A stretch of 64,000 nucleotides of DNA, taken from Lepidodermella squamata (taxonomy: Eukaryota; Animalia; Gastrotricha). Below the pieces are notes generated by a model. It was not told the origin of the DNA. It saw only the letters and a program-made list of their open reading frames with translations, and ran no database searches. Position 1 is the stretch's first letter; each line of letters starts with the position of its first letter. The stretch is from assembly GCA_047495785.1 (NCBI GenBank), contig JBLDXI010000021.1, positions 1,488,001-1,552,000 on the forward strand, read 5' to 3'. Below, one piece after another: positions 1 to 64,000 of the stretch. Made by a program: the position numbers and the translations under genes.

Positions 1-1790
1 GAAGGTATGAACAAAAAATGAGAGTCCGGCCAAAATAACCCAATTTTTTAGGGTGGCGCAACCAGAGTGGTCGCAAAATGCGAGGATACTATACGTCTTA
101 CGTCCTTCTGCAAAACGAAGCTGCTCAACTCAACGGCTACCCCAGTGCCAAAGAAATGTGGACAAAGTCGTACATAAACGACGAACCTATGTTTTTCGAG
201 CAAATCGAAGCGGCTTGGCAACAAGTCCTTCCGTTGTACAAAGAACTTCACGCTTTCGTCCGAAACAAGCTGGCAGTCTGGTACCCAACTAAAGACTATC
301 CGTTACCGTCGAGTGGCCACATTCCAGCTCATTTGCTCGGTAATATGTGGGCTCAAGACTGGACAGCTCTCTATGATCTAGTGGTGCCATATCCCAACGC
401 TCCAGCCGTAGATATAACCAAGCTACTCCAGGATAAAAAATGGGACGAGATGGAGTTGTTCAAAGAGTCAGATCGCTTTTTCCAGTCAATAGGACTCGGC
501 CCAATGACAGATGACTTCTGGAAAAACTCGGTTTTCTTGCGCAAGCCGAAGCCGATTGAAATGGTGTGCCACGCCTCTGCTTGGGATTTCAAGCGTCTAA
601 CTGATTTTCGTATTAAAATGTGCACCGTAGTCACGTCTGGCGATTTCCAAACAGTACACCACGAAATGGGCCACGTTCAATACGTAAGCTCAGTTTTGGG
701 ATACCGAAATTACCAATTCTATCTTACTTTATTTTCGCAGTACATGCAATACAAGGATCAACCTATTGAATTCCGTAGTGGAGCTAATCCTGGGTTCCAT
801 GAAGCTATCGGCGATCTCATCGCGCTATCTGTCATGACGCCAGGCCATCTGAAAGCTATCAATCTATTACCTGCTGACTTCAAAGAGGACGAACGTAGGT
901 TCGAGGGATTTGCTCTACTCATAGCTAAGTTGTATGCCCTCTCACAGAAACTTCACTGAATTCTTTGATGAGCATGGCTTTGCAAAAGATTCCTTTCCTG
1001 CCGTTCGGATACCTGATGGACAAATACCGCTGGTCGATTTTCCAGCGTAATACCAGCTTTTCAGACCTGAACAAGGCCTGGTGGGATCTCCGCTGTGACA
1101 TGCAGGGTGTTTCGCCGCCAGTCCCTCGCACCGAAGAAGATTTCGATGCCGGCGCCAAGTACCATATTCCGGCCTCCACCCCTTACATCAGATATTTCTT
1201 CTCCCACATCGCCCAATTTCAGTTCCATCGATCGATCTGTGAAAAAATGGGCTATAAGAAAAACTTCCATCAGGTTGAATTCTGATCAACCTCATTCTTT
1301 ACCATCGATTTCAAATTTTAATTTATTTTCAGTGTGACATCTACAATCAGGTTGAAGCGACGAAAGGTTTCAGGTAATATCCAAATATTCGATTGAGTTT
1401 GATTACTTCGAGGTTCTCTCAGGGATGCTATGGCTCTAGGATCCTCCGTTTCTTATCGAGATGTTATGAAAACTCTGACTGGTACCACTGATCTCGATGC
1501 TTCGGCTATTCTCGACTACTTCCAGCCGTTATACGACTGGCTGAAGGAGCAGAATACCAAGTCAAGTTAGTAAAGTCATTTAACCCACTCGCAATCAAAT
1601 TCTTATTCATTCCCAATTCACAGAGGTAACCGTTGGCTGGCAACCTCAATGCGCACCCGTGAAGCGTAACACGTGCGACTACTCTCATCCAAACGTTCCT
1701 ATGACAACCGCGAAACCTGGCAACGGTGCCGCGCTATTCCAGTCATCCTTCGTTGTTATTCTGGTCGCTGCAATCATTCAACTTTTCTAA
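1..1790 (+). CDS. ACE: Angiotensin-converting enzyme-like peptidyl-dipeptidase (M2), paralog 1; 5' end outside window; GPI-type C-terminus
   Basis: Motifs [45 protein letters not shown] and PYIRYF lie across short GT-AG introns (e.g. 684-740). The last exon reads ...VGWQPQC...GNGAALFQSSFVVILVAAIIQLF*, with TAA at 1788-1790. Confidence 0.95.
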
Positions 1791-2927
1791 CTCAAGTGCC
1801 ATCAGATATAAGATAACTTTCCGATTCAAATGATTTGATGAAGCTTCGGTGAAAAATAAAATTCGAGGCAGATTTAGGTTGAGTCGAAGATTTTGATATA
1901 AGGCGCATATTTCGATTAAATTGCTATTTTACAATGATTAGGCTTGTATGTATAAGCAAACGTGATTTTCATGAGAGCGCCATAAAAAAATGCGCCTAAT
2001 TTATCTATTATAGCTTGAATCTTAAATAATGACGGGCTTTAGGCGCGTATGTAAATAAAGCAGGCAGCTGTTGGCTCGCCGATGAATCGGCGCTTTATTT
2101 TCGCAACCAGACGGGTTCCGGCCATCGATGGGTTGTATTATTTCAGGAACGCTAAGTTACACAAATAATAACGGCGTTGATGATCTTCGTGGAACTAAAT
2201 ACGGTGCCTCGATAGCGTATTACACGAGTCTTTAAATTGTGCTGTTATTATAAAAATCCTTGTCTGTGAAAACGAGAAAAAATACGAGGCGCAATCGTAA
2301 CTCGTCATCGGGCAGGGCCGGCGCCCGCGATACGTGATAAACCGGCGAATATCCAAAGTGTAGACCGACAAACGGCAAGTACACCTTTAACAAACGCAAA
2401 GTAATCCACGTCGCTGCTGAAAAATGATTATAGAATAATCATTATTAATCATTTTTACTGCTCAAGAAGATGTAGTGCTTGGTTTGCCCTACGAATACTT
2501 CCAACAGAACAATGATTGTAACATAAACAGGAAATAGCTATAGTGCTATCTTAGGCTGTGTAGTAAAAATCGGCAATTGAAGTCGCGATGCGGCGCTCAT
2601 TGCAACTCATTTGTTGTCCATCTGCTTCCGCTGTTGTGCTGTGCGGCGATTTTTTCTTCGCGCAATCAGTGCGAACAGATTCCCTCGCTAAATTATCTTC
2701 TACGGTGTATATATGTATGGGGGTGAGCGTGCACCAGCGCCAAATTACAGTTCTATTATTGTCCCGTATTCGCCGAGATGCGGCTATTGTTTTTCCGGCC
2801 AAGGGCGGCGCACGCGTTGTCACGCCCCATTTCCCCCGGGTGACCTAATTTCATTTCAAATTTTCTTCCTCACTTAACGTTCACACATCATGTTATAGCC
2901 GATTTTTTTTCAAGATTTTCTCTAGAC

Positions 2928-5443
2928 ATGAGGCTGTCATCACTGCCGTTGTTTCTTTGCTTGTTCCACATGGCTGGCGCCATCCCTTTGCGGGGTGATT
3001 GCGACGAAGTCATTAACGACCATGCGCGGATCAAGCAGAGTTTAGAAACATGGAGCAAGCAGTTATCAGACGCCTCGATCGAAACAATCGAAGCAGAATG
3101 GGCGTGGTCGAGCAACTTGACCGCTTCACTCCAGAAGATCAAGGCCGAAAAAAGTGCGGCGTTGGCTGATCTGCGGAAAAAAATCTGGCGCGAAGTTGCT
3201 TGCTTCGATTGCGCGGGCGTTTGCACCGAGGAAGAGACTCGTCGTTTGGACAGTTATCGCTACATCGGTACATCAGCCTTGCCCTCTGTGTCATACAAAG
3301 AGCTCTCGCACGTTCAATCTACTATGCAAAACATTTTCTCAAAGGTATTCGAGTTGCCTCAATATTAGGCTATATTTCATATTGAATTTTCAGGCTAGAG
3401 TTTGTGGTCACCCAACAAAATCCGGCTGCTTGCCCCTAGAACCAGGTTAGAATCCAGTATAAAATGTCAGTGCAGATCTCAGCCTATATCCCAAATAGAT
3501 TTATCTGGAATTATGGCGGGATCTAGCGATTATTGCGAGCTGCTGTGGGCTTGGCAGTCTTGGCGAAATCAAACTGGTCGATTGATAAGGCCTTACTACA
3601 TGTATTACGTTCACATGCTCAACGAAGCTGCAGCTATGCACAGGATGAAAGACGCGAAGCAAATGTGGACACGGCCCTATACAACTGATGATCCTGATTT
3701 CTTCAATCAAATAGAAAAAGCGTGGGAAACAGTTCGACCTTTCTACGAGCATCTTCATGCCTATGTTAGGCGGAAACTAGCGGCAAGGCACGGTGTCGAT
3801 AAGCTGCCGAAAACAGGCCACATTCCCGCGCATTTACTTGGTAATACCTTTCTGTTTGTGTTGAAACCAGCTACAACTACTGATGTCCTATGATTTTAGG
3901 CAACATGTGGGCACAGGATTGGTCGAGTTTGTATCCGTTAGTCCGGCCTGATCGCACTGTGGAACCTATCGATATAACTGACTTACTCCATCGGAACGGT
4001 TATGACGTGAAAAAAGTTTTCGAGCTTGCCGATGAGCTTTTCATGTCTATCGGAATGGGGCCGATGAGTGACAAATTTTGGGAGAAATCGATTTTCACGA
4101 AAATTCCCAACGTCGAAATGGTGTGCCACGCCTCGGCATGGGATTTCTTGCGCAACGATGATTTCAGGATAAAAATGTGCGCCCAGGTCGATCAGACTAA
4201 CTTTCAAGTCATTCACCATGAAATGGGCCACATCCAATACGTGAGCTTTCTCACAAGTTCTCAATCTTTTATTAAACTTTATTATTTTCATGTAGTATAT
4301 GCATTACAAGGACCAGCCAATCGAATTTCGCGATGGCGCGAACCCTGGTTTCCACGAAGCTATCGGAGATCTAGTCGCTCTTTCAGTTATGACCCCTACT
4401 CATCTAAAAGCAATTAATCTACTTCCCAGAAACGTCCAAGAAAACGATGGTAAAACGCGAGCTAATTTTCCTGGAAAATTTTCTATTTTTTTATTCAAGG
4501 CGTCTACCTCAATGCTCTAATGAAATCTGCACTGGAAAAAATCGGGTTTCTGCCTTTTGGATATTTGTTGGATAAGTATAGATGGCTGATTTTCGAGAAA
4601 AAGATTCCAATTGAGAATATGAACACTGCCTGGTGGCAAATGAGGTATGTACTTCGTTAATTCTTTTTTGTTTAACCTCACGCTCTTCAATTTAAAGATG
4701 CGACATTCAAGGCGTTTCTCCGCCCGTAGTGAGAACTGAGGAAGATTTTGACGCAGGATCCAAGTTCCATGTTCCCGGCTCTGTTCCATATATCAGGTGA
4801 TGTGCGATTTGGTGTCAAATTCACATTCCTTACCATGTTTTATCCATATTTTTAGATATTTTTACGCCCAAATCGTTCAGTACCAAATTCACGTTGCTCT
4901 GTGCAAGGACATGGGAATCAGAAAGGATTTCCACAAATGCGACATTTATCGGTAAATTTACTCATCTAAGAATGGGCTATAATCTAATTTATTGTTGTGT
5001 AACCTGTTTATTCCAGAAATATTACTGCTGCCAGGCGTTTGAGGTTTGTCCAGCTCTTTTTCAAATAGGACATTTTTAGTTATGTGGCTATTTGCAATAG
5101 GGATGCGATGGCTTTGGGAGCTTCGAAACCTTACCCTCAAGTTCTTCAACTTATGACTGGAAGTGCTAAGCTGGATGCATCCGCCTTGATGGAATACTAC
5201 GATCCACTGATTAAATGGCTTATTCAGCAAAATAAAGGTATTCGCAATTGAAATTTAGCTTCAATTTAACGTCATGTATTCTCGAAAGGATTCCGTCACG
5301 GTTGGGAGGGTGACTGCCTAACAAATATCCGGCCGAATAATTGTCAATTCGGTGAGAAATCGAACAGCGCGACTGCCAATGCAAAACCGAAAATTCTACT
5401 CAGCGCAATAGTCACAGTACTATTGACTTATCTATATGTTTGA
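2928..5443 (+). CDS. ACE: ACE-like peptidyl-dipeptidase (M2), paralog 2; signal peptide and GPI-type C-terminus
   Basis: N-terminal signal peptide [18 protein letters not shown]; HHEMGH and HEAIGD zinc motifs; many short introns. Ends ...[27 protein letters not shown], with TGA at 5441-5443. Confidence 0.95.
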
Positions 5444-5635
5444 AACATCCGTATAGCAAATACCACGAGCAAGCCCAGTGTTTCACAAGTTTGTTGCATA
5501 TCACGTCACTGTTTACTTTATTTGTTCATTTTTGACAAACTTCAATGCTGAGTTCAGTAGAGAACACAAATTTAACTACAAATAGCAATAAAAACGATCG
5601 AAATGCTAAAAAAAACAGTCGAGTTTGAAATTGAC

Positions 5636-8120
5636 CTAGACCTCGTGAGACTCGCCGCTTGCGTCTTCGCAACTAAAAGCTGGCTCAGGGCACGAGCCGT
5701 CGTCCCAGCCAATTTGTATTCCTTCCTCTTGGTTTTTGGTAACCAACCAATTATACAAAGGTTTGAAGTATCGCAGTAAAGGTCCAGCGCTCATTTTATC
5801 GCGCCCGCCAGTAATCAGCTTAAGAGCTTCAGGGAAAGGTTTGGATCGACCAAGTTCGAGCATTTTCCTTAAAAATTTACCAGATACATATTTAAATTAA
5901 GACATCCCATGAAAAAATTCAAACCTGAAATCGGCTGCAGCCTCTGGATTTTCGTAGATGTCGCATTTGTGGAAATCTTCTGTGAATCCAATTTTTTTGC
6001 AGACACTCTCATGAAACTCAAACTGAAGGAATGCAGCCACAAAGTATCTACAAAATATAATTTAATTAGGTCAAGGCTATCTGCACCCACCTGGTGGGTG
6101 TCACAAGGTGACTATTTACACCCAGTGGGTGCTATAATCTTGCTATTTACACCCGAAAAGGGTGTATTTAGCAGCTTAAGAACACCCACTGGGTGTAAAT
6201 AGTCACCTTGTGACACCCTTTAGTGGGTGTAAATAGCCACTTCCATTTAATTAAAGAAATTCAAGATAAGAAAAATTACTCTATGTAGGTGCTGCCGGTA
6301 GCCACATGATTTTTCGCGCCTGCATCGAAATCACTCTCTGACCTCAAAACAGGCGGCGAAACTCCCTGGAGAGAGCACCTCAACTTCCACCAGTTCTCAT
6401 TGAGCTTACTCGTCGGCGTAGTTCCATTGTAGATCCCGTAGCGGTACATGTCGACCAGCAAACCGAAAGGCAAAAACGCAACCTTGAATAACGCTCTCTG
6501 CATCAGTGTGTTTAGAAATATTTTATCAGCATTGTTTTCATTGAAATCAGAATCGTCGATCAGACCCAATTTCTTGAGATGGAGCGGGTTCATAGCCGAC
6601 AGAGCAATCATGTCACCAACAGCTTCGTGAAAGCCAGGATTGGCACCGAATTGGAAAATGAATGGCTGCTTGCGGTAGTGCATGTAATATTGAATGTGGC
6701 CCATTTCGTGGTGAATCGTTTGAAAATTCTGATCATCGACATCAGTGCACATTTTGATTCTGAAATCGTCGCCAGTGAAAAAGTTCCACGCTGATGCATG
6801 ACAGACCATATCGGTATCTGGGCGCTTGGTAAATACCGACTTCTTCCAGAAATTCTCAGTCATAGGTTCCATGCCAATTGATTTGAAAAAATCTTCAGCA
6901 ATGTGAAACAATTTATCAACAGTCACGTTGTTTTTCAACAATTTATGGGTAAGGTTGATAAATTTGGTGTCCGGTTCTGGCAATGCTATATTAATCAAGG
7001 AATCCCAAGTTTGCGCCCACATGTTTCCTGAAATCGGATGACATTAATAATTGCTGGTTTCAACGTAACAGAAAATATATGTACAAACCTAGTAAATGAG
7101 CAGGAATGTGACCAGATGATGGAAACTTATCCCGCCCATACTTCTTAACCAAACGAGCACGAATGAAGGCATGCAGCTGTCTGTACAATGGCGCGACTTC
7201 GGTCCATAGAGTTTCGACTTGGCGAAGAAAATCCGGCTGATCGATATTGTAATCGGCGAGGCACATTTCTTGAGCATTTTTGTAGCCTTTGTCAATATTC
7301 GATGCTTATAAAACTTATTTAAATAATGGTGAAAAAACTTACCATTCTTTATCGAAGCCAGGTTAACGAACGGCAAGTGTTCGATGTACAAGTTTCTCAT
7401 TTTCTTCCCAGTAGCGTCTCTCCATTGTTTCCAAATATTACTCAGTGAGCAGTAATCACCTTGCCTTTGCATCAATTCGGTGAGGTCTGGATTCAATGGC
7501 AAGCAAGAATCGTAACCTTTGATGTCACAGACCTTCGCTGTTGCGTAAATAGACGCCATCTTCTGGGTAATGGGGTGAAACTGTCGAATCATAAAATGCG
7601 AACGCATGATTATCAAACAAAAAATGTTTACTTTGTTAAGTTCATCTTTTGTAAGCACAGAGGAGCCAATGCCAGTTTGGCGAAGTTGAAGTTGCCGTTG
7701 TTCGCTAACTTGGCAACCTGGACAAGCATTAATGCACATGACTTCTTGCCATATCCTCTTATCCACAGCAGCTGCTACAATGCTTGCCGCAGTCTTAGAA
7801 TACAATTGGTATCATTAAGTGCGTGGTCGAAACAAGTTACCTTCCTCTTGGCATTTTCATCTGTGATATTAACAGCCCAGTCCCAATCAGCAGCACCCGC
7901 ATCTACGCTTTGCAAAGAATTCTCGCGATTCCATTCATCAAGTTTTTGAGAAATGTCAACAGTATTCAAGTATTGGCACTCCCGTGCAGTATTCTTTGGA
8001 CAAAATTCATCAAAATAATATAACAGACTATTTGCAGGCGAGCAAACTCACTAATAGAAGCTCTTGGCAAATGCACGAATGAGCCGTGATACATAGGACG
8101 AACAGTAATTTTAAGCTCAT
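5636..8120 (-). CDS. ACE: ACE-like peptidyl-dipeptidase (M2), paralog 3; secreted, no membrane anchor
   Basis: Signal peptide MSLKLLFVLCITAHSCIC from ATG 8120; HHEMGH and HEAVGD motifs. Hydrophilic end GWDDGSCPEPAFSCEDASGESHEV*. Convergent with paralog 2. Confidence 0.93.
6075..6238. mobile_element. 164-bp palindromic (fold-back/MITE-like) element inside an ACE paralog 3 intron
   Basis: GGCTAT...ATAGCC ends; long arms GGGTGTCACAAGGTGACTATTTACACCCAGTGGGTG / CACCCACTGGGTGTAAATAGTCACCTTGTGACACCC. It sits in a 232-bp intron (6279-6048), whereas other introns are about 50-60 bp. Confidence 0.8.
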
Positions 8121-8523
8121 GTTGAAAAAAGCGAATTTATTGATACATGTTACAATGTTCTGATTGTTTTTCGGTGACTGCAAGCATCACATCTCTTTAA
8201 GAGACAGCTGGTATCGAACAGCTGTCAAACTCTGCGTTGTTTGAATTTTCAAAAATTCCCGCTAAGTAGTTTTCACACAGTTTCTAATTACAGTTTCACG
8301 ATGGTCAACATAACATGTTTATATTGCAACAAGTCCATGTGTCAATTTATTTCGAATTTCGGACTTTTTCGAAGAAGGGGTGAGAGAGCTGGTAGAGAGT
8401 TAGGTCTCGGAGTGCCGTAGCTGCGTTTCGCCTGAAGTCTCGGTTCGTTCTCGTTGAAATCTGAAGTTATCGCTTCCCTGAAGTATCGTCTAGTATCGTC
8501 TCTAATCTATATTAAGCTACGAA

Positions 8524-9534
8524 ATGCCTGTTACACACGTTGATTCTGATGAGCTGTTCATGCCGCTGCTGACCAGCGCTGGTGATAAATTGGTAGGTTG
8601 CTTCCGTGTACACTCAAGGCCTTAATGGATTTGAGGATAACTTTGAACTTGTTTATTGGGACACGTTTTATGTTAGGTCGTGGTTGACTTTTTCGCTACC
8701 TGGTGTGGGCCCTGCACAAGAATCGCCCCGACTTTTCAGCAGCTTAGTGATCAAAATCCCAACGTGGTTTTCTTGAAAGTTGATGTCGACAAATGTCAAG
8801 AAACCGCGGTCAGCTATGGCGTTTCTGCTATGCCTACGTTTGTCTTTTTCCGGCAAACTTCTAAGATCGACTCCTTTTCCGGTGCGGATCCCAAATCCCT
8901 CGAGGAGCGAGTTCGTAAATGGGCAGCTACCGCCGTGTCTGGCGAAGAGACTAACAGCGCTTTAAAAGGTCAGATGGACATCAATGCTTTGATCAACTTC
9001 AGCGAGTGCGACGTTCTCAATGTCACTAATGACGCTGATTTGGAGAAATTGCTGAAGAAGGACGCCCATGCTAAGCTGACGTAAGTATTCCACCTTTGTG
9101 TAATGTTCTATACTTCGAACCGTCTCATTGTTATCAGATCTGACTGCGATGAGCAAATACTGCTCACCGTTACTTTTCAACAAAACGTCCGCGTTCATTC
9201 TCTACGCATGTCTGGTCCTCCTGATAGCGCTCCTCGCTCTATTCGTTTATTTATCAATCAACCTGTGGCAATGGATTTCGATCGTGCTCAAAGCTCGGTT
9301 CCAACTCAAGCTATAGAATTGACTGTCGATGATGTCAGCAAAGCCGACGCAATAGTTCCGCTGCAATACGTGAAATTCCAAAATATCAGCAGCATCACTA
9401 TCTTTATTGCTACCAACCAGGGTGGTCTAGATTGCACCACACTCACTCAGTTGCGCTTTTTTGGAAATCCACTGATGACCACCAACATGGGTGAGTTCAA
9501 GCGTATTACTGGCAAGAAGGGTGAATCTGAATAA
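8524..9534 (+). CDS. TXNL1: Thioredoxin-like protein 1 (thioredoxin + PITH domain)
   Basis: VDFFATWCGPC active site, then a PITH domain (SDCDEQ, VPLQYVKFQNI) and the C-terminus MGEFKRITGKKGESE. Two short introns. Confidence 0.95.
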
Positions 9535-9788
9535 GCGATAGCCGTGTGATCGAAACAGTGCTGGTGACACCTAAGCGTTTTGCTAATTTCAAAACTGAAC
9601 TTTCATTTGTCTTTTAATTACGGATTGCTTGGTAACCAAGCTTAGCATCTGCAACATGCAGTCGTTTATTGTAGTTGAATGAGGAATGGTTAATTATTAT
9701 TCTTGACCGACAACTCGATTGAGCGTCGTAAAAGTTATGACTCTTTGAAAAGGAAATTATTTGAGTTTAGAAATCTGTTAATTTGAGG

Positions 9789-11292
9789 ATGATGCAAAAG
9801 GCAGCATGGTCTTTGGCACGTCGCTCGGTTGCTCGAAACGTGTTGAGTGGAACAAAGCCGCTGGTCGCCGCTTCACAGCAGCGTCGGTATGCTGAAACCT
9901 GGATGCCTGATAAGGGTTTCCTGGAACGTTTCATGGGCCCGACTTTGTACCCGCCGGCAGCTCCTGGTACCAAATGGTTGTGGAATCCTGTGAACGGTGA
10001 GTAGTCGTTTGATTTCACGATGTATTTATTTGTGTCTTTTGTTTTAGAAAACGCGCTTGAGAAGGAGAAGATTATTCAAAACATCAACGTTAACTTTGGC
10101 CCAGCCCACCCTGCTGCCCACGGTGTACTTCGGCTTGTTTTGACGCTTGACGGTGAAACTGTTATTCGAGCCAACCCACATATCGGACTGTTGCATCGAG
10201 GCACTGAGAAGCTGATCGAATATAAAACTTACCTGCAGGCTTTACCCTATTTCGACCGTCTCGATTATGTTTCGATGATGTGCAACGAACAATGTTATTC
10301 CCTCGCTGTCGAGAAGCTGCTGAATATCGATATCCCCGAGCGTGCCAAATATATTCGCACCCTATTCGGCGAAATCACTCGTATCCTTAACCACTGCATG
10401 GCCATTGGTAGCCACGCTCTTGATATCGGCGCCATGACCCCGTTGTTCTGGCTCTTCGAAGAGCGCGAGAAATTGATGGAATTTTACGAGCGTGTTTCAG
10501 GGGCTCGAATGCACGCTGCCTATGTTCGTCCTGGCGGTGTTTCATTGGACATGCCCCTCGGCCTCATGGACGATATTCACGATTGGGCGAGCAAATTCGG
10601 CCAGCGACTCGATGAAGTCGATGATATGCTTACCAGCAATCGCATCTGGAAAGAACGCACCGTTGATATTGGTACGCCCTCCATGCTAAATTGTAATACC
10701 TTGTTATTAACTTGACGTTATTTCAGGTGTAATTTCGGCTGAAGATGCGTTGAATTACGGTTTTAGCGGCGTCATGCTTCGAGGCTCTGGCATCAAGTGG
10801 GATCTCCGAAAGGCCCAGCCGTACGATGCCTACGACAAAGTTGAATTCGACGTTCCCGTTGGTCGTACCGGCGATACCTACGACCGGTATCTTATTCGCA
10901 TGGAGGAAATGCGTCAATCACTTCGCATTATCCTACAATGTTTGAATAAAATGCCCAAGGGCGAAGTTCGAGTCGATGATCACAAGATCGCGCCTCCGAA
11001 GAGGGCTGAGATGAAACAGAGCATGGAGGCCTTGATTCATCACTTCAAGCTATACTCCGAGGGTTACCAAGTCCCGCCAGGCGAGACGTACACCGCGATC
11101 GAAGCACCCAAGGGCGAGTTTGGCGTGTATTTGATTTCGGACGGGTCGAGCCGTCCTTACCGCTGCAAAATCAAGGCGCCTGGTTTCGCGCATTTGGCCG
11201 GCCTGCACAAAATGTCGCGAATGCACATGTTAGCCGACGTGGTCGCCATCATTGGAACTCTCGACATTGTGTTCGGCGAAGTCGACAGATAA
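9789..11292 (+). CDS. NDUFS2: NADH:ubiquinone oxidoreductase 49-kDa subunit
   Basis: Arg-rich mitochondrial presequence; [37 protein letters not shown] and C-terminal DIVFGEVDR. Two short introns. Confidence 0.98.
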
Positions 11293-12235
11293 TATTATAA
11301 CTCGTTGAACTTTCTTCCCGATCGTTGACATAGTCCTATACATATGATAAAAATAAAACCTGTAATTCCTCACTTCCTGGTACGCAAGAGCGTATGGCTT
11401 TTTTTAGAAACTGGTGTCACCAAATTCTGATTAAGAATAAAACGCAAAAAGCAGCCTCCTTAACGCATTTATTGTTCGAGCTAGAGAGGATTGTCAAAAT
11501 AAAAAAGCGTTGATTTTTCCACTTCGGCGTTTTTTTTTATCAAGAAATCACCTGGCATTATGCAGTCTATCTTTATTCTATTCTCTACCAATGTTGTTCA
11601 GCAAGGTTCCGTCATCCTGTTCAATAGAAATGCAAGAAGAGCACTCGAATGTGATAGCGAGAAGGCGTAGAGGAGAGATGCAATCAGCAACCAGCTGTGT
11701 CATCATTCACATGATTAGCATCGATTTAAACCGTGAGGTGGAGCACATAACAGTGAGGTAAATAGACTTCAATAATTATATACTTTAATTTATTATAATA
11801 TGTGTATAGATCATTCAGTGGTTCGCATCAGTCATGTACATTGGCATTGGTTTCTCGAAGACAAAAAATAGTCATGTATAGATAGGAAACGCAAATAAAG
11901 CGTGGCCTAGAGTGTTACACGGGTGTCAAATAATAATAATAATATTAATAATATAGAATTTATTGTCGACAAGAAAATTCGCAAATCACCGAGTCAGGTG
12001 TCGCAATAAACTTAACGAAATCAAGAAAAAAACGCAAAGAAGAAAACAAAACAGTATGTATAATATATATATATATATTTCTTTCGCAACATATCAACAT
12101 ATTTTGGCGGTACTGCATTCGCGTTGAACAAGAGACGACGACGAGAAAACGAAAAAAAGAACAATGAATGAGCAAATAATCGCACCGTTAATTATTAATT
12201 TTTGATTGAAAAGAGTTATTTTTAGGGCGATAACC

Positions 12236-14274
12236 CTAGTTGGCGTTATCCCATGGTCGCCAGCAGTAGAGACCGGCAGCGGCAGCGGCGCGCTGAGTCT
12301 GTTGCAGGGTGGCAATAAAGTTGCCGAACATGGCGCTGTTAATCGCGTCCTTCGATTCGATAAATTCAAGCGGGTTCAAGCCGTTCGCCGCTCCGGGTTG
12401 TTGCGCGACAGCAACGCCGTTCGGCTGCTGGCCCGGCGCGCTTTGCTGACCGGGTTCGTAGTAGAAAACCGTAGTTTGTTGCGACTGCTGCTGGCCGGGA
12501 GCGGTCGGTGCAACATGCGCAAATTGCGGCTGTTGTTGCGGCATGCCGATTTGCTGTTGTTGTTGCTGTTGCTGCTGCTGATACGCGATATTCGAGCCCG
12601 GCGCGGTGACAAATCCGTTCGGCCCGACCGTCAGCTGCGTGCCGTTCGCCAAGAAGGGCACGAGAAGATCTTTCGGCGACTGTGGCGGCGTCGGAATCAT
12701 CTGCTGTTGCATACCCGGCGGCAAGGCGCTGCGGCCAGCCGCGCTCGAAGCCGGCGGTAGGCACTTGGAAATGTGCGCGGTCAGCCGCTCGTTAAGGTGG
12801 CTGATGAGATGGTCTTCGAGCTTGGCGCGCAGGTGCTGCCCCTCGCCGCTGTTCGACTTCGAGTTGTCATGCTCGTCGTCATCGCTGGCCAGGAAATTGT
12901 CACCGTCATCATCTTCGCCCATGCTATCCGAGTCGTGCTCGTCGCCACCGCCGTTAGCCGACATGTGGGAATCATCGTTATTTTGCTGGCTGTGATGAGA
13001 ATGGCTGGATGAAGACGGCGCCAACTTATCAGTTTCCTGATTAGTCGCCAACCACGTTGTTGTGAGACGAGTGCATTCAGCATAACCTGAAATAAAAATG
13101 ATTAAAAATTCCACCTTAATTTTGATTTTTTCCTCAAAAAACTGTTTAACAATTATTTTAGTTTTTTATATAGAATTTTTATATTTTGACTGAACTCACC
13201 AGCACAGAAAGCTTGCTGAATAGCGGCAAGATGTAGGCCGTTATTTTGCTGAGAATTGGACGATGACGATGAACTAGCGACGCCGGTCGAGTTCGAATTA
13301 GGCGACGGTGGCCGGGCGGCGTTGAGATGGTTGTAACTAGCCGCTCCGCCGCTCTTCAGATTCTTGATAAATCGCACAGCCTGTTCTAGGATGTCGGCTT
13401 TTTCAATGCGGCGCTGATTGCTGGCTGAGGCTCCGTTGGACGAGCCGGACGAATCGGCGCCATCAGGGCTGTTCGGTTGGCGCGCGCGGATGTTCGTGCC
13501 GGTCATGACGCGAAGAAGCGTGTGCAGCTCCTCGAGGCTCGAGTTGATTCGAGCGCGGCGTTGCCGCTCGATGATCGGCTTCATCGTAGCCTGATGTGGA
13601 CAAAACACACGACATTATTAGCTAATCGCGTGCGTTTGTTCAAAAAATTCGTTCGTTTAAAGACGATTACACGGGCCAAGCCACGCGATAAAAATAAACG
13701 CGTGTTACTTGAAATTCGGTCGCTATAAGAATGCAGTGTAAAACGAATAGCTAACCTGATAAACTTTTTTATCCACGCCAGTGTGCTTCCGCTTGTTCTT
13801 GCTGCGCGCAGCTGATGAGACGCTGGCCGACGAGGCGGGCGTGTTCGAAGCCTGAACTTGGCCCTGGTGTAGAAGCTGTGCGGTTGGCTGGTTTTGCTGG
13901 GTCATGGGTGCGTACATTTGGGCGACGGCGGCGGCGCGTGTCGGGTCCATCGTGAGGTAGCCGTCAAGCTGGCTTGTAGCCATCAACGCCTGTTCCTGGT
14001 ACCACGGATGCTGCAACTGCTGTTGTTGAAGCTGTTGTTGCAACTGAATTTGAGACTGTTGATGCTGGCCGTTATTGCTGTTGATCCAATAACTTTGCCC
14101 ATTGCCGCTGCCGATATCAACGAGGTACGAAGGTCCTGAAGGTGACGGCGCGGACGAAACCGATGATGCCGACGACCCGGCAGAAGAACCAGAGCCGTCG
14201 ATAGGGCTGCTCGAATAAGGCAAAAATCCACCACTTGTTGTCGTATTATTCGTATTACTGTTATTAGTTGTCAT
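12236..14274 (-). CDS. HES: Hairy/Enhancer-of-split bHLH-Orange repressor, about 586 aa; exons 14274-13756, 13590-13200, 13086-12236
   Basis: Basic region with Pro (KPIIERQRRARIN) and helix 2 EKADILEQAV. Orange domain start FCAG|YAEC is split by an intron. WRPW lies near the C-terminus. Confidence 0.92.
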
Positions 14275-14826
14275 TTTATTATTATAAAAACACTAAAAAT
14301 TCAAGAAATTATTTAACATTGTGTGCAAAAAATAAATCAGCGTGAATGCAGCATGAGGAAAAAACCTAGTGGCATCGCTTTTCATTGATCGTTTCCGAAG
14401 TGAGAAAGCGCACGTGCTACACCGAGAAGCAACAAACAATCACGACTGGGTTTTTTTCTCCACCGGCCATCAAATTTGTATTAATGAGGCCTATATTAGG
14501 CATCGTAAAACTAGACTGCTAAAGTTGGCAAGAAAACGCGTTTGCTGCTTCGTTCTATTATCGGGCTTGGCTAACAAAATGACGATAATAATATTTAAAA
14601 TGGCGCACTGCTGTGACGCAGTATGGGTCGAATAGCGCTTTGAAGCGGGCATTTCAAAAATCATTTAATCCCCCAATAAACGCGCGGCCCTGACCTAATT
14701 CCGGTAACCTGCTGCGCGCGTGCCATTTTATTGGAGCGGCTTAGTTTGTTCTCAAATTATGAATCGCGCATGCCTTGCCAGATAGTATAATTTGACGTCT
14801 AAAATGAGAGGGTCGTACGCGCCTCG

Positions 14827-14946
14827 TTCCCACGTGCCGAAAGAGCCAAACACGCGCTCAATTTTACTGACGGACTAAGCAAATAACCAAGTGGCTATCA
14901 TTTTCGGAGTAATAAATAACTCTAATATAGTCTCGGGGTGTGGGAA
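14827..14946. promoter_or_regulatory. Candidate Su(H)/CSL sites and HES-type bHLH sites upstream of HES
   Basis: TTCCCACG at 14827-14834 (CGTGGGAA on the minus strand) overlaps CACGTGCC. CACGCG at 14851-14856 and TGTGGGAA at 14939-14946. Confidence 0.5.
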
Positions 14947-15774
14947 AACGCGCGATTGCGGAAAGTTAATAGAGGCGCGGTTTTTTTCGGGTCACAGATA
15001 AAACTTGTTTATCACAGCTACGTTGCCGCTCCCCTGCCGCTTATATACGACCACAGCCGTCCGGGTGCCTGGTTTTATTATTGACTTGGTCATCATATCG
15101 TTGATGAGCTATCGACGGGACACTCAAGTAAGTTATGGCGCCACCCGCCGGCGTTGAAGGCGCGGCAGTTGCTGCATGCGCGTGTGGGTGCGCGCGTGCG
15201 AGCACCATGTTGCTAGCAAGCTGGGTAACCCATCGCCTATTAACCTTGGAGGAATAGATGCCGTATCACATCTGCACCGAGGGTGTCGCCCAGGCAAAGT
15301 CATCGACAAGTTAGCCACTCGAGTGTTTGCTCTTCAAACTTCAATTGCTCGTCGATGGTGGAGTCATCGCGTTTCGCAGCTGATAACCAGCAGCGGGCCA
15401 GATTGTGCCATAAATTTCAGCTTTTGAGTTCCGCCTACGATACATCACGCTGTGGTTATTCTCAACCATAAATCGTGCATAGGTAGCCGTGCCTTGAAGC
15501 GCACATCACTAAATAAACCATAAATTTTACCCTAGAAAGAAACTCTAAGAAGCCAAACTTTTTTCCTCTTGCGATTCCACGCATTCCAAGTTCAAGAAAC
15601 GCAAAATATTATAAAAACCCTAACCTTATAGACCACTCTCTAAAAATCAGTGCAAAATATCTGCTTATCGATTGATCGATTTCACTGTTTTAAAAAATGA
15701 CAAAGAAAAATTATTACTTTGAGACCAGCTCTTCAAAACACGTTTTCCAAGCTCGGACATAGAGAGAATACCTA

Positions 15775-16114
15775 CCGTAAACTGTGGTGACTTGCCATGC
15801 CAATATGGGGTGACTTTGACATATCAAAAATCGAAGGTGGTAACGCAAAGACCCCATAAGTGGAGTACCGTTGGATAGCCTGAAAGACGGGCAGTCAGAA
15901 AATTTCATGATTTCAATTTTCATGAGGCCACGGGAGTTCTACTAAAAACGTTACTATGTAATTTACTTGTAATTTTATGTCCCCAAATATATTGTTCTTA
16001 TAAGCATTTTATACAGGCTGGTCTATTCTTGGGCTATCCAACTGTACCCCACTCATGGGGTCTTTAGCTTACCACCTTCGATTTTTGATATGTCAAAGTC
16101 ACCCCATTTTACGG
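15775..16114. mobile_element. 340-bp non-autonomous DNA transposon (MITE) with CCGTA termini and TA flanks, Tc1/mariner-pogo/Tc2-like
   Basis: TA|CCGTAAA...TTTACGG|TA. About 75-bp inverted arms (ATGGGGTGACTTTGACATATCAAAAATCGAAGGTGGTAA... and its reverse complement). No transposase ORF. Confidence 0.85.
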
Positions 16115-16590
16115 TATATCGTGGTATTTGCCTGCAATATCGATAAGAATCTTTTCCTTTTTATCGTTTTTCAAAATTCAGCAATGTCTTCCGATTTGAC
16201 TCGAGAAGTTCAGCTCCATGGCTTCATGGGTTATAGAGATAACTAAATTGAATGTAGCTTCGGTTCGAGTACGTTCCGCTGGAAAACTACTGGTGTATTA
16301 TCGCTATATTCGACAGCGATGATTCTATTACTTGCTTATGCAAACGCAATATTTACAAATCGGGATATAACTCAAAGGAAATATGGTAAATGCCAAGTAT
16401 TTTGTTAAGCCCCGTTTCAACATCAAAAAGTAACCATTTCAACCTGTTTCAATTTTCTTTCAAACATTTTAGGCAGACAAAGCCTTGTAAAACAAGCAAA
16501 CCTGCTAGGATATATGAACCAATTGAAAGAGCACAAAGCGTATTTAATGCGAAGAAGCTGAATATAATTAATTTTTTTCCATGTCATAGG

Positions 16591-17553
16591 CTATTTCTTC
16601 ATGTTGATGGAATATGAACCGGTGGATGGATCTTGTTTCAATTCGAAGCTATCAGTCGACAGACCGAATGGGCGTAAAACCATGTTTCCGAGTTGCTTCA
16701 GTTTGTCTACACGATAAATAATAAAACGTTACAATAGCAATGCTTTGGAAAATTCAAGTTACCCATCATTTCTGTCTTCAGACGTTCGTTCCTTTCATGA
16801 ATTTTTGGAGGTAATTCCTAAAATTATGGAAAAATTTCTGTACAAGTAATTATGCTAAACAAGCAAACTCACCATACACGCGCGTCTCGCTTCGGAAATG
16901 CTGGGGTCGATTTCAATAATCTTTTTGTAGTCTTCGAGAGCTTCGTCAAGTTTATCAAGCTGTTCATACGCTTTTGCTCGGCGTAAATAGGCTTTCACGT
17001 AATTTGGGTCATGTATCACCGCTCTATTAAGGCATAATACAGCGTCGTCCCATCTCGACTGAAGTATGATTCGGAAAATGAAGAATATTTTTACTATTTA
17101 TCAATAATTACCAAGCTGCATAGAGTCGCGGCTAAATTGCTGTACAAAACAGCCATCTCGGACGCCTCATCAATAGGGCATGTCGACAACGCTTTCTGGT
17201 ACATTTCCATTGCTTCCTCGAACTTAGCATTCCGAAATAAATCATTTCCATCTTGCCTCAGCTGCTTGGCAGTTTTCAAGTTTTCCTATTGACAATAACA
17301 CACCTTCAATTGAAAATAACAGTACCAATAAATTGTAGCCAACTTCTTTTTGCTCAGGAAGTAAAGCGCCGTCTCTGGTTCGCTTTTCATCTTCGTCTTC
17401 CAGTGTAATTTTTTTTACGGTTTCCGTGCCGCCAGCCAGAGATGTAATACCACTGTCGCCATCATCCACTACCCTCGCTGCTTCATCGTTTACCGCTTCA
17501 CCCACGCCAGAAGCATTTTCATTGTCTTTACTCTTCAACTCAGAGTCTGACAT
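16591..17553 (-). CDS. TTC1: Tetratricopeptide repeat protein 1
   Basis: TPR repeats ([33 protein letters not shown]) and the C-terminal [19 protein letters not shown]...GSYSINMKK* motif. Several short introns. Confidence 0.9.
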
Positions 17554-18034
17554 ATCAGACGAAAATAATACTCTATAAGTACACCGTTGATTTTCAGTAT
17601 GGTAGAGACATCGTATTTATTCTCTCTTCTCGTAGCCAAAGAAGAAATAAACCAAGAAAAAAGCGACTGATCAAGTGCTGGTCCCTGGAAATATGAAATA
17701 ATAATATAACAATTACGAAGGTGAAAGCAATTTCGTTCAGGAAATTCTCCGACACATAATTAAAATCACTACTAGTAAAGGTAAGAACATACGGTCGATC
17801 AGAACAGCATTCTCACGGCCGCGACTAGCATCACATTTTTTTGTAAAATTTTACCGAATTAGAAAAAGGAAGGTACTCATCAATGTTTACGGCATCAGTG
17901 CTCTATGGAAAAATAATTCATTCAGTGAAACAACCACGATTCAATGGAAAAATATAAAATGTAAGAAAAAATAAACATGGCGAGATCAATGCAATTTTAA
18001 ACATGTACAGGCAAGAAACAATCACTGGTCAAGG

Positions 18035-19823
18035 TTAGGGCATTTTATCTTTATCTTTTTCTTTCGCTCCAAATGCGCTGAGATTAAGGCCAGTCCCACC
18101 AAGATGACTGGGCAAACTTTGATTCCGCACCATTGAACTAGTCGGCACGCTAATTTGGGAATTATTCGCAGCAGATTCATTCCCTTTATCATTTCCATTT
18201 TGAGGTGGCCATTGCGTCGTCGATGGGGACAGAGGTAGTCCTAGTAGGTGGCCATATACCCGATAGTAATCAAGAAACGTTCGTGCGAGACTGCGACCCA
18301 GCCTCATGTAAACTTCCTCGGTGTATGGCACGAGTTGCCCATTGGGCCCGTAATAGCCATAAAACGATACCTACGTACCACAAAATTAGACTATGTAAAC
18401 ATAATATGCGTGACAACTCAAACCTCGAGAGTATAACAATAACAGCGTTCATGAAGACAACCTCCAAGAGCTCGTCGACTAGTGCCTGCTTTCACTGCGT
18501 CTCGATTAAAATTCGTGCTGTCGAATGAAAAGTCTTCAGCATTGGCAGCCAATAGACGAGGAAACACTGTTTGTTGTTCTAGTCGACCTGGATCGTCGTA
18601 AGCGTTGCCGTACATGAATCCATTGGTCATAGCGGTATGAGCATGAAGATCAATGAAAAAATCAAGTTGATATCGTGAATCCTGCTGCAGACGCAGAAGC
18701 AGTTGCTTAGTGAAAAACACAGAAGGATGAGCCCATCTGCTGGGCTCTTGCCATTGTCGATTAAGGTCGAAACCCATCAATGAGCACCTAATGAGAAGGC
18801 ACAACTTTAATTCGGATGGAAAAGGCGACAAAGCTCAACTTACCGGTAATTTCCGAGGTAGACACCGTCGGGATTTAACATGGGCACGATCATGAAGACA
18901 AGAGCGTCGCGCAGCGCATTGGCAAGTGGATGCGAACTAACTAGAAAGTCAATTAGTCCCTGGCACACAAAAGATGCAGGCGTTTCGCCAGGATGGACGC
19001 GAGCAGTAATGAAAACCACGTGATGAGATGTTCCACCAGGAGATGCTTGATCCAACTTCCGATTGGTAATAGTCATAAGATCAACGCGACGCCGTTGTAC
19101 GGTGTAGGCTAACAATTCGCGTTTGACGAAAGGAAGCTGTTTTGATTCAAGATTGTCCAAGTACCGTTGCAAACGAGAGTAGGTGTAAGGGTAGGCGTAC
19201 GCAAATTGGTAAATATCCTCAGGTCGATCGAAACAAAACGCAAATGACAAGACGTAATTTCTTCGGTGATCGGGAGATCTATACCAGAAGACTTGCTTGG
19301 CCGGAATCCTGGTCCAAAAAGGCCGGCTGGTAGATCTTACGATAGGAGTCATTCCATCTCGATATAAAGAACGTGTTTTACTTGAATTGACTATGTTGAA
19401 TAATACTCTTTGTTGAGGAACAGAATTCTGCAAGTAAGTAAGATCGAGATTGATGTTAGATAAAGTAACGAAAATTACCTCTGTAGTAAAATTATACCAA
19501 ACTCGGAATCTCGAGTTACAAGTGTCCGGTCGAATGAAGAGGTCAAATTCAAACTCGTTTACCGCCTCGACTCGGCCTAGATTTCCGCTTTCAAACGCAG
19601 CGTCAAAAATTAGGATTCCTGGCTGGACAGGACCGGTGTAATTTGGTGGCATCGCGGCAAAGCGATGCAAATTCCCAACAACAGGCATCTGCTGAACTCC
19701 AGCTGAGGCTGATCCGGCTCCGGCTCCGGCCGATGGATCAGTGTTGCTTCCATTGATATTTGGATTCGTGTTACCGTTTTGATACCCACCATTGGCGTTG
19801 GTTCCCTCACTTGACGAAGCCAT
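18035..19823 (-). CDS. AGBL4: Cytosolic carboxypeptidase 6 (tubulin deglutamylase, M14D)
   Basis: FESGNL, IRPDTCN, YPYTY, ARVHPGE, NPDG, DLNR, DLHAH and CYTLEV motifs. Includes an in-frame 51-bp intron at 19478-19428. Confidence 0.93.
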
Positions 19824-20331
19824 CTGATATTTCAATCATGATTAAAATGCATCACTAGATGGAAACAAACCTTTCAACCTTACATAAAAAGCATGTGCCT
19901 ATCAAGCTTTTAGGCTGTGCTTTGCCATTACTACTCGTTATTTACATATATTGCTTGCGCGTTCCGTTCAGCACATACACTAAAACTACCTCTCTAGAGC
20001 ACCAAAAATGGGCTACGAGATGGCTGAACAATAGAAGCTTCAAAGATCTGCTTACTACTTACTATGAAGATACTATGCCAGACAGGCCATACCAATGCAC
20101 TCAGATTGCTGGGAATTAATGTCAATAGTATTTCCGTTCGTCTCAGGGCACAGTTTTATCAGCAGTTCAAATGATCAGGCAGGTACTTTAAATTAGATCT
20201 GCACATTATTAATATATGGTCAACAACCGAAAAAAACATTATGAATTCTACATTCTGAATAGAATAAGAAATAGCAGATTACACAATACAGTTCGACGTA
20301 AACAAAATTATTCCGAATCTCCGGTAGTAGG

Positions 20332-20860
20332 CATCATCATCATCATTTTATTGTTTTCCTTCTGATTGCACCATTTTTTTTTTAATTTTATAAAAAAGAA
20401 TATCAGTATTTAGGAATGGATTTATAAATGGGCAAAAAGAGGATCGAGCGCAGAAGTAAGGCGACCGTACACAGCATATAAGAATGTTTATATAGGATGA
20501 TGCGCGCAAGACACGCATACATTAGATAAGGTGATTAAAATAATAATTGGTTTTATTTAACTAAGGCCAAATTTGTAAGGACAGGCCATTCTTCCAATAT
20601 AAATTTTTTGCACGAGTTAACAAAAAGATTTATCGAAGTAATGTTAGTGATAGAGGCAGGTAGAAGGTTCCATAATTTGGCAGTTCTAATAGCAAAGCTA
20701 AAGCCCCTAGGAAAAAGTGAATGTTGAGGAATTGTTAATTTGTTATTAGAATGATGTCGAGTAGTAGAGAGATTAGGTTTGAGAAAGAAAGTATCGAATT
20801 CTAGAGGATGAGACATATTATTAATTATTTTGAACGCCATCGTAAGATCGCGGACTAACC
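20332..20860 (-). mobile_element. 5'-truncated non-LTR retrotransposon relic (CR1/L2-like ORF2 C-terminus with 3' tail)
   Basis: Translation ...MAFKIIN...FSFAIRTAKLWNLLPASI...SINLF resembles the end of LINE ORF2. On the minus strand it is followed by AATAAA and an (ATG)5 microsatellite tail. Confidence 0.7.
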
Positions 20861-23152
20861 ATGCCTATTATTTAATTGAATACTGCTATTTTTCTAGTGG
20901 AAGCAATCTTGAAGCCCCTTAAATTCTTAACGGCGTACGACATTTCAAAACAGGACGAAGGGCAGACGTTGAAACAACAACACAGCGAAATCGACGTCTT
21001 TCTTTTCCATGTCGTCCCAAAAAACGTTTTCTTTTTTTCATTCGCTGGCGTCCTTAGTAACACAAATTAAATTAACAAAGAAGATGTTGATAGCGTGAAT
21101 TTGTTAATATGCATATAAATAGCACAATACATGTCAAGCGAAGTTGAATTTGCGCGCTAAAAATCTTCGTCTTTTTTGTCGCGCGCGAAAATGACCCGCT
21201 TGCTCAAGTTCCCCCGCTGTGAGCTAAGGGCCAACCGGGCAGATTGCTGAGGTTATCTTGCATCATTTAGTTGCTAGGCGCCTTCCTTCAGCCTTCAGAG
21301 CCTTTCTTTTTGGTTATGCTCTTACATGGCGTCCTTGCTTTCATAGTATTTCACTAATCGTTATGATGGCGTTGTTATCTCATTTAATTATTGGGCTTTG
21401 GGCCATAATTCGTCACTTGATACTTTGAACTCCTTGGCGCACGTTCACATTTTGCATGCATGAAGTTTATGGAATACCTGCGGTGTTCTGGACCATCCAC
21501 CATCCACCTAGTCTCAAGGTCTATATTCACCCATTTGATAGTTCTCGATTCATTCGCACCTCACAAAGCTCGTCGCATTGTATTTGTTGCGATTTTTGTC
21601 AGTAATCAATAACTGACACTGCTCTTGGCGCCTTATGATCAAGATTGTCATACGAGACCTAAGACAGACAGTTGCGCCTCGTGTGATACTCTTGGAACAC
21701 CTTCCTATACAAGAAAACATGGGAGATACATCCGTTCCCTTATCATGAATAATCCGCAGTACTCGGTAAATTCCTCCGAAATAGCTGATGATTTGCTAGC
21801 TAAGTATTTTGTTACAGTATAGCTTCATTATGTTATCAACTATGTGTAGAATGAGTTGTCGCAAATGTGCGATGAAATTGTTACTCATTTATTTTCAAGT
21901 CATTTATATCAAAGAAGCTATTATCTCATCTCCATCTTTCGCTGCTACATGTCTTAATCACCGGACTGCTTGGGCTCAAAAGGACATTTTTAAAAGGTGT
22001 AACAGCTTGTTGTGGCGTAACAGCTGTTGCAGATACTCGCAACGCGGAAAATCGTACACCGATTGAATCAGTTGAATCTCCCTCTTACAGGGTGCGCATT
22101 TCTGACCTAGATTCATAGCAATGCGATACTTAGTTTTGGACACATATTGCAAGTAAAGCTTGCGTCATAGGACTTTGCTGAGGCAGTTAATATTTAAAGA
22201 TCCATAAGAGATTTATTATTTCTGATTTGTTTTTTGAGCAAGATTATTTCGCTGATGAATATGATTTTTGTTGCATCTAACATAATGTTTTGCAGATCGA
22301 GCCACACTCGTAAAAATTTGTAACCGGACTTAATCATTGAATTTTTGCAATATGGCACATAGCTAGAGGATTGACGAAGCAAAATTGTTCTTGTTACAAT
22401 GTCATGCAGTCTTGGCTCTATATTCTCACCTTGATACCATAATTGCTCACGTTTACATAAGAAAAGATAACATGCGCGAGAAGTGCGTAACAATTGAAAA
22501 CGAAGGTATGGTGCACTTTATTTCCTCTATTCAGCCTGTTTTGTGGTTTTGCTCCCACTAAAATCCACAGGAATATATTTAAAACGTGGCTGCTTTGCGT
22601 CAGCGCCGATGTTGTTTAAAGCGCGTTTCTACCGTTAATTTTTTTTTGTTAGCGAAGGATTGTCATTTTATGTAATTTGATATTGTTGGAAAGCTTACCA
22701 TGTGTGGTATTTGTTGTTGTTTCGCGTGAGGGCGAGGTTTTTGAAATGTTTGTTTGGTTGAATAATTTTGTTGCGCACTCGAACGAGAACTATCTACAAC
22801 GTGTTAGCTTGCTAGCAATTTCCCGCTGACGTTGATTGAAGGGTGGGGCTGCATTTAGTGGTATTTCAGTCGGTGTAATCATGAGGCGTTATAGTCAGTT
22901 ATTTTTAATGATGTATCTTTTGACGACGGCAATTTTATGCGCCTGCCTGAAGTGTCAATGTCGATATTGGAAAAAACTTACTGCAGATCTGTCCAGTGCA
23001 AGCTTGATTTTTTTGCTATGCGCGGTTGTTTATAAAAGCTTATGCCAATCAGATAACCGCGATGAGCGTTTGCTCTAATGCAGCTGTTGATACATCATCG
23101 AATTCTCACCTATTATCTTTGGCTTAGGTTCTTAGTTATTTTATACCGAGAA

Positions 23153-24172
23153 ATGGCTATCCCGTTTAATGATGCGGTAGTTCCTACTGAGTTCACTTCA
23201 GAGCTTCTGTTGGATAAACATGTTGATTTTATTCTTAATTACGGCTGTAAGCAAAATGAATACGAGCACGCCATGACCGAATATTTGCGGCTCAGCGGTA
23301 TTTATTGGTGCTCAACCGCTGTTGACATAGCAGGCCGGTTGGTGAAGAGAGACGACGTTAACAATTTGTCTGAAGCGGCGAAAGAGGCCGTTGAATTTAC
23401 CATCAAGTGTCTTAACTCAAACGGCGGATTTCAACCGGCCCCTGGGCATGATCCTCACTTGCTTCACACGCTCAGCGCCATTCAAGTCCTAACGACCTTC
23501 GACGCTCTCGATCAGTTGCCAAGTAAAGAAATGGTAGCGAAATTCGTCGCTGGGCTGCAAAACCCGGATGGTAGTTTTTGCGGCGATAAATGGGGCGAAG
23601 TTGACACTCGTTTCACTTTCTGCGCTATTGCCACGCTGATTTTGCTAGACAGAAAAGACCGATCTTACCTGAAAATGATCGACGTCGATAAAGCAACTGA
23701 GTTCCTGCTGAAATGCCACAACGTCGATGGCGGTTTCGGGTCGAGGCCAAATTCCGAATCCCATTCTGGTCAAGTTTATTGCTGTACTGGAGCGCTGAAA
23801 CTGCTGAACCGTCTTCATTTGATCGACGTCGACCGTTTAGGCTGGTGGCTGAGTGAACGGCAGTTGCCGTCTGGCGGTTTGAACGGCCGGCCTGAAAAAT
23901 TGCCTGATGTTTGTTATTCTTGGTGGGTCCTATCGAGTCTAGCAATGATCGACAGACTGCATTGGATCAACCGTGACGCGCTTTCACGGTTCATTCTAGC
24001 GTCTCAAGATTCTGACATCGGCGGTTTTTCTGATCGGCCCGGTGATATTCCGGACCCATTTCATACTTTGTTCGCTCTGAGTGGTCTTTCTTTGCTTGGC
24101 TGGGCCGATTTGAAACCTGTGAATCCGATTTTTTGCATGGCTCAGGAACTATTGCCTGAGTTTGTAATTTAA
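23153..24172 (+). CDS. RABGGTB: Rab geranylgeranyltransferase beta subunit (intronless CDS)
   Basis: TEYLRLSGIYW, GDKWGEVDTRF, ESHSG, GRPEKLPDVCYSWW and DPFHT prenyltransferase motifs. Confidence 0.97.
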   Translation: MAIPFNDAVVPTEFTSELLLDKHVDFILNYGCKQNEYEHAMTEYLRLSGIYWCSTAVDIAGRLVKRDDVNNLSEAAKEAVEFTIKCLNSNGGFQPAPGHDPHLLHTLSAIQVLTTFDALDQLPSKEMVAKFVAGLQNPDGSFCGDKWGEVDTRFTFCAIATLILLDRKDRSYLKMIDVDKATEFLLKCHNVDGGFGSRPNSESHSGQVYCCTGALKLLNRLHLIDVDRLGWWLSERQLPSGGLNGRPEKLPDVCYSWWVLSSLAMIDRLHWINRDALSRFILASQDSDIGGFSDRPGDIPDPFHTLFALSGLSLLGWADLKPVNPIFCMAQELLPEFVI

Positions 24173-24778
24173 CTTGCAATTTTGATCAAGACTTGTACAC
24201 ATGATTTATTCTCAATTTCAGAGCTTCTATTTGGAATAGTAATAAATGATTTCGCTGCTGGCTTTATCTAGTGCGTCGCCCTCGTTGACCCGACACCATG
24301 TCTAATTCGACCGGAAATGGCCGACGTCTTTAATAAGTTTCTTAGAATAATAAGTGCGCGATAATATTAAGACTCAGTAGCATGCGTTGGTTTATTGTAT
24401 TTTTTATGGGCCCTAAGCCAGAAAGCGAGGTCGCCCACGCCGCGCATGCACTAGCAATGAGAAACTTCCGCCACGTGCACGCCGTATTTTTTTCTCTTGC
24501 TGTGCACAACGTGGTTGTTGTCGCGCCGCGTATAAATATCGATGTCGCATGAAATCAGATTACTATTTCCATTTCATTTCTAGCAGCTTTGATTTGTTTG
24601 CGAATAGTTTAAGTGCCGCAATCGATCGATCATCGCATGCTAATTTTGGATGACTGCTTTGCTTATGTCCATATCGCGGACGCTTTTAACACACGGCTCT
24701 TGAGTTATAATTAAGGTCTTCTCTCCTTTGTAGGCTTTTAGTTTTTCATTTTATAACTGAAAGCAATATCGACATCAC

Positions 24779-26699
24779 ATGTCAGCTGCCGAGAAGAATC
24801 CCTTCGGCAACGACGCCGAAGCGAATGACGAGGTTAAACGTAAGTATTTCTGGAAATTATTTAAATAATTGAGATACATTTTATTTTATTTTTAGCAACC
24901 CGGTTTGTTGGTTCATCCCGCTTCGCACTATGCCTGACGTTCATGATCGGTTTCGGCCTGTTCTATGCCATGCGAGTCGACATGTCTGTTGCGATCCTGT
25001 GCATGGTCAACCACACAGCCGCCGGTCAGATCGAAGCAGCCCAAAAAGCCGCGTCCAATTCGAGCAGCAACGTTGTCGTCGAACCGATAAACCCGGCTTG
25101 CGTGAAACAGGCGCCTGAAAACGGCACTGTTGTAATATCCGAGGACGGGCCGTTTGTCTGGGACAGCTTCGTTCAAAACCAAATTCTAGGTGCTTTCTTC
25201 TTCGGCTACCCGCTGCTTCAAGTTCCTGGCGGCTGGTTAGCTGGAGCTGTTGGAGGTCGCTGGATCATTTTCTCGTGCATCTTGCTTCTAGCCATCGCCA
25301 CCCTTCTATTGCCATTCATTGCCTACAACTGGATTGCGGTCGCTGTGTTCCGCGCTCTTCAGGGCCTTGCTTCTGGCGCCGTTTTTCCAGCCGCGCATTC
25401 CGTCATTTCGCAGTGGGCCCCGCCTCTTGAGCGGTCGAAAATCACTACCATTGCGTATTCCGGCTGTCAGCTTGGCAACGTCTTCACGTTCCCGGTTTCT
25501 GGCCTGCTGTGCCGCTACTTGAGCTGGGAATCCGTTTTCTACTTCTGGGGCGTTGCCGGTCTAGTTTGGCTGTTGCTTTGGTTCTTCTTCGGCCACAACA
25601 AACCCACCGACCACCCGCGCATCGACGCCGCGGAGAAGCGGTACATCACCAAGTCGATCGGCAACTCGGCGGGCGGCGATGGACATGCCTCGATGAACCT
25701 TTGTTCGATTCCGTGGTTTCAATTTGTCAAGTCGCCCGCGGTTTGGGGCATCCTTCTTGCCAACTTCACCAGCGACTGGGGTGCTTACACTTTCCTTAGC
25801 CAAACACCTCGTTATATGAAATCGGTAAGTATATATTTTTTTTTGAAAATTTGCTGACACTGATTTGCGTGGGGATTTGTTGTGTATATTCAAAAGGCTT
25901 GGTTTGTCTTTTACAAGGAAAACCCACGCAAATATTCGAGTGTCCGAAAATTGAGCTCAACTCTTTATTTATTGAGATGATGTCAAAATATTTGCTACTC
26001 TTGAGAGACTCGTTGATGTTAACCAATTACTGATCCTAAAAAAAAATCTAGAAAATATGGATTTTTTTGTTTTCAGAAAGTTAATTTATTCGGTTTACTT
26101 TTCAGGTCCATCATTTCGACATTGCCTCGAACTCGTCGATGAGCGCTCTGCCATACATCGGCTACTGGCTGGTGATATCGATGTCAGGCCCGCTCGCTGA
26201 TCTGATGCGCGAGAAGAACGTGCTATCGACAGTGTGGACCCGTCGCGTGTTTGCGATTTCGGGCTTCATGCTGCCCACCTTCTTGCTCATCGTCCTCGGC
26301 TACTTGTCCTGCGAGTACTGGGTCCTGGCGCTTGTCATTCTCATTCTCATCATCTCGTCATCGGGCCTGCAATACGCCAGCTGGGTGGTGTCGCACGTCG
26401 ATATCGCCCCTCAATATGCCGGCATCCTCTACGGCATCTGCAACTCCATCTCATGCGCATCGGGTATCATGACCAACTCGATAGCGGGTCTGTTCATGGA
26501 CGCGAATCCTACCCTCGAACAATGGCGCATGCTCTTCTTCATCACGGCTGGCGTGATGGCGTTCGGCTGCCTCATTTATTGCTTGTGCATTAGCGCCGAA
26601 GTCCAGCCGTGGGCGATGAACGAGTCGGATGACGAAAAAGCAAAGGCTGAGGCCGTGCCATTGAACGCTCCGCAAACGAAAGCGGAAGTTGTCGCCTAA
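24779..26699 (+). CDS. SLC17: SLC17/sialin-like MFS anion transporter; exons about 24779-24839, 24896-25824, 26106-26699
   Basis: YAMRVDMSVAILCM, QVPGG, WAPPLERS, SALPY and DIAPQYAG motifs, with about 12 hydrophobic segments. Confidence 0.92.
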
Positions 26700-28395
26700 T
26701 CGTTGTCTTCTGTATGTGTCTAGTGTTTTGAATTGTCGCCACCTTTTGAAAAATCGCGTGTAACCTATGACATCAGTTTTTATCGCGAGGGGCTTGTGTC
26801 ACTTCTTTCTTACCTATGTGAGTCGAAATGTAAACAGCAGTCGCTGCTGTTCTCTACCTGTTGTACAATCATCGCGTATTCTCGTCTCGACAGACTACAC
26901 CATGCATAGTTTGTTAATATTATTTAGTCTCTTTGTTTTTTGGCGTCGAATGTTTGTTTTTCGAATCTCGCGGTTGAATCCGCGCGTAGATCCGCCCGAT
27001 CTAATTTTGTGTTTTAATCAAAGTTTATTCTGGTTTTGTTTTCACTCTCCCAGCCACTCAGCATTTTAGTTTTTCCCCAGCGCTCATGGGACAACTTCTG
27101 ATCTGTTTTGATCTCATGAGGCGCTCGAGCATAATAATGATAATATCTATTTTCTCTGTTTATATATATATTTCTGCATTGCCAAATTTGCATTTTAACA
27201 ATCGCGTCGAGTGGAAAAGTCCATTTCCACCTAGTTCACTACTAGCAGACTTTTGCTGCTAATGCTGCTGTTCCTATTTGACATAAAATTCACGGAAATA
27301 TACGACTTGTGTATGATTATAACTGACGACAGAAGCTGCGCGTTGTGAATTCTATGTTGAAAAATATTGTATTGTTATCCGCTAAAACTGTCAGTCACCT
27401 GATTTTCCCGGCCCACCTTAACGGTGTGTGATGGCGGTGATTTCAATCATTATATCAGTCATTTCATTCAATCAATCATCCTGTTAACTATGAGAGAGAT
27501 TCCGAGCTTTGGTTCGCAGATTTTTTGTTTTTAAAAATCGTAAATTGACCATTCTTTTACATGCGGCTTGCCCTGATGTGTTAGTTTCTTCTTTCTTGGA
27601 CGGCGCGTTTTACTTATTATGTATTGGTGTAAATACCATCCTGTTTGAACAAAGGTTTGAGAAATAAATCAGCGAGCTGCAGAAATAATGGCTTGATCAT
27701 TAATCGGCGTTATATTTTTGGGACAGATTATGGGCAACTTTTTCGGTTATTGCTCAATATTCGAATGCAGCAGATACAGCACTGTGAACCCAGAAGCAAC
27801 ACTCGCATCTTTGTTGCGCTTATCACGTGATGTTCGCAATTCCCTTGCGGGGCATGCTTTCAAGGAGAAATGATTCCCGCATGCATCGTCTCTTCGATAA
27901 TGAATTCATTTTTCTAGGGACATTGTTTTCCGACTAGCATTGTTAGCTGCTTCAAGTCATCAATTTATAATTCGAAATACTCGCCAAATGATCTGAGTCC
28001 GTGGGCAGATCATCCCCCTCCTCTTCATATAAAATACTATAAAATGCGAAATTACTACGAAATCAATTTTCACCTCGACATGCGTGGATTTACGGTAGTG
28101 CGTTCAGAAAATAGATATTAGGTGGTGTCAGCTCCCCGTTGCCCCGTTGAATATTATATTTCTCAACCCCAACTATTCCAGGGATCATTTGAACTACCTG
28201 TCGCTATCGAGCAAACATCATCACAGAGAGTGCGCGCAAAGCTAATTTTTCCGCTTTCCTACGTCAGTACCTTTTTGTAAATGTCTGCTCCTTAATCAAA
28301 TTGTCTTTTCAAGCATCCCACGTCTTTCTTGTTTGTATTTCACTCGATTGCTATCTCATGTTCAACAATATTTTAACGCTGAAATCTGTCATTAG

Positions 28396-28823
28396 ATGCA
28401 TCCAAGCTCTCCCGCACTATCTTTTATGATTTTGCTGAGCTTTCTAGTGGAGCACGGTGAGCAATATTTGGCACCGAACGAAGCCTCAAAATCACCAGTG
28501 CAGACCGGTAACTTCATGAAGTGAGCGTATTGCCTAATTCAAATTTCAACGTAAATCGTTCCTATTAACTAATTAGTCAATGCCGACAACAATGTGGAGT
28601 GCCTGCGATGGTAAAGGGCCATGGAACTGCAGCGCTGCAAAGATACACACCGGCGGCTAATTTGCATCGCAAGCGGCAAATGCGATGCGTTAAAAGCTGC
28701 ATGTGCCACATGTACTGCACTTTGTTCGAAGGAGCAGGATTTACTAAATATGCATCTTGCCAATCGCAATGCATATTAGATCCAATAGATCAAACCATCG
28801 GGGTAGATAATGCCAATATATGA
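28396..28823 (+). CDS. Small 8-cysteine putative secreted protein A (123 aa; exons 28396-28520, 28577-28823)
   Basis: Hydrophobic N-terminus (ALSFMILLSFLV) and a 56-bp GT-AG intron that restores frame. Pattern C-x3-C-x30-C-x3-C-x-C-x3-C-x13-C-x3-C; paralogous to 53634-54060. Confidence 0.75.
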
Positions 28824-31359
28824 AAAGCCATGTTACAGTTTACTTACGTATCTATCAACTATCAATATATTTCGCTTTCATTTCGTTTTACATTTGGAAT
28901 TTGTAAAAGCTTTCTCTTTAGCTATGCCAAACAGAGGAACCGCAGGTAAAGCGTCAAATGAGCATGCCAAACATATCTTGAAGAACTGGAAAAGCTCCAA
29001 CATAGCGTCACCTTCAATGCCTGCTAATGAATTATGAATACGCATTAGAATAAAAAAAACTGAGATGTTTATATCCGACAGGATTTGCTATTGTTTCCTC
29101 TCAGCAGGATGTGCAAAGAACAGAAAATTACGCTTGAAATTTACAGGACATTGTTTCTTACAAACCTTTATAGTAAACAAGAAACCTGTAAGCTTTCTGC
29201 TCCATGATGGCCTTTTTATTTCTGACTCGGAATGTTTGATTGATTCAACGGCATCTGATCGCATTTCTAATTGAATATCGACATGACCAATCCATGTCGA
29301 TATTCCAATCCATGATTCTACACTGCGCGAAGATGTCAGGTCCCGTAAATCACCCGTGAATTCCGATAACTTTTTTTGTGGTGAATCTGTAGTGAAACTA
29401 GCCCCTCTACCTAACAAGTCTACTATTCGCGACGCTCAACGTAACAATTTTATCTAAAGCTAAATGTGCGAAACGTGGAAAGAGGCCGCGTCTTTTGCCC
29501 GTGATTCGCATTCAGTTTGCGAATAATTTACAACGGTTTTAACATTACTCGTACGTAAATGATGGGCGTATATTTTTACGACAGATTCACATACAAATGA
29601 TCATTTATTCGTTTTATGGTAGGATCGGACTTTTTCTGCGCAGTGTAGTACACTGCACCAGAGTTATCCATGTGACGTAGATAGAGTTATCCACTTGTTC
29701 AAAATTCAGGACCTAACAGGAAGCAGGATTTCTAAATCCGTAACATGCCCGGTCGCATTCCGAAATATGCTTTAAAATATTTGCCCAGATTTTATCGATT
29801 TACTTGCACAATGTTGCCTAAAAATGGCTCATCTCTCCGACCATTCGTTATTATTTTTGAGGCACAGATGAGGTGGCAGAATTGTAGCTCATTGCTCTTA
29901 GCTATCAACAGGCTATACCCCACCTTACCTAATACGGGTCTTGGGAATTCGACCGGAACCCGACTCGCTGACAACCCTCGTACAGTGAACGCAGGCAAGA
30001 TATCATAGAAGGTTTAAGACTGTGGCGTCCAATTCGCGAAACTTTCCCAAAGCTGGCCGAATCATTCAAGCATCCATCAGTTCGGATCAGCAACACTCGA
30101 ATGAATGAACGAAAAATAGTGGAGACATTGCGACATCGACGACTTGCAAATCGCTTTTTAAACGTAAAACACAGCCTAGATTAACTGTCACAATTCGCCA
30201 TGCTCTTATCAAATTTTCGGCTCTGCCATGCATGTATGGGAAAATGCTACGTGAAAAACTCTAATCTTTCGTTGTTGCGTTGTTACAGTGAGAGCTTCCT
30301 GAAAATTTGCAGGCATTTCGGGCATTTCGAAAATCCTAAACGTTGCTATTTTTGCGGACAATGTTGGCTAGGCATGGCCTATAGATCTAACACACCTTCC
30401 CATCTAAACTCAAGACTCTTGAGCTCGAAATTGCCGCAAAACTCCCGAGGAAAATCGCGGCCCGACGACTTAAAACATGCGGCTGAGATTTATGTTTCTT
30501 AAATATATAACAAATTTGTAATTATTTTATAGGCTTCATTTTGCTGTTATCAGGCAATTTACGATAATTTTAATATCGGTTACATAGAGATGGTGTTTTC
30601 ACTTTTTAAAAGTTTTTCTCGCGGGTTGTCGCTGTTTTGGTTGCGTCCCATCGTGTGACCCATCGGCCATCGGCTGCTTTTACCGAAAGGCCACCGGCAG
30701 GTAGTGATGGAAGATGAAAGACTTGGAACATTGGTCCTTAGATCGCTACTCGCTACACTGCGTGTCTCCAAATCGTTTACTTTCCAGATCACGCCTGACT
30801 GATGACAGATTATTTTGTTTGCCTTTTCCTGCGAGATGTTTAGCGGCAAGCGAGCCTTTCTGTGAACGGCAAGTTCTTTGACGTAGCCATAGTAAGCTCC
30901 GGAATTTTGGTGGAAGGCCTAATATTAAATTGTTAATCGACGCTCTTCTAGGAGCGTTGACCCTTAAAAATCACGTAGCACGTAGCACCTTCATCTGGTT
31001 ACGTTTTAGATCTTATGAAAGTTTGCTGTGCCCCATGAAGTAAAATGTAGTACTATTGCTCAAATAACTATGTTACATGCTATTTTTCTCCTAAAATTGG
31101 ACGAAGATGTTGGTATTTTAGGTTGAGATATCAAACTTCCCCCAAAACCATAGCCTGATGTTTAGTGTTTAGCATTGATTTGGTTTTATGCCACCTTCGG
31201 CATTCGGCAGAGTATCCGACCGCCAGAGAAAATAGCTAATCGGCATTCGGTCCTTCTACTGTGGAAAATTCATCCGCAGATCATGAATCTGCATATTTCT
31301 TATCGAGATTTTGCCATTAGGACATTCGCTGCTTTATTTTTTTGTGTGGGAGCTGTGAT

Positions 31360-32289
31360 ATGCTTCGACTTCCTTATAAGCTGCTTCGTTGTTTGCCATT
31401 GAATTCGAATGCAAGGCGGCAATACACTATCGTCTCCACCGCCAATCCCGTCATTTCTGGAATGATTAGTTCTCTTCATTCTGCACATGAAATGTTGGGT
31501 ACAAATTGGTGGATTCCTGTTGTTGCTTGCACTTTCGCGATGAAGTCCGTGTTGGTTTTTCCGTTAGCAATACATACGCAGAAGCTTTTGGAAAGGCGTC
31601 AGCGATTTCTGAAAGAGCTTCAAGATAAACTCGTTCACCTCAAGTGGAAAACAGCCATGGCCCACAAGGAATTTTCGTGGTCAAACAAAATGTCCAATGA
31701 TGTTTTTAACTTCAATAAGCAAGAACTTCGTAGATCTCTGGTGCTGAAGTATAATTGCCATTTTGCCAAGATACCAATTGGAAATTTATTTTCGGCTGCT
31801 CTCTGGTTGCATATGTCATTCTCGCTGCGCCACCTAACTGGTCGTGTTCCATTTATGGATGCGCCTTCGCCAGCTTTTGAGCCTACGTTGCAGTCTGGTG
31901 GCTGTTTATGGTTCGAAAATCTTCTTGCATCAGACCCTTATTTTGTTTTCCCCGTCATTCTTTTGGTCGCAAATATGGCTAATATTCAACTGTCATCAAT
32001 ACCGATTGGAAAAGCCATTCCGCAAAGTAAGATCACCAAATATCTTATGGTTGCCTCGCGTTGCGGCACAATATTAATGTTTGGTATTGCTTGTCAAACG
32101 CCGTCATTGATTACATTGTATTGGGCAACGTCGGCTGTTTTTGGGTTACTACAAAACCTTCTGTTCCGATCTTCCAGATTTTGCTCTATCGTCGGAATTC
32201 CTCATGGCTCTCAAATGAGTACTACCGAAAACGTTACCAAACAATCGCAGCCGGAAGAAAATAACTTGGGCCAAAAACATAAACTTTAA
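31360..32289 (+). CDS. COX18: Mitochondrial inner-membrane insertase COX18 (Oxa1/YidC family), intronless CDS
   Basis: Arg-rich presequence, YNCH, GGCLWFENL.ASDP and LYWATS motifs. Lacks the long Oxa1-type C-terminal tail. Confidence 0.88.
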   Translation: MLRLPYKLLRCLPLNSNARRQYTIVSTANPVISGMISSLHSAHEMLGTNWWIPVVACTFAMKSVLVFPLAIHTQKLLERRQRFLKELQDKLVHLKWKTAMAHKEFSWSNKMSNDVFNFNKQELRRSLVLKYNCHFAKIPIGNLFSAALWLHMSFSLRHLTGRVPFMDAPSPAFEPTLQSGGCLWFENLLASDPYFVFPVILLVANMANIQLSSIPIGKAIPQSKITKYLMVASRCGTILMFGIACQTPSLITLYWATSAVFGLLQNLLFRSSRFCSIVGIPHGSQMSTTENVTKQSQPEENNLGQKHKL

Positions 32290-32327
32290 TATTTTGCACG
32301 CTGATTTATTTTATTTTCGTTGTGTAG

Positions 32328-35300
32328 ATGGCCTTATTTAAAAAAATTGGTCACTTATTCGCGCCGGACAAAGCAAACAAGAAAAACTTATTCGGGTCTC
32401 TTGTGCAGCGGAATGTCAATCCTTATGACTTATGGAACGTAGAGAGTGAACTTGGCGATGGTTCGTTCGGGAAAGTCTTTCGTGCTGTAAATAAGGAAAC
32501 CGGAGTTAACGCCGCTTTGAAAGAAGTTCCCATTGAAAGTGATGAAGATTTGGAGGATCACATGGTCGAACTTAGCATTCTTCATGAGTGCAAGCACAAA
32601 AATATAGTGGCACTTTTTGAGGCATTCATGTACGATGACAAAATAATGGTAAGTTTGAATATTCTGCCAAATATTAATCTAATTTTAATATCCACATCTA
32701 GATGCTCCTGGAGTATTGCGGTGGCGGAGCTGTTGACAATATCATGATTGAGCTTGATAAACCGCTATCGGAACCGCAGATTCGTCATGTCTGCCATGAG
32801 TTATGCGAAGGCCTTGCGTTTTTACACAAACATAACGTCATCCACCGTGATATTAAAGCCGGCAATATTTTACTCACGTTAAATGGGATGGTCAAACTGG
32901 CCGATTTCGGCGTTTCTTCAAAGGATTCCAGAGCAGGAGTAAAACATACAACTTTCATAGGAACACCATACTGTAAGTCTGCTCTGTTATAACCACTGCA
33001 TGGCGTATTCATTTTTTATGTTATTTTCAGGGATGGCTCCTGAAGTAGCTATTTGTGATGCGGTGAAAGATGAACCTTATGATCACCGGGTGGATATTTG
33101 GTCTCTTGGCATAACGCTTATTGAACTAGCGCAGATGCAGCCTCCGCATCATGAAATGAGCCCTATGCGTGTAATCATGCGCATTCTAAAGTCAGATCCA
33201 CCGACATTGGAACGCCCTAATTTGTGGTCGTCTGAGTTCTCCGATTTCTTATCTCACTGTCTTGTTAAAAACCCGGAAGACCGCTGGCCAATAGCTGATT
33301 TGTTAAAACATCCATTCGTTAAAGACGCTTCAGATCATCAGCCGGTTCTGTTACTTCTGGCCGAATTTCGTGCCGATGTGTCGGAAACGCAAGAGGAAAT
33401 TACTGATCCAGAAGTTATCAAGAGATTTTCACATCAGGGCGAATCAGTCGAAACTGCCGACCCTTCGCCAAATGTTACGAGAATAGCTGAGCCCGAGCGT
33501 CAAATCAGCACGGAGTCAGCCGTATCAATTCGCATGGATAGCGCTTCGTCGGCTAATACCCCAGCGTCAATTTCCCCTCAAAAGCTAGAACCAGTCACTG
33601 AGAAAAAGTCGATTATATTTGTTGTCAATTCACCATCTCCAATCGACCCTTCAGAAGCTGATGACTCAATATTAGAACAAGTTATCATCGAAATGCTCAA
33701 TGAGGTCATTTTGGACGACGTTAACAGTCCCTCTGTTCCTGAATGTGTTGCGGCTAGCATATCAGAATACGTCTCGGAATTAAGTTCAAAAGCTGCTGCT
33801 AAAACACCAAATCCACCTCTTTCCAGCTCTTCATCTATTCAATCTGTCTCGAAATCAGCGCCTGAGCCGAAAACTCAAGCGAATGGCTTGAAAAAGAGAC
33901 AAGAGCCGGCAACGGCTAATTCAACACCGCAGCGTAGATTACCTCGCACGGCGTACAATCCTGTGCCCGAAGAGCCTGATCAAAATGTACAACCAGAGGG
34001 TACTGACTTGGAGACTAAGCGATCCCCGCTACAAAAACGGTTAAGCGTCGCAGAAATGGCGAAAATAATTCAGGTAAAATTGGGACATCAATCTGAAACT
34101 GATTCGGAGCCACCTCAACCTCAGCCGCAGCCAAAGGGCTTGCCTCGTCGGAATAGCCAAGTTATGGAACGGCCCCAACCATCGCCGGTGCCTCAACCGA
34201 TTTACTCTGATGCGATGGGGGGTTATCAGGATTATGGAGATAATTTACAGAAAAAACCACCGCCACCTCTACCACCTCGACATCATTCAGCATCTTCCGC
34301 TTTCCAGTCTGAAGATGTCAACTCGCCGTCTTCGTATTTGCCCGCCTCGGCAGCGGCGCAACAACAACAGCGCATCGTCAATGCGGAACCGTCGCTGTCT
34401 CCCATCCCCGTAGTAGCCGGGCCAAGGGTTTGTTTGCTCAGCTCTTCATTGTTTTGAATGCTCATTGTAAACACTTTTGTCAATAGGACGTCGTAATGCG
34501 GTCGCTAGACAATGCCGACGGCCGCGATACGATTGAGCGATCGGCATCTCGATACCGCACCCTCGTCCGGGTCAGGCGCTTCGAGTTTGCAGGCAAAACC
34601 GTAACAACCAGCACTAGTCATTTGATTGTCACAAACGAAGGCGGAAATTCGACCGTTGTTGATCGTAGCAAGGCGATGGCGCGCGAACGTCGCCGCCACC
34701 TGCGCGAACTCAAAGTCCTGCAACGTGCCGAGAACAAGGCCTATCAAGAGATGCTGACGAAGAGCAACCTCGAGTTAGACCAACACGCGAAGCGGATAGA
34801 AGCAGAGCGTGAAAACATTCTTGCTCGGTACGAAAACGAAGAAGAGCTATTACGCCAGCAACAAAAGCAAAATTTAGAGGCTGTTGAGCGGTCGCAGGCG
34901 CGTGAAATGAAAACTCTTGTAAAACGGCTCAATGAACAACAGGAACGGGAGTTCAAAGCTCTCCGCGAGACAGGCAAGGAAGAGCTGAAAGCGCTTGAGC
35001 GTGAAATTGGCCGGCTGCCGAAGGATTTGCGCAAACAAACTCTTCGCATTAAAACCACGATGAAACAAGACGAATTAGCGCGTCGAGAGGCGGATTTTGC
35101 GCGACGCCAGGAGGAGAAAATGCAACTTGAAAAACGCACTCTGGCTGAATCGCATCGTGGCGACCTGCTACGGTTGGAGCAGCAATTCCTCGAGCAACAA
35201 CAACACATTCGGCGAAAGCAAGAGGCTGAAGTGGCGCAGTTAGAGGAACGGCAGGTACATGAAAAGCACGCGTTGTCTCAGCGGCACATTTTGACGGCGT

Positions 35301-36324
35301 ACAAATTGAAACAACAACAAATGTCGACGCGGCATTTGCGTGAATTGGCTCGATTGCGCGCCGAGGCTGATCACACCGTGGCAGAACTAAAGCAGAGTCA
35401 TAATGCAGAGATGAAACTGATTCCGCGCAAAATTCGTGAGGAGTCGAAAGTTCGGCTCCAGATGTACAAGGAAAAACTGAGAATCGAAAGTAAAAAGAGC
35501 GGTATCAGTGATATGCGGCTCGGTTTTATGAATCTTGTGGGCGATGGTAATCGCGAGAAAATACGTGAGGTTTGTTGTTTATTGTTTTAGCTCTCGTTCC
35601 ATAAATCACGCATTATTTACCTTGATCTGCGTAGTTTGAAATGGAAGAAAAGCGGCGCAAGGAGGAGTATCAAGATCGAGTTGAACGTAGACACAAAATC
35701 GCCCTTGCCAAACTCGAGGCTGAGAACGAAGCGCTGATAAAGGAGACCGAGGCCGCTCATTGCGAGGCCTTGCGTCAACTCGCGGATGCCGAGGCTACCA
35801 AACTGAACGAACTTGATCGCGAGTTTCAGGAGGAATTACTCCGATGCCATAACGCCCATCTTAACGCCCAGGCAGAACTCGAAAATCGTTTTAGAGAAGA
35901 ACTTGAAGATCAGCGACGGTTTTATCACGTCCCTGTTTGTTTACGCCTACTTTGATTTTCTTATTTATTTCTACTGATTGGATTTTTTCAGCTTCACTCC
36001 ACAACTTCGTCTCCGAACTCAGCTGGTGCTGTCGGAGTATCAGTTCGATCTTCCAAATCTTCGTACGGAGTTGGCTATTCCAACGACGATTCGCTGTCGA
36101 CTGGAACGGCCTCTAGCTCTGAAAACCACCAACGAATGTACCAAAGTCAGCACAACACGTCTAATTTTAGCGGTCTTCCGCGCTCGACTATGGCAGTCTC
36201 GGACTACGAGCTGGCTCTCGCAGCTCGCGGTGGACGCGAAACCAATAATGCGATGTCGGCTTCGACAATAGTTATGCAACAAACCCAAAAGTCACAAGCC
36301 ATCTACACATCAGAAATGTTGTAG
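32328..36324 (+). CDS. SLK: STE20-family kinase STK10/SLK (Slik) with C-terminal coiled-coil (PKK) region
   Basis: ELGDGSFGKV, HRDIKAGN, DFG and GTPY|WMAPE; RTLVRVRRFE motif; long coiled coil. Five short introns; last exon 35992-36324. Confidence 0.93.
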
Positions 36325-37525
36325 TCCAAGCTCAATTTTTTGTATCCTTAGCCCAGATTAACGATGGTGCCTTATCTATTTTTTGTAAAATTCATCAACT
36401 TTCACTCTTAGGCTGCAAAAGTGGTTGTTTCTTTTCGAATCATAAGAGCTGCTCAACGCTTCGACCAATGCCCTTCTAGAAATTATTGTTCGATTCGGCT
36501 CTTGCCTGCTCGATGTCAACTGATTTCCAAAACAAAAATTGTGATCACTTCGGAAACTTATCTTCTGTTTTTGATTAGTGCGTCTTTTTGCTCACTTCCG
36601 TTGTTGTGAAAGGACCTGTGCTATGCTAAACAAACATTGCACTGACCATTGATTGATTTATTGCTGGCTCCTGTTAGAGCCCCATCTTCTTTTGTTCATC
36701 GCGGATATTTTTATCGACCAAAGCCTAGCCAATTTTCTTCAGTTTTTTCTGGCCGAACGAACGGGTCATTTACGCGTCTATTGATTACCGATAGACCCGT
36801 CGTCGCAGTATTAACAACCCTACGTGTTGCCTGCATCAGTTTACATTCCTTCGCGTGTTAATTGCCGGAATGCGACACGCCGCTCGTTAACCGCGTGTTT
36901 GTTCGGCAAATAGCGTTAACGCGATTTAATGTAGCTCAAATGTGTATGGACTTGATGTCGTAATTCCCGTTGGTAGAAGATTTAATTTTTTTACTTGCAA
37001 AATCAATCGTTTTCAAAAGAACTTTCACTAGCTGTCACGTTTTTATTTCGAGAATTTGTTTCTATGCGTGTACATGTACAGAATTCCAAAGATATGCAAG
37101 TGGCACTTATTCCCGTTCTTTTTCCCTTCCTTCTTCAGAAGAAACTGCTCCCTCGCATTTGGTTGTCACTTTTTGAGTTTGCTCTGGTGGCTGCTTTGTT
37201 TCATTTTTCTTCCTATCCTATAGTTGTGAAAAATATTGTGAGTTTTGTATAATGAAGATGATAAAAAAAAGCTATTCTCACATTTATATTGCTATTATAA
37301 TAAGTTGAATTGAAATAGAGTTAATTTATACATCAAAAATAATATGATATGGTTGTAAAATGTAAGTGCGATTATTCCCGCTAATTTCATCAATATTTCG
37401 TAATGTATAATATTTATGACGTTGGCATTTCAAAAATGCAAAGAAAATTTGTGCATGAGTTGATAATTTTGGGTTTTTGTGATTTTTTAGATATTTTACA
37501 TTATTTTCTATGCAATCGTGTTCAA

Positions 37526-39465
37526 ATGATGATCATAAAGCGTGCATGGCGGGCCGTGTTCGAATACGTTTTATCGGAGTTACTTTACTCGTCCGTACCG
37601 CCGGCTCAACCATCAGTTCACATTTCACCTCCCAGCTTTCTACAGCAGCAACAGCAACAACAACCTCGATCGCCTCCTCCAGCGGGATCGTTCGCGCCGC
37701 CTCCACCTGATCCTCAATTACTGACTCACTTTCAACAGCGAGAAAGGGTCTATGCTTTCATCCAAGTTCCATTGTCCCTGGAAAAATTTATGCTTTTCGC
37801 CTACTGGCTATGTGCTGACACCTTCCTTACCATGTTCACTTTCCTACCGATCAGGCTTATGTTCTGTGCTTTCAACTTCTTATCACGTCCGTTCGGCTAT
37901 TTTTTCAACTGGAAACGGTAGGTAGACATAAATTTGATAAGATTTTGAATAATTTTCCACGATTTTTATTCATAGAAAACTCACTCCAGCTCAGAGGTGC
38001 GATTTTCTCCGTGGTGTCGTTATTTTGTTCTGCTCAGCCATTGTCGGTCAACTCGATGTCAGTGTCTTTTATCATTTGGTTCGAAGTCAATCAATCATCA
38101 AGCTTTACATTTTCTACAATATGCTCGAGATCGCCGAGAAACTGATGGCCTCCGTCGGTCAAGACATTATGGACGCTTTATTCATCACTGCAACTGAACA
38201 AACATTGTAAGTATGAGTGATTTATAGAATTCGATTTACCATTGAAATATTTTTACGTTTATAGCCAAAAATCGCGATCTCGTTATCTGGTACTAGTATT
38301 CCACGTAGTGCTGGCGATTATTTACTCTTGCATCCATACCGTGATTTTTTTGCTCCAAGCCGTCACGCTAAATGTCGCATTCAACTCGCAAAACAAATCA
38401 CTGCTGACCGTTATGATGTCGAACAACTTCATTGAAATCAAGTCGAACGTGTTTCGGAAATATTCGAAAAACAACTTGTACCAAGTCGCGTGTGCCGATG
38501 CTCGCGAGCGGTTCCATCTCGTTGTCATGATGGGCATAGTCGCGGCTCGAAACATGGCCCAGTACCACTGGTCTATCGATCATTTAATGGCTCTCCTGCC
38601 AGACATGGCTATCGTGTTGACAGCCGAAGTGTTTGTCGATTGGATTAAGCACTGCTTCATCAGCAAGTTCAACGAAACGTCGGCCGATGTGTACACCGAC
38701 TTGCGTACAAGCCTCGCGCGTCACGTTCTCACAGCCTCGGTCGCCTCTGGAGGTGCTGATAGACAAGATACAGTCGCGAACCGCACCGGGCTCAGTCTCG
38801 TCCCTCTTACGTGTCTAATTATTGTCGTAGGGAAGCAAGTACTCAAATCTGCTGACTGGAGCGGGCCCGACCCACTCTATCTTGCCCTGTTTATTTTAGG
38901 CGTATTTGTGCTCAAAAGTATACTCGGCTACTTTGTCATTTCATCCGCGCGTTCCATCGTCGTTCAGGCGTCGCAGTTGGCTGTCGTTAATCTTACGCAC
39001 TCGCATGCGACCGGTCGCATGGCCGGCGGGCGGAGTTATTCTGTCGAAGATGTTAAATTCGAAACGTCGAAACCAACTTCGAACGTCAGCACCCCGGGTT
39101 CGTTATCGCCTAAACTCGCGCATGTCAACACTGCGCTGAGGCAGATGGCTAAAGAAAATGAATGGCCTCTACCGGCTAAAACACCCGTCAGCCCGACCGT
39201 CATGGCGGTTAAGCAGTCGTGGGCGCTCGAGTTACGCCGGGCGCGGTCTATTGGTGACCTAACCTCTACGGGGTTATCTACAATTTATGAAACTGCGTCT
39301 ATCGCCGCGAGTGAAGCTGCTAGTAAGAAGGACGAACAACAAAAGCAGCAACAGCATGTGCATCGAAAAGTTACATCTTCATTTACACCTCGCATCCTTG
39401 TAGGTGGTGGCAACAGTAGTAGTGCTGGTGATTATGCCTCGGTGAAGTTCTCTAAATACGAATGA
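37526..39465 (+). CDS. TAPT1: Transmembrane anterior posterior transformation 1 (DUF747); start uncertain
   Basis: RERVY..VPLSLEKF, SIIKLYIFYNMLE, TLNVAFNS, MMSNNFIEIKSNVF, DARERF and DWIKHCFISKFN motifs. Confidence 0.9.
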
Positions 39466-39677
39466 TGATTTACTACCCGGGAAAATTCGGCTTGCTTCAA
39501 CCCTTATCAACAATATCGTATTTTATTACAACATGATTATAAAACAGTGGAACGCTAATCGCTTTTTGGAAATTCGGTTGTTTGAGTGAAATGTTTTTTA
39601 TTTTCGGATTGTTCTCTTGGCTACTAAAGCAATTGTACCTGAACTTTCCGTGTTATATATTTTAGTGGCTTGCTTAA

Positions 39678-41790
39678 ATGTTATCTATTGGCGCGAGGAA
39701 AAACTCAGCCCCGACCACTTCATCGCCGCATAATGACTACGTATTGCGGGCTATTTTATCAGCGTTTGCCCGGTCGAATTTCGATGAATGTGCATCACAT
39801 TTTCGAACAGCCGAGGAGCCACTGCTGAGCTTTGTCCGACTTTTGCCAATCGATGCGATAATCGCGCGATTTCCGGCCTCTCGGCAGTTGCTCGAAGCCG
39901 TATATTTCCGCCTATCTGTTTCGCCATCCGTCGCGGAAGAAGCGGCAAATAATGGTAATAACGGGACAAGTTTATCGAAAGACGACATTCGCCTTCTGCA
40001 CTGCGCCGTTTCAGTGAAAGAAATCGTCAATTACATAGCCGACGCCCAAGAGAGAAATGGTTCGTCTTTTATTTTATTCAACCACGCATTTTTTACATTT
40101 GTTTCAAATCCCAGAGGATGAACGGGCTAAAAGCCACTGTTATGCCATGCTGACGTCAATTGCTCGGCTGGACCCGAGCAGTGTGGCGATGCTTCGGAGA
40201 TACTACTGCCTGCTTGAAAATTCGCTGGCAACCCTCGGTGAAAACGTATTGATTTGCTCACCTAACGATAAGCCAAGCCCGTCTTGGGAAGTGATGGCGT
40301 CGAAGCTCGACGCGCTAAAGAAATCTGCTAAATTTTGCCTTGAAAAGGTGAAGACCGGTAACCACCCGTCAAACTCAACGAATTCAACCTCTGGCTTGCG
40401 ATCAATTAGTTCGGTGCCATCTTTGTTCGCTAATGCGAGAGCCTCCTTAACATCTAGCGGGTCTATCAATTCACCCGGTTCTTTCCTTGTCGGCGATTTG
40501 ACGCTGCGGGATGTTGAAGATCGTTTGATGTTAGCTGCTGCTGCTGTGCCCCATATTGAATATTTAGTGAATACTGAACTGCCAGCGATACGGGCGCTTT
40601 CTTCGCAACTAAAAACGCGTATGGATGGCGATAAGCGATTATTACTGCTGGTTAATGAGCTGAGACCGCGCTCGCGAGCTGCCTGGACAACCGCGCCCGG
40701 TGAGAAAGGCCGGGCGGGCAGTGAGCGTGTGAGAATGGCCGATTTGCTTCACCGATACAAACGCGCGATTGGCCAGGCGTTGGAATGGATCGCGCCCGGC
40801 TCTTTGGAATCTCTCAGCTCATCCCAACTCTCTGAATCACTGCTTTCCCTGAGCATAACTGGTGATGGAAGTGACAGCGAATTCACCTCACCAATCGCAA
40901 CATCGAAATTGAGTGAAAACTCGGAGAAAAGTGCGATTTCTAGCACTGAAAATGAAAATAAGAACGGAAATGTTGATAGCCCGGCCAAAACTACATCGAA
41001 ACACCTTCACCGTTCTGTATCTGAAATGCTTCCGTCAACCTCTGCGAGTTGTAAGGACTTGATTGTTCTGACTGATAGCAATCGTCAGAGTGTATGCACC
41101 GAGTCTGATATGAACAATTCAATTGATACAAGTGTCAAAAGTAGCAATGCTAGTTTGGCGCTCGCTAAATTGAATTTAGTCGAGGATATGTCACTGGGCG
41201 ACGCGAGGCCATCGATTTTGATCGAGCGGTTCACTTCGCTGTATACCGAACAGCGAATGCAGCTTCTCGACGCAATGGATGGGCTACGCGAACTGGATAA
41301 TTTGGAGCCATTGAAGGCACGTATCGTTCTGTCAGTCGTTGTTCTCTCATTTCGTCAGTGTGTAATCAAATTGGCATCGACCCGTGATCAGGCGGTGCTG
41401 CTTGCGGGGTTGAAAGCGGCTGATAGCAAGGAATTTCTGAACGCATTTACGGCAGCTCTACGACGTTCTTGTACCTCATACCCTCTCGACGATCTGAAGA
41501 AGACAGTTATGACATTGGTCCTTGAGGCTATCAGTAATTTCCCACGTTTGGCTGCTCTACCCGTTCTGAGTAATTTTATTAACGATTGTGTTCAAATTGC
41601 GTGGTGCCTATGTGTCCAACAACCGCCTTTCGTAATCGCTCACTCTGCGAACCAATTCGACCCTCGCATTCACGAGCGGTTCTACGCGTCAACGTCTCAA
41701 TCCGACTCAATCAAATCATACATATGGCCTGCTCTATGCCTAGGTTGTGAATCTGGCCCTGTTATTTGCAGGGCTGTGGTTGAAACATGA
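39678..41790 (+). CDS. Mieap (SPATA18-like C-terminal domain) protein; exons 39678-40059, 40115-41790
   Basis: C-terminal CVQIAWCLCVQQPP...HERFY...YIWPAL...RAVVET* resembles the Mieap domain. A 55-bp phase-1 intron joins the two ORFs in frame. Confidence 0.72.
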
Positions 41791-42941
41791 TTTCATGCTG
41801 CTTCTATTGCTCCTCTTCTAGCTGAAAATTTATACGAATTTTTATCATGCAAATAAATAGCCATATCGCGTTCCAGTTGCTTGCTTTAAATGCAGTTTCA
41901 AATCTCGCGTCTCCTAACTCGAATCGATATTTCTCAATCATGTTTCATTGTTGCTTGTTTTTCTGCATTGTTTTACAAAAGAACAGCCGTCTCGTCCCTT
42001 GTCCTTTCTCATATATTTTTGTGGCCTCCTTCCGAGCGCAGCTGCGTATTTTCACGTAATTATTCTCTTTTACTACTCCATGTTTCTCTTATTTGAAAGA
42101 TTCGTAGCGTTTGTGCTTGTACGCATTTAATGAAGCGTGGTAAATCCAATTTTGCGCCCATGCTATTGCGGCTTTTTGCGTTTTTTTGAGGTGGTATTAC
42201 TTATTGTTATTACTTCACAGCGACTAAAAATTGATGCATCTAGTGGCATAGATGCGATAGAAGGCCTAGCTTTTCTACTAATCATTTTACGATAAGAAAA
42301 AATCGTCGAACTTGAGCTTAAAATGTTGTCTTTTTGTCCTTATTTAGGGTTTTAATAATTATGTTTTATATCCTGATGCTCACCTTTCGGCTGAGCGAAG
42401 ATCTATGATCAACTTCCTGATGTGGCGCGCTTTGAGTATCATGCCACTAAAGCTCGTTTTATCGTAGCATGTCACTGTGCCCCGGTTATATTGGGGTGCC
42501 ACCTTAAATTTCAATGCAAAATATTCACTATTTGCCACTATAATGGGGCCCTTCGAAATGGATCAACCACCATGTTTCAATTGATGTCACAAAGCGCGGT
42601 AATACGGTAGAAATATTTTAGATATTCTTTTATGAGAAGGGAGATCTTTTTCGATCTCTGTAATTTGATCAAGTTTAACCTGGATATAACAGCATTGAGA
42701 TGCTTTGTGGTCATGCTGCCACGTTTTTGCTGTCACGAGAATGCGTAACTTGAATCACGTGGACACAACGCGCTACTTTTTATACACCACGTGTAGTAAG
42801 CATGAAATAATTTATAGGAAGGGTCTCCCAGTGCTGCCGTCTTAATCCAGATTCAAATATCTTGTAACTCGTGCTCATTAAAGAAGTTGAAAACTTTCTC
42901 GTTGTAGGGGCATCGTTTTATTTGACAGAAGCTGCAATAGC

Positions 42942-43543
42942 ATGCTAAAGCACCATCATGAACATCACGATGCGCCGATTCCAGGCGGTTCGCCTGACAA
43001 TCATCGCCGCGGTGTGCAGTTCGTAGAGGACCCGAAGCACAGCGACCCTCTTGCGGCTCATGACTCGCATAAAATTCATATTGTACAGCACGGACCGGGC
43101 GAAATTCTCGCAGATCTCGGCTATTTGCAGGAGGGCTGCGAATATTCGGTTGAGCTTGATCTGACCCAGAGCTTGGCCGCGCTCGAACTGGCGCGTGTTT
43201 TCGCTTCTGGTATGCATCAGTCCATTGAAGCTAGTTGCCCCACTGTTCGTCTCATCGCCTTCGACCCCAATTCGTGTGTAATGACGATCCACCTCACTGC
43301 TGACGTTCCGAAAAAATGGACCCGGCGCCTTGTCGTCAAAACTACGGACGAAAGCAGCACATTGGCTTTGAAGCTTATTGCAAATGTTCTACGTAAGATA
43401 CCTTGATAACGTTTTTCGTGGTTGTGAATTTAGTTTTGCGTGTTTTAGCTATCGGCTTTGGCACTCCGCTTTTGCACGACGGTGTTCACGTTCTTGGCCA
43501 TGGCCATTCCTCCCTTGAGGACGATAGCGGGGAAATGCGATAG
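42942..43543 (+). CDS. ADISSP: C20orf27/ADISSP (UPF0687) homolog; exons 42942-43392, 43449-43543
   Basis: VQF...HDS, LGYLQ...Y and the spliced C-terminus ANVL-PIGFGTPLLHDGVHVLG match the family GTP.L.DGV motif. Confidence 0.78.
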
Positions 43544-44283
43544 TCACTACAACTGAGAACTAATCGTCATTCCTATCAACGAGCTTTGCGAGTCGCTGAA
43601 ATTTTCGTAGCAATTGCTTTTGTAGTTTTTGTGATAGGATTTTTGTTCCATAATTCTATGTCAAAAGTGTATTGAACATAATAATCTTATTAACTGCAGA
43701 ACACCTTGTATCGTGGGTTGTATTAACTCCATTCTCTTGTTGTGCGAGGCATGTCGATGCCCGAGACCGGTCTAATACTTCCGATGCGTAAGTATCCAAT
43801 GCCTTTAGAAATTCCGAGCTATATTAATCATCATCGATCTTGCGAGAGTATCAACCGTTATTACTAACTGTGAAAAAAACGATCAACCAATTCGCTTCTC
43901 TTCCGCCAATTTTTACGTTCTGTGGCACTGTGGTAATGCTTTGTGATGTGTGCGATTTGAATTTTTGTAACAAAAATCAATGGAATAATGTACACGATTG
44001 AAAGCACAGACACAACAGTGCAATGCTGATGTCATTTGAATGCACCTTGCGAATGACTTTTTTATTTGCCATTATTTTTAGAGCGTAATTATTACCAATC
44101 AAGGTTAAGATGAGATGTGACAACTTGTAATAAAACTGCGGTTTCGACGCGAGCAATTTTTTGAAAGGACGAAGCTGAAAAAACGTGAGCTAGTGTGCAG
44201 CCCAATCATTTCTCCTGATTAACATAACTGCCTATCCCGCATTGAAATAATCAGATGTCGAATTTTAGGTTTTAGTTTTTCGC

Positions 44284-45162
44284 ATGAATTCCTGTAATGA
44301 CGATTCGCTCGAGATCTTAGAAAGTGTATTGGGCGCGAATGGGAAGTCGAATGCTGTTGTATGCGTTCAGTCCAAGCTTAGAAATGCGAATGCAGCACAC
44401 AAAACTGTAGTATTCTTCCCTGGCGATGCACAAAATTTAGCCGCGGCAATGTCTGCTCACCGCGATAACTGTCGATACATCGCATGGAGCTTCGAAAACG
44501 TCGGTCGGCTCCTGCTTGAGAAATTTCAGAAGAGCGACCCGGCGTCATTTTGGCGAGTGGTTCTCATTCAACCCAAGGAAAGGCGCTTAGGGACCTTCGC
44601 AGTTTATTCGAATTTCCTGGAGTTCGACGCGCAAGACAATCCGAAATTCCCCGAAGAACACCTGGAAGGTCCTGCGGCCTGGAATCACCTAAATGCATTG
44701 CTCAAAAGTCTTGATTCTCATTACAAAATCGACTTACCTGCTGAGGTGATTCTTCTCGGCTTCAGCAAAGGCTGTGTTGTTGTGAATGAGCTGGTCCGCG
44801 AGGCTTCACATTGCGATGATCTCAACTCATTGGATGCTTTCAACAATTTAACTGCTATTTATTGGTTGGATGGTGGACATAATGGCGGCAAAAATACATG
44901 GCTAGCTTCAAGCAACGACGTTTTACCGTTTTTACGAAAATCTCTTGGGCGAGTTCGTTTTCACGTTCACGTTACACCTTATCAAGTTAAAGACCCAAAC
45001 CGGCCTTGGAACGGTAAAGAATGCCGCCGGTTTGTTCAAACTGTCGAGAAGTTTTTGAAGGAAGAAAATCACGTTTCCTATCTTAAATTCAGTACTCATT
45101 TTGTCGAAGAACCTGGTTCGTTGATCAATCATTTTAGAGTGCTAGAAGCTTTTGAGGTTTAG
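44284..45162 (+). CDS. C2orf69: C2orf69 (UPF0565) mitochondrial protein homolog, intronless CDS
   Basis: FFPGDAQN, GFSKGCVVVN, YWLDGGH and HVTPYQV.D..RPW.GKE motifs. Confidence 0.9.
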   Translation: MNSCNDDSLEILESVLGANGKSNAVVCVQSKLRNANAAHKTVVFFPGDAQNLAAAMSAHRDNCRYIAWSFENVGRLLLEKFQKSDPASFWRVVLIQPKERRLGTFAVYSNFLEFDAQDNPKFPEEHLEGPAAWNHLNALLKSLDSHYKIDLPAEVILLGFSKGCVVVNELVREASHCDDLNSLDAFNNLTAIYWLDGGHNGGKNTWLASSNDVLPFLRKSLGRVRFHVHVTPYQVKDPNRPWNGKECRRFVQTVEKFLKEENHVSYLKFSTHFVEEPGSLINHFRVLEAFEV

Positions 45163-46676
45163 TGTTTTATTTGCTGATAAATCGCTGCATTTACTCCTTA
45201 TCTTTCCCGTTTATTTTGCTTTATAGAATTATATATTTTTGTAATATTATATTCCGAAACCGGTCTATTGTTAATTGGAGCTGCGCTATTGCAATACGCA
45301 TGGAATATTAATTGCCACCTCACCTGAAAGGTATGTCATTTTTTCGGTCCTTCCGGCGCGTGTTTTTACTCGTGTACTTTTTACATTCATCATCATCGTC
45401 GTAATGTTATGTTTGTCTTGCGCTGAGAACGTAGGCCAGTATTTTTTCTCTTATCTAGCCCTCGTATGTGAAATATCAAACACTTTACGATCCATTGTTT
45501 CAGTTTTCAGATAACGCGGCGCTGTTTTCATTTCTCAGCAATGCAAATTCGTAGTTGCTAGCTATACACCCGGCAGATGCGTTGTTTAACGCGTTAATTT
45601 TCGATAATTAGTATACCGTTTTCAGGTCATCGGAACCGCGCTGCTAGAGAGTCTCTCGAAGCGTTGTATATGTGTGTATTGCCACGCGACTGGAACTTGT
45701 ACGGTCATGTGGTATAGTAAACATGCATAAATAAAATACCGTGCCTGCTCGACAGCTCTGCCCTCATCGACTGCGATTAGCCGTTTGTTATATCAATGTC
45801 ATCGCGACACTCATGACGTACTCTGGTCCAAAGTAATAAACCATTGCGTACCTGCAGTGACGGTTTTTTTGAAATCTTCGTTTTTTTGCTGAGTGTTGCT
45901 GCTCCCGCGTTTTGTTTACGAGCGCATAGCTTTTACCTGTGGCGCGCGTGCGTGAGTAATAGATTTGGTTGGTGGCAGGTATAAATATAATAATAATACC
46001 AGACCACGTTGTTGTTTGCCTTTGATGAGCGAAGATAGCCGGTAGCCTGTGCAATGTGCATGCATGCATGTGTGTTATTTTTGAGCTCTCCCAAAAGGTG
46101 GGTGAAAAATTTGCATTTCAAATAGTACAAACCTGATATTATACACTTTTATTACAATAGCTGTCTGGCTATTATAATGCCATTAATACCATACGTTTGG
46201 TTTTTTTTCTCTATTGCAACCTACCACCATTCATCATATTTGATTGGCCAGAAAAATATAATTACGAAGTTCGTGATGAGCGGCAGTTTTGCTCTCATAA
46301 TCATCAATTATAATCGCATTATCATCTTACATGCGTGTTTTCCTGTTTGTAAGAAAATGTATTCATACGCATATTGCGTGCTCAGAAGGGTTTTTCTCTA
46401 CTGAATACGGCTTAGTCCGGTTGGCTGGTAGTTTAGGTCAACCGGTTTACCGTGTTGTTTATGATGAGCGAGCGGGCATCTATTTTTGTGACTGTGTGAG
46501 AAAACACGGCCTGAAGCGCATCTCACTAGTGTTTATCATATAACCGAGTGACACTAAGGCTGTTAACGTTGTCAAAATTTGACTTTCAAATTCCACATGT
46601 TTACCTCTCGTATAGACCGGAAGATCGACCGTTTATGCGGTTTTAAACACCACATTTACTTTTATTTTGCTAGATT

Positions 46677-49600
46677 ATGATGGCTTCAAGTTACGGCGAT
46701 CATTTTCAAACCGGCGGGACTTATGGCGTTAATTTTGTGCCACCGAGTGATTTTCGGCCCAAGCAAGTGCCACCGATCGCTAATGCTAACCCATCCCCGC
46801 CTCGTTGGTTAAAGTACCAGGTCTACTCAGACCCCTCCGTTTTCGCAACAATCGACGAGCATGCGGTCAATGTAGCTCGTACAAACTACGACACGTTCAA
46901 CGCGTTCATTTACAATTTGGTTTATTCGAAAAATTTTACACCGCTCGAAAGATTGCGATTGATTTATCGATGGCTTACTGCGAGAAATCTTCAAACCATC
47001 AATTTTAACCAGGCTCAGGCCCTTCAACCCGGCTCGCCTGAAGACGTCGTCGTCGGATTTCGACACCGACGTTCGACTTACAGCAAAATTTTTGAGACAC
47101 TCTGCCTAGCTGCCGGAATTCCGTGTGCGCTGATCACTGGCGTTGCGAAGGGTATTGAATACCGCCCGGGTTTTAAGGTGGCTCAGTACCGAACCGGGGC
47201 GCCTATCGAAAAAGAGCAGCAGTATAACCACTCGTGGAATGCGGTTTACATCGACAATTCTTGGCAGCTGGTCGACGTGCAGTGGGGAACTCGATTTTTG
47301 CAGACTTCGGCCGATGCTCATTCGGCGAGTCGAAGCAGTGATGAAAATTTGATTTACGAATACGACGATTTTTATTTTATGCCCGACCCTAGCCATTTGA
47401 TATATTCACACTACCCAGACGACGACCGGTGGCAACTAATGCCTAATCCCGTCGCTTTTGACGTGTTTCAAAGCCTGCCCTTAGCTAAGAGTCACTTTTT
47501 CCTGGCCGAACTTCAGTTTTGGTCGCATAATACCGGTGTTGTGCAAGCGAGAAATGGCGCTATAAAGCTGAGTATTGGCTATTGGAAACCTGTCGGGTTT
47601 ACCTACAAAATGTGGGACAGCGATACGCTATCTCAAGAAACGCCAAACCGCATACCGCTTCATCGATTCGTTCTGCAAGAAATGGGCGATGGAATCGTTA
47701 ATTACTATATTAAGCTGCCTTATGCCGGGTCGTTCTATTTCAGCATTTTTGTCCAACGTCTCGATGAAATGGAAGTTGGCAAACCGGCTGTTTATAACGC
47801 GGCGTGTGAGTACAAAATTATTGGAGATCGAGCCGCGACTTCAGCCTCGGGAGGTCCCATTGTCCCATATCCGGATGTTGATTCAACCTATGGCTATGGC
47901 TCTTCACTCTATTACTACCAGTATGGCCTGGTACCTTCATTCAAAGCCGGTGTTGTCCAAGCATCGGTGATGACGAATGATTTCGACCTTACGTTTGCGA
48001 AAACGAAACAGCCGCGAATTTATTTCCGACTTCGGCCGATCGAAGACAGTTCGGGTAACGTCGAGCTGCCTATTGACATTCGCGATACAAGCCAACTGGC
48101 GAAAGTTGTCGGCCGGCTGCCGAACCCTGGCGAGTTCGTTCTAGAGGTTTACGCTAACGATCCGGTGACTGACGGCAATCAATACACGCATATCGGCCAG
48201 TATTTGATTGTTGGCGGTGGGGTGGATCTGCCTGAATTCCGCCCTGGTCCGCCTCAATCGTCTCCGGCTGGTTTCGCCCGTTATCCGGATACTTATGAAC
48301 TTCAATCGAACAAGCCGTATTCAAAACTAGTCTACCAACCGTCAGCTGCTGCGAATTCGTTACCGCCGCGGGATAAACCGAAGTCTCAACAGGTAATTCA
48401 ACTCATTTTTTTTACCGGAATTTTGTCGTAAAACTGTGAGTTTGGCGCATATAATTATGTTAAAAGGAGGTTTTTCCGACGAAACAGCGCGAAAATGTTG
48501 CGGTTACGAACCTGCCGTTGATTATACGGGGTACAGCAAGCATATGCATTATAACCGGGCCCAAAGAAGTTTGTTGTCACGTGTAATGTCCCGCGCTCTT
48601 TTTAGCTGTATCATCGCTTTTATACACGTATATTCTCATCATCGTATACCAGTATCGCATTCTTTCGCGCATGACAGACAGAGTTTCTTACGTTTTTTGC
48701 ATGGCTATATTCTTACTACGTGAAAACATGAAAACTAGGAAGTACTTATATGATATGGCTGCGAAAGGTGTTTCTATCATAAATATGTCTCGGGCTCAGC
48801 TGGCTTTCCTCTCATAGATTATTCCAGCAGATGTATATGTTTATTTGCTTTCTCCTCACCTTTGTGGTTCCTAAGATTGAGCTCATCTTTGTTTCTTGTT
48901 TTTATAGAGTGTCGGCCCTGTTGCTTTCTCCGCATCGCCAATGAACACTAGCGGGAATAGATCAACCGTCACTGTCCACGCGACTCCTTTCACTCCGAGT
49001 TCTGCGACTGGAGCGAAACCATCTGCCGATACAGCTAAGCCCCACGGCGATATAATGGTTGAATTACCCGCGCCTCCACCTGATTGGGCTGATGACAGCG
49101 ATCTTGGCCCTGTTGTCGCTAAAGTCGTGTCTTCATCGCCGTTCCGGTCTCAGCCGGGCAATCGACCAGTTACCCAGTCACCACCAACTGCGCCGAAACC
49201 CTTCCGACCAGCACCGGGTAGCGGCCAATCATCGCCGAGCCTTGCTCGAAAACAAGCAACTGAGCCATCTGGGAAAACTCAACAGTTGTTCCCACCGACT
49301 ACTGTTAACATCACGTTCGATGAACCGAAAGCCAGTTCGGTTTCGGCGGGTCAGCAGCAAAGCGCGCCATCTCCGGCTATTAAACACGGCGGCGTCCCAA
49401 TCGGGTCCCCGGCTCCGTTCTACCAGCAGAAGAGGGACCAATCGCCTGTTCCCAAAGACAAGCAACTAGGCGTTACAGTCACGTTTGTCCCGGAAAAGGC
49501 CAAAGACGCGTCCCCGCCTCGTAACGATTCGGCGAAACCGGAACCAGCTGGTAATAACCAACAAGAAAAGCCGTCACCGCCACGTTACGAATCAGATGCA

Positions 49601-52600
49601 AGCGTGTCGTCTGGCTACAAACCGTTGGCTGATGTGATTCAGCAGTCATTTGCGTTTAACAAGCAAGAAGCTTCGCCGCCTCGTCAAGACCAAACAGTCA
49701 CGTTCAAGCAACCTTCACCGCCTCGCCAACAGCAAGAACCGGCGAGTTATTCGACAAAGCAACCATCTCCGCCTCGTCAGCAGCAAGAGCCGGCGAATTA
49801 TTCGACGAAGCAACCGTCGCCGCCGAGGGGCGAAGAGGTCGAAATCGCATCAGGCTCTTCCCTAAAGAAAAAGCAAAGCTTTGTCTATCGAACCGATAAA
49901 TTCGCGATTACTTCGAACTATCAACGCCCGGCGAATGCCCCGGCTCCCACTGCTCCAGCTCAGTTTCAAGTCGCTAGAACTAAGGCGGAAGCTGCGCCGC
50001 CCGTTGCCCCGGTCGCTGCTGGATCGGGCCAGGGCCCGGCTCATTTGATTAACGAGGAGCTTGAACAGTACGAAGAACATCAACGCGTTTTCTCCAACGT
50101 CGATCGACACGCGTTTGAAGTCGCCCGAGCACAGCATTCAACATTCAGAGACCTGGTTTGGGATTTGATTTATTCCCATAACATCAGCGGTAATATTTAC
50201 GAATTATTAAGGAAGACTATTTTAATTTTCTATTATAATTCCTAGACGATTTGGAAAAAGCTCGCGCTCTATTTTTGTGGCTGTGCACTAAAGATCTGTC
50301 GACAATGCAGTTCATTAACGTTACCCCTGGAAGCCCGGAGGATGCGCTGATGGGTTTGAAGTCTGGCTCACAAACCTACGCCTCGGTTTTCGAAATGCTA
50401 TGCTCGTTTGCTGGTCTCCACTGTGTTACAATCAGCGGTTTTGCCAAGGGCGTCGATTACCAGCCTGGCATGAAATTCGAAGGTAAAGAAGCTCTCCACT
50501 CGTGGAACGGTGTGCTGGTCGACGGCCAGTGGCGCCTGGTTGACACCCATTGGGCCGCCCGGCGTATGGTCGGACGTCGCTCTATCGACAATCTGCGTTA
50601 CGAACTCGATGAATTTTTCTTCTTGACCTCGCCTCGCCAGCTGATTTACACCCATTTCCCCCACGACCCGTCGTGGCAACTTCTCGAAAGCCGGGTAACA
50701 CTGGCTGAATTCGAGAATCTACCGCCTGTTAAATCGCTGTTCTTCAAACTCGGGCTGAAATTTGTCGACGACGCTGGCCAAGCTGTTTTGCCCGCCCCGT
50801 ACGGCGAACGTAAAGTTCAACTTCAATTCAACAAGGCCGATGCGGCTTCAATTGATTTCAACTACGCGTTGACGATGGATAACGGCTCCGATGAAGCCAG
50901 CGTGCCAGGCGACAAATCTGCGGTGAAATTGAATCGATTTGTTTTCCATGAGATTGCGCCTCACAATGTCGCGTCATTCCTACTCCGCTTGCCTAATGCC
51001 GGTAATTACCGCTTCGTTGTTTTTGCGACTCCGAAAACGACGGAAACTCAGTCGGCGTCGGCGGTCGACAAATCGGACAGGGCTTACTCAGCAGTTTGCG
51101 AGTGGAAAATCAACGCTGGCCGGCCTGCGACGAATTCGGCACCGTTTCCGTCGTGTTCCGCGCAACGTTGGGGGCCGCCTCTAGCCGCGTTGTCCCAAAG
51201 CCGCGGCGTGACTGATTTGCCAATCGACGCCAGGATTCATACGGATTCGAATGGAATCGCCGAAATCGTCCTGCGGAAAACGAACGCAAATCCATCGATA
51301 ATCTTCGCTGGGAAATTGCGGGCTTTCCGCGGTTTTGAGGAGGCTGTCCTCGACACGGCTGTTCTTCACCGGCTGGTCGGTTCTGACAAGGCGGTTTTCA
51401 CGATTTCCGCCCCGGGCCGAGGCGAGTTTGGTATCGACATCTTCACCACGCGGCCCGATGATGAGCCAACAGGCGGTAAAGGTGCGCAAAGCGGCCAGCG
51501 GACTTTGTTCCATTTGTGCCAGTACTTGGTGATTTGCGAGGAGCCGACCGTTTCCGGCATTCGCTTCCCGGCATTACCAGCCGGTTATCTCGGTGCTCAG
51601 CGGTCGTTTGCCGAACTCGGGCTCAGTGTCATCAGCCATCCCGACCCGTTTGTTCGGGTGAAAAACGACAGCGCCCCGCTCGAAGTGATTTTCGGAATCA
51701 CACCGGGTCGCCCAGTTAGAGCGGTATCGAGCTTGATTCGTCTGTCGGCCCCTACCCCCGGTAGCCCTACTGAAGATCTATCCGACTGGGTGCTCCATCA
51801 ATCACCACTCTCGGGTGACAGAATCGCCTTGTAAGTCAAGCAAAATTTCAACTTGAAAAGTTTTTTCGAAAAATTTATTGGCACTCATCATTGAGAGTTC
51901 CGGGTACGGCGACAAAGCAGCAACTTCGCAGAACAGCGAATGCGACAAAACGGCAAATTTTTTATTTTGCGACAAAACAGCGAAAACTTAGTATGTAAAA
52001 GATGCGTCGTGTTTCTGCTGTTATGTCGCAATTTGAAAAAGTTGCTGTTTTGGGCATTTGCTGTTATGACGGTCTGCTGTGGGAGTGCTACGTCCCACTT
52101 CTTAAATTCAAAAATACTTTATATTTGTTTATACTTTATTTCGATTTCCGTGTTATCGAAATTGCTTAATTGCGTGACCTTGTTATGTTTTTTCAGTGTG
52201 TGCCGATTCCCGAAGTCTGGGACGTATAAGCTACAGATCTTTGCCCAATCTGCCGACGCCGTAGCGCAGGCGGACTCTATTCCTGGTGTCTACAATTATC
52301 TCATCGATGTCGCTAAGGGTCCGGTTAAACTCGCGAATGAAGAATTGTTGCCGTTCCCGAAGCAGTACTCGCAGTGGCACGAGGGCGGGTTCCTAATCGA
52401 ACCACTCGACGGCTTAATCAGTCAAGACCGCATGCCGGGTGGGAATGCGAACCGGCTGCTCGTCAGAATCGCCATACCCCGGGCGAGAAAAGTAGCCGCT
52501 GTTGTCGGCGATACGTGGACGCATCTCGTTGCCGGCACCGACGGCATTTGGGAGGGCGTGGTTGTTCTCGACAAGGTGTGGTCGAATCCGAACCCGAACG

Positions 52601-52686
52601 CGAAACGGCTCGCTGTATCCGCCAATTTCCTGATCGATTCGCCTAATGCATATGCTACTCTATTAGAATACAAGCTCGGCGCTTGA
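46677..52686 (+). CDS. Hillarin/kyphoscoliosis-peptidase-like protein with two transglutaminase-like modules, about 1690 aa; exons 46677-48392, 48908-50189, 50246-51830, 52197-52686
   Basis: Two copies of LC..AG..C..I.G.AKG..Y.PG / HSWN.V / LVD..W / F..P..LIY.H.P, each followed by Ig-like beta segments, separated by a Pro/Ser/Gln linker. All splice phases are compatible. Confidence 0.85.
49706..49828 (+). repeat. 51-bp coding tandem repeat (KQPSPPRQQQEPA[S/N]YST, about 2.4 copies)
   Basis: Units start at 49706, 49757 and 49808 and differ mainly at synonymous positions. Confidence 0.85.
51909..52080. mobile_element. Degenerate inverted-repeat (MITE-like) element in the last intron of the KY-like gene
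   Basis: Repeated GCGACAAAACAGC-like units on the left are mirrored by GCTGTT(A/T)TG units on the right, giving roughly 70-bp imperfect arms. The host intron is 366 bp. Confidence 0.55.
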
Positions 52687-53633
52687 ACTTTACTATGAAT
52701 TTTTTATTCAGATAGACCACACACTGCCGCAATCATTGTTAACCCGTGTTTATTCGATGTTTTTAGCATCTCTCTTACCCAGAAATCGTTTTAATTTTGC
52801 ATTTTCTTCCATTCCAGAGACTGCTTATTCTTTCTATGAGAAAAACCACATTTCATTGGTGTCTTTGCGCTTCTCCTTTGCTTGGTATCGCAATGTTTTT
52901 TAACCTCGATTGGAAAGAGTGAGAGCAATTTTATTGTGCCAGTTGCATCTTTCAGATGATCAACCTTAACAGCTCGTTTTTTTCCGAAGAGAATTATGTA
53001 TGCATGATTTTGTCTTTATAATTTCCTATCGTCATTGCAAACTAAAAATTATTAACTGATTTTATCGGTGTTTTTATTTCGTTTGTAGTTTTGTGAGTGC
53101 CGAATAGTATGGAAAGAATAAGTGAATAATTCTAGAATATTTCGCTACTAATTTTTTAGCGTTGTTTTCACTGAACCTCCCTTTGATCGATTGATGCTGC
53201 TGGAAAATTTTGTTGTAAAGAAAATAAATTATCTCAGCCTGGTTTTTTGGAAATTGAAAGTGCGCGTTGTTCTGCCATATTTTACCCGTAAATGTGCTAT
53301 TTAGAGTTATATTATCTGCTTTTTCGCCGTCGCACTTTTTGCGAGATGATAACTAAAATAATATTATGTAAATTTGCGAAATTTCATCCTTGTTGAAAAA
53401 TATTTTGTGCAAATCGTGTCAGTTTTCGAAGGATGGAATAAGAAGTAAAAATTTTATTTGTTTCTGCCCAACGTTTCTACTATGGAAATGAACGATTCAC
53501 GTTACAATAAGGAAAGGATCGCTCCTTTTGGACAACCTCAGATTTTGCGAGTTTTCTAAAAGCACTGAGATGGGCTAGGTGCTATAATGAAAATTGACGA
53601 TAATGACTCTTAGCGGTACAATACCGAGACACG

Positions 53634-54060
53634 TTATTTAGCATCGCTTGGCTCCTCCTCGCCGAAGAAGACCTTCCAGTCTTGGGGCTGACTTGAAAAC
53701 GGCTTTCTAGTCATGCACTCGAGGTTGCATTCGATGCTATCGATGGGCATGCCAGCCTCTTCCAGGGTGCTGCAGTAGGTTGTGCAGATGCACGAATCAG
53801 CGCAGTTGGCCTGCTTCTGGCGACGGCTTTGGATGACGGGGTGCCGAGACGACGCACCGGCGGCCCAAACCGCGGATGAAGTCGGCATTTCACACTTCAC
53901 TCGGCACTGCCTAAAATCACACGCATTCGTAATAATTATTTCTTGGTAATTTAGTAAGGTCTTACTCGAATGGATTCAGTTCCATGTCCTCAGAGTCCTG
54001 AGCGTTGACAGCAATCGCCACGGCAGCGGCAAGAGCAAGAAATAAAATTCCGCGAGACAT
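53634..54060 (-). CDS. Small 8-cysteine secreted protein B (123 aa; exons 54060-53966, 53910-53634)
   Basis: Clear signal peptide MSRGILFLALAAAVAIAVNA and a 55-bp GTAAG...TTTTAG intron. Pattern C-x3-C-x29-C-x3-C-x-C-x3-C-x14-C-x3-C. Confidence 0.85.
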
Positions 54061-55068
54061 TTTAGTCAAGGTTAATAAAAATAAACTATTGCAAGTCTGG
54101 CAAAAATATGAGAACGAGCTTACTGAGCGAAAACGCAATAAAAAAATTGACTAGTCGCTAATATAAAGTGTTTACGGGGTACAATTTGCGTGATATTCGA
54201 AGGCATCACGCGGTGCGAGGCGGTTTTATGGCTCGTAGGCGGGGGCAATATTTGACATCCTTGATTTTTATATATCTTCCTGTTGAAAGGCGGTAGTCGC
54301 TTTGGCGCGGCGCGTTTGAGTGAGGAAATCCTTTTATAATGATGTTTTTGCCTACTACGATGATGCTCCGTTCCAGACATCGCCAGCCTTCGATCATCGG
54401 GGCTATGTCTCGAATTTAAACCTATGTCATATTGCGCGCTGCCGTTTTTCCTGTACAAATATAATGAAGTTTCCCATTCCTACGCTTATCGTTTATCGTT
54501 GGATAATGATGCATTTTCGATAATAATAATCAATGATTTCGATCGCCTCCTCGGTCAGTCAGTAATATTGCGCTTTAAGCACCTGATATTGAAATTTTAT
54601 CTCGCGTATCGAGGCGTTCCAGGTGCTATTAATTTCACTCCTACTCTCTCGCGTACGTCTTTTACACGCTGCACCCCTAGGGAGATGATAGTCAAGGGTG
54701 CCAATGACGAAATTTGAGGCGATTGTTTTTAATAAAAGCTGATTTTTATTTGATTTCCTGTAGCTCGATATTATAAACTGCAGATAATACATTGTTCATC
54801 ATAGAACGCATGAGTTTTTGGAAAATTATAGGCAAGCATTAATCATTGCCTCTAATAAATAATATGACATGAGATTCGGTGACAAATATCGAAAAATCAC
54901 AAGCAAGCTAAATTGTGCACCGATTTAGTTTCCGAAATCAATCAGAATTCACAGGCGCGGTCTGAATTTGTTCTAATATGTGTTACAAAATGAATAAAAA
55001 TAAATCACGTCAAAGAACGTTACAAAGTGTATTCTAATAGCTACTGATATCGACTCTATTATGATGGA

Positions 55069-55449
55069 TTAATTGTTGAAATCGATTTCGTTTCCGAGTT
55101 GCTGGAGATCGACAGCGGTCGATTGTTTAACCTTGCGGCGGGGTTCTGATTGCTGAAATGGCGTAGCAGGGCTTTCTTCTTCATCATCATCGTCTTCTTC
55201 GGGGTTTTGAAGAGCGTTCCAGACGTCGTCCCAGTCGCTGCCGTAAGATGGGCGAGCAAAGGCCATTCGATTGAGGATGTCATCGAAGCGAAGAGCCCGT
55301 TTTGCAACTGCTTCGACGTCTTCTATCTCAGCACTTGGCTCTTCGAATGAGGCAGATCGTGCGCTTCGTTTAACTGGGCGCGCAGCTGTCATTTGGAAGA
55401 GCATAACGTTTGCGACCAGCAGGCTAGCAACAATCAGCTTCGAAGCCAT
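55069..55449 (-). CDS. Putative neuropeptide/prohormone-like secreted precursor (126 aa)
   Basis: Signal peptide, two KR sites and an RRK site, acidic spacers and no Cys. Confidence 0.7.
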   Translation of the reverse strand: MASKLIVASLLVANVMLFQMTAARPVKRSARSASFEEPSAEIEDVEAVAKRALRFDDILNRMAFARPSYGSDWDDVWNALQNPEEDDDDEEESPATPFQQSEPRRKVKQSTAVDLQQLGNEIDFNN

Positions 55450-57573
55450 TTTTATCGGGAATTATTATTTAATAATTAATCAGAGCTATGAACAGAAAGA
55501 AGTTGGCGATATGAATCAAGTCAAAAAAGTTGATTGAAGTTTAGGTGTTTTTGTAAAATTGTCTGATGCAGAAGAACACTCGCTGCGTGTTGCATTCCCT
55601 TGCCCATCAGGTTTGCGTGGTTAATTTCGAAAGATTCAAGGGCCCGCGCAAAATTGTGTCTTAGCTTAAATATAAACAGCACGTTTCCTAACATTTCCAA
55701 GAAGAGAGTAGTATATGCCTCCAGCTGTGATCATTGAATCATTGATCAGGATTCCGCAAACCTTCGCAAAGCTAAAATGTGGAAATTGCGATCATTGGTT
55801 CGCATTGAAATTTCAACAAACAGATGAATAGCGAAAATCTTCAAGTTGGAATAGCAATATCTGCCATATTGTAGCCTTCACTTCTGGAGTCGCCACAGTC
55901 GGGAAAAGACAGTATGCAAGGAAACATCGACATTTCATGATTGAGTTTGCACGCGCAGTAAATGGGCGGAAAAAAACATGTTATTCCCATTAATTAATAA
56001 GATATATCCATTACTGTTTGCGGGAAAATAATTTAGTTATAACTAATTAGGAAGTGCGCTTTGTTAGCATCCGTATCGATAGAATTAATGTTCAGTGATG
56101 TGCGTTATATTTCGCCGGGAGCCGGGAGGGAAGCCAGGAGGGTATGGCTGATTAGTTTATGTCTTCTCTACATATTTTACCTTCAATAATGAATCATTCG
56201 TTATGAAGATTTTCGAAAGAGCAAAACCTACCGAGACTCAGAATTTTGAACCAATGTCGATATGAATCTGTTTGCCCCATTTATCGCTGCAGTACGTGCG
56301 TATGGACCAAAAATGCTGAAAGTGAGTGAAGCCATGCGAAGAAAGCCTGTCCTACCGTATTTAACACCCCCTTCCCTCCCCCAAATAAAAATGGCTTCGG
56401 ATTTCGGAGAAATAGAAGGCGTTTGATCGAATTAGAATAATGAATGGACGGAAACAGCGAAATAAGTTTTCTGTAAATGTGATTGAGGCTAAAAAAAGTT
56501 TCAAGAGCTGCGCGTGTCCCACCCCACTGCTCGATATTCTGATTTTTCTTCTAATTTATGAGCTCAGCAATTAACACCACATAAATTAGAAAACATTCAC
56601 ATATGAAACGAATGGGCCACAATCAAATAGCTTCCCCAAATGACTTTTGCGATGACGGTTTCATCGAGTGGAGGGCAAATAATGACCACCCCCGTTTCCT
56701 CATTCCTCAGCCGTTCGCATTATTTCCGCCGCAGACGTTGCTCGGAAAAGGAGGACTCCCATGCCAATACTGCCTCCGGACTCCGGACGTTAAATTACGC
56801 GGCTAATGAGATTACCTATAAAGTAACTCACGATAACATCAGGTTTGCAAAGGAAGTGCAGTGGAAAAACGCATAATTTTTTGCGCGGCTCTCGTGCCCT
56901 GCCGAGTATGACGTGATTGAGTGAGATCGATTGATTTCATCTGTGAAGGAATGCACTTCGGTAAGACTTCTCAAACTAATAATGTATTGACATATGATCT
57001 GTCAAATTTGACCCTATTAAAGAGGCGAAGTCTTGAGTCAAAAGGCACTCGAGCGGCTATGACTAATTATTTTAATGACTCGATGTTTGTATTGAATGCA
57101 ACCAAGTATTCAGCTGAAATTACACGTGAATGGATAAAATACGTGTTTCTTCATCCGCAGATCATTTTTAACCCACATTCTGGCGAAAAGATCTTGGGAT
57201 TGATTTGAAAAGCAGGCGTCTCTTTATTTCCCGGAATTTCAATCAACCCACGAGAAATTGGCGAGTTAGAGACACTGGTCGTATGAAAATAGGTTGGGAT
57301 GCTGAAACACCACGCACCTTCATCTTGATGACTTCGGCGGTCTGAGTGCATGTCTTAGACCTGATCAAAGAATGACTGTGTCACTTTGTCACTCAATGTA
57401 TATAAAAAAGAGTTCGTGTCGACTATTAAAACATTTTATTTGCGAACACGAAAATCTACACATTCGGAAAAGTCACCAGTGTGATGAGCAGCGATGAGCA
57501 GCAGCGCAAGTAAAACTCTCGCAAATCACAAAACTGAGTCACAATTTTATTGACGAAGCCATTGCAAAAAGTT

Positions 57574-60500
57574 CTATCGCACTTCGACTTTGAGCTTGTA
57601 CTCCTGGTCACAGCCGAGATACGAATCACACATAAAGTAGAGAATGAACTGGTTGCTGGAGTCGCTAGGCGCCGTAAAATCCAGCTTAACCTTCGTTTTC
57701 GCCTGAACAACCGTCAGGCGCTTGATGCACAACAGCGTGTTGGCTTTCGGGTCGCCGATGACCAGCCACCAGCCCTCGTCGCGTTTGCGAGGGTAGAACG
57801 GCGCGATAACCGGCCCCACGGTCTCGTCCTCACGCTCGAGGGACACCTCGACATTAACAGACTGACCCGCCCGGACGCTGTCCTTTTCGATATGGTACGT
57901 CAGCTCGATATTCGGATAGGCGTTGCAAAACCGAGCGACATCAGCCATTCGAGTTTCGTCGAGCTGAAGCAACTTCTCACGCACGTCGTCGTCCAGCTCC
58001 ATGATATCGAAAATGGTCTCGACTTTCTTCTCTTGACAGCGAGAGATTATTTCTGACGTGAAATGCGGCAACTGACGCAAATACGGGTCCTTATTCCACA
58101 TAGCCTGCGTGATCATTTGAGCAAGTTCCATAGCCGCTAGAGCAGGGGCGAGCCAGCCGTTTGAGCTCAAGACATCAACACAGGCTTGAACAATCAGAAT
58201 TGCCTTAGACAAAATCTGCTCGGTATCAGCTTGCAACTCAGCCGGAAGGGTCATTCTACTCAAATGAGCTTGCAGCAGTAGATTGGCCTTGACGTGCGGG
58301 TCGGTGAACTTGGCCTGAGCAGCCGGCAATTTATTCGGGACATGCTCAGCCAACTGAGCGAGAATCGTGTTTTCGTTGTGGCGAATCGGCAGTTCTTCGA
58401 ACTCGGCGGCATTGGCCACGATTTCCAACAGACCTCGAAGCTTAGTTTTCGCGGTCAGCGACATCGAGAACAACTCGATTGTCGTGTAGTTGATGTAGTA
58501 ATAGGCGGCGATCATGCCCAGATTGAGCGGGGTCAGGTCCATTTCGTCCTCGACCGAGATGCACTTCGACGTCTCAAGGTCGGACAGAGTTTGCTCGACC
58601 ACCTCAGACAAATGATCTGACAGGTGGCGATGAGTAACGCCCTGGTATAAAAAATATAAAAAAATGAATAAAAAAATTATAATAATTTTGCTTACCTGAA
58701 GGTTGTAATAATTGGGGTTTTGGGTCATTCGCCGGTATAAAAAGGTCCAGGTCAAATAGTCGACCGCGTCCTGTTTGTTCTCGATGGTTTTCGTCACGAT
58801 TTCCGCATTGAAATGATCGTGCATGAAATGATCGAGATGCGACTCGACCGGGAGTGGCTCGAACAAAAACTTCTTGTAGAACTCCTTCTTATTCGACTGG
58901 CACATGACAACCGCCTTCGACTCGGCGTCAAGCATCGGCCGGTTAGCCACGCCTAGCATGTGCAGAATCTCGCTGGTTTGGTAGTCCTCGTAGCAGTGAT
59001 TGCGCCCGTTATACCACTGCGTATCCATGACGATGACCATGAATGACGAAACACTGATCTGGCGGGCGAGACTTCGGCTAGCAACGAGCACTTGGATCGC
59101 GCCGGACTGGAACAACTCGCGAACAATCATCGCATCTGTGGGCGAGGTACCCTCGTGGAGATACGCGACGCCGTTCGTCGTCGTTTCTTGCAGGGTTTTA
59201 TCCTCGAATTTCGTGACGAATTCCTGAATGGCGGCTTCAGGCAAATGCCGGAACTGGGTCGGCTTCAAATCCGCAGCGCAGTACGTCAGCAAATCAATCG
59301 CAGTGATACGCGTTTGTTTCCGCGACGGGACATACACAACAACAGGCTTCCCTCCAGCGTGGTTGACAATTGCGTTGTACAACGGTTTCGCCATAGCCAA
59401 CAACCTGGTGTGGTTATGGCTGATATTGAAGCTTTGAACGTGGAGTTCCAACGGCAGGGGTCGCACGTTCGGGTGGAAGTTGAAGGTATTTTGAGCCGAA
59501 ACACCCAGCCATTGCGCAACATCTCGCGCATTCGCCAGAGAAACACTCAAAGCCACGATTCGAATCGGTTTCTGGCTATCGGCTAGCTGCGAGCTCATGT
59601 AACGAGTTCGGGAGCAGACAACCTCAAGAATCGGGCCGTTGACACCGGAAATCAGATGCATGTCGCTGGCGATGAATAGGCGAGTTTGTTGCACAGCTTT
59701 ACGCTGCTTCCAACGACGGCTCATCATGTCCCACTTATCAGCGGCCGAAACAACCAGATCGGCCTTAGCGATCAGTTTCATATCCGTCGCCATTTCTCCC
59801 GTGAGTAATACGACCCGCTTGCCCAATTTCTTGCCGAATCGATTGAGCCAGGCGTCGTAGACTTGCTGGGCGAGAGATTCGACGGGTGAGACAAAAACAG
59901 CACGACCGTCCGGCTCGTTCAAAAACATGCGCATGATAGCGATTTCAGCGCAAACCAGTTTTCCAGAGCCGGGTGGAGCTGCGACCAGTACGTTGTCGTC
60001 CGTGTTGAACAGCGCGTTGAAAACCTGCGTTTGGATCGGGTTGAAAATCTTGAATTCGTACAGCTGTTCGAAGTCAGCGCGGCGCAGGGCTGAAATCGGC
60101 AGAGGCTGCAGATCAAGCAATTCGGTCGGTGGCGGATTTTTCTCAGGCAAAATCAGATGTTTGAACGAAACCGGCAACACAGTCTCACTGGCTAGCCAGC
60201 GATCTGACACAACTCGGATGAAATAGTGAGGCGGCAGTGGGTCAAAAACTGGGACGAAGAACTTGACGGAATGTTCGTCCTGGCAGAATTTCTGCTTCAG
60301 AAGGAAATATTCGTGATGTAGAATAGTTTCACCGTCGACGTCTTCAACAAAAATCCAGAAAGCCTCAGCGCCACCGTGAACTTTTTCATCCCACTGGAAA
60401 TCCGGGGTGATAGTCAGCTCAACTCGAAGGGTCGCGCGGGTGATTGGCAGAACGTGGACGGCTAACTCAAGCCTTGGCAACTGGTGGATGTACTTATGCA

Positions 60501-63500
60501 GAGTTTTGCCAAGTTTCGGGATTCGAATCAACTCGCCAAGTTCATTCGGCCCCAAATCGTAGTAACGTTCCCATGGGATGTTCTTCTTTTCCAACTTTCG
60601 GACAATATCTTCCGAAAGCTTTTTGAACTGACGAAGAGGGCACATTGAATCCCACATCTTCTTGTCAACCATTTTGCAAATGCACAACGCCTTTTGGGCC
60701 AAAGCTGCCCAACCTCGGTGGAGGGCGATTTCGAAAATAGCTCGGAATAAACGGCCGGCTGATTGGGAGATGTACACCATATCGGCGGAAAGCGAAAAGC
60801 CGTCAAGTTTCAGGTTGGAAATATAAGCCTGGAGCAGAACATTGACCTTGGCACTCGGCTCGTCGATACCTTCTTTCACTGGGATCGGAACTCGTTCCAA
60901 TAATTTTGTCAATTCCAGTTTTTCCTCATCACGAATGCTGATGTACTTGAATTCGGATGATAGTGAGAAAACTCGGAAAAGTTCGATTTCCGTCAAATAC
61001 GGCTTCATAAACTGGTTGTAAGTAGCCACGGTTTCGTGGGTCAAATAGTAATGGCTGGAAATTCGACCCAATTCAGTTGCCTGTAGCAGCCCGGTTTTTC
61101 GGTCGTATTTGATGATGTTATGCTTTGCCAAAATTGTCGCCGCAGTGTGGACCAAATCGCGGCGATGGGCCTCAAGCAACGCGTCGGCCTTGACCTTTTC
61201 AGGCGTGATTCCATACAACTGAGGGGCACGAATCATTCGAATATACAAATAAGTGTAACCGAGCCAGTTAATAGCATCGCGAACTGTTTGAATCGTGCCC
61301 AAAACAAGCTCAGCGTTGAGATTATCCGCCATTTTCGAAACGAACTGACTCTCGACCGGCAGTTGTTGGTTCATCAGCGACAGGTAGAACTGAAGCTCAG
61401 AGTGATTTGTGATCAAAATACCTTCACCCTTCGTGTCAAACTGAGGTCGACCAGCTCGACCCATCATTTGCATGACATCCAGGGCATTCAATTCGACCCA
61501 GCGACCTTTTTCAGGGCTGTAGATCTGCGTGCCTTTGATTATAACCGTATGAGCTGGCAAGTTCACACCCCAAGCCAGAGTTGCGGTTGAAACCAGCACT
61601 TGAATGTGCTTGTCCGCGAACAAATCTTCGACGAGGGTTCGATCGACACGGGTCATACCGGCGTGGTGAATGGCGAAACCGTACGGTAACAAATCTTTCA
61701 ATTCGGAATTTTTGGTTTTATCCGCCTCGGAGCGCAAAATCTCAGTGGAGGTGGATCCTTCCTTCAAAAACGCGCCAAGAGTATCTTTCTGAAGGCACAA
61801 GTCACGGATTGCACGAGCGGTTTTACCGGTTTCTTTTCGGGAATGAACGAAGACTAGAACTTGATGCTGACCAGCGTATTCTTGAATCTTTTCATAAACG
61901 ATTTCATTCATAATTTGGTAACGTTTAATCGCCTTCTTCTCCGTGATACCAATGTATTGCTGCTCGAGAGGAACTGGGCGGTAGGAGTTGTCGAAATAAA
62001 ACAACCCGCGCTGAGGGTCAACTCGCAAAAATGCAGCGACATCGGCGAAATTAGGCAGAGTTGCGGAAAGACCAACGAGACGAACCTCTTCCTGGGTCGT
62101 CTCCATGTTTCTAATCGTTCGCGCTATAAGTGACTCCAAAACAGGACCTCGGTCGTCGTGGAGTAAGTGAATTTCGTCGACAATCATCAAACGAACAAGC
62201 TGAGTATATGCTCGTTCACCGGCTTTTCGTGTGACTATGTCCCACTTCTCTGGGGTGCACACAATGACTTGAGTCTCTTCGATCTGCTCCTTGCTCAGCT
62301 GATGGTCACCGGTCAACTCAGCCACCTTAAGACCATAGGCTTGTAGCCTTTTCGAGAAGTTCAGCGTCATTTCAGCGACAAGTGATCGCATTGGAGCGAC
62401 GTAAATTATTTTGAACTCATCAGCTCGAATTTGACCGTCAGGGTTGACGTGCTTACCGATTTCGCGCATCATTGTCAATAAGGCGACGTTGGTTTTACCC
62501 GAACCTGTTGGAGCGCAGACTAACATGTGCTCATCACTTTCAAGAGCGCACTTCGAAACTCTGCTCTGAATGCGATTCAAATGTTTGTAACCGGCAAAAA
62601 CGGGTTGTGCATATTTAGGGAGATCATCGATCGCTACCAACTTCTCATTTTCGTCGAGCGGTTTCGGTTTCAAAGCAGGTATGTGAACTTCTTCATACCC
62701 CTTTTTCTGTTTGCGGAATGACTTGTCAGGCAGGTTCACCTGTTTATTCACCATCAAATGGCTGCCTTGTGTAAACGTCATATCCTCCAGGTCGAGAACT
62801 TCGGCGTCCCTCAGCATTGTATCCTCTGTTCCTGTAGCAGCCGGTAAGTCGTCCGTTTGCATAGAGCCCAACTCGGCTTCCACGCGATTTCGACGGCCTG
62901 CTTCTCGGCGCTCGCGCTCTTCTTTTACGATATCCTGTTGATCAGTCGAGCGAAGAGCGTTGAGAATTTTCAACAGCTTGCTGTCCTTTCGCATTTTGTC
63001 TTCGATAGATTTTCGCTCAGATTCGGTTTGGGCAGATGCCAACAAAGTGCAATACAAAACTTTAAAACAAAGAGTTTTAAAAAAAAAACTTCTTTGGGTG
63101 TAACAAAAACGTACTCATGTCGCGATGTTTCCGAATTACTTTGATGAAATCGAATACGTTGAATCCCAATAACAGGACAAGTTGATTTTCCATTTCGCGA
63201 TCATCGGCGTAATTCTAATGAAACGATGCGTTTTAAATGTAGCAATTACTACAACAAAGACTTACCTTCAAAATCTCCAGCACTTCAGCTGTTTTCTTCT
63301 GTGAATCAAGCTCGTTAGTATAGACCTTCTTCAGCTCTCTTTGAAGCCAGAAAGCGTCGATGTCACGAGGGTGAAGACCTTTGTCTTTAGTGCCAGAGCT
63401 ACCCCCATCATCTAATTGAGCTTTTAATACAGTCATCTCTTGCGCCTCAGCGCCTTCGTCTTCCTCGTCATCTTCGCGGATTTCATTAGCGTATCCACCC

Positions 63501-64000
63501 TCCTCCTCGGATTCGGAGGACTCTTCGAATTGAACGTTAACGCCATAATCGGCATCCAAATCGGCTTCGGCTTCTCCATCACCGGTTTTTCGTTTTTCCC
63601 CACCGGTATTCCAATCACTTATTTTCTTCGCCAAGTTGACAAGTAAAGCGTATCGTTCGTCAGGAAGTTGTCCAAGAAGTTCTTCGACGTCCCGGCGTCG
63701 CTCTTTGTCGCGAATTTTATCGTTTTTCAAGGTGAGCAGCACTTCATCAGCAGCACCGCACAAAACGTCGCGGGGCTAAACAGAAAGTATTTACTATTTA
63801 CAAATTAAAACTTGAAAGTCTCACCTGATCGCCGATAGACGCTTGCAGAAAACTGAGTAATACCTCATACGTCTGCTTAGTTTCAGGCGTCTTCGGTTTA
63901 TACAAGATGCCGGGCATGTCTTCGGCGTCATCAAGAACTGATACAATTTTCCCTTTTTTAGCTTTGACCATCATTTCTGAAGATTCATAATCCGCTTCGT
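57574..64000 (-). CDS. SNRNP200: U5 snRNP 200-kDa helicase Brr2; 5' end outside window
   Basis: Two Ski2-like helicase + Sec63 cassettes ([23 protein letters not shown]). N-terminal [13 protein letters not shown] and IDAFWLQR. Includes an in-frame 54-bp intron at 58695-58642. Confidence 0.98.

Follow-up and report, generated by a model that had tools for sequence, protein, structure and literature searches.

Two homologous eight-cysteine genes and a lineage-restricted family of putatively secreted helical mini-proteins

We have found that two genes, A and B, in the 64-kb stretch of DNA analysed here (the window) are homologous and belong to a family of small cysteine-rich proteins. The genome (121 Mb) holds at least 13 members, which occur in tandem clusters and as singletons, and the family matches no described family in the Pfam, PDB, Foldseek, VIA-align and ESM Atlas searches. 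The mini-proteins appear to be secreted, and the family old and lineage-restricted; to date it is known only from this freshwater animal and a few relatives. We consider it rather probable that A and B are functional paralogues, and that the family is secreted, helical, stapled by disulfides, and made of single-chain proteins that act outside the cell as ligands or binding proteins.

Homology and structure of genes A and B

By BLASTP, A and B align with E = 1e-10 and 34% identity over 58 aa. When the Cys positions are held fixed, their local score is 98, while shuffled sequences give 40 ± 8 and none of 2000 reaches 98. With all Cys replaced by X the pairwise alignment is still significant, the score being 35 against 19.9 ± 3.3 for shuffled sequences (2/2000). 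A first-pass annotation had proposed that these two paralogs define a family; their homology is borne out by these values, whereas the extent of two genes falls short of the members now counted. Within the family, A and B are presumably functional paralogues and constitute the genome's two members of one subfamily, in which the branch leading to A is very long, at 3.3 changes per site, and A has lost the C-terminal tail motif of the family.

The features of both genes are listed in Table 1. Our gene models agree with the earlier description, in which each gene splices to 123 aa with eight Cys and has a phase-2 intron before xQCR; in both, the spliced CDS is 372 nt and the last codon of exon 1 is interrupted after its second nucleotide. 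We also find, as described, the Cys2–Cys3 spacings (x30 in A, x29 in B), the residues common to both proteins (QCR, SC.C..YC and E.AG) and a basic cluster in each, HRKRQ in A and SRRQKQ in B. Exon 2 of gene A has a profile E-value of 1.4e-18, and that of gene B scores 2.6e-59 to itself.

Table 1 Features of genes A and B, in positions of the window.
Feature	Position	Strand	Description
Gene A exon 1	28396-28520	+	Start codon; signal-like hydrophobic segment; residues ahead of Cys1, the last being ..GNFM(N)
Gene A intron	28521-28576	+	56 nt, GTGAGC..TTAG (GT-AG), phase 2
Gene A exon 2	28577-28823	+	Entire 8-Cys domain and stop codon
Gene A 3' UTR	28824-28918	+	Putative, from the end of the RNA-like contig
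Gene B exon 1	54060-53966	-	Signal peptide of classical type (..AIAVNA|QD); acidic residues up to ..LNPF(E)
Gene B intron	53965-53911	-	55 nt, GTAAGA..TTTTAG (GT-AG), phase 2
Gene B exon 2	53910-53634	-	8-Cys domain, conserved tail KPF..QPQDWK.FFGEEE, stop codon

For gene A, an RNA-like contig of 339 nt (28580-28918) in run X3 covers exon 2 and ~95 nt of 3' UTR with no mismatch, which indicates transcription of exon 2, X3 being only presumed to be RNA. The contig starts 3 nt past the predicted acceptor, and contigs cannot reveal splice joints. Exon 1 was not seen in X3, the sole RNA-like run, and there was no match to the gene in runs X2 and X4. In the DNA run X1, two haplotypes are present at 28804-28943.

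For gene B, three intronless orthologues (P0006, P0010 and P0012) carry the junction motif NPFE-x-C without a break. Since removal of the intron restores a motif that these orthologues encode intron-free, the splice junction of gene B is confirmed. Thus, of the two introns proposed earlier, that of B stands, while for A the support from RNA-like contigs extends to exon 2 and the 3' UTR. In addition, the fractions of the 701-nt gene B region present in X2 (0.72) and X3 (0.64) are as expected if spliced mRNA was sampled; the fraction in the DNA run is 0.91. Gene B is 60% identical to P0013 and also to P0006, and the sequences of its tail and loop have been conserved between species. Between B and P0013 we have obtained a dN of 0.35 and no dN/dS ratio, because the synonymous sites are saturated. 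No synteny was found between the window and the B-like loci of the relatives.

The family in the genome and in metagenomes

A profile search of the genome has recovered 13 loci, with E-values from 8e-24 to 2e-3. In 12 of the 13 members, a phase-2 intron interrupts the codon that lies two positions upstream of that of Cys1; the position and phase of the gene A intron are the same in the 11 others. Hydrophobic N-termini are seen in all genome members for which exon 1 was found (12/12). The 10-residue hydropathy maximum of gene A exon 1 is 2.60, compared with 2.2–3.8 in other members, and its signal peptide is atypical, with no basic n-region and with a Glu at -3.

When 1.84 billion proteins were searched with the profile, only 12 relatives appeared, all from metagenome contigs; a hydrophobic N-terminal signal segment is present in 11 of them, and P0007 is a fragment. 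Family orthologues exist in at least two other species, the cross-species pairs being B/P0006, C25:1705k/P0001, C15:118k/P0003 and C23/P0004, and one tandem trio has been kept as a trio across species.

The invariant positions are eight Cys and one Pro, with the consensus CMNxCICxAYC..F(E/D)...(K/R)P(Y/F). The pattern CX3C-Xn-CX3C occurs twice per domain, pairing Cys1-2 with Cys3-4 and Cys5-6 with Cys7-8. Among the genome members the CX3C motifs are invariant, except for a CX4C at Cys1-2 of two C26 genes. In one relative, P0012/P0020, Cys6 and Cys7 are both lost and the other six Cys are retained. The number of Cys is even in every complete mature domain (8, 10 or 12, and 6 in P0012/P0020). 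Mature sizes are ~70–115 aa, and the Cys2–Cys3 loop is 13–54 residues long. Net charges of the mature domains range from -7 to +5 and are mostly acidic or neutral, with a pI of 4.2–6.8 in 18 of the 28 tabulated sequences (two of the 28 are incomplete).

The earlier suggestion that this is an unassigned family agrees with our searches. In Pfam, hmmscan at E ≤ 10 with A, B and 10 members found nothing above noise (PAN_3 at 0.61; in one member, CTD1 at 0.009), and the PDB profile search with the family gave no match. No credible relative was found by Foldseek against PDB with both models (best E 4.4), by the wide VIA-align search (best Z 5.2, which is the noise level for helical proteins), or in the ESM Atlas, whether searched by shape (TM ≤ 0.57) or by features (score 0.76). 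A word-indexed protein search with gene B alone found nothing, and with a 21-sequence profile it found only four proteins, all already known. In a scan of JGI metagenomes for CMNxC[MIL]Cx[ASG]Y, 33 stretches matched and none was a relative. Rfam gave nothing on the window. A rotifer origin was also considered and discarded, since the genome lacks the spliced-leader pattern of rotifers.

Predicted fold and comparison with known systems

The AF2 model of B has a pLDDT of 83.1 and a pTM of 0.70, with helices predicted at 2-5, 12-19, 24-51, 58-68 and 75-82. For A, the pLDDT is 78.8 and helices are predicted at 2-5, 25-53 and 58-66. The input alignments were shallow, with 10 and 22 sequences. In both models the Cys lie on helices: a long central helix carries CX3CXCX3C, and a CX3C helix lies on each side of it. 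This prediction is in line with the earlier proposal that four CxxxC helical motifs form a disulfide-stapled bundle, and most likely the eight Cys clamp the three helices together. That one relative has lost both Cys6 and Cys7 points to a C6-C7 bond. Based on helix geometry, the analogy with alpha-hairpinins and this single natural co-loss, we suggest the bonds C1-C4, C2-C3, C5-C8 and C6-C7.

The family proteins would then work as follows. An N-terminal signal peptide, encoded by its own exon in most members, would direct them into the secretory pathway. In the ER, the mature domain would fold around the long central helix with Cys3-x3-Cys4-x-Cys5-x3-Cys6, on which Cys3/Cys4 would occupy one face and Cys5/Cys6 another, ~120 degrees apart. 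The short N-terminal helix (Cys1-x3-Cys2) may be pinned to the first face and the C-terminal helix (Cys7-x3-Cys8) to the second, so that the central helix would be common to two twin-CX3C helical hairpins. The variable length of the Cys2–Cys3 loop makes it an obvious site for properties specific to each paralogue, and past Cys8 come a conserved Pro and a tail that is both aromatic and amphipathic. Outside the cell, the proteins would probably be soluble ligands or binding proteins that resist proteases and consist of a single chain, each paralogue having its own conserved role.

The closest comparison is with the alpha-hairpinins and Cs-alpha/alpha toxins, in which CX3C-Xn-CX3C lies on two antiparallel helices with bonds C1-C4 and C2-C3 (PMC7191063). 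Like the alpha-hairpinins, kappa-hefutoxin, OmTx and the conotoxins flf14/vil14, the family appears to be secreted, and it has their motif in each half-domain; that P0012/P0020 has lost both Cys6 and Cys7 would fit the "inner pair" bond of a second hairpin of this type. However, alpha-hairpinin-type peptides are single hairpins of 22–50 residues and usually basic, whereas the family would have two hairpins on one long helix, with 70–115 aa, a first loop of up to 54 residues and a mostly acidic charge. Relatedness to members of this group (e.g., the vicilin N-terminal region or kappa-KTx) was found in none of the Pfam, PDB, Foldseek and VIA searches.

Small Tims (Tim8/9/10/13, zf-Tim10_DDP) have a twin CX3C in a disulfide-stapled helix-loop-helix, as predicted for the family, but they reside in the mitochondrial intermembrane space and have four Cys and no signal peptide, while the family has eight Cys and putative N-terminal signal peptides; their Pfam entry PF02953 gave no match among A, B and 10 members. 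The plant 8CM proteins (nsLTP/2S albumin) share with the family eight Cys and a central CXC, as well as the four disulfides and all-helical secreted domain proposed for it, but the adjacent CC of their pattern C-Xn-C-Xn-CC-Xn-CXC-Xn-C-Xn-C is missing from the family, the spacing differs, and there is no Pfam match. As for the insulin/relaxin-like pattern (B-chain, C-peptide and a CC-x3-C-x8-C A-chain, with flanking dibasic sites), the family has no CC pair, and its basic cluster is confined to the A/B subfamily and to one side of the loop. Saposin-like, ShKT and other helical Cys-rich Pfam domains had no match in A, B and 10 members. Aplysia attractin and the Euplotes Er/En pheromones are, like the family members as predicted here, small secreted helical proteins, mostly acidic, with 3–4 disulfides and from aquatic sources; their cysteine frameworks differ, there is no detectable homology, and any functional analogy is speculative.

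Possible roles of the family

The ligand or binding-protein reading draws only on the pattern of evolution and on charge; a cationic antimicrobial or a two-chain hormone is less likely. A role in host defence or as toxins, with stapled helical hairpins acting on microbial membranes or ion channels like plant alpha-hairpinins or scorpion kappa-toxins, is suggested by the shared CX3C..CX3C hairpin principle (PMC7191063), the multigene family with tandem arrays and the variable loop. We hold this to be unlikely: the mature domains are mostly acidic or neutral, the proteins are 2–4 times as long as known hairpin toxins, and the Pfam and PDB searches gave no match to toxin or AMP families. Moreover, each of these old paralogues is matched by orthologues in other species, a pattern unlike birth-and-death turnover.

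It is just as doubtful that the proteins are structural or matrix components, i.e., parts of cuticle scales, egg shell or an adhesive secretion. Such materials typically contain small, stable, secreted proteins that are rich in Cys and encoded in multigene clusters; in addition, we are probably dealing with a scaled gastrotrich, and the paralogues are conserved. However, since the Cys number is even in every complete mature domain, there is no spare Cys to cross-link; low-complexity or repeat regions are absent, and in X3 gene A reaches a word depth of only 13.

The first-pass annotation had also suggested cleavage into two chains. In this reading, a convertase would cut at RR/KR before Cys3, and an N-chain with Cys1 and Cys2 would remain disulfide-linked to a Cys3–Cys8 chain, forming a prohormone or pheromone that is a receptor ligand. 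A basic cluster does lie 4–9 residues before Cys3 in the A/B subfamily (besides those of A and B, RRRQRQ in P0006, RRRERQ in P0012 and KLRR in P0010), the C1-C4 and C2-C3 bonds would hold the chains together, and the cross-species conservation of the B tail and loop is as expected of a ligand. Nevertheless, the tandem B-like gene in L025 has LRDRQGQC, which is not dibasic, a consistent basic site is absent from the other 11 genome members, most of which have none in the loop, and no second site would free a connecting peptide. In addition, the cluster lies within the predicted central helix, 4–7 residues before Cys3, at a pLDDT of 88–94, and a site inside so confidently predicted a helix should be a poor convertase substrate. 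Two-chain cleavage is therefore improbable and does not characterise the family, and we give such a prohormone little credence. Equally improbable, in our estimate, is the fuller proposal of an undescribed fold, with two twin-CX3C hairpins fused through the CX3CXCX3C helix, that serves as gastrotrich-specific signalling ligands, with A/B cut into a two-chain hormone or water-borne pheromone.

Finally, that A and B are chance ORFs or dead gene copies is very hard to believe, despite the long branch, lost tail motif and atypical signal peptide of gene A, as both frames are open with the eight Cys, the invariant Pro and the conserved intron all kept, profile E-values reach 1e-18, exon 2 of A is present in an RNA-like contig, and orthologues of B are 60% identical.

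Orphan secreted Cys-rich families are common in invertebrate genomes, and the finding of this one is modest. The phylum Gastrotricha has received very little study, and in the genome paper published for the likely source species neither cysteine-rich nor secreted proteins are mentioned. The family could serve as a marker of gastrotrich contigs in freshwater metagenomes, and the expression sites of the 13 old paralogues could help to define secretory or neuronal cell types. The scaffold is compact, with ~70 residues and four predicted disulfides, and its long variable loop may interest protein engineers.

Gene models and homology of genes A and B

We have read both loci directly and spliced them by script, and the description of the two genes in the first-pass annotation proves accurate in every detail. 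In gene A and gene B alike, a CDS of 372 nt encodes 123 aa, and the distance between them is 25 kb. Because exon 1 measures 125 nt in gene A and 95 nt in gene B, both introns are of phase 2, and they interrupt the codon two residues before Cys1. The cysteines follow the layout C-x3-C, x30 (A) or x29 (B), C-x3-C-x-C-x3-C, x13-14, C-x3-C. In addition, an acceptor-like motif directly 5' of gene A's ATG may mark a site of trans-splicing or belong to an unseen upstream exon as its acceptor.

Locations of the genes, their relatives and other features (window positions unless a contig is named)
Feature	Location	Strand	Remark
Gene A exons	28396-28520 + 28577-28823	+	sequence read, spliced by script
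Gene A intron	between 28520 and 28577	+	56 nt, GTGAGC...TTAG, phase 2
Acceptor-like ..cattag	28387-28398		
Gene B exons	54060-53966 + 53910-53634	-	sequence read, spliced by script
Gene B intron	53911-53965	-	55 nt, GTAAGA...TTTTAG, phase 2
Tandem family genes	C25 (three), C26 (two), C15 (three)		contigs of the same genome
Single family genes	C13, C23, C21:379k; A and B in window		
Tandem trio	G000:C25:1704159-1707250		
Same trio, related species	L027:7956-10611		metagenome contig
Intronless B-like orthologues	L024:10001-10393, L025:10001-10363		cf. intron at window 53911-53965
P0012/P0020	L024:8607-9062	-	gene-B-like
X3 contig	28580-28918		339 nt
Two haplotypes in X1	28804-28943		
Peptidase_M2 genes	78-959; 6276-7805	+; -	angiotensin-converting enzyme
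KY-like genes	46677-52686	+	2-3 in tandem
Brr2/SNRNP200 helicase	57574-63057	-	1827-aa ORF

BLASTP aligns A with B over 58 residues at 34% identity (E = 1e-10). The A-B score is 98, versus 40 ± 8 when all residues but the cysteines are shuffled, and none of 2000 shuffles reaches the real score; with each Cys replaced by X, it is 35 versus 19.9 ± 3.3 for the shuffles (2/2000). The homology therefore rests on more than the cysteines, and the proposed paralogy survives Cys-masking, which had been set in advance as its refutation test.

The family in the genome and in related animals

The earlier view of a family of two genes was too narrow. Searched in all six frames with gene B exon 2, the whole assembly (121.2 Mb, 151 contigs) gave weak additional matches, and a profile built from ten exon-2 peptides (A1), run against the same assembly, detects 13 family loci with E-values from 8e-24 to 2e-3. 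Models have been built for all 13, and the same phase-2 intron position is found in 12 of them, with intron lengths mostly of 52-59 nt. The exception, C15:113k, is without the pre-Cys1 intron and has its own intron between Cys6 and Cys7, while C15:119k has both. Exon 1 of the C23 member was not found in model building. All complete models start with a hydrophobic signal-like segment, and the earlier reading of the proteins as secreted seems right. The consensus is xC-x3-C...CMNxCICxAYCxxF(E/D)...C-x3-C-xx(K/R)P(Y/F)....FF, in which the eight Cys and one Pro that follows Cys8 never vary; the Cys2-Cys3 linker has 13-54 residues, and the mature net charge ranges from -7 to +5.

When 1.84 billion representative proteins were searched exhaustively with a HMMER profile (E <= 1e-3), only 12 matches outside this genome came back, none of them named and all from ENA, Logan or JGI assemblies. 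They lie on animal contigs in metagenomes, which encode major vault protein, a LIM-homeodomain gene, Cys-loop receptor genes, histones and similar. Three gene-B-like relatives (P0006, P0010 and P0012) retain the gene B loop motif MP.S..W and the acidic tail KPF..P..W..FFGE.E. The C25 trio is kept in the same order in a related species (L027), and B-like genes adjoin as a pair in each relative, head-to-head in L024 and in tandem in L025. In the maximum-likelihood tree, A is joined to the B clade with support 86/87, and its branch is very long (3.3 changes per site). Several of the other paralogues have an orthologue from another species as their partner, and therefore the paralogues are old and have each been individually retained. 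Between B and the relative P0013, dN is 0.35 and dS is saturated, a divergence that is compatible with purifying selection and unquantifiable at such a dS.

The ORFs of two relatives, P0013 and P0019, run without interruption, and therefore these species are without the pre-Cys1 intron. Their unbroken ..NPFE-x-C.. equals the gene B sequence only once the 55-nt intron is removed, and this comparison is an independent confirmation, at the sequence level, of the predicted gene B splice junction. The presence of the intron in nearly all members here versus none in the B-like orthologues of two species is a gain or loss in a young clade.

Predicted fold, known peptides and possible function

AlphaFold2 gave a pLDDT of 83.1 and a pTM of 0.70 for gene B exon 2 on the ten sequences of A1, and a pLDDT of 78.8 (core 91-96) for gene A exon 2 on a 22-sequence alignment (A4). 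Helices are predicted at 2-5, 12-19, 24-51, 58-68 and 75-82 in the gene B model, and at 2-5, 25-53 and 58-66 in the gene A model, the tail of which is disordered. In both models the short first helix bears Cys1/2, the long central one Cys3-6 and the third Cys7/8, so that the interpretation as a disulfide-stapled helical bundle is supported. Positions i, i+4, i+6 and i+10 of an alpha-helix lie at about 0°, 40°, 240° and 280°; therefore Cys3/4 and Cys5/6 form two separate faces, each of which would be able to accept one CX3C partner helix. It is from these helix positions that we infer the probable bond geometry of the family. In P0012/P0020, exactly Cys6 and Cys7 have changed (to His and Phe) and the other six Cys are kept; this joint loss points to C6-C7 as the putative inner bond of the second hairpin.

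Plant alpha-hairpinins and scorpion and cone-snail Cs-alpha/alpha toxins have a twin-CX3C hairpin with bonds C1-C4 and C2-C3 (PMC7191063). The family would have this hairpin twice, fused via one helix; it resembles the Cs-alpha/alpha principle and is not homologous to those peptides. Pfam gave no family at E <= 10 beyond noise, the PDB sequence search with the profile no match, Foldseek best E-values of 4.4 and 8.6, VIA-align a best Z of 5.2 (for helical proteins, anything under about 13 is uninformative by the tool's own rating), and ESM Atlas a TM <= 0.57 to unrelated bacterial proteins, with feature scores of 0.76, below its own noise level. Therefore the family, called unassigned from the start, lies outside any described family tested. 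In the Lepidodermella squamata genome paper (PMC11660948), 'cysteine', 'secreted' and 'intron' never occur, so the family is undescribed there. It is genuinely unassigned and lineage-restricted, and apparently arranges a known stapling principle in a new way. Taken as a whole, we consider this structural and genetic description rather probable.

The first-pass annotation also proposed that cleavage at the basic cluster before Cys3 could give a two-chain product. This is improbable, since the cluster is limited to the A/B subfamily, the remaining members having unrelated linkers (some of only 13 residues), and the second B-like gene of L025 has LRDRQGQC there, which is not dibasic. Moreover, R29-R30-Q31-K32 of the gene B model fall within helix 24-51 (pLDDT means of 10-residue blocks 88-94), and a conserved basic face on this predicted helix would be a better explanation than a convertase site. 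A defence or toxin family with fast turnover, and likewise a cross-linked matrix, is disfavoured by the old cross-species-conserved paralogues, the mostly acidic or neutral charge, the even Cys number, the absence of repeats and low-complexity regions from the family proteins, and the well conserved tail and loop of gene B. We therefore favour, with low confidence, the reading that these are extracellular ligands or binding proteins, stable and single-chain, and that their specificity may reside in the variable Cys2-Cys3 loop.

Transcription evidence and genomic surroundings

For the 701-nt region of gene B, the share of sampled words is 0.91 in X1 (a DNA run), 0.72 in X2 (2014) and 0.64 in X3 (2015, guessed RNA), the latter two being about the expectation for spliced mRNA. 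The single X3 contig at gene A is identical to the window, begins 3 nt past the predicted acceptor, covers all of exon 2 and stops ~95 nt after the stop codon; the intron, exon 1 and flanks have no X3 contig. This pattern fits X3 being RNA, and the contig, which comes from a run guessed to be RNA and is without the exon 1-exon 2 joint, supports gene A transcription and an exon boundary at ~28577. Since exon 1 is absent from the contig and the gene A word share in X3 (0.54) is fully accounted for by exon 2 and UTR, exon 1 draws its support from four points only: the frame is open, position and phase of the intron are common to the family, its hydrophobic segment falls inside the range seen in the family, and ..NF.. 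weakly matches the (D/N)PF motif that other members have before Cys1.

Directly past the gene A stop codon, the two haplotypes in X1 differ within 138 nt by 11 substitutions and by two 1-nt indels; upstream of the split they are identical over 634 nt, a stretch that includes the whole of gene A.

The window has a GC content of ~44% and carries ordinary animal genes, i.e., ACE (two genes in opposite orientation near the window start), Rab geranylgeranyltransferase beta, Brr2, an SLK-like kinase, MIEAP, cytosolic carboxypeptidase, Cox18-like, and kyphoscoliosis peptidase-like (KY-like) transglutaminase-fold genes with an Ig-like_KY domain. The Rab GGTase shares 75% of its residues with a metagenome protein and only 58-60% with the best-matching proteins that carry a name (molluscs, annelids, arthropods), so there is no close annotated relative. 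The Brr2/SNRNP200 gene, a single unbroken ORF, illustrates the intron-poor compact genome.
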